Notes under the pieces: generated by a model
What the model was told of the DNA's origin: nothing
Database searches by the model: none
What the model saw: only the letters and a program-made list of their open reading frames with translations
Program-made: the position numbers and the translations under genes
Shown here: in pieces, positions 1 to 15,215 of the stretch
Layout of the letters: the number at the start of each line of letters is the position of its first letter
How positions within the stretch are numbered: the first letter of the stretch is position 1
Virus record (IMG/VR): IMGVR_UViG_2778261570_000007
Coordinates: 1-15,215 of that record
Length of the DNA stretch: 15,215 bases
Reading direction: 5' to 3' (one strand)
From: a virus
Lineage: Duplodnaviria > Heunggongvirae > Uroviricota > Caudoviricetes

Positions 1-129
1 TTGAAAGCGCCTGTAACTGATGACATCAGCAGAGCGGTGGCTTTTGCCATTAAGTGGGTGGCTGTCGGTATCGCTGTGTCTCCGATTCTGTATGGGATGG
101 CAAAATTGATCATTGCTGTGAAATCGTAA
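1..129 (+). CDS. 3' end of an ORF entering from upstream of the window; hydrophobic C-terminal segment, function unknown
   Basis: Frame 1 is open from base 1 to TAA at 127-129 and translates to ...DDISRAVAFAIKWVAVGIAVSPILYGMAKLIIAVKS. The hydrophobic stretch suggests a membrane segment. No start codon is visible because the gene begins outside the window. Confidence 0.3.
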   Translation: MKAPVTDDISRAVAFAIKWVAVGIAVSPILYGMAKLIIAVKS

Positions 130-146
130 GTGGTGCGGGGGTAAAT

Positions 147-281
147 ATGCCAGATAGCATCATAAAACTAGCGAGGATTCTCTGTGTGGTTGTTGGCCTT
201 TCATTTTCAGTGATGCTGGTTGCCATTTTCATTGCTACTGCCTGGAGAGTCTTGAGCTTATCTGGATTGATTGGTGGATAG
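147..281 (+). CDS. Small single-pass membrane protein (44 aa), function unknown
   Basis: ATG at 147 is preceded by a G-rich SD-like stretch (ggtgcggggg). The product MPDSIIKLARILCVVVGLSFSVMLVAIFIATAWRVLSLSGLIGG contains one long hydrophobic helix. The tracked ORF 54..281 includes this; I prefer the internal start because of the RBS. Confidence 0.35.
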   Translation: MPDSIIKLARILCVVVGLSFSVMLVAIFIATAWRVLSLSGLIGG

Positions 282-286
282 CTGAC

Positions 287-469
287 ATGAGCCGAAAACA
301 CTGGACACACAGAGTGCCGCGAACGACGGCGAAATGGGCACTGGTAGCGATACTGGTGCCTTTTTTATTGGTGGGATGCGTCAGCCTGGATAAGGCGCGC
401 CAGCTTTTCGATACCGCTTCTCTGGTCTGTGAAATTGTCGACGGTGTTCGGCAGTGTCTGCAGAACTGA
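287..469 (+). CDS. Putative small lipoprotein (60 aa) with signal peptide and lipobox
   Basis: The product MSRKHWTHRVPRTTAKWALVAILVPFLLVGC... has a basic n-region, a hydrophobic h-region and an L-V-G-C lipobox. The mature part is about 29 aa with two further Cys. It starts 6 nt after the preceding small ORF. Confidence 0.45.
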   Translation: MSRKHWTHRVPRTTAKWALVAILVPFLLVGCVSLDKARQLFDTASLVCEIVDGVRQCLQN

Positions 470-640
470 TCGCCTGTAAGAGCAGAATATTTTGCTGAAA
501 AATGAAGGGTGCGCCAGCGTCCGGAAAGCATGAAATTCTGTGTTTGTGGCTACTCAATAAAATAAATTCTTTCTGTCGCCGCGAATACTCAAATGTTGAT
601 CAGTGCCCGGTGCGGCGACGGGCTTCGATATCAGGAGACG

Positions 641-940
641 ATGATGGAAAAAACAGAAAACAAACCGATTGTAATTGGTGCTGATGCTGCTCCGTTTAAG
701 TTTGAGTTGTCTCAACTGGTGGAGATGCGCATCAGTGATGAATGGGGTGAGGTTAAAGCCCGCGCGCAGTATGCGTATGGCGAAAACCAGTACCTGATCC
801 ACTACAAAGCAGCTGATGGTCGCGCCACGACGGAGTGGTTTGGTGAGTCAATGCTGGAAGCAACAGAAGATGATCGTCATCCTGGTTGTCCGGTATTTGC
901 TGGTATGAAATTGCCGGAAGGCGCGGTTGTTACTGAGTAA
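641..940 (+). CDS. Hypothetical soluble protein (about 99 aa) immediately upstream of cos
   Basis: Tandem ATG codons at 641 and 644 follow an aggag SD at 633-637. The ORF is in frame with tracked ORF 593..940. The product MMEKTENKPIVIGADAAPFKFELSQLVEMRISDEWGEVKARAQYAYGENQYLIHYKAADGR... is hydrophilic and I do not recognise it. Confidence 0.5.
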   Translation: MMEKTENKPIVIGADAAPFKFELSQLVEMRISDEWGEVKARAQYAYGENQYLIHYKAADGRATTEWFGESMLEATEDDRHPGCPVFAGMKLPEGAVVTE

Positions 941-1169
941 CGGGCATTACAGCAGCCCTTCTGTGTGAGGGGCTGCGATAATGCAACACAGGAATAAAAA
1001 TCGGCAGGGAAATCCGTTAAAGATATGCCGGTGGCGAAAGGATGCCAATGGCTCCTAACCTAACTCGATGTTTCGTTGAAAGCAATAAATCATGTTGCTG
1101 GAATGTGAATGAATGTTGTTTCCATGATGCGTGTCATGTTATGCGCATCCGATATGCAAACCATTCCTA

Positions 1170-1380
1170 TTTTCACGGGTCCTTTCCAGAACCTGAAATA
1201 CCGGGGGTCTGGGGACGCGCAAAAACGCGCTATTTATGAAAATTTTCAGGGAAAAAGCAGATCCGTTCTTCTTCTGGCTAACCTGTTGTTTAATAGAGTT
1301 TTCTTAAAAAAAAGAAAGGATCTGGCAGCGGTGATTTTTCGCTGAAAAAAGCGTTTTGAGATCCTTTCTTCTTTTTGTGA
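1170..1380. promoter_or_regulatory. cos: Lambda-type cohesive-end site (cosQ, cosN, cosB with R3, IHF site, R2, R1)
   Basis: cacgggtcctttcc (1174-1187) matches the lambda right-end sequence ACGGGTCCTTTCC. The cosN-like element gggtctggggac lies at about 1205-1216. It is followed by cgctatttatgaaaattttc (1228-1247), nearly identical to lambda positions about 25-45. ccgttcttcttc (1263-1274) is R3-like. aaagaaaggatct (about 1310-1322) and agatcctttcttc (about 1360-1372) are inverted R2/R1-like repeats. The Nu1 start follows at 1393, as in lambda. Confidence 0.75.
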
Positions 1381-1392
1381 GGAATATGTGCC

Positions 1393-1941
1393 GTGAAGGT
1401 TAACAAAAAGAAACTGGCGGAAATTTTTGAGTGCGATGTCAGAACAATCACTGGCTGGCAAAGTCAGGGGCTGAGAGTTTTGTCGGGGGGAGGCAAAGGT
1501 ATCGAAGCCATGTTCAATACTGCAGAAGCCATTGAGTGGTATGCGCAGCGGGAAAAAGATATCGAAAACGAAAAGCTCCGCAAAGAACTGGAAGATTTGC
1601 GTGCGACTGCAGAATCAGATTTACAACCCGGCACCATTGACTATGAACGCTACCGGTTAACCAAAGCACAGGCTGACGCACAGGAGCTGAAAAATGCCCG
1701 TGAAGAAGGGCTGGTGCTGGAAACGGAATTGTTTACCTTCATTCTGCAACGTGTGGCACAGGAGATTTCGGGGATACTTGTACGTGTGCCGCTGACATTA
1801 CAGCGTAAATATCCGGATATTTCACCGTCACACCTTGATGTGGTGAAAACTGAAATCGCGAAAGCCTCCAATGTTGCAGCTAAAGCCGGTGAAAACGTGG
1901 GCAGGTGGATTGATGATTTCAGACGCACAGAAGGCAGCTAA
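1393..1941 (+). CDS. nu1: Terminase small subunit (lambda Nu1 family)
   Basis: GTG start with gagga SD upstream. The N-terminus [70 protein letters not shown] closely parallels lambda Nu1 (MEVNKKQLADIF...GGGKG...ENEKLRREVEELR). It sits immediately downstream of cosB. Confidence 0.9.
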
Positions 1942-3829
1942 TGCAGCCGGTGCGATAGCTACAGGGCTTTTATCTCTCAATATTCCGGTTCCACTGACGA
2001 CAGTTCAGTGGGCTGATAAACATTATTATCTGCCGAAAGAATCTTCATATACCCCCGGACAATGGGAAACCCTGCCGTTTCAGGTTGCCATTATGAACAG
2101 CATGGGAAATGACCGGATCCGCACCGTTAATCTGATTAAATCGGCGCGCGTTGGTTACACCAAAATGCTGTTGGGGGTGGAGGCTTATTTTATTGAGCAT
2201 AAATCCCGTAACAGTCTGCTTTTTCAGCCAACAGATTCTGCTGCAGAAGATTTCATGAAATCTCATGTTGAGCCCACGATAAGGGATGTCCCTGCATTGC
2301 TGGAGCTGGCTCCATGGTTCGGAAGAAAGCACCGCGATAATACACTCACCCTGAAGCGTTTTTCCTCCGGTGTGGGTTTCTGGTGCCTTGGCGGCGCCGC
2401 TGCTAAAAACTACCGTGAAAAATCTGTGGATGTGGTCTGCTATGACGAACTCTCCTCGTTTGAACCGGATGTGGAAAAAGAAGGTTCGCCGACGCTGCTT
2501 GGCGATAAGCGTATCGAAGGCTCGGTATGGCCTAAATCCATACGTGGCTCAACGCCAAAAATTAAAGGCACCTGCCAGATTGAGAAAGCCGCAAATGAAT
2601 CAGCGCATTTCATGCGGTTTTATGTCCCTTGCCCTCATTGCGGGGAGGCCCAGTATCTGAAGTTTGGCGATGATGCGACGCCATTTGGCCTGAAATGGGA
2701 GAAGGGTAAACCGGAAACGGTGTATTACCTGTGTGAACATAATGGCTGTGTGATCCGGCAGTCGGAACTTGACCAGACCGACGGGCGCTGGATTTGTGAC
2801 AATACCGGGATGTGGACGCGCGACGGCCTGGCATTTTACAGCGCCGGCGATGAGGAGATGCCACCGCCGCGCTCCGTCACTTTCCACATCTGGACGGCGT
2901 ACAGTCCGTTCACCACCTGGGTACAGATTGTTTATGACTGGCTGGATGCGCTGAAGGATCCGAACGGTGTTAAGACGTTTATTAACACCACGCTCGGGGA
3001 GCCCTATGAAGAGGCCGTGGCAGAAAAACTGAGCTTTGAGTTGTTGCTGGAAAAAGTCTGCCACTATGGCGCGCAGGTTCCCCTGCGGGTGGTTTACCTG
3101 ACCGCAGGGATCGACTCCCAGAAAGATCGCTATGAAATTTATGTCTGGGGCTGGGCTCCCGGCGAAGAAGCCTTTCTGATTGATAAGCAAATTATCATGG
3201 GGCGACCGGAAGACGAGGACACCCTTAAACGTGTTGATACGGTGATCCGGAAAAAATATCGTCATGCTGACGGTACTGAAATTTCCATTTCCCGTGTCTG
3301 CTGGGATACCGGTGGTATCGACCAGGACATTGTGTATCAGCGTTCCAGGAAACACGGCACTTTTTTTGTGCTTCCCATAAAAGGGGCATCGGTGTACGGC
3401 AAGCCGGTGATCACCATGCCCAAAAAGCGCAACCAGCGTGGTGTGTTTTTGTGTGAGGTGGGCTCCGATACCGTCAAGGAAATGCTGTACGCCCGTTTTG
3501 CCCTGCCGGTGGTCTCTGCCAGTGAAGCCGCCCCGTATACCTTCCGTTTTCCGGATAACCCCGACATTTTTTCGGAAGAAGAGGCGCGTCAGATCGTGGC
3601 GGAAGAGCTGGTGGAGAAGGTGGTTAATGGCAGGGTGAAACTGCTGTGGGATAAAAAAGGGCGACGCAACGAAGCCCTCGACTGCCTGGTATATGCCTAT
3701 GCTGCCCTGCGTATTTCAGTTCAGCGGTGGCAGCTGGATCTTGAAGCACTGGCCCGTGCCAGAAGAGATGAGCAGGACGACGATGAGATGAGTCTGGAAG
3801 AAATCGCGGCTGCACTGAGTGGAGGATAA
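1913..3829 (+). CDS. A: Terminase large subunit (lambda gpA family; ATPase and endonuclease)
   Basis: Long colinear similarity to lambda gpA, for example [25 protein letters not shown], a P-loop-like [54 protein letters not shown] and [20 protein letters not shown] prefer the ATG at 1913 (aggtgg SD at 1903-1908; about 29-nt overlap with Nu1, similar to lambda) over the tracked 1871 start. Confidence 0.92.
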
Positions 3830-3832
3830 AGA

Positions 3833-4042
3833 ATGGTTTATACGCATGAAATGCTTTGTGATGCCCGACGGGCATTACATGAACTGATGATCGGACGTGC
3901 TGTGGTTTCCGTCAGCAAGGACGGGCGTCAGGTTCAGTATTCGCGGGCGACGATTGGTGAACTGCGTCAGTATATTGAAGAGCTGGAAAGTGCGCTGGGT
4001 GTATCCGGACGGCGTCGCGGCCCGGCAGGAGTGGGGCTGTGA
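3833..4042 (+). CDS. W: Head completion / DNA stabilisation protein (lambda gpW family)
   Basis: 69 aa with a ggagga SD. ARRALHELMIGRAVVSVSKDGRQVQYSRATIGELRQYIEELE...RRRGPAG parallels lambda W (AARAALHDLMTGKRV..QKDGRRV...YIAELE...RRRGPAG). Confidence 0.85.
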   Translation: MVYTHEMLCDARRALHELMIGRAVVSVSKDGRQVQYSRATIGELRQYIEELESALGVSGRRRGPAGVGL

Positions 4043-5610
4043 ACAGGGAACTGGTGGATCTTCACGGGCAGCCACTGCGGCAGAGTATGGGGTATTCCGG
4101 AGGGGGTACCGGATTTGGCGGGCAGCTTGCGGAATGGTTGCCTGCACCGGAAAGTGCCGACGTGGCGCTCTTACCTTCCATTCAGCTGGGTAACGCCCGT
4201 GCGGATGATCTGGTCCGTAACAACGGTATTGCCGCAAATGCAGTGGAAATTCATAAAGACCATATCGTCGGGCACATGTTTCGTCTGAGCTACCGGCCCA
4301 ACTGGCGCTGGCTGGGGATGTCGGAAGCTGATTCGCATGCCTTTATTGAAGATGTGGAGGCGGCGTGGATGGAATATTGCGATCCGGTGTTTGGTTCGAT
4401 GGATGTGGAAGGGCGTCGCTCGTTTACCGAATTTATTCGTGAAGGGGTGGGGGTCCATACGTTTAACGGTGAAATTTTTGTCCAGCCCGTATGGGATACG
4501 GAATCCACGTCATTATTCAGAACAAAATTCAAGACCATCAGTCCGAAGCGCGTCAGCACGCCCGGTTATGGTACCGGCGATCGTTTTATGCGTGCCGGAG
4601 TGGAAATCAACCGTTACGGAAAGGCGATGGCTTATCATGTTCAGGACGATGACTGGCCTGGTTACGGTGTCAGCAACTGGACACGGATTGCGGCGACGCT
4701 GCCCTCCGGGCGACCGGGAATGATCCATGTGTTTCAGCCGCAGGAGGACGGACAGACGCGCGGGGCCAACCAGTTTTATTCCGTGATGGAGCGCCTCAAG
4801 ATGCTCGACACACTGCAGGCCACGCAACTGCAGTCGGCGGTGGTGCGGGCGATGTATGCCGCGACGATTGAATCCACTCTGGATTCAGAAAAAGCATTTG
4901 AATATATCGCCGGGGTGGGAGATGGCGGTAAAAATCCCCTGAACACCATCATGAAAGGCTACGCGCGTTATTACGCCACCAATACGGTAAAGCTGGGCGG
5001 GGTCCGTATTCCGCATCTTTATCCGGGGGATTCACTGAATCTGCAGACAGCGCAGAATGCAGATAATGGTTTCTCTGAACTGGAAAAGGCGCTGTTACGT
5101 TACATTGCTGCCGGGCTGGGGGTGTCCTATGAACAGCTTTCCCGTGATTATTCACAGGTCAGTTATTCCAGTGCCAGGGCATCCGCCAATGAGTCGTGGC
5201 GGTATTTTATGGGCAAACGAAAATTTGTGGCCAGCCGACTGGCATCACAGATGTTTGCCTGCTGGCTGGAGGAAGCTCTTATTCGCGGTGTGATCCGCCC
5301 GCCGAAATCCCGTTTTTCATTCTGGGAGGCCCGTTCCGGATGGTGTCGTGCCGAGTGGATTGGTGCCGGTCGCATGGCGATTGATGGCCTTAAGGAAGTG
5401 CAGGAGGCGGTGATGCGTATTGAAGGTGGCCTGAGCACGTACGAGAAAGAGCTGGCCCTGATGGGCGATGACTATCAGGAGATTTTCCGCCAGCAACTGC
5501 GTGAAAGCCAGGAGCGACAGGCAGCGGGTCTTCCCCGCCCCATCTGGATAAAGGACACGTTTCAGCAGCAGATCCGACAGACAACGGGAGAAAATGGCGA
5601 TGCGTCGTAA
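4039..5610 (+). CDS. B: Portal protein (lambda gpB family)
   Basis: GTG start overlapping the W stop by 4 nt, as in lambda. Extensive similarity to lambda gpB, for example GNARADDLVRNNG, FNGEIFVQPVWDT, GQTRGANQFYSVMERLKMLDTLQATQLQSA, LRYIAAGLGVSYEQLSR and MAIDGLKEVQEAVMRIEGGLSTYEKE. Confidence 0.92.
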   Translation: MNRELVDLHGQPLRQSMGYSGGGTGFGGQLAEWLPAPESADVALLPSIQLGNARADDLVRNNGIAANAVEIHKDHIVGHMFRLSYRPNWRWLGMSEADSHAFIEDVEAAWMEYCDPVFGSMDVEGRRSFTEFIREGVGVHTFNGEIFVQPVWDTESTSLFRTKFKTISPKRVSTPGYGTGDRFMRAGVEINRYGKAMAYHVQDDDWPGYGVSNWTRIAATLPSGRPGMIHVFQPQEDGQTRGANQFYSVMERLKMLDTLQATQLQSAVVRAMYAATIESTLDSEKAFEYIAGVGDGGKNPLNTIMKGYARYYATNTVKLGGVRIPHLYPGDSLNLQTAQNADNGFSELEKALLRYIAAGLGVSYEQLSRDYSQVSYSSARASANESWRYFMGKRKFVASRLASQMFACWLEEALIRGVIRPPKSRFSFWEARSGWCRAEWIGAGRMAIDGLKEVQEAVMRIEGGLSTYEKELALMGDDYQEIFRQQLRESQERQAAGLPRPIWIKDTFQQQIRQTTGENGDAS

Positions 5611-7216
5611 TTTATCGCATATTGCCGCCATGGCATTTAATGAGCCGCTTTTACTGGAACCCGCCTATGCGCGGGTTTTCTTTTGCGCGCTGGGTAAAGA
5701 GATGGGAGCCGGCAGCCTTGCCGTTCCTCAGCAGGCTGTTCAGCTTGATGCTGATGGTATGCAACTGGCTGTGACTGACTATATGGCGGGCGGTCAGCGT
5801 CCGGCAAAGAGTTACCAGGTGAAGAATGGCATCGCCATTCTTCCGGTGAGCGGCACGCTGGTGCATAAACTGGGTACCCTGCGGCCTTACTCCGGCATGA
5901 CTGGCTATGACGGCCTGACGGCCCGCCTTCAGATGGCGGTGAATGATCCGGATGTGCGCGGCATTTTGCTGGATATCGACAGCCCGGGCGGTCAGGCTGC
6001 CGGGGCGTTTGACTGTGCTGACATGATTTACCGTCTGCGGGAACAGAAGCCCGTGTGGGCGCTGTGTAATGACATGGCCTGTTCAGCCGCCATGTTGCTG
6101 GCGGCAGCCTGTACCCGTCGGCTGGTCACGCAGACGGCAAAAATTGGTTCGATTGGCGTGATGATGGCGCACACCAGTTACGAGAAACAACTGGCACAGG
6201 AAGGGGTGGACATCACGCTGATTTACTCCGGGCAGCATAAGGTTGACGGCAACAGTATTCAGGCATTGCCGGCAGGTGTGCGTGCAGATTTTCAGCGCCG
6301 TATTGATGAGGCCCGCCGGATGTTTGTCGACAAGGTGGCGCTTTATACGGGGCTGAGTTCAGAGGCGGTGATGAATACCGAGGCTGCCGTTTATGACGGT
6401 CAGGCAGGCATTGATGCAGGCCTGGCTGATCAACTGATTAATGCTGCAGATGCCGTTGAAGTGATGGTTTCTGCACTGAATGACTCTGTTACGAAGGAGA
6501 ATACAATGACTGTTAAAAATCTCACCGTTGCTGAAGCGGTGGCCCAGGAAAATCAGCGCGTGATGGGGATCCTGAATTGTCAGGAGGCGAAAGGGCGCGA
6601 GCAACTGGCGCAAATGCTGGCAGGTCAGCCAGGAATGACGGTTGAGCAGGCGAAAACGTTGCTTGCAGCTGCGCCGGTTGCCGGTACTGACAGCACGGGC
6701 GATCAGATTATGGGGCTGCCGGAAGCAAAGGGGCGTGAGCAACTGGCACAGATGCTGGCAGGTCAGCCGGGGATGACGGTGGAGCAGGCGAAAGCGTTTC
6801 TGGCGGCAGCCCCTGCTGCTGGTGCTGCAGGCACAGGCGATCAGATTATGGCGTTACCGGAAGCAAAAGGGCGTGAACAACTCGCGCAGGCGCTGGCTGA
6901 ACAGCCGGGAATGACCGTTGACCAGGCCAAAACGTTACTGGCGGCGGCACCGGTTGCGGGTTCTGCAAGTGTCGGCGATCAGATTATGGCGCTGCCGGAG
7001 GCAAAAGGGCGCGAGCAACTTGCACAGGCACTGACAGAACAACCGGGAATGACGGTGGCGCAGGCGAAAACGCTGCTGGCAGCCGCGCCGGCGGCATCGC
7101 AACCGTCACAGGAAACACTTTTTGATCGCTTTATGGCACAGCATGCTGCCAGTGCGGTTTCCGGTGGCGGAACTGCCGGGCGCGGGGAGGAAGACCTGCT
7201 GATGAGTATGCCGTAA
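5594..7216 (+). CDS. C: Capsid maturation protease (S49/ClpP-like, lambda gpC family) with an expanded C-terminal scaffold domain
   Basis: Overlaps B by 17 nt. The N-terminus HIAAMAFNEPLLLEPAYARVFFCAL matches lambda C (HIASMAFNEPLMLEPAYARVFFCAL). Protease-core motifs include PYSGMTGY, ILLDIDSPGG, VWALCNDMACSAA and RRLVTQTAKIGSIGVMMAH. At 540 aa it is about 100 aa longer than lambda C because of internal tandem repeats. Confidence 0.9.
   Translation: MAMRRNLSHIAAMAFNEPLLLEPAYARVFFCALGKEMGAGSLAVPQQAVQLDADGMQLAVTDYMAGGQRPAKSYQVKNGIAILPVSGTLVHKLGTLRPYSGMTGYDGLTARLQMAVNDPDVRGILLDIDSPGGQAAGAFDCADMIYRLREQKPVWALCNDMACSAAMLLAAACTRRLVTQTAKIGSIGVMMAHTSYEKQLAQEGVDITLIYSGQHKVDGNSIQALPAGVRADFQRRIDEARRMFVDKVALYTGLSSEAVMNTEAAVYDGQAGIDAGLADQLINAADAVEVMVSALNDSVTKENTMTVKNLTVAEAVAQENQRVMGILNCQEAKGREQLAQMLAGQPGMTVEQAKTLLAAAPVAGTDSTGDQIMGLPEAKGREQLAQMLAGQPGMTVEQAKAFLAAAPAAGAAGTGDQIMALPEAKGREQLAQALAEQPGMTVDQAKTLLAAAPVAGSASVGDQIMALPEAKGREQLAQALTEQPGMTVAQAKTLLAAAPAASQPSQETLFDRFMAQHAASAVSGGGTAGRGEEDLLMSMP
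6506..7216 (+). CDS. nu3: Putative Nu3-like scaffolding protein from an internal in-frame start within C
   Basis: A strong SD aaggaga (6494-6500) precedes an in-frame ATG at 6506 (MTVKNLTVAEAVAQENQRVMGILNC...). In lambda, Nu3 is nested in-frame in the 3' part of C. Internal initiation here is inferred, not demonstrated. Confidence 0.5.
   Translation: MTVKNLTVAEAVAQENQRVMGILNCQEAKGREQLAQMLAGQPGMTVEQAKTLLAAAPVAGTDSTGDQIMGLPEAKGREQLAQMLAGQPGMTVEQAKAFLAAAPAAGAAGTGDQIMALPEAKGREQLAQALAEQPGMTVDQAKTLLAAAPVAGSASVGDQIMALPEAKGREQLAQALTEQPGMTVAQAKTLLAAAPAASQPSQETLFDRFMAQHAASAVSGGGTAGRGEEDLLMSMP
6584..7135 (+). repeat. In-frame tandem repeat, four copies of 138 bp (46 aa), inside the C/Nu3 coding region
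   Basis: Unit starts at 6584, 6722, 6860 and 6998 (period exactly 138 nt). Each encodes about EAKGREQLAQMLAGQPGMTVEQAKTLLAAAPVAG-x6-GDQIMALP. Copies differ by point substitutions and the last copy diverges at its 3' end. Confidence 0.85.
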
Positions 7217-7254
7217 GCGATATCCGGAATTCAGATAAATCAGGAGGCTGAAAA

Positions 7255-7590
7255 ATGATTAAAACCACCACGGAAAAGCGTGCAGATGTGCGCATTTTTG
7301 CCGGAAGCGATCCGGCGCATACCGCAACAGCCACCAGTGGTATCAGTGCTGCCACACCTGCACTGACGCCACTGATGGTGGATGACGCCACCGGAAAACT
7401 GGTTGTCTGGGATGGTCAGAAAGCCGGAACGGCTGTGGGTGTGCTGGCTCTGGCGCTTGCCGGGACCGAGCCCATGCTGACGTACTACAAAAGCGGTACG
7501 TTTGCCACTGAGTCGCTGGTCTGGCCTGGTTCGGTGGATGCGGTGAAAAAAGCCAACGCATTTGTGGGAAGTGCCATCAGCCACGCCTGA
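7255..7590 (+). CDS. D: Head decoration protein (lambda gpD family)
   Basis: 111 aa with a caggagg SD. [38 protein letters not shown]...[15 protein letters not shown]...AFVGSAIS parallels lambda gpD ([27 protein letters not shown]...KLVAWDG...FYKSGTF...AFAGTAIS). Confidence 0.9.
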   Translation: [111 protein letters not shown]

Positions 7591-7612
7591 TGGTGAAGTG
7601 ATTAACTGAAAA

Positions 7613-7642
7613 AACGGGTCGCGATGCGGCCCGTTTGTGTTT
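7613..7642 (+). terminator. Stem-loop with U-rich tail between D and E (candidate partial terminator or mRNA-stabilising hairpin)
   Basis: aacgggtcgc (7613-7622), loop gat, gcggcccgtt (7626-7635): a 10-bp stem including one G-U pair, followed by tgtgttt. It lies 18-47 nt upstream of the E start. Confidence 0.4.
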
Positions 7643-7659
7643 CTGAAGGAAAATAAATT

Positions 7660-8688
7660 ATGGGGTTATTTACCACGCGTCAGTTACTCGGGTACACCGA
7701 GCAGAAAGTGAAATTTCGTGCGCTGTTTCTGGAGCTGTTCTTTCGTCGCACGATCACTTTCCATACTCAGGAAGTCATGCTGGATAAAATTACCGGCAAA
7801 ACACCGGTTGCAGCGTATGTGTCTCCGGTGGTGTCAGGCAAAGTGCTGCGCAGCCGTGGTGGTGAAACCCGTGTGTTACGTCCCGGTTATGTAAAACCAA
7901 AACACCGCTTTGATTATCAGCAGGCAGTGGAACGTCTTCCGGGAGAAGATCCGGCCCGCCTTAATGACCCGGCTTACCGCCGTCTGCGTATTCTGACGGA
8001 CAACCTGAAACAGGAAGAGCAGGCGATTGTGCAGGTGGAAGAAATGCAGGCAGTCAGTGCTGTTCTGCAGGGTAAATACACTATGAGCGGCGAGCAGTTT
8101 GAGACGGTGGAAGTGGATTTTGGGCGTTCTGCCGCCAATAACATTACGCAGGCTGGCGGACGCGAATGGTCAAAGCAGAATGCTGACACCTTTGATCCGA
8201 CGCATGATCTTGATGCGTACTGCGATTTTGCTTCCGGTACCATCAATATCGCGATTATGGACGGCACGGTCTGGCGTATGCTGAACGGTTTTAAACTGTT
8301 CCGTGAAAAACTGGATACCCGCCGTGGCTCCAAATCTGAGCTGGAAACCGCACTGAAAGACCTGGGGTCCGTGGTTTCCTTTAAGGGCTGGTACGGCGAT
8401 CTGGCTGTCGTGGTGGCGAAGACAACGTATGTTGACGAAAACGGGGATGAACAGCGTTATCTGCCGGAAGGCACACTGATTCTGGGAAATACCCAGGCGG
8501 AAGGCGTCCGTTGCTATGGCGCAATCCAGGATAATCAGGCGCTGAGTGAAGGGATCACCTCTGCGATTCGTTATCCGAAACACTGGGAGGAAGTGGGGGA
8601 TCCTGGTTGCGAATATACCATGACGCAGTCTGCGCCGTTGATGGTGCTGCCGGATCCGGATGCGTTTGTGGTGGTTCAGGTGAAATAA
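7660..8688 (+). CDS. E: Major capsid protein (lambda gpE family)
   Basis: 342 aa (lambda E is 341). Extensive colinear similarity: YVSPVVSGKVLRSRGG, PGYVKPKH, EDPARLNDPAYRRLRI, AIVQVEEMQAVSAVLQGKYTMSGEQF, NNITQAGGREWSK, KLDTRRGSKSELETALKDLG, LGNTQAEG and TMTQSAPLMVLPDPDAFVVVQ. Confidence 0.93.
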   Translation: MGLFTTRQLLGYTEQKVKFRALFLELFFRRTITFHTQEVMLDKITGKTPVAAYVSPVVSGKVLRSRGGETRVLRPGYVKPKHRFDYQQAVERLPGEDPARLNDPAYRRLRILTDNLKQEEQAIVQVEEMQAVSAVLQGKYTMSGEQFETVEVDFGRSAANNITQAGGREWSKQNADTFDPTHDLDAYCDFASGTINIAIMDGTVWRMLNGFKLFREKLDTRRGSKSELETALKDLGSVVSFKGWYGDLAVVVAKTTYVDENGDEQRYLPEGTLILGNTQAEGVRCYGAIQDNQALSEGITSAIRYPKHWEEVGDPGCEYTMTQSAPLMVLPDPDAFVVVQVK

Positions 8689-8693
8689 GACAG

Positions 8694-8719
8694 GGCGGGA
8701 TATTCCCGCCTTTTTCTTT
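8694..8719 (+). terminator. Rho-independent terminator-like hairpin immediately after E
   Basis: ggcggga (8694-8700), loop tat, tcccgcc (8704-8710): a perfect 7-bp GC-rich stem followed by tttttcttt (8711-8719). Confidence 0.7.
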
Positions 8720-8738
8720 AGCGCACGGGAGAGATGTG

Positions 8739-9104
8739 ATGACAAAAGAGCAGATGACTAAACGTTTGCAGGAACTGGCAGTGATTCTGGGGCGTGAAGC
8801 AGATATTTCAGGTTCAAAAGCCGATCTTGAGCAGCGTCTGGCGGAATGGGAGGAGGAGGCCGCTGGATTCGATGGGGAGGAGACGGGGAAGGAAGAGGTG
8901 GGCAACGATGCATCCGGCGACGGAATGCATTCTGAGCAGGGACTCGCCCGGGTGCGTATGCTGAAAACGGCGCATATGCCAGCCTGTGATGCTGTGACGG
9001 GAAAAATGTTGATGTTTGCCCGGGCCTCCAGTGTTGTGCTGGTTAATGAAGCCGCAGTTCCTGCGTTGCTGGCAGACGGTCTGGCAGAAAAAATCCGGGA
9101 GTGA
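8739..9104 (+). CDS. FI: DNA packaging / head assembly protein (lambda gpFI family)
   Basis: ATG at 8739 with a gggagag SD, in frame with tracked ORF 8607..9104. The N-terminus MTKEQMTKRLQELAVILGREADISGSKADLEQRLAEWEEE resembles lambda FI (MTKDELIARLRSLGEQL...GTKEEL..RVAELKEE). The middle is acidic and the C-terminal domain hydrophobic, as in FI. Confidence 0.75.
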   Translation: MTKEQMTKRLQELAVILGREADISGSKADLEQRLAEWEEEAAGFDGEETGKEEVGNDASGDGMHSEQGLARVRMLKTAHMPACDAVTGKMLMFARASSVVLVNEAAVPALLADGLAEKIRE

Positions 9105-9508
9105 TGATGTTCGATAATCTGTTCGATCAGGCCATGAGTGATGCGGATGACATCATCCTGGATACGATGGGGACGGAAATCAGCATATATCCGGGCGGCA
9201 CGGAAAGAAAAATCCGTGCCGTTTTTGATGCCCCGGCAGATAACACCGGGATGAACACTGGCAGCGGCGAAATTCGTGATACTGCGCCCGTGTTATTTAC
9301 CCGGAGCGCATGGGCCGCCGGTCTGAAAAAATATGACAGGGTCATGATCCACGGCGAACCCTATCAGGTAGTCGATCCCGGCTGGGATGAGTCAGGCGCT
9401 GCGGGTCAGGGGGTGATTACCATCACCCTTGCGCGTGGAGAGCCCGGGAGAAATACACCTGCTGCACCGGAACGACCGAGTAAACGTTATGGCAGTCAGA
9501 GAGCATGA
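9104..9508 (+). CDS. FII: Head-tail connector protein (lambda gpFII family)
   Basis: MMFDNLFDQAMSDADDIILDTMGTEISI...AVFDAP...PVLFTRS...GLKKYDRVMIHGE parallels lambda FII (MADFDNLFDAAIARADETIRGYMGTSATI...GVFDDP...PSLFVRTDE...LRRGDTLTIGEE). The start overlaps the FI stop. The exact start (GTG 9101, ATG 9104 or ATG 9107) is uncertain. Confidence 0.8.
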   Translation: MMFDNLFDQAMSDADDIILDTMGTEISIYPGGTERKIRAVFDAPADNTGMNTGSGEIRDTAPVLFTRSAWAAGLKKYDRVMIHGEPYQVVDPGWDESGAAGQGVITITLARGEPGRNTPAAPERPSKRYGSQRA

Positions 9509-10211
9509 ACGAAGCAGTGCCCGGCAGCGACGGCTGGCACGAAACCTCGTTGTCGATATTGATGAAGATGAGGTGCTGAAAATTATCGCTAAACTGGGTG
9601 GGTCAAAAAGTCAGATCCGTAAAGCCTGGGGCGTGGCGCTGAAAAGAGCCGCGTCTGCACTGCGGATGAAGGCTATGGCAGAGTTTAAAAAACAGGTTGC
9701 CCCACGCAGTCAGAAAATGATCAAAAAGCGTGTTCTGCATAATTTTATCATTCGTCGTAACGGTGATGAGTTTGATGAGGCGAAGGTATGGTTCGGTCTG
9801 AACGCCATCAAAGTACGCGATCTGCGCGGACGCATCAGTGGGGGACGACGCGGCGAACGCCATCAGTTGCGCGATGAGCGGGGGCGTTTTGCACCAGCTT
9901 CCAGCCGCAGGAAGGCTCGGGAGATCAGTTTTAAACCTGCCGGGGAATCCCTGCCTGTCACCGCCTGGTCAACGGATGATGCCTTTATCAACCAGTTCGA
10001 AGCGGAAAATCGTAACGGACGTATATCAAAAAGGAAAACGATACTGATCCGACAGGCATCCGGACGACGGAGGGTGCGTGAAGCGGAAATTGATATTTAT
10101 GAAGCCATGCTGAACCGTATAGAGGATTTTGTTTTTCCGGATGCGGAAGCACTGATCCTGAAAAATTTTGAGCATGAACTGAAATTCCGGGTATTTAAGG
10201 GGCTGGAGTGA
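9489..10211 (+). CDS. Putative tail-completion protein, possibly lambda gpZ-like (basic, about 240-260 aa)
   Basis: Sits where lambda has Z (after FII, before U). Highly basic composition with Z-like segments (KRAASALRMKAMAEFKKQV...; AKVWFGLNAIKVRDLRG versus lambda Z ARIKVNRGDLPVIKLGN). The similarity is weak and from memory. The start is uncertain (tracked ATG 9429 overlaps FII by 80 nt; the in-frame ATG at 9489 has a poor SD). Confidence 0.4.
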   Translation: MAVREHERSSARQRRLARNLVVDIDEDEVLKIIAKLGGSKSQIRKAWGVALKRAASALRMKAMAEFKKQVAPRSQKMIKKRVLHNFIIRRNGDEFDEAKVWFGLNAIKVRDLRGRISGGRRGERHQLRDERGRFAPASSRRKAREISFKPAGESLPVTAWSTDDAFINQFEAENRNGRISKRKTILIRQASGRRRVREAEIDIYEAMLNRIEDFVFPDAEALILKNFEHELKFRVFKGLE

Positions 10212-10774
10212 TGGAGCCATTGATGATGGGAGCCTGGCATCAGGCGGTGATTGACAGTCTGAAACAAATTCCCTGGGTGGAAGATGCCGATGAGTACCCG
10301 GAAAAAGTGACGCAACTGGTGACGCCTGCCGTGTTTGTGGATGTGCCCGGCTGGGACAAGGCTCAGTTTGCCGACGGGCAGACGCGGGTCACGCTGAAAT
10401 GCGATCTGTTTGTGGTGACTGACCGGGCCGGGAAGACGGAGAACGTGCCAAAACCGCAGATATTTGCCCGCTGTCTGGCAATGGATTTATCTGACTGGAT
10501 TGATGGAGCCACGTTCGGGCTGGATAACGTTTACCCGGCTGTTTTTATCGATGCTGAGGTGGATACCTTCGACCGGCTGCTGGACGACTACATCGTTTTC
10601 CGTGTCTCTTTCGAACAGGACATTCCGGTCGGCGAAGATCCGTTTGCAGTTCAGGCAGGTGCGCCGTTACAGGAAGTCTGGCTGGGTAAAGTACCGGAAA
10701 CCGGTAAAAAGCATGTGCAGGATTATCGTCTTATCTGGAAAGCGGAGGGCACCGGCGATGAGTCTGGCGGATGA
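10211..10774 (+). CDS. Putative tail terminator / tail-completion protein, possibly lambda gpU-like, with a C-terminal extension
   Basis: Lies after the Z-like gene, where lambda has U. AVIDSLKQ...PAVFVDVPG...TRVTLKCDLFVV loosely parallels lambda U (AAVLDALEK...PAVAVYLTG...ELHIEVFL). The start overlaps the upstream stop (GTG 10208 / ATG 10211). At 187 aa it is longer than lambda U (131 aa). Confidence 0.45.
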   Translation: MEPLMMGAWHQAVIDSLKQIPWVEDADEYPEKVTQLVTPAVFVDVPGWDKAQFADGQTRVTLKCDLFVVTDRAGKTENVPKPQIFARCLAMDLSDWIDGATFGLDNVYPAVFIDAEVDTFDRLLDDYIVFRVSFEQDIPVGEDPFAVQAGAPLQEVWLGKVPETGKKHVQDYRLIWKAEGTGDESGG

Positions 10775-11381
10775 AGTGGCTGAGTTACGCCGCAGGGTGG
10801 CGGACATGGTCCGTCGCGGCGTGGTGGAAGTGGTGATCCCGGGTAGCCCGGTGATGGTCCGGGTGGATATCGGAGATGTGCTTTCGCCGCCGTTGCCCTG
10901 GATTCAGGTGCAGTCCGGGCGTTACATGCAGGTCAGTAATTACCCGGCACCAGGAGATGCGGTCACGGTGATATCGGAGGCAGGTGATCTGCGTAATGGT
11001 CGGGTGTATCCGGGGGCCAACATTGACGCGATTCCGGTACCGGCGGGCAGTGAACACGAGCATGTTATTTTGTTTGATACCGGAACGGAGATCCGTTACG
11101 ACCGCAAGGCTAATGCCCTGTCCATCACGCTGGCTGAAGGCGGCAGCTATAAAATCACCGGCAGGGGAATGCTTGACGGTCCGGTGGAAATCACGGATAC
11201 CCTGACTGTGCAGGGAAAAACGAAGATTAATGCCGATACGCAGGTTCTGGGCAATATCGGTGCCTCACAGGAGATCACCGACAAAACCGGTAGCATGAGT
11301 AAAATTCGCGAAATTTATAATACTCATGATCACCCTGGCGACAGCGGGGGAACCACCCGTAAACCTAACCAGGAAATGTGA
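10758..11381 (+). CDS. V: Baseplate assembly / spike protein (P2 gpV family)
   Basis: ATG at 10758 with a ggaggg SD, overlapping the upstream stop by 17 nt. The N-terminus MSLADEVAELRRRVADMVRRGVV parallels P2 V (NIQELARALRNMIRTGII). The C-terminal NTHDHPGDSGGTT matches the P2 V motif HTHKHPGDSGGTT. The tracked ORF 10464..11381 contains this frame. Confidence 0.85.
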   Translation: MSLADEVAELRRRVADMVRRGVVEVVIPGSPVMVRVDIGDVLSPPLPWIQVQSGRYMQVSNYPAPGDAVTVISEAGDLRNGRVYPGANIDAIPVPAGSEHEHVILFDTGTEIRYDRKANALSITLAEGGSYKITGRGMLDGPVEITDTLTVQGKTKINADTQVLGNIGASQEITDKTGSMSKIREIYNTHDHPGDSGGTTRKPNQEM

Positions 11382-11402
11382 ACGCCGCACCGGCGTTTTT
11401 TT
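11382..11402 (+). terminator. Terminator-like hairpin with T-run between V and W (candidate attenuator)
   Basis: acgccg (11382-11387), loop cac, cggcgt (11391-11396), followed by a 7-T run (11396-11402). The next gene starts at 11415 without an obvious SD. Confidence 0.4.
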
Positions 11403-11414
11403 CGGAAAAATTTC

Positions 11415-11771
11415 ATGATTGGTATTGATTCCGCCACTGGCAGATATCTGCACGGTAACGAACATCTGCGTCAGTCCGTCACCGATATTTTATCAACACC
11501 GGTCGGCAGCCGGGTACTTCTCAGGGAATACGGCAGCAGGTTGTTCAGTCTGCTTGATAACCCGCAGGATGATTTTACGCGGGTGAGGATTGTCCGTGAA
11601 ACGGCAACCGCCCTTGAACGCTGGGAGCCCCGCCTGACCCTCCGGCGGGTGGAGGTGACGTGGACAGGAGAAGGAAGCGCCTGGCTGACGCTTGTCGGGG
11701 TGAACAACGAAACACAGGAAACGATTCGACTCGAGGAGATAAAAATTGGCAGCATCTCAGGCCATTATTGA
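11415..11771 (+). CDS. W: Baseplate wedge protein (P2 gpW / T4 gp25-like family)
   Basis: 118 aa. SVTDILSTPVGSRVLLREYGSRLFSLLDNPQ...ALERWEPRLTL parallels P2 W (SIGDILRTPVGSRVMRRDYGSLLASMIDQPQ...KWEPRVTL). Confidence 0.85.
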   Translation: MIGIDSATGRYLHGNEHLRQSVTDILSTPVGSRVLLREYGSRLFSLLDNPQDDFTRVRIVRETATALERWEPRLTLRRVEVTWTGEGSAWLTLVGVNNETQETIRLEEIKIGSISGHY

Positions 11772-12660
11772 TCTGTCCGCGATACCTGTACCGGATGCGG
11801 TGGAGGTGCCGGACACCGCTGTACTGGTCACTCAGATAGTGGCGAAATATCAGGAACTGGACACGTTGTTTTCGGCCCTGGTGGAATCTGATCCCGCGTA
11901 TAAATGGGCAGAGGCGCTGGCTTTTCGGGTGGCGCTGATGCGCCAGCAGATAAATGATGCTGTCCGTGCTGTACTGCTTGCCAGTGCCGGTGGGAGCGAT
12001 CTGGATCAGGTTGGCGCGAATTATCAGGTTCAGCGGCTGGTCATTACCCCGGCAGACGACAGCACCATTCCGCCCACGCCGGCGGTGTATGAACATGATG
12101 ACGCTTTTCGCGAACGTATCCAGTTGTCGTGGGCACGGCTCAGCACCGCCGGCGCGAAAAATGCGTATCACTATTTTGCACAAAGTGCTGATCCTGATGT
12201 GCTGGATGTGAAGGCTTACGGGCCGGAAACGCATTCGCAGGAAGGTCGGGTTTTTCTTTATGTGTTATCCCGCTCCGGAAATGGCACTGCACCACAACCC
12301 CTGCTGGATAAGGTGGCAGCATCAGTCAGTGATGATGAAACCCGTCCCCTGACGGATTTTGTCAGTGTCCGGACGGCAGAAATTATTCCCTACGATGTGG
12401 TGGCGGATATTCATATTCCCTACGGACTGGATGGTGAACTGGTTATGTCAAATGCCCGCAAGGCGCTGCAGTCATACACTGACAGCGTCCACCGGATTGG
12501 CTCGGTGGCATCCCGTTCCGGCATGGATGGTGCCCTTCACCAGACCGGGGTGATTACGGTGAATCTGACCTCTCCGGGCAGTGATATCGTTCCTGCGATG
12601 GGGCAGGCACCGTGGTGCCGTAAGGTAACGCTGAATAAGGTGGAGACAACTGATGAATGA
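11746..12660 (+). CDS. J: Baseplate assembly protein (P2 gpJ family)
   Basis: TTG start at 11746 preceded by a gaggag SD (11733-11738). IIDLSAIPVPDAV, LDQVGANYQVQRLVITPADDSTIPPTPAV and a C-terminal ...TTDE parallel P2 J (IIDLNQLPAPDVV, LDVIGANYNTTRLTITPADDSTIPPTPAV, ...GGSDE). Confidence 0.88.
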   Translation: MAASQAIIDLSAIPVPDAVEVPDTAVLVTQIVAKYQELDTLFSALVESDPAYKWAEALAFRVALMRQQINDAVRAVLLASAGGSDLDQVGANYQVQRLVITPADDSTIPPTPAVYEHDDAFRERIQLSWARLSTAGAKNAYHYFAQSADPDVLDVKAYGPETHSQEGRVFLYVLSRSGNGTAPQPLLDKVAASVSDDETRPLTDFVSVRTAEIIPYDVVADIHIPYGLDGELVMSNARKALQSYTDSVHRIGSVASRSGMDGALHQTGVITVNLTSPGSDIVPAMGQAPWCRKVTLNKVETTDE

Positions 12661-13243
12661 CGATATCAGGAGCATACTGCCGGTCAGTGCCAGCCGGGCA
12701 GAGCGGGTGGTGGACTGTGTCTCCGGAGATATGCTGTCAGACATAGCGGTCTGCCTGATCCGCTATGTGAAAAATCCCGATTTATGCCCTGCTGAATTGC
12801 TGCCATGGCTGGCCTGGGAAATGGCGGTGGATACCTGGAATGAACACTGGACGGAGACGGAAAAAAGGTCTGCGATAAAACGTGCTGCTTACATCCACCG
12901 ACACAGAGGGACTAAAGCGGCGCTGATGGCATCGCTGGCTGACAGTCCCTTCCGGTCGCAGATTGTTGAGTGGTATGAGCAGACCCCGCCCGGGGAGCCG
13001 TATACCTTTCGTCTGAACGTGGAACAGAAGGATTTACCGGTGCTGATGAATGATCATCAGGATCTTAAGCATGCGGTGCTCCGTGCCAAAAATCTGCGCA
13101 GCTGGTTCAGTATTCACGTTTACGGGAACAGCACAGGGCGTGGATTTGGTTACGGCTATGTGATGGCGACAGAAAAAATCAGAAGTACTGGTGTGACAAC
13201 AAAGACAGTGCCCACAGGCGGGCAGAGTGAGGCAGGTGTATGA
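12653..13243 (+). CDS. I: Baseplate / tail protein (P2 gpI family)
   Basis: NPDLCPAELLPWLAWEMAVDTWNEHWTETEKRSAIKRAAYIHRHRGTKAAL...EWYEQTPPGEPYTFRL parallels P2 I (NPDTCPANLLPWLAWAFSVDRWDEKWPEATKRAVIRDAYFIHCHKGTIGAV...EWWENSDPPGTFRL). Overlaps J by 8 nt. Confidence 0.85.
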   Translation: MNDDIRSILPVSASRAERVVDCVSGDMLSDIAVCLIRYVKNPDLCPAELLPWLAWEMAVDTWNEHWTETEKRSAIKRAAYIHRHRGTKAALMASLADSPFRSQIVEWYEQTPPGEPYTFRLNVEQKDLPVLMNDHQDLKHAVLRAKNLRSWFSIHVYGNSTGRGFGYGYVMATEKIRSTGVTTKTVPTGGQSEAGV

Positions 13244-14499
13244 ATGGACTGATTCTGACAACGTCCGGCGCTGCAGAAATTGAAGCAGCATATCAGAACG
13301 GGCAAACCGTGACCGTCCGGCATGTTCTGCTTGGTGACGGGGGCGGGCGGGCATTGCCATCCACGCCGGATGAAATGGCAGCAATGACATCGTTGTACGG
13401 CGAATTCGGGCAGGAACCCTTTTCCGACGGTGCGATGGAGGAGGGCTTCATCAGCGGGGATATTGTGATTGACTGTAAATCATACCCCGGTAAAACCCTT
13501 CGTGAACTGGGGATGATCAGCGACAGAGGTACGCTTATCGCGTACGGACGTTATCCCGACACCTTTTTACCAGACCAGACGGACTCCGTTATCAAGGAAG
13601 TTATTCTGACGCTGGTTCTTGGGCTGACGCACGCACAAAACGTGGTGCTGGAAGTTGATCCGGACAGGGCCATTATTACTCAGGAAATCGGAGACAGACG
13701 CTATCTGCAACGAAAAAAGAATCTTTCGGATGTGGAAGACAAGGATGAGGCTGTTGAAAACCTCGGATTAAAACCCACGGTGGACAAGGCAAAAAATGCC
13801 GTTCAGCGTGATGGTGACACCATGACCGGGGAGCTGAAAATCCGTGGTGTTAATGCGCTGAGGATTTTCAACGAAGCCTTTGGCCTGATTTTTCGTCGTT
13901 CGGAAGAGTGCCTGCACCTTATTCCAACACAGGAAAACCAGGGTGAAAATGGCGATATTGGTCCACTTCGCCCGTTCACTATTAATCTGCGGACGGGTGA
14001 AATATCCATGTCGCATAAAGTGTCTGTTGGTGGCGGTTCTCAGGTGAATGGTGCGCTGGGTATCGGCGTTCAGAATGCCCTGGGCGGAAACTCAATTGCT
14101 TTCGGGGATAACGATACCGGCCTGAAACAGAATGGTGATGGCCTGCTGGATGTTTATGCCAATGGTCAGCACGTATTCCGTTTTCAGAATGGCGCGTTAC
14201 AAAGTAACCGGGCGGTGAACGTTACTGGGCGGGTAACACCGTCAGACTACGGAAACTTTGATGCCCGTTACCAGACCAAAACAGGCGGCGTGCAGGATGT
14301 GCGTTATGGTTCCGAAATGTATTACAACCCGGGAGGTAACGAGATAACCTGGACGTTTCGCTCACCTTCAGGCCACGGATTATCCGGTATTTATGTGCAG
14401 GATACCGGAAGAAGTTCGGCAGATAACATTGGTGGTGTGTATTACAGACCGCTTCAGAAACTGATTAACGGCACCTGGTATAACGTGGCGAGTGTTTAA
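13240..14499 (+). CDS. H: Tail fibre protein (P2 gpH family), short form
   Basis: The N-terminus (TTSGAAEIEAA...VTVRHVLLGDGGG) and the C-terminal region (KAKNAVQRDGDTMTGEL; NALGGNSIAFGDNDTGLKQNGDGLLDVYANGQHVFRFQNG; GNFDARY; YRPLQKLINGTWYNVASV) parallel P2 H (NAVQKNGDTLSGGL; NALGGSSIVLGDNDTGFKQNGDGILDVYANSQRVFRFQNG; FRPIQKYINGTWYNVAQV). At 419 aa it is much shorter than P2 H as I recall it. Confidence 0.85.
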   Translation: MNGLILTTSGAAEIEAAYQNGQTVTVRHVLLGDGGGRALPSTPDEMAAMTSLYGEFGQEPFSDGAMEEGFISGDIVIDCKSYPGKTLRELGMISDRGTLIAYGRYPDTFLPDQTDSVIKEVILTLVLGLTHAQNVVLEVDPDRAIITQEIGDRRYLQRKKNLSDVEDKDEAVENLGLKPTVDKAKNAVQRDGDTMTGELKIRGVNALRIFNEAFGLIFRRSEECLHLIPTQENQGENGDIGPLRPFTINLRTGEISMSHKVSVGGGSQVNGALGIGVQNALGGNSIAFGDNDTGLKQNGDGLLDVYANGQHVFRFQNGALQSNRAVNVTGRVTPSDYGNFDARYQTKTGGVQDVRYGSEMYYNPGGNEITWTFRSPSGHGLSGIYVQDTGRSSADNIGGVYYRPLQKLINGTWYNVASV

Positions 14500-14501
14500 C
14501 A

Positions 14502-15044
14502 ATGTTGCATTTAAAAAATATTACTGCAGGCAATCCGAAAACCGCAGAACAATATCAGATGACAAAACAACATGGTATCACCTGGCTTTTTTCGGAAGAT
14601 GACAAAAACTGGTATGAAGAACAGAAGAACTTTGCCAGTGACACCATAAAAATGGTTTACACCGGAGACGGGCGCGTGGTGTGGGTCGGTAAGGATGTGA
14701 CAGGCATTGAACCCCGTAACGCCAGTGTTATTGAAGTTCCTGATATTACCGCTAATCGCCGTATTACCGTGCCTGGTTACTGGTTTTACCGCAACGATAA
14801 ATTTGTCTTCGACTACAAACTAAAAGCGGAAGATGAGCGCGATGCTCTGTTAAAACAGGTCAGCATCATGACCAGCGAATGGGAAAAAGACCTGCTGCTG
14901 GGATTAATCAGTGACGAAGACAGGGGGAAGCTGAAAGCGTACCGCATTTACGCGAAATCGCTGCAGGCGATGGATTTCAGCGCTATTACGGATAAGCCCA
15001 CTTACAACAATATTAGCTGGCCTGAACAGCCACAAAATACCTGA
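14502..15044 (+). CDS. G: Tail fibre assembly chaperone (P2 gpG / Tfa family)
   Basis: MLHLKNITAGNPKTAEQYQMTK...WLFSEDDKNWYEEQKNFASDTIKMVY...VIEVPDITANRR parallels P2 G ([22 protein letters not shown]...[26 protein letters not shown]...VVEVPDITSNRR). Starts 3 nt after the H stop. Confidence 0.88.
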   Translation: MLHLKNITAGNPKTAEQYQMTKQHGITWLFSEDDKNWYEEQKNFASDTIKMVYTGDGRVVWVGKDVTGIEPRNASVIEVPDITANRRITVPGYWFYRNDKFVFDYKLKAEDERDALLKQVSIMTSEWEKDLLLGLISDEDRGKLKAYRIYAKSLQAMDFSAITDKPTYNNISWPEQPQNT

Positions 15045-15063
15045 AAAAGAAGTTAATCATCTG

Positions 15064-15086
15064 ACCGCCTGAGGGCGGTTTTTTTA
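15064..15086 (+). terminator. Rho-independent terminator after the tail fibre assembly gene
   Basis: accgcc (15064-15069), loop tgag, ggcggt (15074-15079), followed by a 7-T run (15079-15085), about 20 nt after the G stop. Confidence 0.7.
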
Positions 15087-15098
15087 TGGGAGAAATGT

Positions 15099-15164
15099 AT
15101 GTCCGGATTACATGGTGTTGAAACCATTGAACTGACGACAGGCACGGTTGCCGTGCAGACGTAA
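15099..15164 (+). pseudogene. Tail sheath-like N-terminal fragment (21 codons then TAA)
   Basis: ATG at 15099 with a gggag SD (15088-15092). MSGLHGVETIELTTGTVAVQT* resembles the N-terminus of the P2 FI sheath (MSDYHHGVQVLEINEGTRVISTV...) but ends at TAA 15162-15164. The remaining 51 nt in any frame do not look like sheath sequence. Confidence 0.35.
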
Positions 15165-15215
15165 GCGGCTCGTCAGAACCGTATTGATATTTACTGAGAG
15201 CTCAGATCAACTTTC

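Follow-up and report, generated by a model that had tools for sequence, protein, structure and literature searches.

Of all the steps in phage lysis, disruption of the outer membrane is understood least. In phage lambda, Rz1 alone is inactive, and the bor gene sits between the lysis genes and cos. Colicin lysis proteins are made as precursors of 45-52 aa with an LLVGC-type lipobox and yield mature lipopeptides of ~28-33 aa; in the case of the pCloDF13 BRP, the stable signal peptide is functional. Periplasmic cysteines are near-universal in spanins, and no recognisable spanin was found in 91 of 677 genomes (~13%) of phages with Gram-negative hosts (PMC6139136), a share given elsewhere as ~15% (bioRxiv 10.1101/515445). 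The disruptin gp28 of phage phiKT is cationic and carries no lipid anchor (bioRxiv 10.1101/515445), and Lcc6 of the Shewanella phage LambdaSo is a 65-aa membrane protein required as an extra lysis factor at the holin step, beside endolysin and spanin (bioRxiv 10.1101/2024.01.23.576932). A homologue of the lipoprotein studied here was listed in phiP27 as a singleton 'separated o-spanin' (SOS; Kongari et al. 2018, BMC Bioinformatics 19:326, PMC6139136). It has a 30-aa mature domain predicted to be 83% helical and was paired with a 64-aa 'i-spanin' at 20348-20542, the o-spanin assignment being computational (PMC6139136). Our literature search found nothing on the function of the phiP27 lysis genes and nothing that connects bacteriocin release proteins with spanins.

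Here, we describe the lipoprotein gene Lpp60 in a 15,215-nt stretch of a Caudoviricetes genome (IMG/VR record IMGVR_UViG_2778261570_000007, positions 1 to 15,215; hereafter the window). Lpp60 is a real gene with the features of a lipoprotein, has a constant position after the endolysin, occupies a slot in which it replaces spanins, and has no i-spanin beside it. Its phiP27 homologue had already been listed as a putative o-spanin; the absence of any i-spanin is what is notable here. The features discussed below are as follows.

1-129, plus strand: 3'-terminal 42 codons of ORF60, which encodes 60 aa and has its transmembrane helix at the C-terminus (phrog_1115, E=5.8e-26)
147-281, plus strand: ORF44, a 44-aa single-helix membrane protein with ATG start and TAG stop (phrog_4906, E=3.4e-19)
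273-294, plus strand: junction region with the end of ORF44, the 5-nt spacer and the first Lpp60 codons ATGAGCCG
287-469, plus strand: Lpp60, a 60-aa prolipoprotein (phrog_7528, E=3.8e-36)
287-376, within Lpp60: signal peptide, residues 1-30
336-371, plus strand: terminator-like RNA element, an 11-bp stem (336-361, GCGA loop) followed by TTTTTATTGG
365-379, within Lpp60: lipobox LLVGC (L27-L28-V29-G30-C31)
377-379, within Lpp60: Cys31, predicted to be lipid-modified
377-466, within Lpp60: mature peptide, 30 aa
428-430 and 455-457, within Lpp60: Cys48 and Cys57

The first-pass annotation of this DNA had described a 44-aa single-helix protein followed 6 nt later by a 60-aa lipoprotein with a clear LLVGC lipobox, and this description stands. 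ORF44 has one hydrophobic stretch (residues 11-32), the spacer at 282-286 is 5 nt long with Lpp60 starting 6 nt past the last ORF44 base, and the lipobox ending in Cys31 is invariant in the Lpp60 family. PHROG matches and dN/dS values indicate that both small ORFs are more than chance. The phrog_7528 match covers the full length of Lpp60; this family and phrog_4906 are both annotated 'unknown function'. Pairwise dN/dS ranges from 0.22 to 0.40 in Lpp60 and from 0.07 to 0.52 in ORF44; at about 0.2-0.4, it indicates purifying selection on both genes. Among 53 distinct sequences, 48 have an intact Lpp60 frame of the conserved 60 codons; of the five exceptions, three simply run on by one or more codons past the stop. 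Since codons 3-9 vary only synonymously in homologues, alignment places the start at ATG287 and not at the GTG314 chosen by PGAP; at codon 10, many homologues have Thr, Ile or Gln. The phiP27 SOS entry (20706-20861) is a 51-aa, internal-start version of the Lpp60 homologue and belongs to the same family. An antisense 98-aa ORF (235-531) was considered and rejected as a real gene, its frame being broken by stops in 52 of 57 distinct homologous sequences.

The signal peptide of Lpp60 consists of a basic n-region (residues 1-17) and a hydrophobic core (residues 18-30); the only hydrophobic segment of the protein spans residues 13-30, and the C-terminus is hydrophilic (...CLQN). LLVGC fits the PROSITE PS51257 lipobox rule; a PS51257-like pattern was scripted on phiP27 only. 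Residue +2 is Val and not Asp, so that sorting to the outer membrane is predicted. Across the family, the lipobox, Cys31 and Cys48 do not vary and Cys57 hardly does, giving a C-x8-C spacing in the mature part. Lpp60 hence shares with o-spanins a lipoprotein signal with a lipobox cysteine and no Asp at +2, as well as predicted periplasmic cysteines, of which Cys48 is invariant and Cys57 nearly so. The n-region reads PR[RTK]xxK. A twin-arginine export signal was considered for Lpp60; RR is limited to some subfamilies. As the first-pass annotation had noted, the lipoprotein is not proline-rich: its mature part contains no proline, compared with ten in mature Rz1. The mature peptide is amphipathic, with a hydrophobic moment of 0.45-0.63, and its net charge is -1 in the window copy and about -4 to +3 across the family. 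AlphaFold models one long helix with moderate confidence (pLDDT 71), which has no bearing on oligomers; the mature peptide is predicted to be an amphipathic helix. Scans of ORF44, Lpp60, ORF60 and the 98-aa neighbour against Pfam, NCBIfam and PADLOC gave nothing usable. At E≤1, neither Pfam nor NCBIfam gave a family match for Lpp60, described o-spanin families such as Pfam Rz1 included, and there was no Rfam match. Profile searches detected no similarity to known o-spanin, u-spanin or disruptin families, and a profile search of PDB sequences returned spurious helical matches only.

The signal peptide of Lpp60 is better conserved than the mature part, and its codons contain the terminator-like hairpin. 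The hairpin has a folding energy of -17.9 kcal/mol (z=-4.24) and is kept in every E. coli, Salmonella, Citrobacter and Lelliottia copy and in two more distant lineages; a Mu-like lineage retains the Lpp60 protein without it. Pairing is preserved in 95.5% of alignment cells, with weak covariation (a score at least as high as the observed one in 21 of 500 shuffles), and synonymous sites at the hairpin are unusually conserved in comparison with Lelliottia (Fisher p=0.0006). Judged from these sequence patterns, the hairpin can account at least partly for the extra conservation of the signal-peptide codons.

The locus had been placed upstream of cos and at the end of a lysis cassette, and both placements were borne out. 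A Nu1-type small terminase gene begins at 1393, and positions 1228-1247 presumably match the cos-proximal sequence of phage lambda. In a 99.9% identical prophage of E. coli E41, Phage_holin_8, Phage_holin_3_7 and a GH108 endolysin lie directly upstream, and inspection of these genes for holin, endolysin and spanin functions found the first two present and no Rz/Rz1 annotated. Lpp60 is the fourth gene of a prophage lysis cassette made up of holin(s), endolysin and Lpp60. It lies downstream of the endolysin, which is of the M15 (M15_4) or GH108 type, in all 92 loci, and this place in a lysis cassette next to the endolysin is a further trait of o-spanins. In 45 loci, 17 nt separate the endolysin stop from the Lpp60 start, and in Lelliottia and in a Mu-like phage Lpp60 overlaps the endolysin stop. 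No promoter-like site was seen on the plus strand upstream of Lpp60 within the window. Three holin types (holin_8 with 3_7, holin_3_1, and a 117-aa holin) and four types of packaging module (lambda, P27, pPE4 and Mu) accompany the gene, its carriers including a prophage with lambda head and P2-like tail, the myovirus phiP27 and a Mu-like phage. Across siphovirus, myovirus and Mu-like virion modules, Lpp60 keeps company with the endolysin and not with tail fibres. In distant relatives of the two-holin cassette (mEp390, HK639, Seifer, 118970_sal3 and F1055), real two-component spanins fill the slot of Lpp60. Rac-SA53 prophages, whose cassette is of the same type in its holins and endolysin, lack Lpp60 as well as spanins, and Lpp60 may therefore be dispensable. 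Of 5426 complete E. coli genomes, 317 carry the gene, with up to seven copies per genome; it also occurs in Stx2e and Stx2k phages and in prophages of Salmonella, Citrobacter, Cronobacter, Yersinia and Lelliottia. The genome-collection scan contributed three loci only, the diversity of Lpp60 being drawn from IMG/VR and metagenome look-ups.

The two small membrane proteins encoded before Lpp60 have a distribution of their own. Homologues of ORF44 occur in about 276 phage records, almost all Stx-converting, at 49-72% identity, and directly precede Rz in BP-4795, P14437, PhiR5_1 and PhiR12_3; next to Lpp60, ORF44 is found in only 12 of ~92 loci. Because it stands in ~12 of 92 Lpp60 loci and before Rz in ~276 Stx phages, ORF44 does not form a functional pair with Lpp60, and the comparison of loci indicates that the two are not an obligate pair. 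The earlier suggestion of a lysis accessory was right about the neighbourhood, the end of a lysis cassette. A small toxin-like pair, also suggested, is at odds with the lack of an own promoter and of Rfam and PADLOC matches and with the co-oriented, tight packing in the cassette. Of the two small 'pre-spanin' membrane genes, ORF60, seen at full length in the E41 prophage (5947-6129 on L003) and with a dN/dS of about 0.28-0.46, comes first. Homologues of 57-60 aa precede Lpp60 in about 30 loci, and another precedes ORF44-Rz in the Stx-type phage PhiR12_3. ORF60 and ORF44 constitute a separate mobile module of small inner-membrane proteins that stands before the outer-membrane-disruption gene, whichever this may be; they are probably accessory lysis factors and not Lpp60-specific partners.

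The junction of this module with Lpp60 is mosaic. A Shine-Dalgarno-like GGTGGA lies at 273-278 within the last ORF44 codons, and the first codons ATGAGCCG are common to Lpp60 in the window and Rz in Stx phages. In megablast searches, matches to Stx-type phages stop at 294 and those to phiP27-type phages start at 283-287. These alignments locate the mosaic breakpoint at the shared ATG of Rz and Lpp60: after ORF44 in the window, Rz is replaced by Lpp60 at the common start codon. GER2 has Rz, and its copy of Lpp60 is frameshifted.

Two-component spanins have a cognate i-spanin, a protein with an N-terminal transmembrane helix and a periplasmic domain, usually a coiled coil, whose gene embeds, overlaps or adjoins that of the o-spanin; none was found at the Lpp60 loci. 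Neither tblastn with the Rz of PhiR12_3 nor a scan, from all possible starts, for ORFs that combine a single N-terminal transmembrane helix with a hydrophilic tail of 45 aa or more detected an Rz match or a conserved candidate, be it in the 92 loci or across the complete phiP27 genome. Everything that the scan yielded was a known gene in an alternative frame, a toxin B subunit or an internal terminase start. The published 64-aa 'i-spanin' of phiP27 begins with TTG and is antisense to a 90-aa ORF; its DNA is present in 2 of the 92 loci, the window copy has no similar ORF, and by this sequence survey it is not conserved. Two further candidates were rejected. ORF60/57 as an i-spanin of reversed topology would have no periplasmic part, as its N-terminal 25-35 residues are net positive and it has essentially no C-terminal tail, and it is missing from more than half of the Lpp60 loci. 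Cys55 in the periplasmic loop of holin_3_7, considered as a disulfide partner, has no counterpart in the Lpp60-bearing Salmonella cassette.

It is tempting to propose that Lpp60 is a lipoprotein of the outer membrane, expressed late, which carries out the outer-membrane step of lysis with no partner in the inner membrane, a reading for which, on sequence evidence, we consider the chances evenly balanced. We infer the export, outer-membrane location, oligomerisation and trigger of Lpp60, and its disruption of the outer membrane, along the following lines. Briefly, Lpp60 would be transcribed together with the late lysis genes, exported, lipidated at Cys31, freed of its signal peptide and sorted to the outer membrane, in whose inner leaflet it would display a 30-residue, proline-free amphipathic helix whose two conserved cysteines would probably give disulfide-linked oligomers. 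After holin and endolysin have acted, Lpp60 would break the outer membrane, as Rz/Rz1-type spanins do elsewhere, but without a phage inner-membrane subunit. The likeliest trigger would be cell-wall loss: in the absence of the peptidoglycan spacer, turgor would push the inner onto the outer membrane, and the short lipid-anchored helix might then perturb or fuse the bilayers. In favour of a partnerless protein are the constant place after the endolysin beside varied holins and packaging modules, the lack of Rz and of a conserved i-spanin candidate in the loci scanned, the spanins that fill the slot in related cassettes, the replacement of Rz after ORF44, the frameshifted copy in the Rz-bearing GER2, the conserved cysteines, the lack of a promoter-like site upstream within the window and the independent choice of the phiP27 homologue as an o-spanin. 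Several points run against it: a helix of 30 residues (~4.5 nm) is too short to cross the periplasm, Rz1 alone is inactive in lambda, the searches showed no similarity to o-spanin, u-spanin or disruptin families, Lpp60 is roughly neutral and not cationic like the phiKT disruptin, the Rac-SA53 prophages do without it and without spanins, and the structural model has moderate confidence only. More tentatively, and on balance doubtfully, Lpp60 might stand for a class of its own, the third, among the outer-membrane disruptors of phages: a mini-peptide encoded by one gene, anchored by lipid and independent of any inner-membrane partner. In the boldest form of this idea, an unprocessed, signal-anchored precursor in the inner membrane and the mature lipopeptide in the outer membrane would supply both ends of a bridge from one gene and would join via the Cys-bearing helix after wall loss, and the signal-peptide codons would double as a terminator hairpin that limits Lpp60 and the downstream virion genes to Q-antiterminated transcription.

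Other functions have to be weighed against partnerless outer-membrane lysis. Lpp60 could be an accessory or regulatory lysis factor that acts on timing, on endolysin or holin, or on tethers between outer membrane and wall, the outer membrane being passed otherwise or without a dedicated factor. Its constant place in the lysis cassette agrees with this, as do the existence of small extra lysis factors such as Lcc6 of LambdaSo, the Rac-SA53 prophages that do with the same holins and endolysin alone, and the Arg-Lys ends (DRK, ERK, VSK) of some subfamily members, which recall Braun's lipoprotein. However, the endolysins beside Lpp60 belong to two unrelated families and the holins to three types, which makes a specific partner among them unlikely; the conserved cysteine of the holin periplasmic loop is not kept in the Lpp60-bearing Salmonella cassette, and the slot is that of spanins in related cassettes; we regard an accessory role as unlikely. 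The size and layout of Lpp60, with its mature peptide of 30 aa, would also suit a protein of the colicin lysis kind, that is, a lipopeptide, possibly with a stable signal peptide, that activates outer-membrane phospholipase A and leaves the envelope leaky without membrane fusion, and the conservation of the signal peptide above the mature part recalls the pCloDF13 BRP. Yet Lpp60 has no match to Lysis_col, and hhalign against a colicin lysis profile aligned 16 signal-peptide columns only, at a probability of 22.6%, leaving the mature part unaligned (the ColE1-type comparator was checked against plasmid annotations, where it is a 'colicin release lysis protein'). In addition, the RNA hairpin can explain at least part of the signal-peptide codon conservation, and Lpp60 follows the endolysin in a phage late operon instead of standing behind a colicin gene, all of which renders this function quite improbable.

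The first-pass annotation had further suggested a surface-exclusion lipoprotein. As a moron or exclusion lipoprotein of the Bor/Cor/Llp kind, Lpp60 would help the lysogen or would mask a receptor so that progeny escape cell debris; a small, predicted outer-membrane lipoprotein that lies between lysis genes and cos and is common in E. coli prophages would be in keeping with such a role. Lpp60 is, however, co-oriented with the cassette, lies 5-17 nt from or overlaps the preceding gene, and shows neither a promoter-like site of its own nor the linkage to a tail or receptor module that marks this type, nor any match in Pfam, Bor included, or PADLOC. It also stays with the endolysin in phages as different as the lambda-head/P2-like-tail prophage, phiP27 and the Mu-like phage, which makes receptor-specific masking implausible and speaks against surface exclusion; we hold out only a slim chance for a moron. 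The conserved element could, finally, be mainly the RNA hairpin and terminator, with an incidental or decaying ORF, as conservation of hairpin and U-tract across genera and suppressed synonymous change might suggest. But the entire ORF is under purifying selection, also in the mature part that lies beyond the hairpin. Neither lipobox nor cysteines vary, the frame is intact in 48 of 53 distinct sequences, and the Mu-like lineage has the protein without the hairpin, so that this explanation is hardly credible.

If a 30-residue lipopeptide does breach the outer membrane after wall loss, Lpp60 would offer a minimal model of that step and possibly a lead for outer-membrane-active peptides. Spanin catalogues would then have to be corrected, together with annotation pipelines, which at present miss Lpp60, start it wrongly or call the wrong frame. 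The family is a widespread candidate for spanin-less phages and is genetically tractable in E. coli. If Lpp60 is merely accessory, the phages that carry it remain without a known spanin.

Among described lysis proteins, Lcc6 resembles ORF44 and ORF60 by description alone, as a small single-helix membrane protein, and is encoded elsewhere in the LambdaSo genome. The unimolecular spanin gp11 of T1 is, like Lpp60, a single lysis-cassette gene with an N-terminal lipoprotein signal, but it has a C-terminal transmembrane anchor for the inner membrane, and Lpp60 lacks a second hydrophobic segment. With phiKT gp28, Lpp60 has in common that a short amphipathic peptide would stand in for the spanin in a spanin-less phage; unlike the strongly cationic gp28, it is roughly neutral and predicted to be lipid-anchored. 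Colicin lysis proteins (Lysis_col, PF02402) share its very small prolipoprotein, LLVGC-type lipobox and mature lipopeptide of ~30 aa, and both are made in cells destined to die, but they belong to colicin operons, whereas Lpp60 belongs to a phage late operon and has a mature part predicted to be helical with C-x8-C. From Rz1, Lpp60 differs in its predicted helical structure, its 30 mature residues, the absence of sequence similarity and the lack of an i-spanin partner, yet both Lpp60 and the two-component spanins of the lambda type provide a lipoprotein of the outer membrane, predicted in the case of Lpp60, whose gene follows the endolysin in the late lysis cassette. Periplasmic cysteines are conserved in both, and the slot is the same, Lpp60 in the window starting at the very position that Rz uses in Stx phages.

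The window begins in the interior of a prophage late region, in which the ORF listing gives the following features:

up to 129, + strand: 3' end of a truncated upstream ORF (ORF60), matching phrog_1115, function unknown
147..281, + strand: ORF44, 44 aa with a single hydrophobic segment, matching phrog_4906 (E=3.4e-19), function unknown
287..469, + strand: Lpp60, 60 aa, matching phrog_7528 over its full length (E=3.8e-36), function unknown
1393..1941: Nu1-type small terminase, with a lambda-A-type large terminase also downstream of ORF44 and Lpp60

The 44-aa single-helix ORF and the 60-aa lipobox ORF of the first-pass annotation are present as described, with a 5-nt spacer between them. Lpp60 has a basic n-region, a hydrophobic core and the lipobox LLVGC with Cys31, followed by Val-Ser. 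Pfam, NCBIfam and PADLOC scans of Lpp60, ORF44 and ORF60 gave no match.

Conservation of these ORFs in related prophages, left in question by the sequence alone, is borne out. Lpp60 homologues occur in E. coli (317 of 5426 complete genomes), Salmonella, Citrobacter, Cronobacter, Yersinia and Lelliottia, in a family with only 23 cluster representatives at 50% identity among 1.84 billion proteins, and the lipobox, Cys31 and Cys48 are invariant in alignments, Cys57 nearly so. Pairwise dN/dS lies in the purifying range (Lpp60 0.22-0.40, ORF44 0.07-0.52, ORF60 0.28-0.46), a measure that is unable to tell Lpp60 from the antisense frame opposite it (98 aa, 235..531), since third codon positions are common to both. 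Stops interrupt the antisense frame in 52 of 57 distinct sequences; it was rejected, and the sense ORF is therefore the gene. Codons 3-9 vary only synonymously among homologues and codon 10 is frequently no start codon, which places the start at ATG287, not at PGAP's GTG314. Database annotation of this gene (6314..6469 in the E. coli E41 prophage, L003; 4952..5107 in phiP27, L001) is inconsistent: the PGAP start yields 51 aa, another frame (L32) is called in the phiP27 record, and the pPE4 (L006) and GER2 (L093) records leave the gene unannotated.

The E41 prophage is 99.9% identical to the window and reads, in order, Phage_holin_8 (130 aa), Phage_holin_3_7 (92 aa), a GH108/PG_binding_3 endolysin, ORF60, ORF44 and Lpp60. 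The two holins and the endolysin agree with the proposed location at the end of a lysis cassette; of the upstream genes to be looked for, only the spanins were missing, no Rz/Rz1 being annotated in this cassette. Among 92 Lpp60 loci drawn from phage records, species-representative genomes, IMG/VR and metagenome contigs, an endolysin (Peptidase_M15_4 or GH108) lies upstream wherever there is enough upstream DNA. Lpp60 starts 17 nt past the M15 stop codon in 45 loci, and overlaps the endolysin stop in Lelliottia and in a Mu-like phage. The holins (holin_8 with holin_3_7, holin_3_1, or an unrelated 117-aa protein), the packaging genes (lambda-type, phiP27-type, pPE4-type or Mu-type) and the virions (phiP27 is a myovirus) vary, and thus Lpp60 travels with the endolysin.

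Several further features of these loci were recorded. The window prophage (1393-15215; L111) combines packaging and head genes of lambda type (Nu1, A, W, portal, S49 protease, D, E, FI) with a contractile tail of P2 type (baseplate V/W/J/I, tail fibre, sheath). A 98-aa soluble protein (644-940, + strand; phrog_1935, E=1.2e-59), without a match in Pfam or NCBIfam, often lies 3' of Lpp60 (roughly 35 loci). The 78-aa 'hypothetical protein' that PGAP places at 1109-1345 (+ strand) in the identical E41 prophage is probably spurious, because it overlaps 1228-1247, a stretch matching the cos-proximal sequence of lambda. Across Lpp60, Actinobacillus phage vB_Apl-pPE4 (L006) shares 97% nucleotide identity with DNA of E. 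coli prophages; its holins are of E. coli type, and its host assignment looks doubtful. Toxin genes (pertussis-like S1/S2S3, Stx2) lie directly upstream of such lysis cassettes in several prophages (L104 1331-2537; L005 1-611).

No inner-membrane partner was found. Rz gave no tblastn match in any of the 92 loci, and a scan of all possible starts for one N-terminal transmembrane helix followed by 45 or more residues of hydrophilic tail returned no conserved i-spanin candidate near Lpp60 in these loci or anywhere in phiP27. The family has already been catalogued computationally as a singleton o-spanin: Kongari et al. 2018 (PMC6139136) list PhiP27 as a "separated" two-component spanin, singleton for both subunits, with the o-spanin at 20706-20861, which is the Lpp60 homologue, and a 64-aa ORF at 20348-20542 as i-spanin. 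The latter (4670..4864 in L001) has a TTG start, lies antisense to a 90-aa ORF, and just 2 of the 92 loci contain the DNA bearing it. The i-spanin call was therefore rejected for the Lpp60 family, and this ORF probably does not represent a gene. The new findings are that the family is widespread, consistently partnerless and structurally different from known o-spanins.

In more distantly related two-holin cassettes, the position right behind the endolysin is occupied by genuine spanins: a 91-aa i-spanin and a roughly 50-aa o-spanin in mEp390 and HK639, a membrane protein and an annotated o-spanin in Klebsiella phage Seifer, an Rz-like spanin in Salmonella phage 118970_sal3, and Rz with embedded proline-rich Rz1 in Salmonella phage F1055. 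F1055 (L108 2896-3200) also has a ~300-bp duplication of the i-spanin 5' end and endolysin 3' end, resulting in a truncated 68-aa copy upstream of the full Rz/Rz1. In Stx-type phages, ORF60 and ORF44 homologues lie between R and Rz, with ORF44 immediately 5' of Rz. Nucleotide similarity of the window to such phages extends from 2 to 294, through the shared first codons ATGAGCCG, and that to phiP27-type phages starts at 283-287; at the start codon, therefore, Lpp60 takes the place of Rz/Rz1. Escherichia phage GER2 (L093 3488-3681) has a frameshifted Lpp60 remnant downstream of an intact S-R-Rz cassette. Rac-SA53 (L090 3416-4556) has the same holins and endolysin, LT-IIa enterotoxin genes directly after the endolysin and neither Lpp60 nor a spanin, so that not every prophage of this kind needs Lpp60.

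The idea that the adjacent small proteins form a toxin-like pair did not hold up. ORF44 accompanies Lpp60 in only ~12 of the 92 loci, ORF57/60 in ~30 and neither in ~45, and ORF44 is mainly at home in ~276 Stx-phage records, most of which do not annotate it. ORF44 and ORF60 look like a mobile accessory module of small inner-membrane proteins ahead of an outer-membrane-disruption gene.

We propose, at roughly even probability, that Lpp60 is expressed late, is a lipoprotein of the outer membrane and does the outer-membrane lysis step with no inner-membrane subunit from the phage. The observed basis is that Lpp60 is a real gene with lipoprotein features, that it keeps its place after the endolysin, that no i-spanin accompanies it and that it stands where other cassettes have real spanins. 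Lpp60 would be exported, sorted to the outer membrane and oligomerise, and would disrupt the membrane once the wall is degraded; its length does not suffice to span an intact periplasm, and it could contact the inner membrane only after the peptidoglycan spacer is removed. The mature peptide, CVSLDKARQLFDTASLVCEIVDGVRQCLQN, has 30 residues and the family motif C-x16-C-x8-C, with hydrophobic residues in a heptad-like pattern, and family members have a net charge of -4 to +3 and a hydrophobic moment of 0.45 to 0.63. AlphaFold predicts one helix (pLDDT 71). If this helix is continuous, Cys48 and Cys57 would lie on roughly opposite faces, so that intermolecular disulfides seem more likely than an internal one.

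The gene also contains an RNA element. A terminator-like hairpin with U-tract spans 336-371 (11-bp hairpin at 336-361, + strand, then TTTTTATTGG; -17.9 kcal/mol, z=-4.24), within the signal-peptide codons for ALVAILVPFLL, so that conservation of the signal peptide need not reflect a constraint on the protein. All copies from E. coli, Salmonella, Citrobacter and Lelliottia keep the element, with stem substitutions that are mostly pairing-compatible, as do two more distant lineages in which the amino acids changed; one further lineage has the stem without the U-tract, and the Mu-like lineage lacks the hairpin. Against the Lelliottia copy (dS 1.35), codons of conserved residues are identical in 10 of 11 cases in the hairpin stretch and 5 of 20 elsewhere (Fisher p=0.0006), synonymous change thus being suppressed in the hairpin; formal covariation support is weak. 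The hairpin may be an intrinsic terminator read through only by Q-modified polymerase. That Lpp60 is an incidental ORF around this element is highly improbable. An accessory or regulatory lysis factor is rather unlikely. An exclusion or moron lipoprotein is more doubtful still: it is the endolysin, not virion or receptor-binding modules, that Lpp60 travels with.

The established spanin-null system of lambda allows a direct test of the proposed outer-membrane lysis role. Among known systems, the colicin lysis proteins are like Lpp60 in size and lipobox, but this likeness is confined in sequence to the signal peptide, and activation of OmpLA in their manner is distinctly unlikely, if slightly less so than exclusion. 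As the first-pass annotation remarked, Lpp60 is not proline-rich like classical Rz1, its mature peptide having no proline at all, nor is it cationic like the phiKT gp28 disruptin (bioRxiv 10.1101/515445). For extra small membrane proteins such as ORF44 and ORF60, a precedent is Lcc6 of LambdaSo, a 65-aa membrane protein needed for lysis at the holin step (bioRxiv 10.1101/2024.01.23.576932).

Follow-up and report, generated by a model that had tools for sequence, protein, structure and literature searches.

Phage lambda carries bor, a moron that lies in the interval between the lysis genes and cos and encodes a lipoprotein. Other small phage proteins, T4 PinA and T7 Gp4.5, inhibit the host AAA+ protease Lon. 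HspQ is an activator and a substrate of Lon and an inhibitor of ClpS, and acetylation of its Lys96 switches between these activities (PMC6719616).

We analyzed a small gene that occupies the slot of bor in a window of 15,215 nt (positions 1 to 15,215 of the IMG/VR record IMGVR_UViG_2778261570_000007, Caudoviricetes). The gene belongs to the family of phiP27 L33 (PHROG 1935 and PHROG 8618), from which we found no difference. It resembles lambda-type morons such as bor in its slot, in being present or absent among close relatives, and in forming a compact cassette with a 3' stem-loop. However, it lies on the late-operon strand and is of typical G+C content, neither a promoter-like site nor a U-tract terminator was found, and its product is cytoplasmic, unlike the lipoprotein encoded by bor. 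The likeness to HspQ (PF08755; structure 5YCQ) consists of a profile match that spans the whole barrel together with a D-x-H-P..P motif, and both proteins are small, acidic, and cytoplasmic. With T4 PinA and T7 Gp4.5, the product may share a functional analogy only. While the phrog_8618/1935 family is already catalogued, a confident fold, a probable tie to YccV/HspQ, and a conserved junction hairpin are new here.

Results

The ORF is a real gene conserved in enterobacterial phages

The sequence-only reading had described an unrecognized 99-aa gene with a good Shine-Dalgarno sequence. The sequence and the ORF list show an intact ORF on the + strand, with ATG codons at 641 and 644 and a stop codon at 938-940. 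The AGGAG core (Table 1) is 6 nt from ATG 644 and 3 nt from ATG 641, and because of this better spacing the start at 644 (98 aa) is likelier than the alternative at 641 that gives 99 aa. Start 644 is also the RefSeq choice for the 98-aa WP_000415821.1, which is annotated in an E. coli E41 prophage 99.8-100% identical to the window, and the N-termini of homologues are concordant. Another in-frame ATG, at 593, gives 115 aa and is the start chosen for L33 in the phiP27 record. The product, of about 11 kDa, is cytoplasmic and, as first read, hydrophilic with one Cys: it is acidic (GRAVY -0.48, pI 4.7, net charge -8), and its single Cys lies within HPGCPVF (nt 878-898). The N-terminus MEKTENKPIVIGADAAPFKF is hydrophilic, with neither a signal peptide nor a lipobox.

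Since the window contains 47 ORFs of at least 80 aa, length is insufficient as evidence for a gene, and we turned to conservation. The protein matches the PHROG 1935 HMM with an E-value of 1.2e-59 (protein residues 2-99 against profile positions 1-98 of 116) and the PHROG 8618 HMM with an E-value of 9e-25, and is 98% identical to phiP27 L33. Homologues form 79 protein clusters in E. coli, Shigella, Salmonella, and Yersinia, and the gene is found in 165 of 5426 complete E. coli genomes. Pairwise comparison of 53 distinct alleles gives a median dN/dS of 0.17, indicative of purifying selection, and variable sites are enriched at the third codon position (36/27/65 for positions 1, 2, and 3). These findings show that the ORF is a real conserved gene under purifying selection.

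Table 1. Coordinates of the features discussed, in window positions
Feature	Position	Strand	Remarks
Small lipoprotein ORF (lipobox LVGC), end of lysis region	287..469	+	phiP27 L32; no Pfam match
5' leader of the cassette	480..640	+	conserved; small GCCCG...CGGGC stem at 604-622
Shine-Dalgarno core AGGAG	633..637	+	direct reading of the sequence
CDS	644..940	+	98 aa plus stop codon; corresponds to phiP27 L33 and WP_000415821.1
Core domain	695..862 (aa 18-73)	+	predicted five-stranded SH3-like beta-barrel common to the whole family (phrog_8618 and phrog_1935)
C-terminal extension EDDRHPGCPVFAxxxLP	863..916 (aa 74-91)	+	specific to the enterobacterial subfamily
Stem-loop directly after the stop codon	944..984	+	41 nt; 3' edge of the cassette, read as a recombination junction
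Presumed lambda-like cos region (cosN/cosB)	1205..1330 (approximate limits)		which we take to be cos by its likeness to lambda cos (CGCTATTTATGAAAATTTTC, CCGTTCTTCTTC)
nu1	1393-1941		after the cos region; terminase small subunit per E41 annotation
gpA	1871-3829		after nu1; terminase large subunit per E41 annotation

The sequence-only reading had recognized no family, and this point held. The protein has no match in Pfam (E ≤ 1), NCBIfam, or PADLOC, both PHROG families carry the label "unknown function," and clear homology to a housekeeping phage protein was not found. All homologues are named "hypothetical protein" in their source records, with "L33" already in use as a label in one phage record, and a literature search on phiP27 L33, phrog_1935, and WP_000415821 found no publication on the gene.

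When a profile of 30 sequences was used in an exhaustive HMMER search, the family widened to 725 representative clusters (E ≤ 1e-3), which share a core of ~57 residues (window aa ~18-73) with the consensus FKFxLxQxVxIxxSGExGxVxGRAEYxxxENxYLvxYkAADGRAvexWWxESxL. All 20 distant members checked match both phrog_8618 and phrog_1935, while none of the 20 matches NCBIfam. The family is acidic overall, with a median pI of 4.9. Many of these proteins stand alone at 56-75 aa; tandem duplicates also occur, as do C-terminal fusions to zinc ribbons or to an Lcl_C domain. No functional lead was obtained from these fusions and tandem copies. The enterobacterial subfamily has in addition an extension, EDDRHPGCPVFAxxxLPEGAVV, in which P80, G81, P83, V84, L90, and P91 are conserved at ≥90% (alignment A1). 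Some relatives have M, W, or A in place of C82, and the Cys of HPGCPVF is therefore neither catalytic nor metal-binding.

The core is an SH3-like barrel probably homologous to the YccV/HspQ domain

Structure prediction, which the sequence-only reading had proposed together with comparative genomics of the cos-proximal region, yielded a five-stranded barrel. AlphaFold2 was confident only with a 91-sequence alignment (A2), for which the model has a pLDDT of 89 and a pTM of 0.73; with 30 close homologues, the pLDDT was 53 and the model unusable. The predicted strands span aa 24-28, 34-41, 49-55, 61-67, and 71-73. The top Foldseek match is 5ycq, with an E-value of 2.5e-3 vs. 5.6e-2 for the next, and the predicted model has the same fold as this solved HspQ structure. 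A fold search of BFVD gave matches only to uncharacterized small barrels.

Profile comparison points in the same direction. With hhalign, A2 matched a single HspQ sequence with a probability of 56.7%, and 20 HspQ orthologues with a probability of 87.7% (E 3.4e-6, 77 columns), the latter forming a shallow profile because its sequences are ≥77% identical to one another. The alignment spans the whole barrel and the D-x-H-P..P motif beyond it, where EDDRHPGCP lies opposite HspQ QDEHPEQPS, and stops at HspQ residue 89; the phage protein ends 11 residues further on, in unrelated sequence. The real score of 39.2 compares with 11.3 ± 2.5 (maximum 20.5) for 100 column-shuffled HspQ controls, and with 12.5 for a reversed-alignment control. 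HspQ went undetected with the close-homologue profile A1 alone, and the YccV-like model PF08755 matched neither the window protein nor, among the 25 families listed at E ≤ 0.1, any of the 91 relatives. Since this Pfam model matches no member tested, the homology between the phage protein and HspQ would be remote. A search of the PDB with the single sequence gave no match, and the best match of a profile search was the MOF chromo-barrel, which is weak (E 0.13). A Tudor-knot model matched 3 of the 91 members, with a best E-value of 0.03 that is not significant. Sequence matches to the small eukaryotic and bacterial barrels of the Tudor, chromo-barrel, and KOW types are not significant, and these would be structural analogues or very distant relatives.

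There are clear differences with HspQ. The phage protein is without the ~15-residue insert between beta2 and beta3, and without the C-terminal tail (about residues 90-105, including Lys96) that is tied to regulating the Lon and ClpS activities. The polar residues conserved in the family (S31, E33, and R40) are not conserved in HspQ, and the conserved residues of the phage protein (S-x-E-x-G, R40, AADGR, and W65) are different ones. Finally, the gene is phage-borne and patchily distributed, whereas hspQ is a chromosomal core gene. Taken together, the core is an SH3-like barrel closest to the YccV/HspQ domain and, as far as profiles and predicted fold can tell, probably homologous to it. It is very likely that we are dealing with a real accessory gene whose product has an HspQ-like barrel.

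The gene is optional cargo in a variable slot

The sequence-only reading had placed the gene between the lysis region and cos, in a slot that often hosts accessory cargo. The gene order in E41 (two holins, a GH108 endolysin, three small ORFs, the gene, and the small and large terminase subunits) agrees, as does the presumed lambda-like cos before nu1. The ORFs directly preceding the gene are small membrane and lipoprotein ORFs, which in E41 follow the holin and endolysin genes.

A comparison of related prophages showed that the slot is variable, with a presence/absence polymorphism. The window shares with phiP27 a block at 287-984 that is 96.4% identical, and in both phiP27 and the Stx2e prophage ETEC1703 the gene is present, flanked by a nearly identical leader and hairpin. 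The window and these two sequences diverge directly past 984. In contrast, the Stx2i prophage L192, which has related lysis genes and a cos/nu1/A region 98.7% identical, has no homologue of the gene by tblastn, and its slot is filled by a different A+T-rich sequence. Because a prophage with near-identical cos/nu1/A lacks it, the gene is dispensable cargo in a variable slot. Judged from these genomes, it is optional accessory cargo of temperate enterobacterial phages.

A possible protein-binding factor of the lytic cycle

In the explanation that we prefer, a dispensable phage accessory gene would encode an acidic cytoplasmic SH3-like barrel protein that is made in the lytic phase, when the Q-dependent late transcript reads through into the gene. 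Since the gene shares its strand with the lysis and head genes and has no promoter-like site of its own, late read-through would be the most likely mode of expression, and we regard it as fairly probable. The protein would then bind another protein rather than DNA, as suggested by its acidity (pI 4.7 and charge -8, with a median pI of 4.9 for the family and a pI of 4.5 for HspQ). A role as a protein-binding factor in the lytic cycle is a tentative proposal, to which we give a little less than an even chance.

What such a factor might engage is suggested by analogy. As a tail-less HspQ mimic, it could engage components of host AAA+ proteolysis, either Lon or the ClpS adaptor, and alter the turnover of host or phage proteins, but we consider it unlikely that either one is the target. 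A broader version of this idea, which we think improbable, is that the whole phrog_8618/1935 family might consist of minimal HspQ mimics, in which a barrel without the tail escapes degradation and constitutively rewires or blocks AAA+ proteolysis. If true, this could shield phage proteins or prevent protease-triggered abortive-infection or toxin–antitoxin responses. Late timing would be odd for a host-takeover factor, and distant relatives lie in early regions. As a whole, our preferred explanation is held tentatively, its chances falling somewhat short of even.

A conserved stem-loop and the moron question

The stem-loop that follows the stop codon is strong, with a folding energy of -28.5 kcal/mol (z = -5.95), 16 pairs of which 3 show compensatory changes, and a loop whose length varies between about 3 and 9 nt. 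Nearly all enterobacterial lambdoid loci retain it behind the gene, among them a Yersinia phage and a Salmonella locus with 63% protein identity. We ruled it out as an intrinsic terminator, there being no U-tract after it in the window or in most loci, and an Rfam search of 1-1500 yielded nothing credible. Nor is it a recombination site particular to the cassette of this gene. In some phages it follows a different coding end, and in L029, which is of the same phage type, it is duplicated around an insertion; for these reasons, the stem-loop would be a general junction that is not unique to the gene. We read it, from its distribution, as a conserved module-exchange junction, and perhaps as an RNA 3'-end element or stabilizer.

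These data bear on the proposal of the sequence-only reading that the gene is a candidate moron, i.e., on whether leader, ORF, and hairpin form an autonomous unit that is transcribed while the prophage is repressed, to the benefit of the lysogen (lysogenic conversion). One half of the proposal stood, since the gene shows presence/absence polymorphism within a known cargo slot. In addition, a unit of ~505 bp (480-984) that ends in a strong stem-loop travels as a block with sharp homology breaks. Its 160-nt leader, nearly identical in phiP27 and in the ETEC1703 prophage, is still about 80-85% conserved in L029 despite a different preceding gene (an Rz/Rz1-type ORF); this conservation was not seen at the Salmonella or L008 homologue loci. 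The other half, autonomy, found no support. A strict-consensus scan of the + strand of 1-1500, which would miss a weak or non-sigma-70 promoter in the leader, found no sigma-70-like promoter, and the hairpin has no U-tract. The G+C content of the gene is 0.488, which is ordinary for the phage (0.53 for the window and 0.514 for nu1 and A). Homologues are embedded in operons, either head operons, where stop and start codons overlap or abut, or early gene clusters. Finally, where lambda Bor is a lipoprotein, the product here is cytoplasmic and has neither a lipobox nor a signal peptide. L029 offers a telling comparison. Right after the hairpin it has an ~850-bp insertion of 0.32-0.35 G+C, with a 177-aa ORF and a canonical intrinsic terminator at 1625-1647, then a second copy of the hairpin, beyond which the sequence is window-like again. 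This insert looks like a textbook moron, with a G+C content of 0.322, in contrast to the gene studied here, for which classical moron status is unlikely.

A nucleic acid–binding role is poorly compatible with the acidic family

HspQ/YccV was first named a hemimethylated DNA–binding protein, and this name persists in sources. A YccV/Tudor/KOW-like barrel might therefore act as a regulator with hemimethylated DNA, RNA, or the transcription machinery as its binding target, an idea with which the weak chromo-barrel profile similarity (E 0.13) and the frequency of DNA methyltransferases among neighbouring genes are consistent. However, the net charge is strongly negative family-wide, no basic surface motif is conserved, and neither the chromo nor the Tudor matches are significant, and nearby methylase genes would be expected by chance in accessory regions, whether early or late. 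We find this role quite improbable.

Neighbouring genes argue against a role in packaging or in the virion

Since the gene lies next to cos and terminase genes, a small barrel might assist the small terminase subunit (terS) or cos/pac recognition, by analogy with HK97-like phages, where an HNH protein comes before terS. Members of the enterobacterial subfamily are indeed encoded shortly before terS, or before cos and terS. We classified the first large downstream ORF in the 63 IMG/VR loci with enough downstream sequence. In 46 loci this was a GpA-type large subunit (TerL), whose median start is about 1.2 kb downstream, and in 7 a phiP27-type TerL preceded by an HNH gene; together, 53/63 loci have a GpA- or P27-type TerL that starts at a median distance of about 1.0-1.2 kb downstream. 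Another 7/63 loci have a series of ParB_N, TET-associated glycosyltransferase (TAGT), Terminase_2, and Terminase_6N genes, as determined in L028, and two further loci have a similarly distant large ORF. Other relatives are also close to terminase genes: 1) one precedes a DUF1441 terS, 2) one from Salmonella precedes an unclassified terS and TerL with a Mu-F-type head module, 3) one of 59 aa lies directly before a GP3_package terS, and 4) in HP1/P2-like prophages, the homologue directly follows the terS gene gpM and precedes gpL, overlapping the terS stop codon by 11 nt in Yersinia prophages and beginning 3 nt past terS in phage ESSI2_ev040.

This diversity, however, speaks against a specific partner. 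The packaging modules that adjoin the gene are of at least five kinds (Nu1/GpA, HNH with P27 terS/TerL, DUF1441/GpA, ParB-TAGT-Terminase_2, and P2 gpM), and with at least five unrelated terminase types there is therefore no specific co-varying partner. In L028-type phages, the ParB and TAGT genes stand between the gene and terS. At 93 loci of distant members, the neighbours are mostly early replication and DNA-modification genes, encoding DnaB, primase, D5_N, AAA_25, ParB_N, DUF2800, and SNF2 proteins, C5 and N6 methylases, a dNMP kinase, a reverse transcriptase, and a serine recombinase. The relative Bcep176 gp32 likewise sits among small early genes. A TerL is recognizable within 5 kb in at least 11 of these 93 loci, which is no more than genome size predicts. 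Because the neighbours are mostly early genes and TerL is not enriched, these distant loci led us to reject a functional tie to terS, which the phage with the same terminase but no gene (98.7% identity over cos/nu1/A) also contradicts; the family would instead be a mobile accessory domain. Considering also that the protein is acidic, a packaging helper is decidedly unlikely.

The position between terS and the head-tail adaptor gene in Peduoviridae-type prophages could suggest a minor virion or head-completion component. This is very improbable, since the gene is dispensable among otherwise identical head modules, most family members lie in nonstructural regions, and PHROG gives no structural annotation. 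Finally, a spurious ORF or decaying remnant, which truncated or fused variants among database entries might suggest, is effectively refuted by the dN/dS, the third-position-biased variation, the 725 representative clusters, and the confident fold prediction.

Discussion

Whatever the function of the gene, the stem-loop marks a precise junction for the exchange of lambdoid modules and of true morons, which makes it useful for annotating the cargo slot in Stx-type prophages. Should the link to HspQ fail, the gene would be one further conserved hypothetical accessory gene. If the link holds, a widespread phage family of tiny proteins could be assigned to a fold and a superfamily, and host Lon/ClpS proteolysis would become a testable target for it. 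The family affected comprises 725 representative clusters in temperate phages of proteobacteria, including Stx2e-type prophages, and has no Pfam or NCBIfam model. In that case, the family may represent a new class of phage factors for host manipulation or anti-defense.

A conserved palindrome marks the 3' edge of the gene's cassette

Immediately 3' of the stop codon of the gene under study (phiP27 L33), the window carries an imperfect palindrome of 41 nt (944-984), which is kept more strictly than the coding sequence itself across the E. coli, Salmonella and Yersinia-phage loci. The length of its loop differs between loci, and its 3' end is the exact point where the sequences of different phages part. 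The palindrome has no U-tract, and Rfam gives no match for it.

What lies between the lysis genes and cos differs in other prophages. In L029, a prophage locus otherwise resembling the window, a cassette of ~850 bp with 32-35% G+C (L029 1025-1850) is inserted 3' of the hairpin, and a second copy of the hairpin follows it. With its own promoter-like site, ORF and intrinsic terminator (see table), this cassette looks like a textbook moron. In the Stx2i prophage of E. coli CFIAFB20180511 (L192), the gene is missing and the slot is filled by unrelated A+T-rich sequence (L192 ~2960-3500), with ~760 bp devoid of any RefSeq-annotated gene.

Features of the window and of the cassette inserted in L029
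Feature	Sequence	Coordinates	Remark
Single-pass membrane peptide ORF	window	1-129	
Single-pass membrane peptide ORF	window	147-281	
Lipoprotein ORF, 51-60 aa	window	287-469	lipobox LVGC; phiP27 L32
Terminator-like hairpin with T-run	window	336-361	inside lipoprotein ORF
78-aa ORF	window	1109-1345	RefSeq hypothetical protein; WP_064578933.1 in E41, the matching E. coli prophage
Promoter-like site	L029	1069-1097	within inserted cassette
177-aa ORF	L029	1075-1608	within inserted cassette
Intrinsic terminator	L029	1625-1647	within inserted cassette

Small ORFs on either side of the gene

Upstream of the gene, three small ORFs lie downstream of the endolysin gene (window 1-469), none of which is matched by Pfam; they may substitute for the canonical Rz/Rz1 spanin pair. 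The annotated 78-aa ORF on the other side, which overlaps the lambda-like cos region, probably does not represent a gene.

Fusions, duplicates and neighbors of the barrel domain

The predicted HspQ-like barrel is not confined to single-domain proteins. It also occurs as tandem duplicates, fused to CxxC...CxxC zinc-ribbon tails (weak matches, DnaJ/anti-TRAP-like) or fused to Lcl_C (PF07603) domains, the members with duplicates or fusions being P0080, P0087 and P0108; P0113, P0121 and P0157; and P0154 and P0190. Three other family members are fusions that resemble products of prophage decay: P0097, with a GpA-nuclease-like motif (GVDTQKDGFYFYV) N-terminal to the barrel; P0088, where the signal of the upstream lipoprotein is fused to it; and P0092, whose N-terminus we take to be tail-fibre-assembly-like.

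Among distant members, the GenBank note "phage P27p33-like" in Burkholderia phage Bcep176 (L095 3995-4745) sits on gp33, on the opposite strand, and may be on the wrong gene, since our HMM search finds the domain only in the gp32-containing ORF. Seven distant-member loci share a same-strand RVT_1 reverse transcriptase gene (454-541 aa; ORF cluster 4), which in L103, L106, L111 and L114 follows the domain gene at a distance of 1-2.5 kb. Finally, a group of E. coli prophages represented by L028 encodes two proteins between the gene and a Terminase_2 terS (L028 5534-7409), one with a ParB_N domain and the other a TET-associated glycosyltransferase (PF20691). This arrangement points to a DNA hypermodification module located at the genome's packaging end.

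What the first reader, a model, noticed from the sequence alone, without database searches (positions are those of the whole stretch)
1170..15164. Mosaic virion module: lambda-like packaging and head genes fused to a P2-like contractile-tail baseplate and fibre cassette
Genes from cos through Nu1, A, W, B, C/Nu3, D, E, FI, FII and Z-like/U-like follow lambda order and show lambda-like motifs. The next genes (V, W, J, I, H, G and a sheath-like start) follow P2 order and show P2-like motifs. Lambda is a siphovirus and P2 a myovirus, so this implies a recombinant morphogenesis pathway in which a lambda-type head and connector must dock onto a contractile tail.
Basis: partly seen in the sequence, partly recalled or inferred. 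Interest (0 to 1): 0.6.

Follow-up and report, generated by a model that had tools for sequence, protein, structure and literature searches.

The report
Lambda-type head, P2-type tail prophage
This is the virion-gene block of an E. coli prophage that builds a lambda/phage-21-type head and joins it to a P2/R-pyocin-type contractile tail. That combination is real, but it was already described in other phages, and this copy has an insertion sequence in its sheath gene.

Summary
Window 1175-15160 is one tightly packed, same-strand late operon. It runs: a lambda-like cos region, Nu1, A, W, B, C/Nu3, D, E, FI, FII, a gpZ-family protein, a tail terminator, then P2-order V, W, J, I, H, G and the first 62 nt of a sheath gene.

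This is not an unusual one-off lambda x P2 recombinant.
- The neck and spike cassette (FII, gpZ-like, PA0615-type terminator, V) sits next to a gpA terminase and a lambda-family portal in isolated temperate myoviruses (Hafnia yong2, Citrobacter Chris1).
- The same cassette occurs in prophages of 18 Enterobacterales species.
- It also occurs in Wolbachia phage WO, which the literature has called a lambda/P2 chimera since 2001.
- A Serratia prophage has the identical architecture, with head and tail diverged to a similar degree.

Docking needs no new mechanism. An FII head-closure ring binds a gpU-fold terminator hexamer, as in all Type-1 necks.

What is specific here: the head-shell genes are about 77% nt identical to phage 21, and that similarity stops exactly at the E stop codon. 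The fibre tip is 93% identical to phiP27. An IS66-family element cuts the sheath gene at 15161, so this copy is probably tail-defective. It is a new member of a known kind, of low interest.

The parts
1175..1390 (+). cos region. It contains a cosQ-containing 13-mer ACGGGTCCTTTCC (1175-1187), a divergent cosN (about 1206-1217), the exact lambda 20-mer CGCTATTTATGAAAATTTTC (1228-1247), and R3-, R2- and R1-like boxes.
   Evidence: Global alignment to the lambda right end plus left end gives 68% identity. Sequences were read.
1393..1941 (+). Terminase small subunit (Nu1 / phage 21 gp1 type)
   Evidence: PF07471, 1e-84. 87% aa identity to phage 21 and 52% to lambda.
1913..3829 (+). Terminase large subunit (gpA)
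   Evidence: GpA_ATPase plus GpA_nuclease. 83% aa identity to phage 21.
3833..4042 (+). gpW head-tail adaptor
   Evidence: PF02831, 4e-25. phrog_75 Ad1. 47-50% aa identity to phage 21 and lambda W.
4087..5610 (+). Portal protein (gpB). An alternative GTG start at 4039 overlaps the W stop codon.
   Evidence: Phage_portal_2, 2e-95. 74% aa identity to phage 21. Both start sites are called in relatives.
5600..7216 (+). Prohead protease/scaffold (gpC, with a Nu3-like C-terminal part)
   Evidence: Peptidase_S49. phrog_53 and scaffold PHROGs. 61% aa identity to phage 21.
7255..7590 (+). Head decoration protein (gpD)
   Evidence: PF02924. 77% aa identity to phage 21.
7660..8688 (+). Major capsid protein (gpE)
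   Evidence: PF03864, 8e-66. 82% aa identity to phage 21. Nucleotide similarity to phage 21 ends at 8688.
8692..8712 (+). GC-rich hairpin plus T-run directly after the E stop codon, at the point where similarity to phage 21 ends
   Evidence: Terminator-like scan. The function is inferred, not shown.
8739..9104 (+). DNA-packaging chaperone FI
   Evidence: PF14000. phrog_92. 42% aa identity to phage 21 FI.
9107..9508 (+). gpFII head-closure protein (Hc1), the head-side docking ring
   Evidence: PF05354. phrog_82. Hits lambda gpFII 1k0h at 1.4e-7. 33% aa identity to lambda and 32-34% to Chris1/yong2.
9489..10211 (+). gpZ-family Neck1/tail-completion protein (240 aa)
   Evidence: phrog_27, 7.5e-29 over the full profile. 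Lambda gpZ is in the same PHROG. No Pfam hit. 42% aa identity to yong2 and Chris1. The structural test was inconclusive.
10223..10774 (+). Tail terminator (Tc1), homologous to the R2-pyocin collar PA0615. It is the tail-side docking ring and sheath cap.
   Evidence: An 80-sequence profile hits 6u5f at 7e-31 over the full length. The AF2 model has pLDDT 91.7. Foldseek top hits are the pyocin collar, the Mu terminator, T5 p142 and lambda gpU.
10758..11381 (+). Baseplate spike (gpV)
   Evidence: Hits P2 gpV 3qr8 at 1.5e-12 and PA0616 4s37. phrog_9992. 26% aa identity to P2 V.
11415..11771 (+). Baseplate wedge / sheath initiator (P2 gpW / T4 gp25 family)
   Evidence: PF04965. 39% aa identity to P2 W.
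11746..12660 (+). Baseplate wedge protein gpJ
   Evidence: PF04865. Hits PA0618 6u5b at 4.5e-58. 40% aa identity to P2 J.
12653..13243 (+). Baseplate wedge / fibre-attachment protein gpI
   Evidence: Tail_P2_I, 5e-35. 36% aa identity to P2 I.
13240..14499 (+). Tail fibre (gpH-like). The N-terminal tail-collar domain is followed by an exchanged distal part.
   Evidence: PF12571. The C-terminal part is 31% identical to P2 H. 13713-14981 is 93% nt identical to phiP27.
14502..15044 (+). Tail-fibre assembly chaperone (gpG-like)
   Evidence: Caudo_TAP, 9e-24. 40% aa identity to P2 G.
15063..15080 (+). Terminator-like hairpin between G and the sheath gene, at the same position as the P2 V-operon terminator
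   Evidence: P2 annotation.
15099..15160 (+). First 62 nt of the tail sheath gene (FI-like), truncated
   Evidence: Identical to the sheath gene start of intact prophage E41 up to 15160.
15161..15215 (.). Terminal inverted repeat and end of an IS66-family (ISCro1-like) element inserted in the sheath gene
   Evidence: The sequence GTAAGCGGCTCGTC... is identical to an ISCro1 end in NZ_CP148275.

Best explanation
The window is the late (virion) operon of a lambdoid temperate myovirus prophage of E. coli. Its lineage natively combines lambda-family packaging and connector proteins with a P2/R-pyocin-type contractile tail.

The lambda-family set is a cos site, Nu1/gpA terminase, gpW, the gpB portal and gpFII.

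Proposed assembly (inferred from homology, not shown here):
1. Heads form on the lambda pathway. The portal, the C protease/Nu3 scaffold and the E shell make the prohead. Terminase, helped by FI, packages DNA from cos. D decorates the shell. W and then FII close the portal.
2. Tails form independently on the P2 pathway. The V spike and the D/U/X hub combine with W-J-I wedges carrying H fibres folded by G. Tube and sheath then polymerise around the tape measure.
3. The 183-aa PA0615-type terminator hexamer caps the tube and sheath. The gpZ-family protein makes the tail competent for joining.
4. Heads and tails join spontaneously through the FII-terminator contact. This is the Hc1-Tc1 interface used in lambda (FII-gpU) and in other Type-1 necks.

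Within this lineage the head-shell genes and the order of the tail genes are exchangeable cassettes. The E. coli version carries a phage-21-like Nu1-to-E block and a phiP27-like fibre tip.

In this genome an IS66-family insertion interrupts the sheath gene, so this copy probably cannot make tails.
For: Gene families and order.

One coherent prophage. Intact relative E41 has lambdoid early genes, a Q-position DUF1133/antitermQ protein, a lysis cassette, this module, then sheath, tube, E, TMP, U, X and D, and it ends at a tRNA-Ser. Genes overlap across the supposed joint: FII/p240 by 20 nt and p183/V by 17 nt.

Neck assignment:
- p240 is in phrog_27 together with lambda gpZ.
- The p183 profile hits PA0615 at 7e-31.
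- The p183 fold matches the terminators of pyocin R2, Mu, T5 and lambda gpU.
- P2 gpR and PA0615 are homologous terminators (preprint 10.64898/2026.09.14.750843).
- The Ad-Hc1-Ne1-Tc1 neck is shared by siphoviruses and myoviruses, including one gpW-bearing myovirus (PMC4362835).

Lineage:
- yong2 and Chris1 have a gpA terminase, a lambda-family portal, FII, p240, p183 and V.
- 18 Enterobacterales loci keep the cassette, with two head types and two tail orders in all four combinations.
- Serratia locus L017 has the identical architecture, with the head at 47-68% and the neck and tail at 40-57% aa identity.
- WOcauB1 has the same PHROG cassette upstream of P2-like W and J.

Frequency: the neck-baseplate DNA occurs in 78 of 5,426 complete E. 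coli genomes.

IS insertion.
Against: - No virion of this E. coli prophage has been seen. No record in the phage collection covers more than 41% of the window.
- The gpZ-family assignment rests on a PHROG profile and on gene position only. A profile-versus-lambda-Z comparison was negative, and the AF2 model was too poor for fold matching.
- The FII-terminator contact is inferred from other phages.
- The cosN core differs from that of lambda and phage 21, so the actual cleavage site is unverified.
- The remainder of the sheath gene and the other tail genes lie outside the window, so their presence in this genome is unknown.
Confidence: 0.88

Rival explanations
1. This is a recent, one-off recombinant. 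A lambda/21-like siphovirus exchanged its whole tail region for that of a P2-like (Peduoviridae) phage, creating a new head-tail pairing.
For: The Nu1-to-E block is about 77% nt (74-87% aa) identical to phage 21, and the similarity ends sharply at the E stop codon. V to G follow P2 order at 26-40% aa identity.
Against: - The neck and tail are much closer (40-62% aa) to lambdoid myoviruses that already carry a gpA terminase, a lambda-family portal and FII.
- No P2 head, replication or regulatory genes are present.
- The identical architecture exists in Serratia with evenly diverged head and tail. The same neck cassette exists in Wolbachia WO.
- A narrower version stays plausible and fits the best explanation: a 21-like head-shell cassette was swapped into an existing lambdoid myovirus.
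Confidence: 0.07
2. These are two adjacent, unrelated elements: a lambdoid prophage remnant (head genes) lying next to a P2-like prophage remnant or an R-type tailocin cluster.
For: R-type tailocin clusters start with a PA0615-type collar gene followed by V, W, J, I, H and G. That is the order seen from 10223 onward (pyocin gene order from established knowledge and PMC2647930).
Against: - Genes are contiguous and overlap across the boundary.
- FII, p240 and p183 are co-inherited in all related loci.
- Intact relatives have one integrase-proximal end, one lysis cassette and one cos, with no second set of regulators between head and tail.
- More than 70 complete genomes carry the whole block colinearly.
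Confidence: 0.03
3. The block is only a decaying, non-functional prophage relic in every host, so no hybrid morphogenesis pathway operates.
For: This copy has an IS66-family insertion in the sheath gene. Some relatives have truncated terminase genes (L028, L031 and L032).
Against: - Many copies have all genes intact at 95-98% nt identity.
- The exact V protein is seen in 134 blocks of the assembly collection.
- Related phages yong2 and Chris1 are deposited as phage genomes.
Confidence: 0.02

Closest known systems
Wolbachia phage WO (WOcauB1, WOVitA1, WORiC)
   Same: - Lambda-like terminase A, portal B and protease C, followed by an FII-like gene, phrog_27 (gpZ family), phrog_1072 (PA0615-type terminator) and phrog_9992 (V).
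- Then P2-like W and J, fibre genes, sheath and tube.
- Described in the literature as a lambda/P2 chimera (PMC3235987).
   Different: - Only 25-46% aa identity.
- The host is an alphaproteobacterial endosymbiont.
- It carries an extra small gene between V and W, ankyrin/eukaryotic-association modules, and a different capsid gene family (phrog_29).
Hafnia phage yong2 and Citrobacter phage Chris1 (unclassified Caudoviricetes; lambdoid temperate myoviruses)
   Same: - Lambdoid early region.
- gpA terminase, a W-position gene annotated as head-to-tail joining protein W (no Pfam gpW hit), lambda-family portal, FII, p240 and p183 homologues, V, and P2-family sheath, tube, TMP, U, X, D, W, J and I.
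- They are the closest deposited phage genomes for the neck and tail (40-63% aa identity).
   Different: - The head shell is a ClpP-protease/capsid fusion instead of S49 protease C, D and E.
- The tail order is V-sheath...D-W-J-I-H-G instead of V-W-J-I-H-G-sheath...D.
- Terminase and portal are only 23-24% identical.
Escherichia phage 21 and phage lambda (lambdoid siphoviruses)
   Same: - Nu1, A, W, B, C/Nu3, D, E, FI and FII in the same order.
- 74-87% aa identity to phage 21 for Nu1, A, B, D and E.
- cos architecture.
   Different: - No V, G/T, H, M, L, K, I or J siphovirus tail genes.
- FII and W are only 33-50% identical.
- The terminator is of the pyocin/Mu type, not gpU by sequence.
- The cosN core differs.
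Phage P2 (Peduoviridae) and the R2 pyocin of Pseudomonas aeruginosa
   Same: - V-W-J-I-H-G then FI-FII-E-T-U-(X)-D order.
- 26-40% aa identity to P2.
- J matches PA0618 at 4.5e-58, V matches P2 gpV and PA0616, and the terminator matches PA0615.
- From the collar gene onward the order is colinear with the R2 cluster.
   Different: - None of the P2 head genes (portal Q, terminase P/M, scaffold O, capsid N, adaptor L) is present, and there is no P2 gpR or gpS by sequence.
- The pyocin has no head at all.
- Late control is probably by a lambdoid Q-type antiterminator rather than Ogr (inferred).
Pseudomonas fluorescens Pf-5 prophage 03, and Xylella XfP1/XfP2
   Same: Published examples of a siphovirus/lambda-type head region joined to a P2/R2-pyocin-like tail region (PMC2647930; PMC3235987).
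   Different: They were not compared by sequence here, and they come from different hosts.

Membership tests
Lambda-type head and packaging module | Nu1-type small terminase plus gpA large terminase (ATPase and nuclease domains) | tested here: met
   PF07471 at 1e-84. PF05876 and PF20454.
Lambda-type head and packaging module | gpW adaptor, lambda-family portal, S49 protease C, decoration protein D, capsid protein E, FI and FII, in lambda order | tested here: met
   All seven Pfam families score above their cut-offs. The order was read.
Lambda-type head and packaging module | cos site with cosQ, cosN and cosB upstream of Nu1 | tested here: inconclusive
   68% identity to lambda cos, with exact cosQ-containing and spacer blocks and R-box-like repeats. 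The 12-nt cosN core matches lambda at only about 6 of 12 positions. Cleavage was not tested.
Peduoviridae (P2-like phages) | Six shared orthologues: large and small terminase, portal gpQ, scaffold, capsid gpN and capsid-completion gpL (as stated in preprint 10.64898/2026.09.14.750843) | tested here: not met
   tblastn of all window proteins against P2 hits only V, W, J, I, H and G. The head genes here belong to lambda families.
P2/R-pyocin-type contractile tail module | gpV spike, gpW/gp25 wedge, gpJ, gpI, fibre and chaperone in that order | tested here: met
P2/R-pyocin-type contractile tail module | Sheath, tube, E/E' chaperone, tape measure, U, X and D | tested here: inconclusive
   Only 62 nt of the sheath gene lie in the window before the IS66 end. 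All of these genes are present in intact relatives E41 and L028-L033.
Type-1 neck (Virfam: Ad, Hc1, Ne1, Tc1) | Adaptor (gpW variant) and Hc1 (FII) | tested here: met
   phrog_75 and PF02831. phrog_82, PF05354 and 1k0h.
Type-1 neck (Virfam: Ad, Hc1, Ne1, Tc1) | Ne1 (gpZ / SPP1 gp16.1 superfamily) between Hc1 and Tc1 | tested here: met
   phrog_27 at 7.5e-29, and lambda gpZ is in the same PHROG at 3e-69. The position is right. However, hhalign against lambda Z alone and the fold search were uninformative.
Type-1 neck (Virfam: Ad, Hc1, Ne1, Tc1) | Tc1 tail terminator with the gpU fold | tested here: met
   The profile hits PA0615 at 7e-31. Foldseek hits the pyocin collar, the Mu terminator, T5 p142 and lambda gpU at probability 1.00.
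Lambdoid temperate phage (genome organisation) | Lambda-like order: immunity, replication, nin/RusA, Q, lysis, cos, head, tail | tested here: met
   Seen in intact relative E41, not in the window itself. The Q-position protein hits Phage_antitermQ at 26.3 bits against a cut-off of 26.
Lambda-head/P2-tail temperate myoviruses (WO, yong2/Chris1 type) | gpA terminase and lambda-family portal on the same operon as the FII, phrog_27, phrog_1072 and phrog_9992 cassette and a P2-type baseplate | tested here: met
Lambda-head/P2-tail temperate myoviruses (WO, yong2/Chris1 type) | Produces particles with an icosahedral head and a contractile tail | not testable with these tools
   This needs induction and electron microscopy. 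The copy in the window has a disrupted sheath gene.

The most novel reading that the evidence does not exclude
The E. coli lineage is a natural domain swap. A phage-21-type packaging and shell block (Nu1 to E, including a 21-like portal) works with a connector (W, FII) and terminator inherited from a myovirus lineage, and with a cosN core unlike that of lambda or 21. If intact copies are viable, they would define the minimal set of contacts that decide head-tail joining specificity between siphovirus-type heads and contractile tails: portal-W, W-FII and FII-terminator. They would also define a new cos cleavage specificity for a 21-like terminase.
Probability: 0.12. Interest if true: 0.35.

Novelty: new member of a known kind. 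Interest (0 to 1): 0.2.

Why it matters
The main value is in annotation.
- Two 'hypothetical proteins' found in these E. coli prophages, in yong2/Chris1-type phages and in Wolbachia WO can now be named. One is a gpZ-family neck protein. The other is a PA0615/gpU-fold tail terminator; its family, phrog_1072, is currently listed as unknown function and has no direct Pfam hit.
- The result shows that the lambda-head/P2-tail arrangement is an old, widespread and modular lineage rather than an oddity. Head-shell cassettes and tail gene order shuffle around a conserved neck.
- It also flags this particular copy as probably defective.

It does not open a new question.

Tried and rejected
- hhalign of the p240 family profile against the single lambda gpZ sequence was negative (probability 0.1).
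- The PDB sequence and profile searches for p240 gave only spurious hits.
- The AF2 model of p240 had pLDDT 65, and Foldseek found nothing. The gpZ assignment therefore rests on the PHROG hit and on gene position.
The p240 alignment was used instead.
- An exact-phrase literature search for 'lambda-like head' plus 'P2-like tail' found nothing, and 'Hafnia phage yong2' found no paper.
- Rfam gave no match.
- Sigma-70-like promoter hits were no more frequent than in shuffled sequence.
- None of 5,426 complete E. coli genomes contains the exact sheath/IS66 junction. The six contigs shown for the identical V protein all have an intact sheath gene. The source genome and what lies beyond the IS stay unknown.
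- I considered and rejected two alternatives: two adjacent elements, or a tailocin next to a head remnant. Genes overlap across the joint and the cassette is co-inherited.
- I considered whether the low identity of W (47-50%), between the highly similar A and B, reflects co-adaptation with FII. I could not separate that from the generally fast divergence of W.

Full report
**1. What is in the window**

From 1393 to 15044 there are 18 consecutive + strand genes, with gaps or overlaps between -29 and +69 nt. Curated profiles identify the first ten of them:
- Nu1 (PF07471, 1e-84).
- gpA terminase (ATPase and nuclease domains).
- gpW.
- A lambda-family portal (2e-95).
- An S49 protease (gpC).
- Decoration protein D.
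- Capsid protein E (8e-66).
- FI.
- FII (Phage_attach).

After two genes without Pfam hits come the baseplate and fibre genes:
- A V-like spike gene.
- gpW/gp25.
- Baseplate J.
- Tail_P2_I.
- A tail-collar fibre.
- A Caudo_TAP chaperone.

tblastn against reference genomes gave these aa identities:

| Window protein | vs phage 21 | vs lambda |
|---|---|---|
| Nu1 | 87% | 52% |
| A | 83% | 66% |
| W | 47% | 50% |
| B | 74% | 62% |
| C | 61% | 54% |
| D | 77% | 51% |
| E | 82% | 59% |
| FI | 42% | none |
| FII | none | 33% |

Against P2, only the tail-side genes hit, and in P2 order: V 26%, W 39%, J 40%, I 36%, H (C-terminal part) 31%, G 40%.

Solved structures agree. FII matches lambda gpFII (1k0h, 1.4e-7). 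V matches P2 gpV (3qr8, 1.5e-12) and the pyocin spike protein (4s37, taken to be PA0616). J matches PA0618 (4.5e-58).

Upstream of Nu1, positions 1175-1390 align 68% to lambda cos. The alignment includes the exact 13-mer ACGGGTCCTTTCC, which contains cosQ, the exact 20-mer CGCTATTTATGAAAATTTTC, and R3-, R2- and R1-like boxes.

**2. The two unnamed genes are the tail side of the neck**

The 240-aa product (9489-10211) matches phrog_27, 'tail completion or Neck1', at 7.5e-29 over the whole profile. Lambda gpZ falls in the same PHROG at 3e-69. A direct profile comparison with the lambda Z sequence was negative, and a moderate AF2 model (pLDDT 65) gave no fold match. This assignment therefore rests on the family profile and on gene position.

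The 183-aa product (10223-10774) belongs to phrog_1072, listed as unknown function. The evidence for its role is stronger:
- An exhaustive profile search found 359 representative clusters.
- An 80-sequence profile of the family hits the R2-pyocin collar PA0615 (6u5f) at 7e-31 over its full length.
- The AF2 model is confident (pLDDT 91.7).
- Foldseek returns the pyocin collar, the phage Mu terminator, cyanophage A-1(L) gp7, T5 p142 and lambda gpU, all at probability 1.00.

It is a tail terminator. A recent P2 cryo-EM preprint shows that the P2 neck consists of portal, adaptor gpL and terminator gpR. It also shows that gpR is homologous to PA0615 and to siphovirus terminators.

**3. How a lambda-type head docks onto this tail**

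The Virfam analysis (PMC4362835) defines the Type-1 neck as adaptor, Hc1, Ne1 and Tc1.
- It is shared by siphoviruses and many myoviruses.
- Lambda uses gpW, FII, gpZ and gpU in these roles.
- P2 gpS is an Ne1.
- One myovirus with a gpW-type adaptor was already known in 2014.

The window encodes exactly this set: gpW, FII, a gpZ-family protein and a gpU-fold terminator. The contact that joins head and tail is therefore FII against a terminator hexamer, the same kind of interface as in lambda. The terminator here is of the variety that also caps a sheath. Nothing beyond the known mechanism is required. The specific contacts are inferred, not shown.

**4. It is one prophage, and a common one**

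Seventy complete E. coli genomes carry at least 80% of the window at 95-98% identity. The neck-baseplate DNA occurs in 78 of 5,426 complete genomes.

In strain E41 the element has this layout:
- Lambdoid early genes.
- A RusA gene and a DUF1133 protein at the Q position. That protein also reaches the Phage_antitermQ threshold.
- Two tRNAs, holins and an endolysin.
- The module studied here.
- Sheath, tube, chaperone, tape measure, U, X and D, then a second fibre gene.
- The tRNA-Ser next to hya.

The downstream tail proteins are 22-46% identical to P2 and 40-63% identical to yong2 and Chris1. There is no second integrase, regulator or lysis set between head and tail, and genes overlap across the boundary. 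This rejects the 'two adjacent elements' reading.

**5. The arrangement is that of a known, old lineage**

The closest deposited phage genomes for the neck and tail are Hafnia phage yong2 and Citrobacter phage Chris1. Both are lambdoid in their early regions. Both encode a gpA terminase, a gene at the gpW position (annotated as protein W in yong2, though it has no Pfam gpW hit), a lambda-family portal, FII, homologues of the 240-aa and 183-aa proteins, V, and a P2-family tail.

A scan of one genome per species found the cassette in 18 Enterobacterales species. A panel tblastn of those loci showed:
- The FII, p240, p183 and V cassette is constant.
- The head shell is either a ClpP-capsid fusion (most loci) or lambda C/D/E (Erwinia L012 and Serratia L017).
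- The tail order is either V-sheath...D-W-J-I (most loci) or V-W-J-I-fibre-sheath (L017 and L024).
- All four combinations of head type and tail order occur.

Serratia proteamaculans L017 has the same architecture as the window. Its head proteins are 47-68% identical and its neck and tail proteins 40-57% identical. That argues for long co-inheritance of the combined module.

Wolbachia phage WO also encodes a homologue of the 183-aa protein directly upstream of its P2-V-like gene. In WOcauB1 the four genes before P2-like W fall in phrog_7787 (FII-related), phrog_27, phrog_1072 and phrog_9992. These are the same families as in the window, and they lie downstream of lambda-like A, B and C.

The literature already describes this kind of phage:
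- WO as a lambda/P2 chimera, with Xylella XfP1 and XfP2 as further examples (PMC3235987).
- Pseudomonas Pf-5 prophage 03 as a siphovirus head joined to an R2-pyocin-like tail (PMC2647930).
- SEN34 as a lambda-related phage with myovirus morphology (PMC5261728).

**6. What is particular to this copy**

- Nucleotide similarity to phage 21 (about 77%) runs from Nu1 to exactly the E stop codon at 8688. A GC-rich hairpin follows at 8692-8712. From FII onward the affinities switch to the myovirus lineage. The E. coli lineage therefore carries a 21-like head cassette within the conserved framework.
- The distal fibre and its chaperone (13713-14981) are 93% nt identical to phiP27.
- V is only 83% identical to E41, whereas the head proteins are 99-100% identical.
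- The sheath gene starts at 15099. At 15161 the sequence becomes the end of an IS66-family ISCro1 element (GTAAGCGG...), identical to a copy elsewhere in E. coli, whereas intact prophages continue with sheath sequence. This copy is probably unable to make tails.
- No complete genome in the collection has this junction.

**7. Verdict**

It is not a member of Peduoviridae, because the defining head orthologues are absent. It is a lambdoid temperate myovirus of the lambda-head/P2-tail kind. No deposited phage genome covers more than 41% of it, so it is a new member of a known kind.

The useful by-product is a functional name for phrog_1072, and for the WO gp8-type 'hypothetical' proteins, as tail terminators. 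Interest is low (0.2).

Noticed in passing
window 15161-15215: The end of an IS66-family (ISCro1-like) insertion sequence interrupts the sheath gene after its 62nd nucleotide. Intact relatives continue with sheath sequence. None of 5,426 complete E. coli genomes has this junction.
   Followed up: yes
window ~1203-1219 and 1255-1390: The cosN core (about GGTCTGGGGACG) matches the lambda/21 sequence GGGCGGCGACCT at only about 6 of 12 positions, although the flanking cosQ-containing and spacer blocks are identical to lambda. The cosB R-boxes resemble those of lambda more than those of phage 21, even though Nu1 is 87% identical to phage 21 gp1 and only 52% to lambda Nu1. This may be a distinct packaging specificity.
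   Followed up: partly
window 1109-1345: The 78-aa ORF that PGAP annotates as a hypothetical protein in relatives lies across the cos site and has no family hit. It is probably not a gene.
   Followed up: partly
window 13713-14981: The distal two-thirds of the fibre gene plus the chaperone gene are 93% nt identical to Stx2e phage phiP27. This places a mosaic joint inside the fibre gene. Relatives carry either a 419-aa or a 460-aa fibre.
   Followed up: partly
window 10223-13243: Against prophage E41 the head proteins are 99-100% identical, but V is 83% and p183, W, J and I are 95-97% identical. This is a recombination patch in the baseplate. The exact V sequence is nevertheless widespread, seen in 134 blocks of the assembly collection.
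   Followed up: partly
window 7612-7636, 8692-8712, 15063-15080: Three strong intergenic hairpins with T-runs lie on the coding strand: between D and E, right after E, and between G and the sheath gene. They may tune the relative expression of capsid and tail genes, or mark module joints. Overall, terminator-like hits are only slightly above the shuffled expectation.
   Followed up: no
window 54-281, 287-469, 644-940: Small ORFs between the lysis region and cos match PHROGs of unknown function (phrog_4906, phrog_7528, phrog_1935). No spanin genes (Rz/Rz1) are annotated in this region in the E41 relative.
   Followed up: partly
L028, L031, L032 (loci), positions 1-3072: In several strains the prophage has lost Nu1 and the 5' half of gpA. 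Only a 319-aa nuclease fragment remains. Unrelated genes lie upstream, including a second HDPD decoration-protein gene. In L032 an IS66 transposase sits just after gene D. Decay and IS activity recur in this prophage family.
   Followed up: no
L002 (yong2), L003 (Chris1) and most loci L009-L023: In most relatives V is separated from W-J-I by the whole sheath-to-D block. In the window, L017 and L024 the P2 order is kept. This is a clean module inversion or transposition within one lineage.
   Followed up: partly
L001 (E41) 38005-40739 and 1722-2193, 8750-8905: The intact prophage carries a second tail-fibre gene plus a DUF4376 gene after gene D. It also carries RelBE and HokD toxin-antitoxin genes, two tRNAs (Thr, Gly) upstream of the lysis genes, and an ISKpn26 insertion in the early region.
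   Followed up: no

Follow-up and report, generated by a model that had tools for sequence, protein, structure and literature searches.

Background

The functional roles of the cos subsites considered here, and the mechanism proposed for them, follow the lambda paradigm (PMC4669245; PMC9026076). In lambda, I2 is needed for efficient packaging termination, and in lambda-like phages both nicks are flanked by highly conserved CG dinucleotides; this flanking CG and the left half of cosN have been concluded to be under selection (PMC4669245). The R3 site of lambda occupies bp 50-65, at a spacing from cosN that is critical, and is contacted by TerS at bp 55-63, of which bp 56, 58 and 59 are functionally critical and bp 56 is contacted by TerS residue E24 (PMC9026076). 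In the cos of PICIs, rpp follows a lone R3-like site, at approximately bp 102, and Nu1 and gpA genes are lacking in these islands (PMC9026076).

The DNA analysed here, referred to as the window, is a stretch of 15,215 nucleotides from an IMG/VR virus record (IMGVR_UViG_2778261570_000007). Its region 1177-1392 is a genuine and complete lambda-family cos within an Escherichia coli prophage, and the layout of this cos is ordinary. It is best read as the cos packaging site of a lambdoid E. coli prophage, most likely working like lambda cos (estimated probability of approximately 0.85). The only unusual feature is a non-lambda, hypervariable cohesive-end core; for the rest, the site is a modest variant of a textbook cos. 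Positions are given either as window coordinates or as cos numbering (bp), in which bp 1 of the mature genome corresponds with window position 1206.

Architecture of the cos site

All elements of the intact lambda-type cos that an earlier note on this DNA had placed at 1170-1395 were found there, beside lambda-family terminase genes (Table 1). The full set of subsites occurred in lambda order and with near-lambda spacing (cosQ-cosN-I2-R3-I1-R2-R1; 1177-1392). Aligned with lambda, phi80 and 21, as the earlier note had proposed, and with Gifsy-1, the window was collinear with the left ends of these genomes up to the terS start, bp 1 being set at 1206 and no gaps larger than 1-2 nt being needed. 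Indeed, R3 (bp 54-68) and I1 (bp 74-86) coincided exactly with their counterparts in lambda and 21, R3 having the same position as described for lambda (PMC9026076), and R2, R1 and the terS start were found within 1-3 nt of theirs. The terS start itself was located at bp 188 in the window, at bp 191 in lambda and at bp 189 in phage 21.

Table 1. Location of the cos subsites and terminase genes in the window, with the TerS recognition helix of this and related phages
Feature	Window position	Strand	Description
cosQ	1177..1183	+	GGGTCCT; packaging-termination subsite at -29..-23 relative to the predicted left nick; identical to cosQ of lambda and to that annotated in 21
cosN	1204..1219	.	bp -2 to 14; predicted 12-nt cohesive end GGTCTGGGGACG (1206-1217) plus 2 bp on each side
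I2	1228..1250	+	CGCTATTTATGAAAATTTTCAGG; bp 23-45; 22/23 identical to lambda, 19/23 to 21 and Gifsy-1
R3	1255..1273	+	bp 50-68; critical TerS site; core AGATCCGTTCTTCTT at 1259-1273; 17/19 identical to Gifsy-1, 15/19 to lambda, 12/19 to 21
I1	1279..1291	-	AAACAACAGGTTA; bp 74-86, between R3 and R2; IHF-consensus-like
R2	1309..1323	-	AGATCCTTTCTTTTT; bp 104-118; TerS site in the opposite orientation to R3 and R1; nearer than lambda R2 by 1 nt
R1	1359..1373	+	AGATCCTTTCTTCTT; bp 154-168; TerS site; 2 nt nearer than lambda R1
terS	1393..1941	+	Nu1 family, 182 aa, GTG start at bp 188; Pfam PF07471 (Phage_Nu1), E 1.3e-84
terL	1871..3829	+	gpA family, ATPase and endonuclease; Pfam PF05876 and PF20454
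TerS recognition helix			TerS residues 17-24; window RTITGWQS; lambda RTIQNWQE; 21 RTIERWQS; Gifsy-1 RTVTAWQS

The cosQ-like element described before was borne out. Its motif was present as a single copy in the window, which is non-significant for the 7-mer alone (one copy or more in 145 of 200 shuffles), and it was part of a block (1175-1187; ACGGGTCCTTTCC) that is identical to lambda, 14 of 15 positions agreeing after a 1-nt shift. The offset of cosQ is -29 to -23, versus -30 to -24 in lambda and 21, which brings it closer to cosN by 1 nt. The cosQ motif was kept in all 74 related contexts examined, for part of which the presence of cosQ was itself a selection criterion. Similarly, positions 1228-1247 (CGCTATTTATGAAAATTTTC) within I2 were identical to lambda bp 23-42 (20/20). 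Among the related loci, cosN types and cosB types recombine at I2, which is their common junction.

Downstream of I2, a complex cosB was present, consisting of R3, I1, inverted R2 and R1, with R orientations +, - and +. The earlier note had already recognised three R-element-like repeats, one R3-like and an R2/R1 pair. Indeed, the R pattern (AGATCCKTTCTTYTT, with at most two mismatches) gave three matches in the 15.2-kb window, namely at 1259-1273 (+), 1309-1323 (-) and 1359-1373 (+), against a chance expectation of 0.06, and three matches were reached in none of 200 shuffles. A search for direct and inverted repeats recovered the same pairings of R1, R2 and R3. The principal IHF site had been missed, as the sequence previously proposed for it (TATTTATGAAAATTTTC) is the I2 segment; the principal site is I1 (1279-1291), which has one mismatch to the IHF consensus (WATCAANNNNTTR) and the same coordinates as I1 annotated in phage 21 (bp 74-86). 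The IHF consensus was not enriched across the window (seven occurrences versus 10.7 expected), so that it is the position of I1 that supports its assignment.

Genomic setting

The 351 bases around cos were present in 86 of 5,426 genomes, with 100% identity in four complete chromosomes of E. coli; strains E41, E9 and PSS-15 are carriers of the identical cos. In E. coli E41, the identical sequence was found in a prophage of approximately 45.4 kb, bordered by a tRNA-Ser gene and an integrase gene, in agreement with the previous proposal that the window lies inside an integrated or circularised genome and not at a genome end. To the left of cos, this prophage contained the lysis side, with holin, endolysin and small ORFs. 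To the right, genes for terS, terL, W, portal, protease/scaffold, D, E, FI and FII were found, and further to the right P2-type baseplate, fibre, sheath and tube genes, the head and tail genes being intact. The E41 copy also contained an IS5 insertion and some frameshifted early genes. The site thus lies in a prophage, its subsites are present and in register, and its terminase genes are intact. The position of cos tells annotators where the ends of the mature genome should be.

In the window (9100-15044), as well as in locus L006 (28390-40351), lambda/21-type head genes (Nu1, A, W, B, C, D, E, FI and FII) were joined directly to a P2-type contractile-tail module, arranged as baseplate V/W/J/I, fibre and fibre assembly, followed by sheath, tube and gpD-like late control. 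Compared with phage phiP27, the fibre genes were 93% identical. A GenBank record that shares the cosN type of the window (type C, see below) carries the name vB_EcoM.

The slot between the lysis genes and cos (480-1170) contained small ORFs without Pfam match, for example a 115-aa ORF at 593-940. In prophage SerU-LTIIb, the cos region of which was 94.8% identical, the same slot (L001, 3721-4870) contained the LT-IIb enterotoxin genes eltIIbA and eltIIbB. The slot just upstream of cos is a variable cargo (moron) site.

Matches to this cos among the GenBank phages were limited to SerU-LTIIb, a partial prophage, to Gifsy-1, in cosB only, and to vB_EcoM-705R4, in cosN only. IdasGreatGrand, PhiR5_1 and PhiR12_4 were considered as carriers of it and rejected, as they contained a lambda cosN with other cosB classes instead. 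A full-text literature search for the 12-mer and its complement retrieved unrelated primer matches only, and no open-access discussion of this cos was found in the LT-II prophage literature.

The cohesive end and the position of the nicks

The predicted cohesive end of the window (GGTCTGGGGACG) was identical to that of lambda (GGGCGGCGACCT) at six of 12 positions. The left half of cosN reads GGTCTG, versus GGGCGG in lambda; the left flank is GG (AG in relatives) and the right flank CG is kept. With GG at the left nick, the window departs from the strong conservation of CG reported for lambda-like phages (PMC4669245). The cosN of the window is conserved in position and not in sequence, and the earlier mention of a conserved cosN applies to the former only.

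The nicks are predicted between 1205 and 1206 on the top strand and between 1217 and 1218 on the bottom strand. In this register (1206-1217), the distances to I2, R3 and I1 were exactly those of lambda and 21. Also, two natural hybrids join in the same register, namely L019, in which a type C left arm is followed by GGGCGGCGACCT, and L048, in which a CCACG left arm is followed by GGTCTGGGGACG. At approximately 3001-3040 of L048, an apparent 1-nt deletion occurred in an A-run at terS codons 5-7, representing either a frameshift or a sequencing error, so that this hybrid loses weight as functional evidence for the register of cosN, its value as positional evidence being unaffected. At the level of the family, bp 4 and bp 9 were complementary in 14 of the 15 type C alleles listed (C.G in ten and A.T in four), and one type C allele contained a perfect palindrome (GTACGCGTAC). 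According to both this covariation and this palindrome, the twofold axis falls at the bp 6/bp 7 junction, corresponding with window 1211/1212. The same axis was the best one in the window, yet a weak one (4/8 symmetric pairs); the symmetry of this single sequence being too weak to fix the register alone, family-level evidence was used. The location of about 1205-1216 that had been expected for the 12-nt ends is probably one base off, the best register being 1206-1217.

The type C cosN family and its variable core

Sequences of IMG/VR, metagenomes and GenBank together yielded 40 distinct type C contexts. Conserved among them were the left arm (TGAAACACCG[G/A]G), the spacer and bp 1-2; bp 10-12 and part of the right flank were invariant by construction of the search and carry no weight. 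In bp 3-9, 16 different sequences occurred among the 40 contexts, with a mean entropy of 1.25 bits versus 0.44 bits for the left arm. Near-identical type C left arms bore unrelated cores. This is the case for the left arm of the window itself, which occurred with GGTCTGGGGACG and with GGTAGCCATACG, and a two-base variant of which carried GGACGGCAGACG. All 34 non-type-C contexts started with GGGCGG and varied at bp 7-12 only. The latter contexts hence follow the pattern described for lambda-like phages (PMC4669245), whereas type C breaks both rules, that of the left half and that of the flanking CG.

The bp 13-22 spacer (1218-1227) was CGCAAAAACG in all type C sites, versus a same-strand T-run in lambda, 21 and phi80 (CGCGGGTTTT, CGCGGTTTTT). 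It resembles a small inversion, which flips the orientation of the A-tract beside the right nick.

Matches to the type C pattern in species-representative genomes were limited to Escherichia whittamii and two MAG contigs. In the IMG/VR and metagenome collection, no type C cosN or right flank was found at a contig end, all 59 matches being internal. Of the GenBank phage records, only KU052038 (partial prophage) and ON470624 (27 kb, cos internal) contained a type C cosN.

PICI cos sites with a type C cosN (GGGCGGCAGACG or GGTACGTGTACG, flanked as in the window) were observed as well (L113, 9492-10030 (+); also L105, L122 (-)). Downstream of the type C cosN, at approximately bp 102, these three loci encoded a 146-aa RppC homologue (PDB 6hlk, E 4.8e-34), and an additional type C cos, oppositely oriented, was present in both L113 and L122. 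The occurrence of type C cosN flanks in PICI satellites argues that the site is cut in vivo.

A tentative explanation of the variable core is that the TerL of the type C clade may read only the nick-proximal bases (G/GG... and ...ACG/CG, the slash marking the nick), the central 7 bp being unconstrained or diversifying. If true, such a relaxed reading would explain the occurrence of at least 16 mutually non-complementary ends among near-identical E. coli prophage and PICI cos sites, and it would be at odds with the selection on the left half of cosN proposed for lambda-like phages. In addition, the overhang is single-stranded in virions, and a mutational bias acting on it may be an added source of variation. 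Type C, with a sticky-end core that varies, its left half included, represents a natural mutant series for what lambda-family TerL reads at cosN. Moreover, type C is found in PICIs and, in related prophages, beside LT-II enterotoxin genes, so that its packaging rules bear on the mobilisation of virulence genes.

Terminase genes and packaging specificity

Besides terS and terL, Pfam searches retrieved gpW and a lambda-family portal downstream. The RefSeq start of the homologous terL is the equivalent of window position 1913. The terS start codon is GTG in the family of the window, versus ATG in lambda and 21. The terS gene is chimeric, codons 1 to approximately 45 (winged-HTH) being Gifsy-1-like and the part from approximately codon 46 onwards being nearly that of phage 21 gp1; identity to phage 21 at the DNA level begins at window position 1528, inside terS.

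The R3 site was identical to lambda at bp 57-65 and differed at bp 54-56, which read AGA versus GTT in lambda and GTG in phage 21. The lambda specificity signature was absent, bp 56 being A instead of T and TerS residue 24 being S instead of E. Similarly, the signature of phage 21 was not found, as the R core is AGATCC and not (C/G)(A/G)TGTCGG, and helix positions 20-21 are TG and not ER. The signature of the Gifsy-1 class was present, consisting of AGATCC(G/T)TTC in all three R sites together with the helix RT(I/V)T(G/A/S)WQS. Without exception, the TerS helix covaried with the R3 core in 84 related loci of IMG/VR (AGATCC with RTIT[G/A/S]WQS, TGTCGG with RTIERWQS, and lambda TTTCC with RTIQNWQE), which indicates cognate recognition. 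The R repeats and TerS helix of the window are thus of predicted Gifsy-1-type specificity, and not of the lambda or 21 type. Given this R core and helix, the terminase of lambda itself is not expected to initiate here, and neither the TerS of lambda nor that of 21 would be expected as a partner for this cosB. The compatibility with a lambda-type terminase that had been proposed before stands as far as the prophage's own lambda-family enzyme is concerned, but does not extend to lambda specificity (R3 bp 54-56 AGA, helix RTITGWQS).

Further cosB/TerS classes were observed in other lambdoid phages of E. coli, namely PhiR5_1 (L099, 1140-1400), PhiR12_4 (L100, 1180-1420) and vB_EcoM-705R4 (L102, 1500-1620), among which a different TerS N-terminus (MATQ/MASQAEVA...) occurred behind the same cosQ-cosN-I2 framework. 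This indicates that many packaging specificities share that framework.

The TerL of the window was approximately 83% identical to phage 21 gp2 and 65% identical to lambda gpA. Among the related loci, TerL identity to the window sorted by cosN type, amounting to at least 98.3% for type C (with one locus at 94.7%), approximately 96% for type B, and at most 92.5%, mostly approximately 83%, for lambda-type cosN. The cosB/TerS-DBD module, located between cosN and terL, was mixed within the type C clade. The association of cosN and TerL is consistent with co-adaptation; physical linkage could also account for it. The cosB/TerS DNA-binding modules swap independently, while TerL clades track the cosN type. 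The site is a three-part mosaic, composed of a type C cosN with its own TerL clade, a Gifsy-1-type cosB with the matching TerS DBD, and a 21-type TerS C-terminal half. This mosaic, in which cosN goes with TerL, cosB with the TerS DBD and the TerS C-terminus with TerL, illustrates how specificity modules reassort at the conserved I2 and mid-terS junctions.

Alternative readings of the site

The same cos might be nicked in another register, giving either a cohesive end GGGGTCTGGGGA (1204-1215) with CG on both sides as in lambda, or one at 1205-1216. The window can be read as CCG/GGGGTCTGGGGA/CG and its relatives as CCG/AGGG...A/CG, which fits the CG-flank rule (PMC4669245). However, register 1204-1215 would add 2 bp to the distance between cosN and R3, a spacing that is critical in lambda (PMC9026076) and otherwise identical here. 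It implies an axis between 1209 and 1210 with 2/8 symmetric pairs, while palindrome GTACGCGTAC and the bp 4/bp 9 covariation centre between 1211 and 1212, and in hybrid L048 the CG dinucleotides are separated by 10 nt only. Register 1204-1215 is hence less consistent with the spacing, the hybrids, the allele symmetry and the window axis than register 1206-1217, and a nick register other than the latter is considered unlikely.

A 78-aa ORF (1109-1345), which spans cosQ to R2, is open in the window, is listed in RefSeq as 'hypothetical protein' and in KU052038 as 'NU1-like protein', and in most relatives its frame stays open beyond an internal Met, so that the conservation of the region could be ascribed to coding constraint. 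The coding reading was rejected, since this ORF had no Pfam match, its N-terminal part and start codon were not conserved, and in-frame stops occurred in two relatives (L114, with a TAG inside cosN, and L014). Moreover, the positions of the conserved blocks are exactly those of the cos subsites of lambda, and the latter are non-coding DNA. A protein-coding origin of the conservation is hence very improbable, and ORF 1109-1345 is probably a spurious gene call. The site could also be a fossil, intact-looking and unused, in a cryptic prophage that no longer makes virions. No isolated phage with mapped ends was found to carry it among the GenBank phage records, the E41 prophage has its IS5 insertion and frameshifted early genes, and the terS gene of the relative L048 is apparently frameshifted. 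However, full-length ORFs are present for terS, terL, W and portal and for the head and tail genes downstream of these, PICIs keep the same cosN type, and several metagenome-derived contigs of 42-44 kb carry the site. In addition, the perfect covariation of the R core and the TerS helix, together with the conservation of cosQ, I2 and the nick-proximal bases across dozens of diverged contexts, indicates ongoing selection. A fossil cos is therefore improbable, and the reading as a cos packaging site that works like that of lambda is preferred.

Proposed mechanism

As a working cos of the lambda kind, the site would act after induction and concatemer formation. Nu1-family TerS dimers would occupy R3 and the inverted R2, the DNA between them being bent by IHF at I1, with R1 as a putative accessory TerS site, and TerS docking would anchor the gpA-family TerL on cosN. 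TerL would then introduce its two nicks 12 bp apart, at the positions predicted above (1205/1206 on the top strand and 1217/1218 on the bottom strand), producing 5' cohesive ends of sequence GGTCTGGGGACG. The predicted 5' 12-nt overhangs are GGTCTGGGGACG / CGTCCCCAGACC, with ends at 1206 and 1217. Upon separation of the ends, the DNA would be translocated rightward, the terS side first, and packaging would stop at the next cos via cosQ, cosN and I2. Binding, bending, nick positions and overhang polarity are all inferred by homology.

Comparison with known systems

The site shares with lambda the order, orientation and spacing of its subsites, cosQ (7/7), I2 (22/23) and a terminase of the Nu1/gpA family. 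It differs from lambda in the cohesive end, which is GGGCGGCGACCT in lambda, and in bp 13-22, which are CGCGGGTTTT in lambda versus CGCAAAAACG in the window. With Gifsy-1, it has in common the AGATCC core in R3, R2 and R1, the R3-I1-R2-R1 layout and a related TerS helix. Gifsy-1 differs from it by a lambda-like cosN (GGGCGGCAGCGT) and left arm, and by a TerS C-terminal part that is truncated or different; also, its cosB DNA is only 74.8% identical to that of the window. Phage 21 has a near-identical TerS from approximately codon 46, head genes with 77% DNA identity and the same I1 coordinates, but its R core is TGTCGG, its helix is RTIERWQS and its cosN is that of lambda. Some E. coli PICIs carry a type C cosQ-cosN-I2 segment like that of the window; the window does not have a PICI-type cos, as it contains complete terS and terL genes besides I1 and three R sites. 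Finally, N15 has a lambda-like cosQ/cosN/I2 framework and terminase family (PMC4669245), but with R3 and a remote rR2 only and without IHF site, whereas the window has a complex tripartite cosB.

Follow-up and report, generated by a model that had tools for sequence, protein, structure and literature searches.

A four-unit tandem array in a lambda C/Nu3-type protease/scaffold gene of a lambdoid E. coli prophage

The head-assembly pathway of phage lambda is a textbook system, and the protease/scaffold gene C/Nu3 of this phage contains a short sequence module in a single copy. In the phage DNA analyzed here (15,215 nucleotides, referred to below as the window), a related gene carries this module four times, head to tail. 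The locus therefore raises the question of whether such an array is genuine, how old it is, whether selection acts on its individual units, and what a scaffold protein might gain from several copies of a module of which lambda has only one.

The array and its host gene

The tandem repeat in the window is genuine. Tandem Repeats Finder reported one strong array at 6583-7091 (period 138, 3.7 copies, 80% matches, score 578), a separate repeat search of the window gave start-to-start spacings of 138 and 138, and the EAKGRE motif starts at 6584, 6722, 6860 and 6998, so that the period is exact. All four copies are in frame with the open reading frame (ORF) that contains them. A preliminary description of this DNA had proposed a four-copy, in-frame repeat of exactly 138 nt, and the repeat finder, the motif spacing and the ORF frame all bear this out. 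The span that it gave, 6584-7135, corresponds to 4 x 138 nt and is acceptable, but alignment and an HMM place the units in a better register from 6554 to 7114 (aa 321-507; Table 1), because QRVMGILNCQ ahead of unit 1 matches the DQIMxLP ahead of the other units. The similarity of unit 4 to the others ends near 7091-7114.

The same description had recognized the gene as a homolog of lambda C/Nu3, and domain content, sequence identity and genomic position agree with this assignment. The Pfam match to Peptidase_S49 (PF01343) scores 116.2 bits against a curated cutoff of 24.9, and the encoded protein is 54% identical to lambda C. It is also 101 aa longer than lambda C, very close to the lengthening of about 100 aa that had been suggested. 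Residues S164 and K216 align with S166 and K218 of lambda C, which make up the S49 Ser/Lys dyad; Medina and colleagues reportedly described a catalytic role for S166 in 2010. RefSeq homologs of this ORF start at ATG 5600 and are 538 aa long, and a 100% identical product is labeled 'S49 family peptidase' in several complete E. coli genomes. As in the lambda C/Nu3 type, the gene is flanked by the portal gene on one side and by the decoration and major capsid genes on the other. Its upstream neighbors encode the small and large terminase subunits, a W-like adaptor and the portal, and downstream are D-like decoration, E-like capsid, FI-like and FII-like genes.

Within this gene, an internal start would yield a putative Nu3-like scaffold that shares the C-terminus of the protease. 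The start codon is preceded by a Shine-Dalgarno sequence (Table 1), and its Met is kept in all homologs inspected, even though the linker around it varies. Moreover, phage 21 (M81255.1) has the annotated RBS and start of its gene 6 at the position homologous to 6494-6506. Two PHROG scaffold/capsid-assembly families, phrog_8399 and phrog_8940, each match in four stretches of the scaffold of the window. From the internal Shine-Dalgarno sequence, the conserved Met and the start of phage 21 gene 6, taken together with the S49 domain and the gene order, we infer a nested gene of the C/Nu3 type. The array sits in the part that is common to both products, the full-length protease and the Nu3-like scaffold.

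Table 1. Position of the array, its host gene and the neighboring head genes in the window
Feature	Position	Strand	Basis and remarks
Portal gene, lambda B-like (upstream neighbor)	4039..5610	+	phrog_21, E 6e-180
C-like prohead protease/scaffold ORF (540 aa, 1623 nt)	5594..7216	+	ORF list, translation, Pfam, lambda C identity
Peptidase_S49 domain (aa 148-292)	6035..6469	+	Pfam match
Shine-Dalgarno AAGGAG	6494..6499	+	Read from sequence; 6 nt upstream of internal in-frame ATG
Nested, putative Nu3-like scaffold ORF (236 aa)	6506..7216	+	In-frame ATG 6506 (Met305); C-terminus common with protease
Module 1 (aa 321-369)	6554..6700	+	QRVMGILNCQEAKGREQLAQMLAGQPGMTVEQAKTLLAAAP + linker; HMM domain i-E 3e-31; alignment
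Module 2 (aa 370-415)	6701..6838	+	HMM and alignment
Module 3 (aa 416-461)	6839..6976	+	HMM and alignment; unit modeled by AF2
Module 4 (aa 462-507)	6977..7114	+	HMM and alignment; linker unlike the others, runs into tail
Conserved C-terminal tail (TLFDRFMAQH...EEDLLMSMP)	7115..7213	+	Aligns with lambda C tail (ALDRLMQG...NDLL)
Head decoration gene, D-like (downstream neighbor)	7255..7590	+	phrog_49
Major capsid protein gene, lambda E-like; candidate module partner	7660..8688	+	Pfam Phage_cap_E, E 8e-66; phrog_2353

Each unit is predicted to form a helix-loop-helix hairpin of about 40 aa followed by a short variable linker, with only moderate model confidence. The AF2 model of a single unit (module 3) comprises a helix at residues 6-20, a loop (EQPGMT) and a second helix at residues 27-36, and the pLDDT of its core is about 81. 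In the AF2 model of the 236-aa scaffold (mean pLDDT 69, pTM 0.27), short helices are strung like beads. The invariant or nearly invariant residues of the unit include a hydrophobic set (I3, L15, L19, M25, V27 and L34) and a charged patch (E8, K10, R12 and E13), and the latter, as conserved charged surface residues, would be compatible with a binding face. A 2011 paper by Medina et al. (PMC3247018) describes lambda Nu3 in its title as intrinsically disordered; this description and the moderate model confidence would both count against a docking role for the hairpin.

Pfam and NCBIfam contain no family for the module, and sub-threshold Pfam matches to DUF732, T2SSK and Bac_DNA_binding were rejected as noise from Ala-rich helices. 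A PDB sequence search with the Nu3-like part found no related structure, the only match being one to bL12 at chance level (E 0.11). When the 236-aa model was compared with the PDB by Foldseek, nothing was returned with E < 2, as is expected for a flexible multi-module chain. The fold searches gave generic helical hairpins only.

Copy number, age and selection

An HMM built from the four units of the window finds the module once in lambda C (aa 359-407) and fourfold in the window, as the preliminary description had stated. Among the 120 best homologs, three units are present in 75, four in 41 and five in 2, and the remaining two have odd forms. Four-unit proteins at 91-99% identity are present in E. 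coli, E. albertii, E. marmotae, Citrobacter and Salmonella. A phage collection contains multi-unit forms in phages related to 21, Gifsy-1 and PhiR12 and one unit in lambda, N15, phi80 and HK225; no record of that collection covers at least 80% of the four-unit scaffold. We also searched 1.84 billion cluster representatives with a profile of the module and obtained 416 proteins that contain it. Among the best 150 of these 416, one module is present in 55 of the 58 full-length proteins (at least 380 aa), always 30-60 aa from the C-terminus. A profile of the unit alignment, used to search a 5.8-billion-protein set for the largest arrays, returned short fragments only.

Because 55 of 58 distant relatives have one module near the C-terminus, the module and the tail together represent the conserved core of the scaffold. 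A single module plus tail is the general and probably also the ancestral architecture, and the idea that four copies are the universal ancestral state, which the preliminary description had named as a refuting outcome, is ruled out by the prevalence of the one-copy form. The arrays appear to be a derived state of enterobacterial prophages. Multiple copies are the norm among enterobacterial relatives, and four units are the fixed modal state in the clade to which the window belongs, across several genera.

Three-, four- and five-unit alleles exist among close relatives, so the number of copies in the array does change, as had been anticipated. Close relatives keep positional orthology: unit 1 of the window corresponds to their unit 1, unit 3 to their penultimate unit and unit 4 to their last. 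Interior units turn over, and five-unit as well as three-unit alleles have arisen independently. For example, the five-unit protein of STEC313 and STEC308 (584 aa) starts with three units that all resemble unit 1 and differ from one another at only 5-11 nt, and in two other homologs (P0001 and P0020) the fifth unit was gained by duplication of unit 2. A three-unit protein (P0027) is close to a four-unit one (P0037), an out-of-register duplication has occurred within an array of the phage 21 type (P0105), and four arrays (P0039, P0040, P0041 and P0043) are homogenized internally. Copy number drifts between 3 and 5, with four as the fixed mode of the clade, via unequal recombination or conversion. 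Such changes are rare, and the four-unit form is stable.

The duplications that gave rise to the array are old. Pairwise comparisons of units 1-3 reveal differences at 26-29 of 138 nt (19-21% of bases, nearly all of them synonymous), and unit 4 differs from units 1-3 at 51-54 of 138 nt; the preliminary description had spoken of only a few substitutions, which does not agree with these counts. Of the 31 codons of the core, 10-15 show synonymous differences between units and only 2-6 show non-synonymous ones. Nei-Gojobori estimates between units are 0.7-1.8 for dS and, in the core, 0.03-0.12 for dN and 0.02-0.15 for dN/dS, and the unit alignments have variable linkers and an invariant core. Since synonymous sites are near saturation while amino acids are conserved, the units are not products of a recent duplication, as had been claimed, and strong purifying selection acts on every one of them at the protein level.

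These values bear directly on a rival view, in which slippage or recombination recently expanded a disordered part of the scaffold and the expansion is selectively neutral. Alleles with three, four and five units do exist, and the near-identical units in some five-unit alleles point to recent events elsewhere in the family. However, recent neutral expansion is contradicted for the window by its dS and core dN/dS, and the four-unit form is distributed over several genera at high identity and over about 100 complete genomes, which leaves this explanation very unlikely. Even less probable is that the repeat acts at the DNA or RNA level, as a set of protein-binding sites or a structured RNA, with the coding repeat being incidental. 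The genome record of phage 21 marks two pattern-only matches to CII sites in the gene, and nothing else of this kind was found. Purifying selection on the protein argues against a DNA-level function, as variation falls at synonymous positions and the amino acids are constant; in addition, a scan of the window gave no Rfam match, and the ORF list contains no minus-strand ORF that consistently spans the units.

Finally, there is virtually no chance that the array is an assembly artifact (an expansion or collapse of a tandem repeat, a concern already raised in the preliminary description), because about 100 complete E. coli genomes share the four-unit form: several independent complete chromosomes carry the 1623-nt gene at 100% identity, a match to at least 80% of the region plus flanks is present in 101 complete genomes, the four-unit span is present in nearly all records of an evenly spaced sample from these 101, and the units, being about 80% identical, are distinct enough for unambiguous assembly. 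Short-read drafts do break at the array, and many of the resulting fragments, annotated as 'S49 family peptidase, partial', are located on contigs of 237-270 bp. Draft genomes are therefore an unreliable source of copy numbers, which need caution.

Possible roles of the modules

With somewhat more confidence than an even chance would warrant, we favor the view that the array consists of docking modules, through which the scaffold and the protease would be multivalent in the procapsid. Each module would dock independently to a partner in the procapsid, with the major capsid protein as the most likely candidate and portal binding or scaffold self-association as alternatives. The array would make a single scaffold chain multivalent, and such a chain might connect several subunits while the shell is being assembled and hold the protease inside. 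Once the shell is complete, cleavage of the chain by the protease, perhaps within the linkers, might allow the fragments to exit.

A docking role is suggested by the finding that no scaffold element other than the module and tail is conserved throughout the family, by the presence of the module in both protease and scaffold, and by selection on every copy at the protein level. According to a curated literature table and a two-hybrid screen, lambda Nu3 interacts with E, C, B and itself (PMC3224144). The Nu3-E interaction in this source favors the capsid protein as the partner, and so does the parallel to the P22 and phi29 scaffolds with their helix-turn-helix (PMC11922011). Against the docking view, extra modules are not needed for a lambda-sized head, given that lambda, N15 and phi80 have one module, the same capsid family and similar genome sizes. 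The array was also considered as a 'ruler' of capsid size, which is unlikely because copy number does not track genome size (one unit and 48.5 kb in lambda, three units and 42.9 kb in phage 21, three units and 48.5 kb in Gifsy-1).

A possible, although distinctly less probable, alternative is that the modules mediate scaffold-scaffold association or binding to the portal (B) in place of capsid-protein binding. In this case, the array would replace oligomerization between chains or strengthen nucleation at the portal. Such a role would be consistent with the Nu3-Nu3, C-Nu3 and Nu3-B relations known from lambda, and the extreme C-terminal tail, which is also conserved, could then be the part that binds the capsid; nevertheless, the source of these relations lists the Nu3-E interaction as well (PMC3224144).

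We consider it rather improbable that the units serve as a cleavable spacer or space-filler, which would set the length of the tether between the protease domain and a capsid-bound tail and supply repeated cleavage sites, so that the scaffold falls apart into small peptides able to exit. The predicted beads-on-a-string architecture with variable linkers would suit this role, as would the P-[VA]-A-G with which the linkers begin and the long Ser/Thr/acidic linker that lambda has where the window has extra modules. The mature B peptide of lambda presumably starts with the G that follows REYA (we combine mat_peptide coordinates with what we take to be the B sequence), a resemblance that lends weak support to a spacer. 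A spacer role alone, however, leaves unexplained the near-invariant core of every unit and the low core dN/dS.

A broader and more doubtful proposal is that lambdoid scaffolds in general dock through this module as their elementary unit, that tandem arrays make each Nu3 or protease chain multivalent, and that copy number (1, 3, 4 or 5 in nature) tunes the nucleation and fidelity of T=7 assembly, or else resistance to capsid-hijacking satellites. If this is true, the natural alleles would already provide a test of the control that scaffold valency exerts on capsid assembly. In any event, a conserved module of lambda-type scaffolds stands here without a curated domain family or a sequence-related solved structure. 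It is the invariant core of a wide S49 protease/scaffold family, of which enterobacterial prophages keep three to five copies under strong purifying selection, and the natural copy-number series allows the partner of the module and the role of valency to be tested.

Comparison with known systems

The combination of a protease and a scaffold that have a common C-terminal assembly domain and derive from one gene has precedents in herpesvirus UL26/UL26.5 and in gpO of phage P2 (PMC8508860). The proteases of these two systems belong to families unrelated to that of the window. We know of no tandem module array in either of them.

A functional analogy, and no more than that, is offered by the scaffolds of P22 and phi29, in which a small helical hairpin near the C-terminus docks to the capsid protein; in P22 this helix-turn-helix controls capsid-protein binding (PMC11922011). 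Unlike the array in the window, the P22 hairpin is present in a single copy and in a protein that has no protease, and it has neither a sequence match nor a significant fold match to the module. The coat-binding hairpin of P22 is basic, whereas the unit of the window has no net charge, a difference that would weigh against docking of the same kind.

Lambda gpC/gpNu3 is much closer, sharing with the window the S49 protease, the gene order B-C/Nu3-D-E, the module and the C-terminal tail. It could be this conserved tail, and not the modules, that binds the capsid, which would count against the docking view. In contrast to the window, lambda has one module, which is preceded by the long linker mentioned above, and its annotated Nu3 start lies inside the protease domain. 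Homologs of gpC in Gifsy-1 and other Salmonella lambdoid prophages are S49 protease/scaffold proteins of 496-515 aa that are 58-65% identical to the window protein; they have three-unit arrays, and their units are diverged by position.

The most similar named case is found in phage 21, whose genes 5 and 6 are analogs of lambda C and Nu3. Their record (M81255.1) annotates a Tri1 box, a Tri box and a Tri3 box as 'function unknown; putative', and a literature search found no paper treating tandem repeats under the terms Tri box, Nu3 or prohead protease. The HMM built from the units of the window matches phage 21 gp5 at aa 316-368, 369-413 and 416-463 (i-E 4e-19, 6e-16 and 1e-14), and these matches overlap the annotated Tri boxes. 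As in the window, phage 21 has a nested protease/scaffold gene (about 73% nucleotide identity over the protease part) with a homologous internal RBS and start, and the same module is repeated in tandem and in frame in the scaffold part. The two arrays differ in that phage 21 has three units that are strongly diverged from one another, whereas the four units of the window are much more alike in protein, because the array was rebuilt or homogenized in the clade of the window. By homology and by its in-frame tandem layout, the array is of the Tri-box kind, but with four units instead of three. It is the four-unit form of a known repeat family and, as an already annotated kind of feature, of modest interest: since the Tri boxes of phage 21 are annotated, the kind is already on record, and what is new here is the four-unit allele.

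Variants and possible origin of the array

Departures from the array of in-frame 138-nt units are found among phage-21-type homologues of the C protein (the S49 protease/scaffold). One of these, a 657-aa protein (P0044), has a longer stretch of approximately 156 aa duplicated internally, which runs from the last part of the protease domain through the Nu3-type internal start and takes in two and a half modules. Two others (P0105 and P0107, 551 aa) both have an extra unit that is out of register. In the genome record of phage 21 itself (OL657228.1), two "CII binding sites" are annotated within the scaffold gene, which are probably chance matches to a pattern (see table).

The array in the window is followed by a tail helix (7115-7140) that reads LFDRFMAQH, versus ALDRLMQG in lambda. 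The first residues of the units that start at 6701, 6839 and 6977 (DQIMAL) are similar to this helix. Judging from this resemblance, the breakpoints of the original duplication may fall in this short helix.

Upstream, the C protein ORF begins at 5594 with MAMRRN, and its first bases (5594-5610) are shared with the 3′ end of the portal gene at 4039-5610; its database homologues start at the second methionine (5600) and are 538 aa long. The protease part also contains a perfect 8-nt tandem in two copies (TGACGGCC x2, 5908-5923), which is probably trivial.

Broken and fused copies

In many draft E. coli assemblies, the array is present only as tiny separate contigs of 237-270 bp; these fragments, among them P0271-P0277 and P0125, bear the annotation "S49 family peptidase, partial". 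This indicates that the repeat array is a break point for short-read assembly.

A different arrangement is seen in an E. coli protein of 610 aa (P0042) that bears the database name "baseplate assembly protein V". Here, the C protein is broken off in unit 3, after EQPGMTV, and is joined to the protein encoded by the ORF at window positions 10464-11381, with the junction corresponding to window positions ~6920 and ~10880-10944. This looks like a deletion of approximately 4 kb in a decayed prophage, with the loss of genes D, E, FI and FII.

Head and tail modules

No siphovirus tail genes were seen in the gene content of the window. The lambda-type head module extends from the small terminase subunit to the FII-like head-closure gene, and genes for a P2-type contractile-tail baseplate start within about 2 kb 3′ of it (region 9101-15044). 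The prophage thus combines a P2-type tail with a lambda-type head.

Positions of head-closure, baseplate and fibre genes, and of putative sites annotated in phage 21
Feature	Sequence	Positions	Basis
FII-like head-closure gene	window	9101-9508	
gp25/W-like baseplate gene	window	11415-11771	
Baseplate_J	window	11746-12660	
Tail_P2_I	window	12653-13243	
Tail fibre gene	window	13240-14499	
Fibre assembly gene	window	14502-15044	
Putative "CII binding sites"	phage 21, L005	309-322 and 543-556	pattern ttgynnnnnnttgy only

Follow-up and report, generated by a model that had tools for sequence, protein, structure and literature searches.

The nested arrangement of a head maturation protease and its scaffold is already known from phage lambda and phage 21, and the locus described here is an unannotated member of this group. 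In lambda (genes C/Nu3) as well as in N15 and phi80 (gene 5/gene 6), the gene of an S49 protease contains an in-frame Shine-Dalgarno (SD) sequence and ATG at the boundary between the protease and the scaffold. For gene 6, the N15 and phi80 records read 'internal in-frame translational start within gene 5', and the Gifsy-1 record refers to the phage 21 entry 'GP5 [Contains: Scaffold protein GP6'. The nested products of lambda, N15, and phi80 are 131-137 aa long and carry one module (ENxRIMGILNCEEAxGRE...PGMTV...ILAAAP) and a tail after a long Thr/Ala/Ser-rich spacer, while the 200-aa product of phage 21 contains three tandem modules of approximately 46 aa, named 'Tri boxes', and then a homologous tail. 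Lambda Nu3 is listed as essential (PMC10695390), and Nu3-C, Nu3-E, and Nu3-Nu3 interactions have been listed as well (PMC3224144). A full-text literature search, partly aimed at phage 21, found nothing on gene 5/6 of this phage.

Two further systems are alike in organization. The herpesvirus UL26/UL26.5 pair combines a minor protease-scaffold fusion with an abundant in-frame nested scaffold, and the C-terminus that UL26.5 has in common with UL26 binds the capsid protein. However, the UL26.5 scaffold is produced from its own promoter and mRNA rather than from an internal RBS, and there is no sequence relationship with the phage proteins. In both lambda and herpesvirus assembly, the scaffold is far more numerous than the protease. 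In phage P2, gpO holds the protease and the scaffold in one reading frame as a single polypeptide, and we know of no separately initiated scaffold protein made by P2.

The DNA analysed here is a stretch of 15,215 nucleotides (the window), and gene C and its parts described below are located on its + strand. The head module in the window is of the phage-21/lambda type. The genes of the head operon are arranged in the order terminase gpA, lambda-family portal, C, HDPD (gpD), and Phage_cap_E. The RefSeq annotation of an identical E. coli prophage agrees with this lambda-type order, and phage 21 (M81255, OL657228) shows a like succession of portal, 5/6, shp/D, and major capsid. The tail genes differ, as this prophage carries a P2-like contractile-tail module, unlike the lambdoid tail.

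Gene C (5600-7216) was assigned by Pfam, RefSeq, and identity to phage 21 as a head maturation protease/scaffold fusion gene, the homologue of gpC and phage 21 gp5 (61% amino acid identity to the latter). The Pfam family PF01343 Peptidase_S49 matches C above the cut-off (E = 1.7e-33), and its best stretch, residues 148-292 of the 540-aa ORF, places the S49 (SppA/ClpP-like) peptidase domain at 6035-6469. The peptidase part also matches TIGR00706 SppA_dom (E = 4e-31), and C matches PHROG 53 'head maturation protease' (E = 7e-143). Its start is most likely ATG 5600 rather than ATG 5594, which would make C 538 aa long (56 kDa), and 11 nt are shared between this start and the portal gene's last codons (stop codon at 5608-5610). 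ATG 5600 is conserved in close relatives and is also the start given by RefSeq, whereas ATG 5594 is missing from all ten close relatives that are readable at that stretch. In the identical E. coli prophage, RefSeq/PGAP describes 5600-7216 as 'S49 family peptidase' with the full-length product only. The C gene (5594-7216 of the window) has 100% identity to that of E. coli E9 (NZ_CP104500).

The first-pass annotation had placed a second, nested gene with a strong ribosome-binding signal inside C. The signals that it named can be read straight from the sequence: AAGGAGA is found at 6494-6500, and the ATG at 6506-6508 is in frame with the long ORF (6506-5594 = 912 = 304 codons) and followed by 236 codons up to the stop codon at 7214-7216, in agreement with the product of 236 aa proposed at the time. 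The SD-ATG spacing of 5 nt given there is correct when counted from the extra A of AAGGAGA; the canonical SD match is AAGGAG (6494-6499), which forms Lys-Glu codons of C and leaves a 6-nt spacer, AATACA, before ATG 6506. This ATG aligns with the annotated internal start and RBS of phage 21 gene 6, where the SD is GGAGG, encoded as Gly-Gly, with a spacer of 4 nt. The annotated gene 6 starts of N15 and phi80 lie at the same junction.

The predicted pairing between the SD at 6494 and the 16S 3' tail amounts to -8.8 kcal/mol. Among the 16 gene starts that were scored, only four pair more strongly (D, -10.3; W, -9.3; 13240, -9.0; 11746, -8.9), while the starts of C (-7.4), B (-7.0), and E (-5.7) are weaker. 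Within 6300-6720, ATG 6506 is the top in-frame start candidate, with a runner-up at -6.9, and by its anti-SD score it ranks 3rd among 101 internal in-frame ATGs and 13th among 355 + strand ATGs of the window. Judged within the window alone, such an SD-ATG is an approximately 3-4% event, which is suggestive but not proof, and two ATGs inside the portal gene (5413 and 4369) have anti-SD scores equal to or better than that of ATG 6506. The internal RBS and the first nested codons are covered by an AT-rich trough (6480-6529), with 30-37% GC in 30-nt composition windows compared with 58% GC for the whole gene.

A regulatory RNA structure around the RBS was rejected, as the stability of the local fold is not above that of shuffled sequences (z = -0.8); the start codon is unpaired. 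The MFE fold does allow a weak 4-bp hairpin between GGAG of the SD and a CUCU upstream of it, which counts against a nested start. An internal promoter for the nested ORF was also rejected, with two matches against a shuffle expectation of 1.0 +/- 1.2, and the locus differs in this respect from herpesvirus UL26.5. One weak sigma-70-like match is located at 6480-6507, and its -10 element overlaps ATG 6506.

The nested ORF (6506-7216) would encode a protein of 236 aa with a mass of 24.0 kDa, a pI of 4.7, and 21% Ala, beginning with (M)TVKNLTVAEAV, a homologue of Nu3 and gp6. Two PHROG families match it, each in four stretches: 'head scaffolding protein' (PHROG 8399, E = 9.5e-52) and 'capsid assembly protein' (PHROG 8940, E = 1.2e-43). 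The nested part aligns with phage 21 gp5/gp6 over its whole length in BLASTP and with lambda at 48-49% identity over residues 5-88 in tblastn, and a search of NCBIfam returned no model for the scaffold part. As noted earlier, the ATG lies just ahead of a repeat region, with the first module about 14 codons downstream, and the protein does consist largely of repeats (4 x 46 = 184 of 236 aa). The tandem array spans 6583-7091 according to TRF, and the protein register of the modules spans 6560-7111. Module 1 (6560-6697), VMGILNCQEAKGREQLAQMLAGQPGMTVEQAKTLLAAAPVAGTDST, is the positional orthologue of the single lambda Nu3 module and of phage 21 Tri1. It is followed by module 2 (6698-6835), which has 72-78% nucleotide identity to the adjacent units, module 3 (6836-6973), and module 4 (6974-7111), all of 46 aa. 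The non-repeated C-terminal tail (7112-7213), ETLFDRFMAQHAASAVSGGGTAGRGEEDLLMSMP, is common to C and the nested product, and alignment identifies the phage 21 gp6 and lambda Nu3 tails as its homologues. The modules and the tail are found here as in phage 21, lambda, N15, and phi80, and the difference lies in number and spacing: four modules in 236 aa, and almost no spacer in comparison with the latter three phages. Collectively, the alignment to phage 21 gene 6, the match to PHROG 8399, and the SD and ATG found throughout the relatives (see below) support the Nu3-like scaffold proposed at first, and 6506-7216 is very probably a nested in-frame prohead scaffold gene inside C (5600-7216), equivalent to lambda Nu3 and phage 21 gp6.

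The AF2 model of the whole nested protein has low global confidence (pLDDT 64.8, pTM 0.23). The helical modules reach 70-82 and the linkers stay below 50, and a helix is predicted at nested residues 202-217, within the tail; a single module modeled alone has a pLDDT of only 58.8. The low-confidence model appears compatible with a flexible scaffold and is not a measurement of one. Going by the title of a 2011 study by Medina et al., lambda gpNu3 is reportedly a flexible, largely disordered scaffold. A resemblance of the module to helix-hairpin-helix (HhH) domains was considered, but neither sequence nor fold gave a significant match to HhH families. Pfam gave T2SSK and HU N-terminal matches in which no stretch passes alone, Foldseek against the PDB found nothing at E < 1 (the best hits, RuvA, RecR, and ERCC1, are at E > 1), and a PDB sequence profile search found nothing below E = 0.1, only designed tandem-repeat proteins at E > 0.1.

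The comparison with relatives, rather than the site alone, decides for the putative nested start. The protease/scaffold junction was compared by an anchored search instead of strict column-by-column mapping, because indels in the linker defeated the latter. All 119 related loci whose 3' part is complete have an SD-like motif and an ATG at the junction, in 23 nucleotide variants, and these loci are not independent, as many of them are near-identical phage-21-type or lambda-type sequences. The linker peptide surrounding the junction is poorly conserved. The SD itself is encoded via at least five peptide contexts and different codon phases: GGxM (GGAGG), GVxM (AGGAG), [KQ]E[ND]xM (AAGGAG/CAGGAG), and KEDKM and SEDKNM (GAGGA). 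One more SD variant and peptide context was seen in locus L151, which was found after the 119 loci had been counted. The persistence of the SD through these varied peptide contexts points to selection on the RNA signal and not on the protein. In other assemblies, gene callers independently start proteins at the homologous Met, among them six that begin with MPELT/MPQLT. As for the stand-alone homologues in Bradyrhizobium, their downstream neighbour, a candidate capsid protein of 297 aa, has no PHROG match.

These data bear on an alternative in which full-length C is the sole translation product, its C-terminal domain acts as a scaffold in cis or after self-cleavage, as modeled on P2 gpO, and the SD-ATG is incidental. 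It is true that the scaffold modules belong to the C reading frame, that RefSeq gives a single product, and that strong SD-ATG pairs arise by chance inside the portal gene too. However, these chance sites are not kept in the relatives. The SD-ATG 4369, just as strong and inside the portal gene, has disappeared from most of them, and the 5413 site is kept only as the conserved peptide EVQE[AS]VM, where free GAA/GAG wobble weakens the SD. The SD and ATG at the junction, in contrast, are retained in every relative via differing codons and peptides while the linker varies, and the site at 6506 coincides with the AT-rich trough. Furthermore, the scaffold would be required in far greater numbers than the protease, and a single weakly initiated fusion would be insufficient for this. 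We therefore consider translation of full-length C alone to be improbable, and the conserved internal SD-ATG, set against the organization of P2, argues for a second product.

A nested scaffold starting from another in-frame codon, either ATG 6371 (281 aa) or the equivalent of lambda 5132, is very improbable. ATG 6371 has a moderate SD (-6.9 in anti-SD pairing), and lambda-type records do put the Nu3 start further upstream, inconsistently at 201 aa (NC_001416, HK629) or 233 aa (OM418625). On the other hand, ATG 6506 has the best SD in 6300-6720 and is the sole in-frame candidate conserved family-wide, and an upstream start would take in part of the folded peptidase domain. In lambda itself, there is almost no SD at 5132 (-2.7) compared with -10.8 at 5342, and the alignment shows Ile in place of the 5132 Met in the window, phage 21, N15, and phi80. 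The RefSeq start of lambda Nu3 (5132) is not equivalent to 6506, and the lambda counterpart of our site is the SD-ATG at 5342. The family comparison thus fixes the conserved lambda start at 5342 (131 aa) and not at 5132, which is useful given the discordant public records. With regard to the likeness to lambda C/Nu3 in the first-pass annotation, the nested in-frame scaffold stands, on the grounds of homology and the conserved SD-ATG, but phage 21 with its gene 5/6 pair offers the nearest precedent, and the Nu3 start of RefSeq does not match the site.

A further reading denies AAGGAG any role in initiation and takes it for a Lys-Glu dicodon, fortuitous or protein-driven, or for an SD-like pause site inside the gene, between two domains. 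This is just as hard to credit. Although the SD sits at the domain boundary and SD-like hexamers of about equal strength occur in 3 of 101 internal ATG contexts, pausing would not require an ATG 4-7 nt further on, yet this ATG never varies, and relatives have Gly-Gly, Gly-Val, Gln-Glu, or Ser-Glu-Asp in place of Lys-Glu but retain the purine-rich SD core.

For the favored nested scaffold gene at ATG 6506, the signals, homology, and conservation described above can be combined with what is known of lambda and with general knowledge, from which we infer how initiation, product ratio, co-assembly, and degradation may proceed. Translation of the late polycistronic mRNA would begin at two sites. 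Initiation at ATG 5600, overlapping the portal end, would yield the 538-aa protease-scaffold fusion, and independent initiation at ATG 6506, behind AAGGAG in an AT-rich unstructured stretch, would yield the 236-aa protein, which has the same sequence as the C-terminal 44% of C. Since the C-terminal modules and the tail are common to the two products, the protease would enter the procapsid by the scaffold's own contacts, and once incorporated it would degrade the scaffold from inside. By analogy with lambda, the scaffold would be needed for procapsids to form and would be absent from the mature head. The scaffold may be viewed as a string of four helix-loop-helix modules of approximately 46 aa on flexible Ala/Gly/Pro-rich linkers.

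The only unusual point of the predicted nested scaffold is its four 46-residue modules, the number of which varies between relatives, with 1, 2, 3, 4, or 5 copies. Four modules are kept in 98 of the 106 complete E. coli genomes with this type, down to 87% nucleotide identity. The array shows gain, loss, and homogenisation of units: three units of locus L076 are 100% identical, and the internal units of L150 and L151 are 96% identical. The nucleotide identity from module to module is 64-78% here versus 51-59% in phage 21. Tentatively, the module number may be functional and tunable, setting the capsid-/portal-binding sites or the protease-cleavable linkers per chain and being adjusted by unequal recombination in the 138-nt array, an idea that we regard as possible but rather unlikely.

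In conclusion, the finding is mainly an annotation matter. In about 100 complete E. coli genomes, RefSeq gives the gene no name other than 'S49 family peptidase', and because of this label an essential head-assembly protein, the probable scaffold, is absent from their gene lists. A 'beads-on-a-string' scaffold of several modules would represent an unstudied variant of procapsid assembly of the lambda type, and the natural series of one to five modules is suited to testing the effects of scaffold valence or length on this assembly.

Inside C, the S49 head protease gene, the first-pass annotation had placed a Shine-Dalgarno (SD) sequence, AAGGAGA, at 6494–6500 and a start codon at 6506–6508, and both are read in the sequence as described. 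The ATG at 6506 lies in the frame of C and opens 236 codons up to the stop at 7214–7216, as had also been proposed. The 16 nt upstream of it pair with the 16S 3' tail at a predicted −8.8 kcal/mol, which exceeds the values for the starts of C, of the portal gene B and of the major capsid gene E. Stronger pairing is predicted for just four of 16 scored gene starts, namely those of the decoration gene D, the head-tail joining gene W and the ORFs at 13240 and 11746. By the same score, the site comes third among the 101 ATGs that are internal and in frame, and 13th when all 355 ATGs of the strand are counted, so that, judged by the window alone, it stands only weakly above chance. Within 6300–6720, 6506 is the top in-frame start candidate, and it sits inside a sharp AT-rich trough (30–37% GC, with 58% for the gene); its candidate status and the trough favour real initiation at this position. 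Fold prediction leaves the start codon unpaired, with no significant local RNA structure around it.

Two in-frame ATGs of the portal gene, at 5413 and 4369, served as controls, and their pairing values (−10.3 and −9.3 kcal/mol) equal or exceed that of 6506. The ATG at 4369 is not conserved: most relatives have Ser, Lys, Thr, Tyr or another codon in its place. At 5413, only the peptide EVQE[AS]VM is kept; GAA and GAG interchange freely within it, which weakens the SD, and this site therefore looks protein-driven.

Conservation of the 6506 site follows a different pattern. Related loci were drawn from one-genome-per-species contigs (60) and from IMG/VR (80), and the junction was searched between the GLAD motif, which closes the peptidase domain, and the first scaffold module (ENxR[IV]MGIL). 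All 119 loci whose 3' part is complete carry an ATG with an upstream SD-like core there, and 23 different nucleotide versions of it occur. The core is GGAGG, read as Gly-Gly, in phage 21, lambda, N15, phi80 and Gifsy-1, and AGGAG, read as Gly-Val, in some relatives. In the clade of the window it is AAGGAG or CAGGAG(G), encoding Lys/Gln-Glu one codon further upstream; Providencia has AAGGAAAGAGGA (Lys-Glu-Asp) and E. coli A34 has GAGGA (Ser-Glu-Asp). The junction peptide is otherwise the least conserved stretch of the protein in the alignment. Since the SD is kept through varying codons in a poorly conserved peptide, the RNA signal appears to be what is conserved. Gene callers on other assemblies have independently started proteins at the homologous Met (P0007, P0012, P0013, P0016, P0019 and P0024).

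The alignment also connects 6506 with annotated genes. The gp5 of phage 21 is 61% identical to the long ORF of C, and Met 6506 aligns with the start Met of phage 21 gene 6. In both records of that phage, gene 6 is annotated as a nested CDS and is given a ribosome-binding site of its own; three 'Tri boxes' are marked within it in the older one. In N15 and phi80, gene 6 is annotated at the equivalent junction, with an 'internal in-frame translational start within gene 5'. The closest precedent is phage 21 gene 5/6, followed by lambda C/Nu3 and gene 5/6 of N15 and phi80.

For lambda itself, the start of Nu3 differs among public lambda-type records. NC_001416 and HK629 place it at 5132 (201 aa), and OM418625 uses a GTG (233 aa). 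The family-conserved SD-ATG corresponds to lambda 5342 (L003, the NC_001416 locus, position 1043), with AGGAGG and a product of 131 aa by homology. Its pairing value is −10.8 kcal/mol, against −2.7 kcal/mol for 5132, which is nearly without an SD. Of the lambda-type Nu3 starts, only 5342 is conserved across the family; the Met at 5132 is replaced by Ile in the window, phage 21, N15 and phi80. PHROG 8399 has a length of 131 positions. UniProt presumably assigns Nu3 to residues 309–439 of C, which would agree with a 131-aa product.

The window contains a head operon of the lambda/phage 21 type by gene and domain calls: the terminase large subunit gene (GpA_ATPase and GpA_nuclease domains), a small head-tail joining gene, a lambda-family portal gene, C (5594/5600–7216, Peptidase_S49), a gpD-type decoration gene (7255–7590) and a gpE-type major capsid gene (7660–8688). 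In the ORF list C begins at ATG 5594, a codon missing in the ten close relatives readable over 5594–5610, which carry AAAAAGGCGATG or AAAAAGTCGATG where the window has AAAATGGCGATG. ATG 5600 is the conserved start and the RefSeq choice. Several complete genomes, among them the chromosome of E. coli strain E9, hold a 100% identical copy of the C gene (query 5594–7216); there it starts at the ATG equivalent to 5600 and bears the sole annotation 'S49 family peptidase'. In the identical prophage, RefSeq starts the terminase large subunit at 1913 (SD −7.7 kcal/mol); its longest ORF would begin at ATG 1871, which lacks an SD (−0.1 kcal/mol). The RefSeq start of the portal gene is 4087, where the longest ORF would begin at GTG 4039. 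Between D and E, a terminator-like hairpin, AAACGGGTCGCGATGCGGCCCGTTT, with a T-containing tail occupies 7612–7636 on the plus strand; in N15 and HK629 this intergenic position carries the annotation of a putative rho-independent terminator, and the hairpin might act in read-through attenuation or in stabilisation of the upstream mRNA. The prophage is a mosaic: downstream of its lambda/21-type head genes lies a P2-like set for a contractile tail (about 10758–15044 and beyond, from L147), annotated by RefSeq in the identical prophage, in order, as baseplate V, GPW/gp25, baseplate J-like, tail protein I, tail-collar fibre, fibre assembly and tail sheath.

The sequence of C shows a first in-frame start and a second one whose SD is strong, conserved and accessible; the C-terminal region is common to both products. 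The start at 5600 has a weaker, distant SD and overlaps the portal gene by 11 nt (portal stop codon 5608–5610), which suggests that translation of C may be coupled to that of the portal gene. By analogy with lambda and general knowledge of capsid assembly, initiation at 5600 would yield small amounts of a protease-scaffold fusion, probably through this coupling, and initiation at 6506 would yield abundant free scaffold. Both proteins would enter the procapsid via their shared modules and tail, and the protease would next degrade the scaffold. No internal promoter for the nested ORF was found beyond chance, and none is needed in this scheme.

The nested protein (236 aa, 24.0 kDa, pI 4.7, 21% Ala) does consist largely of tandem repeats, as first suggested: a 14-residue leader, four 46-aa modules (6560–6697, 6698–6835, 6836–6973 and 6974–7111) and a 34-aa tail. 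The approximate module consensus is xDQIMALPEAKGREQLAQxLAxQPGMTVxQAKTLLAAAP, followed by a Gly/Ala/Thr/Ser linker. PHROG 8399 ('head scaffolding protein') and 8940 ('capsid assembly protein') match the product in four separate stretches. AlphaFold2, run with an 18-sequence alignment, predicts helices in each module (pLDDT 70–82) and linkers below 50 (pTM 0.23), a model of beads on a string; one module folded alone gives a low-confidence helix-loop-helix. Lambda gpNu3 is reportedly intrinsically disordered, going by the title of a 2011 paper by Medina et al., and the predicted fold is compatible with this description. No solved structure matched the nested product by sequence or fold. The second half of the module (LAxQPGMTVEQAKTLLAAAP; 6614–6670 and equivalents) resembles the helix-hairpin-helix pattern LxxhPGIGxxxAxxIh; this identity is not established, the Pfam T2SSK and HU N-terminus matches being sub-threshold and the Foldseek matches to RuvA, RecR and ERCC1 non-significant.

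The number of modules varies across the family. One module is found in lambda, N15, phi80 and most enterobacterial relatives (nested product 120–140 aa), two in the IMG/VR contigs L080 and L081 (144 aa), three in phage 21, Gifsy-1 and Providencia types (191–200 aa), four in the window's clade (236 aa), and five in L076 and the complete genome STEC313 and, from matching BLAST rows, probably in STEC308 and STEC307 (282 aa). This type of C gene is carried by 106 of 5,426 complete E. coli genomes, 98 of which give a full-length colinear match, that is, four modules, at nucleotide identities down to 87%. Among close relatives (the window at 6560–7111, L076, L080, L081, L150 and L151), the 138-nt array has 2 to 5 units. 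Units of the window are 64–78% identical to each other, and internal units reach 96–100% in other lineages (three units 100% identical to one another in L076, and 96% identity in L150 and L151). Unlike these homogenised internal units, the first and last units behave as positional orthologues across lineages. The pattern is that which would be expected of unequal recombination within the array. The units of phage 21 and Gifsy-1 have diverged (46–59% identity) and are old. Bradyrhizobium encodes two-module homologues of 163–223 aa in a stand-alone gene not nested in a protease (P0081, P0088, P0098, P0101, P0102, P0105, P0109; L153 4001–4594, JBEPRB010000004.1). A 297-aa gene lacking annotation and a tape-measure gene follow directly downstream. 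The module is therefore an older scaffold unit that is portable.

All defining features of the nested protease-scaffold arrangement that can be read from sequence were found in the window. The proposed likeness to lambda C/Nu3 is supported by the alignment to annotated nested genes and by the conserved SD-ATG in all 119 loci, and a separate scaffold protein is very probably initiated at 6506. The gene would be a currently unannotated example of a well-known nested-gene type, in which only the four-module scaffold and the polymorphism of one to five modules are modestly new.

Follow-up and report, generated by a model that had tools for sequence, protein, structure and literature searches.

The window, by which we mean the whole 15.2-kb stretch of DNA analysed here (15,215 nucleotides), is a section of an E. 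coli prophage. Its segment 8400-9500, which served as the query for our searches of the E-FI region, is 100% identical to a prophage in strain E41 and in several other complete genomes, while the window as a whole shows 326 differences from the E41 copy, most of them past 10,200. The E41 prophage adjoins a tRNA-Ser gene and the hya operon and has a lambdoid early region whose last genes are RusA and then a Q-like gene. Within the window we found genes for the terminase small subunit (1393-1941), the terminase large subunit (1871-3829), a W-like adaptor (3833-4042), the portal (4039-5610), the protease/scaffold (5594-7216) and a D-like decoration protein (7255-7590), followed on the + strand by a major capsid protein gene of the lambda gpE family (E, 7660-8688, with its TAA stop codon at 8686-8688) and by FI, the gene for the DNA-packaging chaperone (8739-9104). 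The gene for a FII-like head-closure protein (9101-9508) comes next, and P2-like baseplate, tail-fibre and tail-fibre-assembly genes lie 3' of it. The virion module is thus chimeric over the whole window (and over 13000-35340 of L003, the locus whose coordinates we use for the prophage at large), joining a lambda/21-type head, Nu1 through FII, to a baseplate, tail fibre, sheath and tube of P2 type; on its tail side, the search query had no DNA-level match among the phage records of the collection searched.

A preliminary description of this DNA had placed a canonical intrinsic terminator inside the late operon, directly after the major capsid gene and before FI. The position is confirmed by Pfam and PHROG matches to both flanking genes: the capsid protein matches Pfam Phage_cap_E (E = 7.8e-66) and the PHROG major head protein, with amino acid identities of 82% to phage 21 gp7 and 59% to lambda E, and the product of the next gene matches Pfam Packaging_FI (E = 9.9e-14) and PHROG_92 ('DNA packaging chaperone FI'). 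RefSeq likewise lists a 'major capsid protein' and gpFI at identical coordinates in the matching prophage.

The gap between E and FI is 50 nt long (8680-8740 reads gtgaaaTAAgacagGGCGGGatattCCCGCCtttttctttagcgcacGGGAGAGatgtgATG) and holds a hairpin at 8694-8710, GGCGGG-AUAUU-CCCGCC, followed at 8711-8719 by the U-run UUUUUCUUU, which abuts the stem and within which the release site is expected. All parts read on the + strand. A spacer of 5 nt (8689-8693), hypervariable in relatives, separates the capsid stop codon from the 5' arm GGCGGG (8694-8699), which pairs with the 3' arm CCCGCC (8705-8710) across the loop AUAUU (8700-8704). When the sequence was re-read, the coordinates first given for the element, 8694-8719, proved exact, and the U-run was there as described, with 8 T in 9 positions. 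The 'perfect 7-bp GC stem' of the preliminary description does have seven pairs, but it is not all GC: six are G:C and the seventh is the A:U pair A8700:U8704, which can form in the window copy and closes a 3-nt loop. Two more outer pairs are possible there, G8693·U8711 and A8692:U8712, bringing the stem to 9 pairs both in the built-in scan and in RNAfold. The 17-nt hairpin has a predicted energy of -12.2 kcal/mol, which the outer pairs lower to -14.4. The element ends 19 nt before FI, whose ATG lies at 8739, and 7 nt separate the end of the U-run from the Shine-Dalgarno-like GGGAGAG of FI (8727-8733, + strand). In the predicted fold, the hairpin does not include this ribosome-binding site, so control of FI translation through sequestration of the site is unsupported.

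We asked how far such an element exceeds chance expectation. A scan of the whole window for generic terminator patterns returned 20 sites against 14.8 ± 4.5 expected, with no overall enrichment over shuffles, so we wrote a stricter score, d, of the d'Aubenton-Carafa type, in which the hairpin energy per nucleotide and a T-tail weighted by position are combined. Its use rests on internal calibration and on shuffles. On lambda, the scanner gave 25 for tR2, 23-30 for t_oop, 40 for a site after lom and 19 for one after rexB; it failed to detect lambda tR' and is therefore conservative. On this one scale, the post-capsid element scores d = 35.1, above lambda tR2 and t_oop, and it has the top score on either strand of the window. 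By comparison, 200 dinucleotide shuffles of the window yielded a mean of 0.105 sites with d >= 0 per strand and none with d >= 25, and an equally stable hairpin appeared in 0 of 500 shuffles of the 60 nt past the capsid stop codon. The minus strand of the window has no site with d > 0 and the element read in reverse has no T-tail; with no convergent gene present either, a bidirectional terminator was ruled out. A known RNA family was also ruled out, as no Rfam 15 model matched anywhere in the window at gathering score, or in 7500-8900 even at E <= 1.

To learn which parts of the element are maintained, we collected 80 loci from viral contigs in a search with a capsid-protein alignment and 7 loci from species genomes, and built an alignment (A2) of 20 distinct sequences that carry the hairpin type of the window. 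Among these relatives, the stem arms and the U-run together have a single variable column out of 21. The sole arm change is a C->T in the 5' arm (1/6 columns), which keeps a G·U pair; the 3' arm (0/6 columns) and the U-run (0/9 columns) do not vary. Two of the five loop columns are variable, with ATATA and ATAAC found in L011 and L034. By contrast, variation is common around the element: in 5 of 6 alignment columns of the spacer between stop codon and stem, in 15 of 20 columns of the non-coding bases past the U-run and, taking the other non-coding columns of the E-FI gap together, in 20 of 26, as well as in 23 of 30 third-codon positions at the end of E. The difference between functional and other non-coding columns gives a Fisher p = 7e-7, a value that is indicative only, as shared ancestry and recombination connect the sequences. 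Both stem arms and the U-run are thus evidently under purifying selection in the lineage of the window, as read from this alignment. The A8700:U8704 pair is broken in the relatives with loops ATATA or ATAAC, so the conserved structure consists of six G:C pairs and a 5-nt loop; position 8692/8693 is freely variable, and to judge from the same alignment neither the A8700:U8704 pair nor the two outer pairs are constrained in this lineage. A region of 66 nt around the element is present in 78 of 5426 complete E. coli genomes and always lies between the capsid gene and FI, which rules out a dispersed or REP-like repeat.

The designation as a canonical intrinsic terminator accordingly stands: a GC-rich stem in the usual range (about 5-12 bp, with a short loop) is abutted by a U-rich tract of usual length (about 7-9 nt), on the + strand and in non-coding DNA, with a score beyond chance and above those of lambda tR2 and t_oop, and with arms and U-run under purifying selection.

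A wider survey, in which the stop codon of the E homologue was located in 90 loci and 13 further annotated phages, gave a different picture of the U-run. A stable hairpin with a perfect stem lies within about 35 nt past the E-type stop codon in 16 of 19 sequence-distinct lineages, and in each of the 16 it is matched by at most 5 of 500 shuffles of its own 60 nt. The stems are unrelated in sequence. Beside the GGCGGG/CCCGCC type of the window, they include CGGCGGG-GAAA-CCCGCCG in Providencia prophages, CGGGGGC-GAAAU-GCCCCCG in the phage 21 type, AAAGGCCUG-AUU-CAGGCCUUU in the Gifsy-1 type, AUGGCCC-UUCG-GGGCCAU in lambda and GUGGCCC-…-GGGCCAC in N15 and phi80, and further post-capsid hairpins occur in Aeromonas, Vibrio, Hafnia (Enc34), Burkholderia, Ruegeria, Rhodobacter and Synechococcus phages. 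One pair of the phage 21 group shows a compensatory change from G:C to A:U with a G·U intermediate, leaving 84 of 84 cells paired; this covariation is statistically weak, its score being reached by 21 of 500 shuffles. The only lineages without a post-capsid hairpin among the 19 sampled are two Firmicute phages and one cyanophage. In the former, Clostridium phage Saumur (L100) and Paenibacillus phage phiERICV (L101), the capsid gene abuts the next gene and leaves no intergenic gap; in the latter, cyanophage Cr-LKS3 (L097), a 165-nt ORF directly follows the capsid gene. The annotated FI start of phi80 (NC_021190, L104), at position 1463, falls inside the post-capsid hairpin, 9 nt past the capsid stop codon, and some 40 nt further on, at about 1502, there is an alternative ATG with GGAG ahead of it, as in N15. 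From its sequence context, the annotated start is probably mis-called.

The T-tail is not kept across the family, and d at the homologous site ranges from +40 to -40. About 40% of the 16 hairpin lineages have no usable U-run, among them N15/phi80, Enc34, K280 and a Trabulsiella prophage, and the phage 21 U-run starts only 5 nt past the stem, behind an intervening GUGUC. Where the U-run is missing, the hairpin tends to be longer and more stable. By d, the lineage of the window is among the best terminators of the whole set. With the U-run absent or offset in several enteric relatives, what is conserved at the position is not termination itself, and the hairpins that persist without a U-run speak for a role of the RNA hairpin, for example in 3' protection, as what the family has in common. 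This argues that RNA protection, or another role that depends on the hairpin, may be the function shared by the family. The invariance of the U-run in the lineage of the window argues that termination would also matter there.

We next considered the operon in which the element sits. All annotated genes from 6880 to 35340 of L003 lie on one strand with only short gaps, and E and FI belong, with the other head genes and the lysis and tail genes, to one co-oriented block that follows a Q-like gene, which bears out the location inside a late operon given in the preliminary description. The Q-like antiterminator gene (L003 6880-7422, upstream of the window in the same prophage) directly follows RusA; its product matches Pfam DUF1133 (E = 2e-100), narrowly passes the Phage_antitermQ cut-off (26.3 bits against 26), falls into PHROG_753 ('anti-termination protein Q-like') and weakly matches the Q21 structures 6P18 and 6JNX (E = 0.003). 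Just after this gene we read by eye a promoter-like TTGTAT-17-TTTAAT, and about 70 nt downstream of it lies CCCGC-UUUAU-GCGGG followed by U8, with d = 37.9. The Q-like gene, the promoter-like site and this strong terminator form a putative equivalent of the pR'/tR' layout of lambda, in which we recognised no Q-binding element and no pause site. Two tRNA genes and a DNA methyltransferase gene lie between this unit (L003 6880-7612) and the lysis genes. The late region as a whole contains at least 8 co-oriented terminator-like sites, including ones after D, E, the tail-fibre assembly gene and the tail tube gene, and essentially none on the opposite strand. A processive antiterminator would be the obvious way in which such an operon is expressed. 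Lambda Q and Q21 are reported to act as a nozzle that narrows the RNA exit channel, so that terminator hairpins are unable to form (as summarised in PMC11150451). Translation can have a similar effect: when lambda tR2 was set 5 bp past a stop codon, termination in vivo fell from about 90% to less than 10% through ribosome occlusion, and this repression was relieved by uncoupling translation (Li et al., PMC4824070). As the stem of the post-capsid element begins 5 nt past the stop codon, termination on the translated late mRNA may be weak even without Q.

The capsid gene also has a hairpin on its other side. The 69-nt gap between D and E holds a companion hairpin of 11 bp on the + strand (7612-7636), AAACGGGTCGC-GAU-GCGGCCCGUUU followed by GUGUUUCUGA in RNA, or AAACGGGTCGC-GAT-GCGGCCCGTTT followed by GTGTTTCTGA in DNA, with d = 14.8. 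Together with the post-E element, it brackets the capsid gene. Positional equivalents of this hairpin are found in lambda (canonical, with a T7 run), 21, Gifsy-1, N15 (an annotated terminator) and Vibrio phage K280.

We consider it likely that the post-capsid element is a true Rho-independent terminator which selection has maintained in the E-FI gap of a late operon under Q antitermination, and that it works through a combination of read-through and 3' protection. From its anatomy, its statistical excess, the purifying selection on arms and U-run, the family-wide position of the hairpin and the upstream Q-like gene with its promoter-proximal terminator, we infer a mechanism in which Q read-through, ribosome occlusion, RNA stabilisation and partial termination would each have a part. 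GGCGGG/CCCGCC would fold in the nascent RNA while the weak rU:dA hybrid of UUUUUCUUU sits in the polymerase, and an unmodified polymerase would release within this run. During lytic growth, most polymerases would start at the late promoter together with the Q-like factor and read through, and with only 5 nt between stop codon and stem, the ribosome terminating on what would be the most heavily translated late gene would cover the 5' arm and add to the read-through. Embedded in polycistronic RNA, the hairpin and its twin after D would block 3'->5' exonucleases once the downstream RNA has been cleaved, or after a minority of termination events, and the D-E message would thereby become enriched relative to that of FI and the tail genes. 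The element would also halt polymerases that lack both Q modification and a coupled ribosome, for example those of stray transcription in the lysogen. Q read-through and ribosome occlusion together could make termination negligible, in which case the selection on the U-run would need another explanation. A literature search for direct measurements at the E-FI gap of lambda found nothing usable.

A rival account is a pure RNA-stability hairpin that blocks 3'->5' exonucleases and protects the capsid message, with negligible termination and a U-run that is incidental or serves, for example, as an A/U-rich site of RNase E entry or in Hfq binding. The family-wide data fit this account, with a hairpin in 16 of 19 lineages, a U-run that is often absent or displaced and values of d from +40 to -40, and so does the greater length and stability that hairpins tend to have where a U-run is missing; moreover, Q modification and the 5-nt spacing both predict read-through. 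A bare exonuclease block would need no U-run, however, and the 9-nt run is invariant in the 20 distinct sequences next to non-coding bases that are free to vary. We hold the pure form of this account to be possible but doubtful; a protective and a terminating role are compatible with each other. Two other fates of the RNA were considered. RNase III processing was set aside on general grounds, a stem of 7-9 bp being far below the typical length of an RNase III substrate, and a 3'-UTR-derived, Hfq-binding small RNA found no support, as a RIL-seq study of lambda has small RNAs elsewhere and not at E.

Alternatively, the element might act mainly as an insulator, stopping polymerases that did not come from the late promoter with Q and so keeping the tail genes silent in the repressed prophage. 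In favour of this role, the late region has at least 8 co-oriented terminator-like sites as against almost none on the other strand, and the authors of a study of phage L proposed this role for an intra-operon terminator after the procapsid module (PMC8022706). Yet promoter-like sites upstream in the head genes do not exceed chance (12 found, 12.0 expected), and insulation leaves unexplained both why hairpins follow the most abundant structural genes (D, E and tail tube) and why the hairpins of relatives have no U-runs. We judge this role on its own to be unlikely.

It is likewise improbable, in our estimate, that the element is a partial terminator that sets stoichiometry in the manner of T7 T-phi, ending a fixed fraction of transcripts and thus lowering the mRNA of FI and the tail genes relative to that of D and E. 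In lambda, D and E are needed at about 400 copies per head, against minor or catalytic amounts of the downstream products, and the site sits exactly where the required protein copy number drops; its strong terminator features and conserved U-run also count in favour. Against this, in the classical view of lambda it is translation initiation that sets the ratios of late gene products, on a transcript that is roughly equimolar, and Q-type antitermination is processive across terminators. Ribosome occlusion at a spacing of 5 nt, moreover, nearly abolished the function of tR2 (PMC4824070).

Finally, a functionless palindrome arising by chance, or left as the relic of a junction between recombining modules, would be compatible with the lack of enrichment of generic terminator-like patterns in the window (20 against 14.8 ± 4.5) and with a megablast match to phage 21 that ends exactly at the E stop codon, but this reading is effectively refuted by the conservation data, namely purifying selection on arms and U-run and a position kept with unrelated sequences in 16 lineages, and by the shuffles, of which 0/200 and 0/500 match the element, so that we give it next to no weight. 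A module junction at the E stop codon was itself ruled out, since blastn extends the similarity to phage 21 through the gap and into FI.

Returning to a selected terminator with read-through and 3' protection, we tentatively entertain a broader version of it, which we would not expect to hold as readily. Throughout the family, the hairpin set within a few nucleotides of the E-type stop codon, and perhaps the D hairpin too, could constitute a conserved, ribosome-gated RNA element whose primary function is independent of termination and which defines and protects a discrete, long-lived D-E sub-message, while the U-run, where present, would add a conditional terminator for polymerases that are neither Q-modified nor trailed by a ribosome. 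If this were true, the 'intra-operon terminators' of lambdoid and P22-like phages would serve quite generally to fit the dose of mRNA to capsid stoichiometry, and the classical picture of an equimolar late transcript that is tuned only by translation initiation would need revision.

How does the element relate to signals known from other phages? One close precedent is N15 (GenBank NC_001901), in which a 'putative rho-indep. transcription terminator' is annotated both at 5980-6004, in the gap between genes 7 and 8, and at 7053-7073, in the gap between genes 8 and 9. As in the window, a GC-rich hairpin of similar size and the same orientation lies between a capsid gene of the lambda E type and FI, with a twin after the D homologue. 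Unlike the window, the N15 stem GUGGCCC-AUUC-GGGCCAC is followed by CUUUCUGG, a poor U-run, which brings d to -12.5 as against +35.1. A terminator behind the capsid gene is nothing unusual: related phages already have one annotated at this position. Lambda has hairpins after E (7165-7182) and after D (6101-6114), with homologous genes and gaps on the corresponding strand and with the hairpin starting 3-5 nt past the stop codon, but its post-E tail, UUGUUUCUCU, makes for a much weaker site (d = 9.7). The stronger terminator-like site follows D in lambda (d = 17-22) and E in the window.

Outside this family, the T7 terminator T-phi is a hairpin right after major capsid gene 10 that lets transcription continue partially into the downstream virion genes. 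Its target is T7 RNA polymerase, the phage has no Q-type antitermination, and the partial efficiency of T-phi has been measured. The window shares with it a hairpin terminator, here a predicted one, directly behind the major capsid gene. Lambda tR2 and tR', the promoter-proximal terminator that Q overcomes, belong to the same class of signal; tR2 has d = 25, and the tR'-like site of the prophage 37.9, compared with 35.1 for the window element. They differ in setting, however: tR2 and tR' are regulatory gates at the entry to an operon with a long untranslated or distant upstream context, whereas the window element lies 5 nt past a heavily translated gene, deep inside an operon.

In the P22-like phage L, a predicted terminator ends the procapsid gene module inside a late operon with a single promoter, and the authors suggested that it might terminate partially or halt transcription that proceeds without antitermination, calling the roles of such terminators unknown (PMC8022706). 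Both phages have a predicted intrinsic terminator at the end of the head genes in a late operon with Q-type antitermination; phage L differs in its capsid family, that of the P22 coat protein, and in its phage architecture.

Terminator-like hairpins after major capsid genes are therefore familiar, from the annotation of N15, the discussion of phage L and the textbook case of T7 T-phi. The copy in the window is an unusually clean example, with a score on a par with that of the putative Q-gated terminator of the prophage, selection on arms and U-run and a stem 5 nt past the stop codon, and it would be well suited to studying the interplay of Q modification, ribosome occlusion and RNA decay at an internal terminator. 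The survey adds that phages of proteobacteria and cyanobacteria maintain the hairpin, and not the U-run, behind their E-type capsid genes, which sharpens the question of what intra-operon terminators do.

Several other terminator-like sites were recorded along the way. Upstream of the terminase genes, at 337-360, lies GGCACTGGTAGCGATACTGGTGCC followed by TTTTTTATT (d = 27.5). A small hypothetical ORF of RefSeq (L003 11915-12070, corresponding to 314-469 of the window) runs across this site and may for that reason be spurious. A site at 15063-15080 (d = 26.9) follows the tail-fibre assembly gene just before the sheath gene, a gene boundary that in P2 is an operon boundary, and the strongest site of the prophage, GGCGGC-TCAG-GCCGCC followed by T8 (L003 28711-28726, d = 49.6), follows the tail tube gene; like those after D and E, both come after genes for abundant structural proteins. 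An identical terminator-like hairpin, CCCGCCTATGCGCGGG followed by TTTTCTTTTG, occurs about 66-69 nt inside gene C (protease/scaffold) in the window (5660-5675) and in lambda (J02459, 4487-4502). It may reflect coding conservation. Li et al. (PMC4824070) report that a terminator situated within the first 100 bp of a gene can be efficient. Weaker sites are CGCCG-CAC-CGGCG followed by T7 at 11383-11395, where the baseplate V-like and W-like genes are separated by 33 nt (d = 13.7), and a 9-bp hairpin followed by TTTTTG at 9196-9221, inside the FII-like coding sequence (d = 14.1).

Follow-up and report, generated by a model that had tools for sequence, protein, structure and literature searches.

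The window, the whole stretch of 15,215 nucleotides that was analysed, corresponds to the late region of a prophage carried by 78 of 5426 complete E. coli genomes. A megablast search with positions 9000-10800 against the phage collection gave no match; the element is known only as a prophage in bacterial genomes. The head/neck module is lambda-like and consists of the genes encoding the small and large terminase, W, portal, S49 protease/scaffold (C), D, E, FI and FII. It is followed by the gene under study and one other gene, after which P2-type genes (V, W/gp25, J, I, H and G (fibre assembly)) were found within the window and, in the complete prophage as annotated by PGAP, genes for sheath, tube, tail assembly, tape measure, U, X and D. 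With a lambda-like head module and P2-type tail genes, the phage is therefore a hybrid that has a contractile tail. The features around the junction of the two modules are the following:

9101 to 9508, plus strand: FII-type head-tail joining (head closure, Hc1) gene (Phage_attach 6.3e-13; PHROG 82 'head closure Hc1' 8.8e-30)
9429 to 9488, plus strand: upstream stretch of the longest open reading frame (TTG 9429, GTG 9435), most likely untranslated in this frame (no usable Shine-Dalgarno sequence, not conserved)
9489 to 10211, plus strand: gene very probably encoding a gpZ-type tail completion protein (TCP)/Neck1 protein of 240 aa, pI 10.9, net charge +22 (PHROG 27, HMM link, PGAP, N-termini of homologues)
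9846 to 9914, plus strand: central basic insertion of this protein, aa 120-142, RRGERHQLRDERGRFAPASSRRK (hmmalign to the intermediate HMM)
10211 to 10774, plus strand: acidic (pI 4.3) tail terminator gene, PHROG 1072 'unknown function', whose ATG overlaps the TCP stop codon
10758 to 11381, plus strand: gene for a baseplate spike of the P2 gpV type, with which the P2-like tail module begins (PHROG 9992 'baseplate assembly protein' 8.4e-24), with weak Pfam matches to Phage_base_V and Apex

The product of the gene directly downstream (10211-10774) has a terminator fold and matched the R2 pyocin collar PA0615 (14.8), the Mu terminator (13.4), T5 p142 (12.8) and lambda gpU (12.7), next to many further terminators. 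The local order is therefore FII, Z-like, terminator, as in the order FII, Z, U of lambda. A terminator role was also considered for the window protein itself and was rejected, that role being taken by the downstream gene. In the literature, the order head closure, TCP, terminator is what defines TCP genes (PMC11099176, PMC11784142). We found the same order of FII, TCP and terminator genes in Citrobacter phage Chris1, Vibrio phage Valp1 and E. coli phage vB_EcoM-569R10, as well as on a metagenomic contig, a contig of a Salmonella assembly and a contig assembled from a sequencing run. All of these loci adjoin P2-type tail genes, and the Valp1 gene already bears the annotation 'tail completion or Neck1 protein'.

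The longest open reading frame (9429-10211, plus strand) counts 260 aa from TTG 9429 and is preceded by an in-frame stop at 9414. We observed no Shine-Dalgarno sequence at a usable distance from TTG 9429 or GTG 9435. In a prophage of E. coli TUM9812 that is 98% identical, PGAP places the start at ATG 9489, and the proteins in the 99%-identity cluster, with 1223 member sequences, are 240 aa long. A Salmonella copy (63% identical, locus L010) starts at the equivalent ATG; the DNA just upstream of it is conserved, and the in-frame translation of that DNA (the 20-codon extension) is not. Four more distant relatives, which start at ATG or GTG, have a stop codon in the same frame just 3-5 codons before that start. 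In another frame, 9429-9488 codes for the C-terminal end of FII. Judged from these sequence comparisons, the true start of the TCP gene is almost certainly ATG 9489. With this start the overlap with FII (9101-9508) amounts to 20 nt, so that the overlap of 80 nt in the original prediction is correct when counted from TTG 9429 and does not apply from ATG 9489. At the other end, the TCP stop codon TGA (10209-10211) overlaps the ATG of the next gene in the form TGATG, and both junctions of the TCP gene are therefore typical of translational coupling.

Relation to lambda gpZ and other tail completion proteins

The sole PHROG match of the window protein was with PHROG 27 ('tail completion or Neck1 protein', E 1.1e-28), where residues 34-259 of the 260-aa reading frame aligned with profile positions 3-194 of 199. 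Lambda gpZ (taken from J02459) was found in PHROG 27 too (E 3.2e-69). A search of Pfam, including Minor_tail_Z (PF06763), yielded no match for the window protein at E <= 1, and a search of NCBIfam yielded nothing meaningful; among 20 close homologues, a single one matched PF06763 (E 0.021).

A profile made from the alignment of 20 homologues (A1) was searched against 1.84 billion representative proteins and retrieved 187 related ones, many of which are ~180-200 aa long and match in two stretches, skipping positions ~108-141. Two of the relatives retrieved, P0135 and P0168, were rejected as carriers of the central motif described below: both are WD40-repeat proteins, and their scores are thus spurious sums over repeats. 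Of ten intermediates tested, four (P0049, P0050, P0065 and P0077) exceeded the gathering score of PF06763 (27-34 bits against 23.9). Because these intermediates pass the Pfam model, the model is too narrow for the branch of the window protein, and homology is not excluded by the missing match. An HMM built from 94 intermediate relatives scored the window protein at 134 bits, the Pfam-annotated gpZ proteins at 42-55 bits (E 1e-9 to 1e-6, computed at a database size of 1.8e9) and lambda gpZ at 40 bits (E 2.7e-5), and the window protein and lambda gpZ were collinear when both were aligned to this HMM with hmmalign. Homology to bona fide gpZ was thus established via the HMM of the intermediates, independently of the PHROGs. 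The link was drawn through the intermediates because more direct comparisons gave less: hhalign found nothing when A1 was compared with lambda gpZ as a single sequence, and a profile-profile comparison of the family alignment A3 with the gpZ alignment A2 was collinear and weak (probability 17%, E 0.0015, 137 columns).

The PHROG 27 match, the transitive HMM link and the order FII, Z-like, terminator all support the original prediction of a gpZ-type tail completion protein in the gpZ position. We consider it highly probable that the E. coli prophage, in which a lambda-type head is combined with a P2-type contractile tail, uses the product of 9489-10211 as its TCP/Neck1 protein, and that this product is homologous to lambda gpZ, though diverged from it.

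The correspondence with lambda extends over the whole head module, as both phages have a lambda-type (cos-type) terminase, portal, C, D, E, FI and FII. Like the window protein, lambda gpZ belongs to PHROG 27, is collinear through the intermediates and is encoded directly after FII and before the terminator; both proteins are strongly basic, have an internal basic loop in the same place and are accompanied by a very acidic terminator. The two phages differ in the tail, which is contractile and P2-like in the window phage and of the siphovirus type in lambda, and in the terminator, which in the window is closer to the pyocin collar and the Mu terminator than to lambda gpU.

Closer in tail type is a set of Neck1/'minor tail protein Z' proteins from Valp1, vB_EcoM-ep3, ECO1230-10, Enterobacter phage Arya, Pseudomonas phage PPpW-3 and Burkholderia phage Mica, annotated in RefSeq as 'tail completion or Neck1 protein'. 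These proteins likewise fall in PHROG 27 and come from myophages or lie near myophage-type tail genes, and Valp1 shares with the window the succession of FII, TCP, a PHROG 1072 terminator and baseplate V. In contrast to the window protein, they are ~175-196 aa long and have no central insertion (27-31% identity to the window protein where measured), and several of them exceed the PF06763 threshold, whereas the window protein does not.

The 80alpha gp51 and SPP1 gp16.1 proteins (HK97 gp10-like, PF04883) belong to the same functional class, are encoded between head closure and terminator as well, and TCPs of this type have one positively charged face that contacts DNA. However, no similarity to the window protein was detected in sequence or fold searches. 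HK97-gp10_like had no match at E <= 1 for the window protein and was absent among the families of its 20 homologues. In addition, proteins of this type are shorter (112-149 aa) and have no inserted central region, and packaging follows the headful mechanism in 80alpha and SPP1, whereas the window prophage has a lambda-type terminase.

Basic composition and extra length of the protein

The TCP has a pI of 10.86-10.88 and contains 22-23% lysine and arginine (35-38 R and 20 K), with a net charge of +22. The products of the 15 other genes in the window have pI values of 4.3-7.0, with the exception of the small W protein (9.1). The basic residues are distributed along the whole chain, and the two peptides quoted earlier as examples, GGRRGERHQLRDERGRF (9840-9890) and RKTILIRQASGRRRVRE (10032-10082), were both found in the translation; the description of the protein as rich in arginine and lysine throughout is therefore accurate. 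Many of the arginines are invariant or nearly so among the homologues (R12, R15, R18, R53, R59, R73, R81, R128, R133, R140, R141, R178, R182, R195, R197 and R234). Since the charge is spread along the chain and the arginines are conserved, the basicity of the protein is selected and not a matter of chance.

Whether the protein is 'unusually basic', as was originally stated, depends on what it is compared with. The term is justified with respect to the neighbouring genes in the window, and not with respect to its own family, as lambda gpZ has a pI of 12.0 (24% lysine and arginine, net charge +37), the median pI of 82 Pfam-confirmed gpZ proteins is 12.0 and that of the 147 relatives retrieved in this analysis is 10.6. 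P2 gpS has a pI of 10.5. A strong positive charge is thus a normal, family-wide trait of gpZ-type TCPs. Moreover, a basic TCP was paired with an acidic terminator in all five phages checked, with TCP/terminator pI values of 12.0/4.05 in lambda, 10.9/4.3 in the studied window, 11.25/4.39 in Chris1, 10.38/4.18 in Valp1 and 10.2/4.47 in 569R10. In the 80alpha neck, a single TCP was found in the lumen with its positive face toward the DNA end and with a positively charged patch that touches the connector ring (PMC11661146). The pairing of a basic TCP and an acidic terminator fits this neck structure.

The protein is indeed longer than lambda gpZ, as had been noted (240 against 192 aa). The central insertion (aa 120-142) was placed by hmmalign to the intermediate HMM at the site of the SRRRRRKKGQR loop of lambda gpZ. 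It carries the motif H-x2-RD-x(1-3)-GRF, which is conserved through a long-form branch of relatives and of which H125, R128 and G132 are invariant in alignment A1. The other additions relative to lambda gpZ are an N-terminal extension of 9-17 aa and insertions at aa 150-158 and 174-180. The long-form branch (~205-240 aa) includes the proteins of the window prophage, Chris1, yong2 and others, with an insertion of the form H-x2-RD-x(1-3)-GRF...F-x-P-x-G. Short relatives (~180-196 aa) that do not have the central insertion occur in Valp1 and, as traced by tblastn against the phage collection, in ep3, ECO1230-10 and Arya, all of which are known myophages, and in Valp1 the short form stands in the same gene order as in the window. 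Three other short-form intermediates lie on contigs of only 1-1.4 kb. Because short forms occur in known myophages, the extra length is not a general requirement of a contractile tail, and the earlier suggestion that it reflects an adaptation to a myovirus tail is contradicted by the ~180-196-aa relatives of these four phages. A more specific reading is that the insertion of the long form is a dedicated module that locks a gpZ-type TCP to a pyocin-collar/Mu-type terminator, to a P2-type tape measure protein or to a cos DNA end, which we consider speculative and rather unlikely.

In the AF2 model, which is of mediocre quality, the protein consists of long N-terminal helices, a beta hairpin and C-terminal helices (mean pLDDT 63.6, with residues 83-152 below 50). 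The predicted order of these elements agrees qualitatively with the published description of TCP structure, which includes an extra insertion of lambda gpZ at the apex (PMC11661146). A Foldseek search with the AF2 model, the centre of which is uncertain, against PDB and BFVD gave nothing at E <= 0.001. Sequence and profile searches of PDB (with A1, A3 and the gpZ alignment A2) returned designed repeat proteins and noise only, and no solved structure of any gpZ-family protein was found in the PDB searches. PDB holds an entry of the 80alpha/SaPI1 neck (9mu2), which is described as including the tail completion protein.

Proposed role in the neck and alternative readings

The functional background on TCPs is found in three papers (PMC11661146, PMC11099176, PMC11784142). 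Lambda gpZ joins the tail after gpU, and lambda particles that have no gpZ look normal and are ~500-fold less infectious (PMC11099176, PMC11661146); in work cited in PMC11099176, the DNA of such particles is described as misplaced at the head-tail interface. SPP1 gp16.1 is required for head-tail joining and for the entry of DNA into the cell (PMC11099176, PMC11661146). In 80alpha, gp51 is present in the neck as a monomer flanked by the DNA end and the tape measure protein (PMC11661146).

The sequence analysis itself shows the family of the protein, the order of the genes, the coupling to both neighbours, the conserved arginines and the recurrent pairing of basic TCP and acidic terminator; from lambda gpZ, SPP1 gp16.1 and 80alpha gp51 we infer, by analogy, the following series of steps. 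The acidic terminator encoded directly downstream would cap the tail tube and the sheath, after which the basic TCP, as a single molecule or in a small number of copies, would enter the lumen of the neck or terminator at that end of the completed tail which faces the head. Once head and tail are joined, the TCP would be flanked by the end of the packaged genome and by the tape measure protein, with its positive surface facing the DNA and the acidic wall of the channel, and it may set the DNA end in the tail for genome ejection. Particles that have no TCP would be non-infectious or poorly joined.

The location in the neck lumen, likewise proposed by analogy, is the weakest step of this series, because the TCP of T5 is found on the tail tip and no TCP was seen in the solved myophage necks. 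It could be that the gpZ-family TCP of the window acts at the distal end of the tail in assembly or triggering, as in T5, and not in the neck lumen. In T5 the TCP, p143, is monomeric and was located laterally at the tail tip, not in the neck, and no TCP has been reported in any solved myophage neck (PMC11784142); neither has TCP density been reported in lambda, the gpZ protein of which was never located in virions (PMC12617516). On the other hand, the resolved neck of 80alpha contains gp51, with DNA on one side and the tape measure protein on the other (PMC11661146), the window gene is translationally coupled to FII and to the terminator gene, and the pairing of a basic TCP and an acidic terminator was found in every phage checked. 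The misplacement of DNA at the head-tail interface in lambda particles that have no gpZ, as cited in PMC11099176, also argues for action in the neck. We regard a distal role as quite improbable and prefer the location in the neck lumen.

Considering that the tail module of the prophage is P2-like (V, W, J, I, H, G, sheath, tube, U, X and D) and that R and S come before V in P2, one could also imagine that the protein arrived together with the tail module and is of the P2 gpS/Mu gpG type (PF05069, PHROG 26), all the more since these proteins are basic TCPs of contractile-tailed phages with similar tail modules, P2 gpS included. They nevertheless form a different sequence family, with no profile similarity to that of the window protein: P2 gpS belongs to PHROG 26, whereas the window protein matched PHROG 27 only, no Phage_tail_S match was found in Pfam at E <= 1, and hhalign of the family alignment against gpS gave a probability of 0.2%. 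The gene order differs as well, S following the terminator gene R in P2, whereas the TCP gene precedes the terminator in the window. Kinship to Mu gpG, which had been named among the families to compare with, is effectively refuted at the sequence level, and we attach hardly any probability to it. Hardly more credible is that the protein is a moron, i.e. an accessory nucleic-acid-binding protein between the head and tail modules that is not part of the virion, an idea already raised in the form of a DNA/RNA-binding moron, for which the high arginine and lysine content, the PGAP label 'hypothetical protein' and the missing Pfam domain could be quoted, but which is contradicted by the homology to gpZ, by the 20-nt overlap with FII and the TGATG junction with the terminator gene, by a GC content (0.51-0.56) that is the same as that of the neighbouring genes and shows no compositional break, by flanks in which no promoter-like or terminator-like site was found (counts at or below shuffle expectation), and by the same position of the gene in all relatives examined, which include distant phages of Escherichia, Salmonella, Citrobacter, Hafnia and Vibrio. 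Both of these readings, the gpS/gpG type and the moron, are excluded, and the window protein is an ordinary, diverged member of the known gpZ family.

Hybrids of a lambda-type head and a P2-type tail that have a larger TCP might be a favourable system in which to localise a gpZ-family protein at last, as TCPs were not seen in myophage necks and gpZ was never located in lambda. The value of the present findings lies mainly in annotation. PGAP lists the protein, whose 99%-identity cluster counts 1223 sequences, as 'hypothetical'; the name gpZ-type tail completion protein can now be given to it, and that of tail terminator to PHROG 1072 ('unknown function'). The findings further illustrate that strong basicity is family-wide in TCPs and is paired with acidic terminators, and that the lambda-type neck order FII, Z, terminator is retained in full where a contractile tail of the P2 type is attached to it.

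Gene order around the Z-like gene

The order of the tail genes was found to vary between the relatives, as seen in the Citrobacter phage Chris1, in L011 (another contig with the same FII, Z-like and terminator gene order) and in positions 10758-15044 of the window. In the window and its prophage, W, J, I, H and G come between V and the sheath and tube genes. Chris1 has the sheath, tube and tape measure genes and U, X and D directly after V, with W, J and I later, and L011 follows the Chris1 order from V through D up to the contig end. The block formed by FII, the Z-like gene, the terminator gene and V is constant in the window, Chris1 and L011.

The overlapping junction between the Z-like and terminator genes, otherwise invariant, is disrupted in L010, a Salmonella contig (AALIXB010000051) encoding a Z-like protein of 63% identity, where the two genes lie about 1.2 kb apart owing to an insertion:

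6760-7825 (contig coordinates), minus strand, insert between the Z-like and terminator genes

The insert holds two overlapping ORFs. Judged solely by reading the sequence, the pair together resembles a frameshifted TnpB (OrfB) of the IS200/IS605 type with a zinc-finger motif at its C-terminus.

Features of the head genes

The head region of the window contains the following features:

1871-3829, terL (large terminase), uninterrupted
5594-7216, C gene (S49 protease/scaffold)
6583-7091, plus strand, tandem repeat inside C (period 138 nt, 3.7 copies, 80% identity)
8692-8712, GC-rich hairpin of 9 pairs followed by a T-run, between E and FI
8733-9104, FI (longest same-frame ORF 8607-9104, from TTG 8607)

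The repeat in C translates into about four protein repeats of 46 aa (LPEAKGREQLAQxLAxQPGMTVxQAKxLLAAAP...), located in the C-terminal, scaffold-like portion of the protease. The strong hairpin upstream of FI begins 4 nt past the stop of E (encoding the major capsid protein) at 8688, and this predicted structure is a possible intrinsic terminator or attenuator, which would lift capsid mRNA over that of the downstream neck genes. The longest ORF in the FI frame runs over the 3' end of E. FI matched PHROG 2353 ('major head protein') with an E-value of 2e-75 at profile positions 359-481 of 481, that is, at its end, indicating that E and FI are fused or annotated as a single protein in some phages.

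In the 98%-identical prophage of E. coli TUM9812 (L001), the counterpart of the window's terL is split by an insert of ~10.5 kb (about 3290-13880 in L001). Besides major capsid and head decoration genes of its own, this insert has genes for an integrase, an HTH regulator, a RepA helicase and an SSB, along with BRO-N and Icd-like genes. It appears to be a capsid-forming phage satellite (PICI type) that integrated within terL.

WD40-repeat proteins retrieved by the family profile

Two proteins retrieved with the profile of the Z-like family, P0135 and P0168 (E-values of 3e-12 and 4e-7), are large WD40-repeat proteins with STAND NTPase and CHAT domain architectures. We consider both false positives, since their scores arise from adding up 8-13 weak hits on the central segment, and any census of the family is better made without them.

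Follow-up and report, generated by a model that had tools for sequence, protein, structure and literature searches.

The 187-aa protein encoded at positions 10211-10774 (+ strand) of the window, the stretch of 15,215 nucleotides of viral DNA analysed here, is probably (we put the probability at about 0.85) a contractile-tail terminator, or collar, of the type of PA0615 in pyocin R2, with its C-terminal arm acting as the tether to the sheath. The initial annotation had described the protein as U-like and had taken the overlap of its gene with the following baseplate spike gene, V, as a junction between a lambda-type and a P2-type module. The underlying observation is partly confirmed and the overall reading partly supported, but the junction that headed it is not supported. 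The DNA is mosaic, and its joint lies at about position 8857, inside FI, approximately 1.9 kb upstream of the proposed seam.

The open reading frame, as read from the sequence, begins with the ATG at 10211, which has one base in common with the TGA of the upstream Z-like gene, and ends with the TGA at 10772-10774. V begins with the ATG at 10758-10760, upstream of which is a Shine-Dalgarno sequence, GGAGGG, at 10744-10749. The two genes thus have 17 nt in common (10758-10774), and RefSeq annotates the same 17-nt overlap in an E. coli prophage of 98.4% identity, so both the reading frame and its overlap with a P2-type V are real. The V protein scores 74.5 bits on TIGR01644 phage_P2_V (cut-off 46.75), and its best PDB sequence match is P2 gpV (3qr8, E 1.5e-12). 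As had been stated, no tube, sheath or tape-measure gene is found between the two. The overlap itself is not a special feature, as stop/start overlaps are the rule in this operon, most junctions being of 1-26 nt: W/B (4 nt), B/C (17), FI/FII (4), FII/Z-like (20), Z-like/terminator (1), W/J (26), J/I (8) and I/H (4). Upstream of the V ATG the same frame stays open over 113 codons, which raised a programmed frameshift fusing terminator and V as a candidate. The long open frame is confined to the window; in homologues the corresponding frame is open for 0-10 codons, or for 59 in one 71%-GC locus. Since openness is not kept, the fusion was rejected and the 113 codons were ascribed to chance.

The AlphaFold2 model of the protein has a mean pLDDT of 83.9. 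The core domain, residues 1-141 (10211-10633), is mostly above 90. The C-terminal arm, residues 142-187 with the stop codon (10634-10774), lies at 61-71 and contains predicted strands at 155-159 and 172-177, which may form the sheath-binding strand or hairpin; this is a monomer model, from which the bound shape cannot be predicted. When the model was compared with the PDB using Foldseek, the top matches were the pyocin R2 collar structures 6u5j and 6u5f (E 5e-8 and 1e-7, 175-179 aligned columns), followed by Mu gp37, the terminator of cyanophage A-1(L), T5 p142 and lambda gpU, the last over 132-138 columns. The alignments with PA0615 and Mu gp37 extend over 153-179 positions, those with lambda gpU over 123-138, and the structural match to PA0615 covers the full length of the protein, arm included. 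Matches in BFVD were to viral tail completion and terminator proteins. The alpha/beta core fold that marks membership of the gpU / SPP1 gp17 / Tc1 superfamily is present in the model, and the terminator fold of lambda gpU, for which a structure comparison had been proposed, was therefore found.

At the level of sequence the relationship is again with PA0615. A profile built from 50 enterobacterial homologues was searched against all PDB sequences, and PA0615 was the only match (E 2.9e-8, 36.7 bits, envelope 3-166 of 171). In the C-terminal part of this match residues 141-172, GEDPFAVQAGAPLQEVWLGKVPETGKKHVQDY, pair with GDPEWAWEDQPPGSLMLGFDPQTGPGHEPDY of PA0615. An 84-residue fragment of PA0615 used as a BLASTP query recovers family members at E ~1e-14, although identity between the protein and PA0615 is low, 16-20% in the structural alignments. 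An exhaustive profile search gave at least 372 clusters at 50% identity, matching end to end and typically of 170-190 aa. The protein, WO gp8 and the yong2 homologue all fall in phrog_1072, which PHROGs labels 'unknown function'. Neither Pfam nor NCBIfam models match the protein, and no annotated PHROG model covers the family; among 65 family members, weak matches to Pfam Phage_tail_terminator or Phage_Mu_Gp37 were seen in three, in one case to Phage_Mu_Gp37. Megablast of 8700-11800 against the phage collection returned no match, so that relatives in that collection are related at the protein level only.

At 187 aa the protein exceeds lambda gpU (131 aa) by 56 aa, in agreement with the C-terminal extension of roughly 55 aa pointed out initially. 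The suggestion that the extension belongs to a contractile tail likewise fits the terminator and collar data from Mu and diffocin, and is already established for these relatives. A 65-member alignment, with 20-30% identity, has four near-invariant positions, P39, G141, P162 and Y172. Three of them (G141, P162 and Y172) are in the C-terminal arm, and because they cluster there it is the best conserved part of the protein. In the profile match the arm pairs with PA0615 residues 140-164. In the Mu study, the terminators of myophages and contractile injection systems were described as having an extended C-terminus that makes a beta-sheet with the final layer of the sheath and becomes stretched upon contraction; those of siphophages have a short C-terminus (PMC11915804). 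The diffocin collar binds the tube with its N-terminal domain, and its C-terminal strand enters the sheath handshake; because it holds both, it acts as a force transducer (PMC11329794). P2 gpR anchors the sheath likewise, by an antiparallel beta-strand close to its C-terminal end, and has been described as a homologue of the tailocin caps (preprint 10.64898/2026.09.14.750843). By analogy the arm of our protein would bind the terminal sheath ring. Since collar-sheath contacts differ between pyocin and P2 (same preprint), the exact sheath subunit and the geometry of the contact in this case are uncertain.

The whole window reads as one long late operon on the + strand. The head genes are Nu1 (1393-1941), A (1871-3829), the head gene W (3833-4042), B (4039-5610), C, an S49 protease (5594-7216), D (7255-7590) and E (7660-8688), and their products from Nu1 to E are 50-68% identical to those of lambda. 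They are followed by FI (8739-9104), a chimeric gene for the DNA-packaging chaperone (Pfam Packaging_FI, E 9.9e-14; phrog_92, E 5.5e-33), FII, coding for a head-tail attachment (stopper) protein (9101-9508; Pfam Phage_attach, E 6.3e-13; phrog_82), and the Z-like gene (9489-10211), which encodes a 240-aa tail completion, or Neck1, protein of the lambda-Z family (phrog_27, E 7.5e-29). The terminator gene therefore stands between the head-completion and tail genes. After it come the spike gene V (10758-11381; TIGR01644, 3qr8), the baseplate wedge genes W (11415-11771; Pfam GPW_gp25), J (11746-12660; Baseplate_J) and I (12653-13243; Tail_P2_I), the tail fibre gene H (13240-14499; Phage_tail_fib) and the fibre assembly gene G (14502-15044; Caudo_TAP). 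Against their P2 counterparts, the products of W, J, I, H and G show 31-40% identity (26-40% with V included).

The position of the mosaic joint was clear from nucleotide comparison. Positions 1600-8857, which take in the 3' part of Nu1, A, W, B, C, D, E and roughly 40 initial codons of FI, form a lambda-type head module which blastn aligns with the E. coli 503440 prophage in one stretch of 7261 bp that is 93.5% identical. Further along, that prophage has FII, Z, a gene of the U family, V, G, T and a tape-measure gene, and is therefore a lambda-type siphovirus. Downstream of about 8857 the DNA similarity to it vanishes, the pairwise alignment collapsing past ...GAATGGGAGGAGGAG at about codon 40 of FI, and in approximately 1560 E. 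coli genomes with lambdoid prophages the matches end at about 8859. The joint (8850-8865) sits after the N-terminal domain of FI, within the acidic linker; residues 1-41 of FI are about 83% identical to the siphovirus protein and the remainder is barely alignable. Beyond it, FII is 33% identical both to lambda FII and to FII of the siphovirus prophage, no similarity between the Z-like protein and the siphovirus Z is detectable pairwise, and tblastn against lambda gave no match for FI, the Z-like protein or the terminator. The proteins from FII to I are instead 34-59% identical to those of the myophage yong2. The Z-like protein is in phrog_27 with lambda gpZ, outside the P2 gpS family (phrog_26), and its P. 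ovata homologue passes Pfam Minor_tail_Z. As the crossover lies in the FI linker, the C-terminal part of FI, FII, the Z-like gene and the terminator travel with the tail. Nucleotide profiling of the kind suggested for the proposed junction thus found its breakpoint in FI, and in substance the junction lies elsewhere.

The tail-shaft genes that are missing between the terminator and V are found further downstream. In the E. coli TUM9812 prophage, about 98% identical, the genes after G are those for sheath, tube, assembly chaperone and tape measure, then U, X and D, and P2 shares the plan, with V, W, J, I, H, G and then FI, FII, E, T, U, D. About 76 E. coli prophages have this tail module, and E. 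coli E41 contains an intact relative. In the window the sheath gene begins at 15099, 55 nt past G, and is identical to the start of the TUM9812 sheath gene up to 15160, so the shaft genes are displaced downstream and not absent. What had been considered an unusual lack of tube, sheath and tape-measure genes is the ordinary P2/pyocin order. Only the first ~21 codons of the sheath gene (MSGLHGVETIELTTGTVAVQT, 15099-15160, + strand) are present, since it is cut at 15160/15161 by the end of an ISCro1-like element of the IS66 family (15161-15215), which matches, at 96-100%, regions annotated as ISCro1 transposase in many replicons of E. coli. Because the sheath gene is interrupted, the terminator protein may no longer be used in this genome.

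A PA0615 fragment also served as query for related loci. In every one of the 13 loci examined, V comes next after a terminator gene and overlaps it by 4-17 nt: 17 nt in the window and in TUM9812, 14 nt in Wolbachia phage WOcauB1, 8 nt in Hafnia phage yong2, and 4-8 nt in Pseudomonas phage PPpW-3, the Phaeobacter and P. ovata prophages and five metagenomic or genomic contigs. The remaining locus is the R-pyocin of P. paraeruginosa, where a holin gene (PF16085, E 8.8e-61) precedes the PA0615 homologue and V and there are no head genes. Because the pair is kept in 13 of 13 loci, a headless pyocin among them, the terminator is part of the contractile-tail module. This architecture is old and widespread; the overlap at 10758-10774 does not mark a seam between modules of differing ancestry, the recent recombination joint being the one in FI.

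Three other identities for the protein were weighed. It could be a lambda gpU orthologue that arrived with a lambda-like head and neck, which would make the terminator/V overlap the seam between lambda and P2 modules; the gene indeed lies where U would, downstream of FI, FII and a Z-family gene. Against this, the family profile gives an hhalign probability of 0.4% with lambda gpU, tblastn against lambda finds no match, and the protein does not match phrog_37, the PHROG of lambda U, but belongs to phrog_1072. Its significant homology is to PA0615. It is yong2 (34-53% identity), and not lambda, with which FII, the Z-like protein and the terminator co-vary, the 93.5% identity to the siphovirus prophage stops 1.9 kb upstream, and the headless pyocin has the same terminator-V pair. 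This explanation is largely refuted, and we regard it as extremely improbable. The term 'U-like' holds for the fold but not for the sequence, which is that of the PA0615 family.

Scarcely less improbable is that the protein belongs, as an ordinary member, to the tail-terminator family of P2 gpR, of the Peduoviridae type. The surrounding tail genes, V, W, J, I, H and G, are of P2 type, and P2 gpR is likewise a terminator with reported homology to the tailocin caps. Set against that are an hhalign probability of 0.06% between the family profile and gpR, the assignment of gpR to phrog_65 (E 3.6e-70), which the protein does not match, and a partner gene from the lambda-Z family (phrog_27) rather than that of gpS (phrog_26). 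With no sequence tie to either gpU or gpR, and with separate PHROGs for all three, the family is on sequence grounds a third one within the terminator superfamily, that of PA0615. It is also improbable, if a little less so, that the protein caps the sheath only, as T4 gp15 does, and leaves termination of the tube to another protein such as the Z-like product, whose small neck/tail gene adjoins. The best matches, PA0615, Mu gp37 and the diffocin collar, are single proteins which contact both tube and sheath, resemblance to T4 gp15 appears much weaker, and PA0615-PA0628, the R2 structural cassette, is without a Z homologue.

For a PA0615-type terminator, roles can be proposed by homology, the collar role of PA0615 itself being drawn from the titles of its PDB entries and from the papers on Mu, diffocin and P2. 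Six copies would form a ring, in which the N-terminal alpha/beta core (1-141) would cap the last tube hexamer and halt tube polymerisation, while presenting a docking face for the FII stopper of the head. The C-terminal arm (approximately 142-178) would extend outward, contributing a further beta-strand to the handshake sheet in the final ring of the sheath. That contact would tether the sheath to the tube, so that contraction could drive the tube forward. The terminator gene is read with V in a single series of overlapping genes, probably with translational coupling. It belongs integrally to a neck/tail module comprising the C-terminal part of FI, FII, the Z-like gene, the terminator, V, W, J, I, H and G and continuing, after G, with the genes for sheath, tube, chaperones and tape measure and with U, X and D; recombination inside FI, at about 8857, joined this module to a lambda-proper head module.

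PA0615 (6u5f/6u5j) is the closest known system. It is of similar length (171 versus 187 aa) and has the arm motif G..P...LG..P..G..H..DY in common with our protein. Its gene is also directly upstream of, and overlaps, a V spike gene, and the order downstream in pyocin R2 is that of the window's lineage: W, J, I, fibre, chaperone, sheath, tube ... U, X, D. PA0615 is preceded by a holin gene, whereas our terminator is preceded by FII and a Z-family gene. As the pyocin is headless, PA0615 has no FII or portal partner; unlike it, the protein described here would also have to dock a DNA-filled head. Mu gp37 (9khy, 9lj8) resembles it in having a terminator core with an extended C-terminal beta-hairpin, which augments the last sheath ring and stretches upon contraction. 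There is no direct sequence match between the two, and the Mu terminator gene lies ahead of the sheath and tube genes rather than a spike gene.

Lambda gpU (3fz2/3fzb) is a hexameric cap that binds FII. Its gene has the same position after FII and Z, but it is without the C-terminal arm of about 46 residues, it caps a non-contractile tube, and downstream of it come the tube gene V and after that G, T and H. P2 gpR is the terminator of a P2-type contractile tail from a different sequence family. In P2, R and S precede the V-W-J-I-H-G operon, with R paired with S and the two parted from V by a terminator, orf30 and a promoter; in the window the partner is of the lambda-Z family and the tail terminator gene overlaps V. 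The phages PPpW-3, yong2, Citrobacter phage Chris1 and WO share the architecture of the window, with lambda-type terminase, portal and FII, then the Z-like gene, this terminator family, V and a P2-type baseplate and tail. Most of them have a fused S78 protease and HK97-type capsid gene where the window has lambda C, D and E, and yong2 has its shaft genes between V and W. Unlike theirs, the head module of the window is 93.5% identical in DNA to that of a lambdoid siphovirus prophage of E. coli.

The structure solved for PA0615 allows the family to which it belongs, at least 372 clusters labelled 'hypothetical' in RefSeq, to be annotated as contractile-tail terminator (collar). The window is also a clean example of mosaicism, in which one 7.3-kb head module (93.5% identity) is found with two types of tail, a lambda-type non-contractile tail in the E. 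coli prophage and a P2/pyocin-type contractile tail here. Exchange of modules, gene order of the P2 type and the extended C-termini of myophage terminators are all established, and current understanding is unchanged.

It can be tentatively suggested, as a rather unlikely pair of ideas, that terminator and spike are a functionally coupled unit, and that R-type pyocins derive from this myophage lineage and not from P2-like Peduoviridae. The lineage meant is the one with a lambda-type neck and a PA0615-type terminator. Were the unit coupled, there might be selection for co-translation or for a fixed stoichiometry of the two tail ends (6:3), or alternatively an early role of the terminator in tail initiation. 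In yong2, V remains with the terminator and W, J and I are 6 kb off, behind the shaft genes. The cap and the tip spike of the tail are encoded by overlapping genes in all the loci examined, from Wolbachia phage WO to Pseudomonas.

A promoter and terminator scan of 8600-15215 gave counts no higher than those in shuffled controls. The sole hairpin listed within 10211-11381, at 10858-10874, is weak and without a T-run. Strong hairpins in the scanned region occur only after E (8692-8712) and after G (15063-15080), the latter forming, with its T-run, a terminator-like element at 15063-15086 (+ strand) between G and the sheath gene. The terminator of the V operon of P2 is at the same position.

In the Hafnia phage yong2 (locus L001, 7955-16950), V lies directly 3' of the terminator gene, and the other baseplate genes W, J and I are found about 6 kb downstream of V, after the sheath, tube, tape-measure, U, X and D genes. 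The terminator and V therefore form a tighter unit than V and the remaining baseplate genes. The RefSeq start of a homologous terminator gene corresponds to the ATG at 10223, 12 nt later than that at 10211, which would give a protein of 183 aa. In the alignment of terminator homologues both M1 and P3 are invariant, and the conservation of the first residues favours the ATG at 10211 over that at 10223. The earlier ATG shares one base with the TGA of the upstream gene.

The collar family to which the terminator belongs was compared in the R-pyocin locus of P. paraeruginosa (L010, 8134-9830) and in a P. ovata prophage (L011, 6721-9854). The family is common to R-pyocins and to complete prophages with lambda-type E, FII and Z genes, and the C-terminal half of the pyocin collar PA0615 shares 53% identity with the P. 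ovata terminator. The position of X, between U and D, is likewise the same in the E. coli TUM9812 prophage and in the numbering of the R2 cassette. P2-like phages, in contrast, use gpR and gpS. R-pyocins may be derived from the prophage lineage which shares this collar, and not from P2-like phages.

A sharp recombination joint is located at 8850-8865, inside FI (8739-9104). The 7.26 kb upstream of it match a lambdoid siphovirus prophage (L016, E. coli 503440) at 93.5% identity; downstream there is no DNA similarity. The crossover lies between the capsid gene E and the part of FI encoding the C-terminal domain, ie this domain goes with the type of tail and not with the capsid. Strong terminator-like hairpins with T-runs are present just after E (8692-8712) and just after G (15063-15086), and the first of these is conserved in the siphovirus prophage. 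As the hairpin scan listed none of comparable strength between the two, FI through G look like a single transcription unit. Gene C (5594-7216) contains a tandem repeat at 6583-7091 (138-nt unit, 3.7 copies, 80% match), also found in L016, which is translated as 46-aa units (…LPEAKGREQLAQMLAGQPGMTVEQAKTLLAAAP…) repeated in the protease/scaffold protein.

Within 15099-15215, the tail sheath gene begins at 15099 and is interrupted after 21 codons, at 15160/15161, where it meets one end of an ISCro1-like element of the IS66 family. In this genome the prophage is probably tail-defective. In the 98%-identical TUM9812 prophage, an insert of about 10.5 kb (approximately 2885-13477 of L002) divides the gene for the terminase large subunit. 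It has integrase, Icd-like protein, RepA helicase and SSB genes, together with major capsid and decoration genes of its own, and looks like a phage satellite integrated within terL.

Follow-up and report, generated by a model that had tools for sequence, protein, structure and literature searches.

The gene at the center of this analysis belongs with the contractile tail sheath genes of P2-like phages, such as FI of phage P2, which codes for a tail sheath protein of 396 aa. Prophages that combine a lambda-type head with a P2-type tail are common in E. coli, their P2-type sheath gene is of a well-known class, and the ISCro1-like insertion sequences, which are widespread in E. coli chromosomes and plasmids, are likewise a class already well known. 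The target duplication of IS66 is 8 bp long (PMC6778807), and ISCro1 in the afa region of ST131 has a length of 2,824 bp (PMC8764528). More than half of the IS copies of C. rodentium are located on other mobile elements (PMC3072379). Based on the comparison of the whole 15,215-nt stretch of DNA analyzed here (hereafter the window) with related loci, we propose that transposition of an IS66-family element has very probably interrupted the sheath gene of an E. coli lambdoid prophage at codon 21. Such an event resembles the prophage inactivation mediated by IS elements in IS-rich enterobacterial genomes, in that the gene hit by a mobile element is a late one, essential to the resident prophage. 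A literature search for IS-disrupted tail sheath genes found none.

Positions 1393-15044 of the window are a mosaic, in which a lambda-type packaging and head module (Nu1, gpA, gpW, portal, S49 protease, and D, E, FI and FII-like proteins) is joined directly to a P2-type module for the baseplate, the fibers and the contractile tail. As regards the starts of the baseplate genes, the 305-aa mechanical ORF at 10464-11381, which opens with TTG, over-extends the baseplate V gene, for which the gene annotated in the relatives has 207 aa and corresponds to 10758-11381; the start codon of the baseplate J gene is TTG. The features at the far end of the window are the following:

14502-15044, plus strand: tail fiber assembly gene (P2 gpG-like, 180 aa), taken from the ORF list; the last intact gene ahead of the break
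15063-15085, plus strand: terminator-like hairpin GACCGCC-TGAG-GGCGGTT with a T-run, read from the sequence and found by a hairpin scan
15088-15093, plus strand: Shine-Dalgarno sequence GGGAGA of the sheath gene, with its GGAG core at 15089-15092, 6 nt before the ATG at 15099
15099 (ATG) to 15162-15164 (TAA), plus strand: short ORF of 21 residues, reading MSGLHGVETIELTTGTVAVQT
15099-15160, plus strand: tail sheath remnant, comprising codons 1-20 and the first two bases of codon 21; equivalent to positions 4100-4161 of locus L001 and 13354-13415 of locus L018
15153-15160, no strand: predicted target-site duplication GTGCAGAC, based on the 8-bp duplications around full copies of the element and on PMC6778807; the window contains the left flank only
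15161-15215, minus strand: tnpC-proximal end of an IS66-family (ISCro1-like) element with its transposase genes on the minus strand, at 55/55 identity
about 15161-15182, minus strand: terminal inverted repeat of the element, starting GTAAGCGGCTCG
15191-15215, minus strand: last 7 codons and stop of the IS gene tnpC (KVDLSSQ*), translating to the same C-terminus as that annotated for the ISCro1-family TnpC of locus L002

The initial annotation had described an ORF led by a Shine-Dalgarno sequence after the terminator of the G-like gene, with a TAA at 15162, and this description is confirmed by the sequence. The protein encoded by the fiber-assembly gene upstream carries the Caudo_TAP domain (PF02413) and recurs in identical form on 44 blocks of public contigs, the gene being labeled 'tail fiber assembly protein' in complete genomes. 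According to the scan, the hairpin that separates this gene from the sheath gene has a stem of 7 pairs, 5 of them G-C, a loop of 4 nt and a T-tail; it is unchanged in the intact relatives, the window being 100% identical there to L018, a draft E. coli contig (GCA_012247405.1). A scan of the whole window at the Rfam gathering thresholds gave no matches, and hence no explanation of the locus by an RNA element.

Comparison with the relatives revealed a sharp boundary within the sheath gene. The whole window is colinear with about 70 complete E. coli genomes at 95-98%, only up to 15160. Over its last 1.2 kb, 52 complete E. coli genomes match across at least 80% of the length, and among the matches listed all end at 15160; homology to the 21 compared loci also ends exactly at this position. 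As homology to every relative stops at the same base, we regard the break as no chance feature. The closest of these relatives, L018, is 100.000% identical to window positions 1746-15160, with 0 mismatches over 13,415 nt, and a second contig, L017, shows a single mismatch in the same comparison. In both of them the 491-aa sheath gene is uninterrupted and is followed by the tube gene and the remaining tail module. Furthermore, in the complete genomes the ATG equivalent to 15099 is the start of a 1,476-nt gene with the annotation tail sheath protein, after which come the genes for the tube, an assembly chaperone, the tape measure, gpU, gpX and gpD. The same 491-aa gene, with the Phage_sheath_1 (PF04984) and Phage_sheath_1C (PF17482) domains, was recovered on 20/20 draft contigs carrying an identical fiber-assembly or baseplate J protein, a count to be read in the light of exact-protein look-ups, which favor contigs with long flanks, merge look-alikes and surfaced intact-sheath contigs only.

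All 21 residues of the window ORF (21/21) equal residues 1-21 of the 491-aa sheath of L018. Codon 21 specifies Thr in either case: the intact gene has ACC there and the window ACG, whose G comes from the inserted DNA. The sheath start in the window is also syntenic with that of the relatives, lying after the fiber-assembly gene and ahead of the position of the tube gene. Judged by this sequence evidence, the ATG at 15099 is the true start of the 491-aa contractile tail sheath gene. The window ORF stops before any domain, the sheath domains (Phage_sheath_1 and the C-terminal domain) being present only in the intact relatives; it is a fragment of a sheath gene and no functional member of the sheath family. 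A point nonsense mutation or a frameshift was rejected as the source of the stop, which lies in foreign DNA, identity to the intact genes being perfect up to the breakpoint. The reading of the short frame as an upstream ORF or leader peptide ahead of a full-length sheath gene further downstream, which the initial annotation had held out as an alternative and which its good Shine-Dalgarno sequence and clean 21 codons might recommend, has a negligible probability and was rejected, since these residues are those with which the sheath itself begins, translation from the same ATG continues to 491 aa in all relatives, the short ORF and its stop are conserved in none of the related loci, and the stop codon itself is IS DNA.

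The claim of the initial annotation that the ORF begins like a P2 FI sheath was borne out with the intact protein: residues 5-36 of the intact sheath align with residues 6-37 of P2 FI with 16/32 identities (E = 2e-7, from one pairwise comparison only). The N-terminal arm is thus homologous in the two proteins, at 50% identity, and the genes share their placement after fiber assembly and before the tube. The C-terminal 350 residues of the intact relative's sheath are 37% identical to P2 FI. Between this FI-like body and the conserved N-terminal arm, the intact relative's sheath (L018, 13354-14829), which at 491 aa compares with 396 aa for P2 FI, has an extra segment of ~110 residues (about 37-145). 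The closest phage sheath to the intact 491-aa protein is that of Hafnia phage yong2, at 63% identity. Compared with a sheath of the P2 FI type, the window has only 20 codons left.

The initial annotation had further noted that what follows the stop is unlike sheath in any frame, and this DNA now has an identity. Positions 15161-15215 match 261 E. coli records at 55/55 bases (E = 9e-20), in which the annotated copies place the 55-nt sequence at the edge of a unit named 'IS66-like element ISCro1 family' that contains tnpA, tnpB and tnpC, adjoining the 3' end of tnpC. The gene order in full copies is tnpA-tnpB-tnpC, of which the window covers only the last 7 codons and stop of tnpC. This IS end occurs in 1,614 of the 5,426 complete E. 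coli genomes, in up to 25 copies per genome, with one third of the copies on plasmids; such abundance is the signature of a mobile element.

To define the IS boundary, two full copies with unrelated flanks were compared, one in a lambdoid lysis region and the other between ybbP and rhsD. Their shared sequence starts exactly at the G of GTAAGCGGCTCG and has a length of 2,699 bp; its ends are the imperfect inverted repeats GTAAGCGGCTC and GTAACCGGCTC, with the common form GTAA(G/C)CGGCTC, and the end away from tnpC is GTAACCGGCTCATTTAAACCGT in reverse complement. A GTAA start is reportedly a hallmark of the IS66 family. A repeat scan missed these terminal repeats because they are imperfect, and they were seen by direct comparison of the two copies. 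One 8-bp direct repeat flanks each copy (GAATCTAA and TTTGTTGA). The window from 15161 reads GTAAGCGGCTCGTCAGAACCGT, so that a terminal repeat of the IS66 type (GTAAGCG / GTAA...) is present in it at the exact element boundary, and the G at 15161 is the first base that does not match the intact sheath gene. Over the visible part, which is one end only, the window thus resembles the ISCro1-like elements in its identical terminal 55 nt, in the GTAAGCG terminus and in a tnpC C-terminus placed 30 nt inside the end, and shows no difference from them. The ISCro1 copy of ST131 is 2,824 bp long (PMC8764528), as against 2,699 bp in the two copies measured here, which bear the NCBI label 'ISCro1 family'; ISCro1 is used here as this NCBI family label, and the exact ISfinder name is uncertain.

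The initial annotation had called for alignment with the intact sheath genes of related prophages and for a search for IS ends. The former gives identity up to 15160, beyond which the gene continues intact in L018, and the latter yields the IS66-family terminus at 15161-15215. Of its suggestion that the truncation marks an insertion or deletion junction, the insertion half has stood, as the break at 15160/15161 falls precisely on an IS66-family terminus and an isogenic uninterrupted copy exists; the deletion half did not gain the same footing. The breakpoint, the identity of the DNA on both its sides and the isogenic uninterrupted allele are matters of observation. Neither the IS end nor the probable contig-end nature of the window edge had figured in the initial annotation.

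The element faces the start of the sheath gene with its tnpC end, and its genes run against the late operon. The TAA at 15162-15164 corresponds to bases 2-4 of the IS terminus GTAAGCG, which puts this stop in frame right after the last sheath-derived bases and so yields the 21-residue peptide. We infer that the IS is of full length, flanked by the 8-bp duplication GTGCAGAC and then by the rest of the sheath gene. The far junction would accordingly be predicted to read from the IS left end, ...AAATGAGCCGGTTAC, into GTGCAGAC and then CATCTCCACGGCAGTGATTGG..., a simple insertion predicting that CATCTCCACGGCAGTG... comes directly after GTGCAGAC at the far IS end. That the insertion is a simple one of this kind, with the rest of the sheath gene on the far side, we consider likely. 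It is apparently very recent, because identity to the intact copy is perfect over 13.4 kb.

Exact-pattern scans of species-representative genomes, JGI metagenomes and IMG/VR gave 0 hits for the left junction as observed (GTTGCCGTGCAGACGTAAGCGGCTCGTC) and 0 for the right junction as predicted (GAGCCGGTTACGTGCAGACCATCTCCAC). Likewise, none of the 5,426 complete E. coli genomes spans 15160/15161, and the predicted right junction is absent from them too. The insertion site is private to the source of this prophage among all the collections searched, and in this it differs from IS-mediated prophage decay as otherwise described.

An alternative is that, following a simple insertion or in place of one, recombination with another IS copy deleted or inverted DNA, such that 15160 is the true edge of a prophage remnant; we regard this larger rearrangement, under which the tail genes and the remainder of the sheath gene would be absent or elsewhere, as unlikely. 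Room for such an event is left by the window, which does not reach the far side of the IS, and by the predicted right junction, for which no collection searched gave a match, and an IS end present up to 25 times per genome offers ample substrate for recombination. A precedent is also at hand: homologous recombination between IS66 copies has caused the loss of a large segment, after which the 8-bp flanks no longer matched (PMC6778807). Against this, the 0 differences from the intact prophage over 13.4 kb point to a very recent event, for which a single transposition is the simplest account, and a failure to find the right junction in the databases is to be expected anyway, because they lack the left one too. 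The more specific version, in which the IS is the scar of a deletion or inversion that removed or moved the tail genes from sheath to gpD, strikes us as rather improbable. If it were true, the prophage would be able to lyse cells and to package DNA into tail-less heads, and the remnant could be kept by the host or be complemented by another P2-type tail module in the cell.

As only 55 nt of the element are visible, they might conceivably represent a solitary IS end or a truncated IS fragment and not the edge of a complete element. Such remnants are common in enterobacterial genomes, as seen in C. rodentium, where they account for 34/113 IS copies (PMC3072379). However, these 55 bases match active-looking full copies at 100% identity and the prophage DNA next to them is undiverged, with which a fresh transposition of a whole element fits better, and we therefore hold a fragment to be very unlikely.

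A window that ends exactly 55 nt past the IS boundary also deserves comment in its own right. When a contig in a de Bruijn assembly passes through a unique junction into multi-copy sequence, it is terminated at the first k-mer with all of its bases in the repeat; for short reads, 55 is a standard choice of largest k. Because the edge falls exactly 55 nt into the repeat, it suggests that the window end is the end of a short-read draft contig at the first 55-mer wholly inside the repeat. The window start lies in small ORFs of the lysis region; over its first ~250 nt it shows a similarity of about 82% to many other lambdoid prophages, a 64-nt stretch (2-65) being 95% identical in at least one genome among the matches listed, and it is possibly a second repeat-limited contig end. 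Contig or window edges that fall at a fixed k-mer length into a repeat are thus not to be over-interpreted. Short-read assemblies are fragile at precisely such places, and this could be taken to mean that the join of sheath and IS is chimeric, the gene being intact in the organism. We consider an artefact of this kind highly improbable: the join is located, to the exact base, where the IS naturally ends (GTAAGCG...), as that of a random chimera would not be, and a contig that runs through the unique junction and ends at the first all-repeat k-mer is what a true insertion would be expected to give.

Returning to the transposition of an IS66-family element into codon 21, its consequences would begin with the sheath itself. 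An IS of ~2.7 kb would stand between the ribosome-binding site with the first 20 codons and the remainder of the coding sequence, and no sheath is expected to be made. The N-terminal arm of the sheath in contractile tails takes part in the inter-subunit mesh, and therefore even a restart product would probably be defective. Furthermore, transcription of the downstream genes for the tube, the chaperone, the tape measure, gpU, gpX and gpD would probably be lowered. The insertion of ISCro1 upstream of the adjacent afaA reduced afaA transcription in ST131 (PMC8764528), a precedent that fits a polar effect of the IS in the sheath gene. The prophage would keep its lysis, packaging, head and baseplate genes but should form no infectious particles.

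Several observations concern the wider prophage family. In the complete genome E41, the end of the prophage adjoins a tRNA-Ser gene and the hya operon. Its copy of the same prophage carries an insertion of the IS5-like ISKpn26 in the early region (L025, 4286-5266), plus two pseudogenes, and we see in this IS5-like insertion an independent sign of IS erosion in the family. As to the fibers, the tail fiber and fiber-assembly DNA at window positions 14240-14996 has 94.6% identity to 'Actinobacillus phage vB_Apl-pPE4' (PP818812) and about 93% to the Stx phage phiP27, which suggests either an exchange of the fiber module or an odd host label on the Actinobacillus phage record. The relatives have a second fiber locus after gpD (L015, 19260-20915; L025, 35005-37739), comprising a phage_tail_N protein with collagen-like repeats and a DUF4376 protein, and the intact phage thus seems to encode two fiber sets.

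In terms of annotation, the proper label for the 21-codon ORF is that of a sheath pseudogene fragment interrupted by an IS of the IS66 family, and the prophage is to be scored as defective despite an otherwise complete and undiverged structural module. Prophages are well known to decay through IS insertions in their genes, and the event is in itself ordinary, of a kind already known, raising no new biological question. Its perfect identity to the intact copy makes this prophage a clean example of the first step in IS-driven prophage inactivation.
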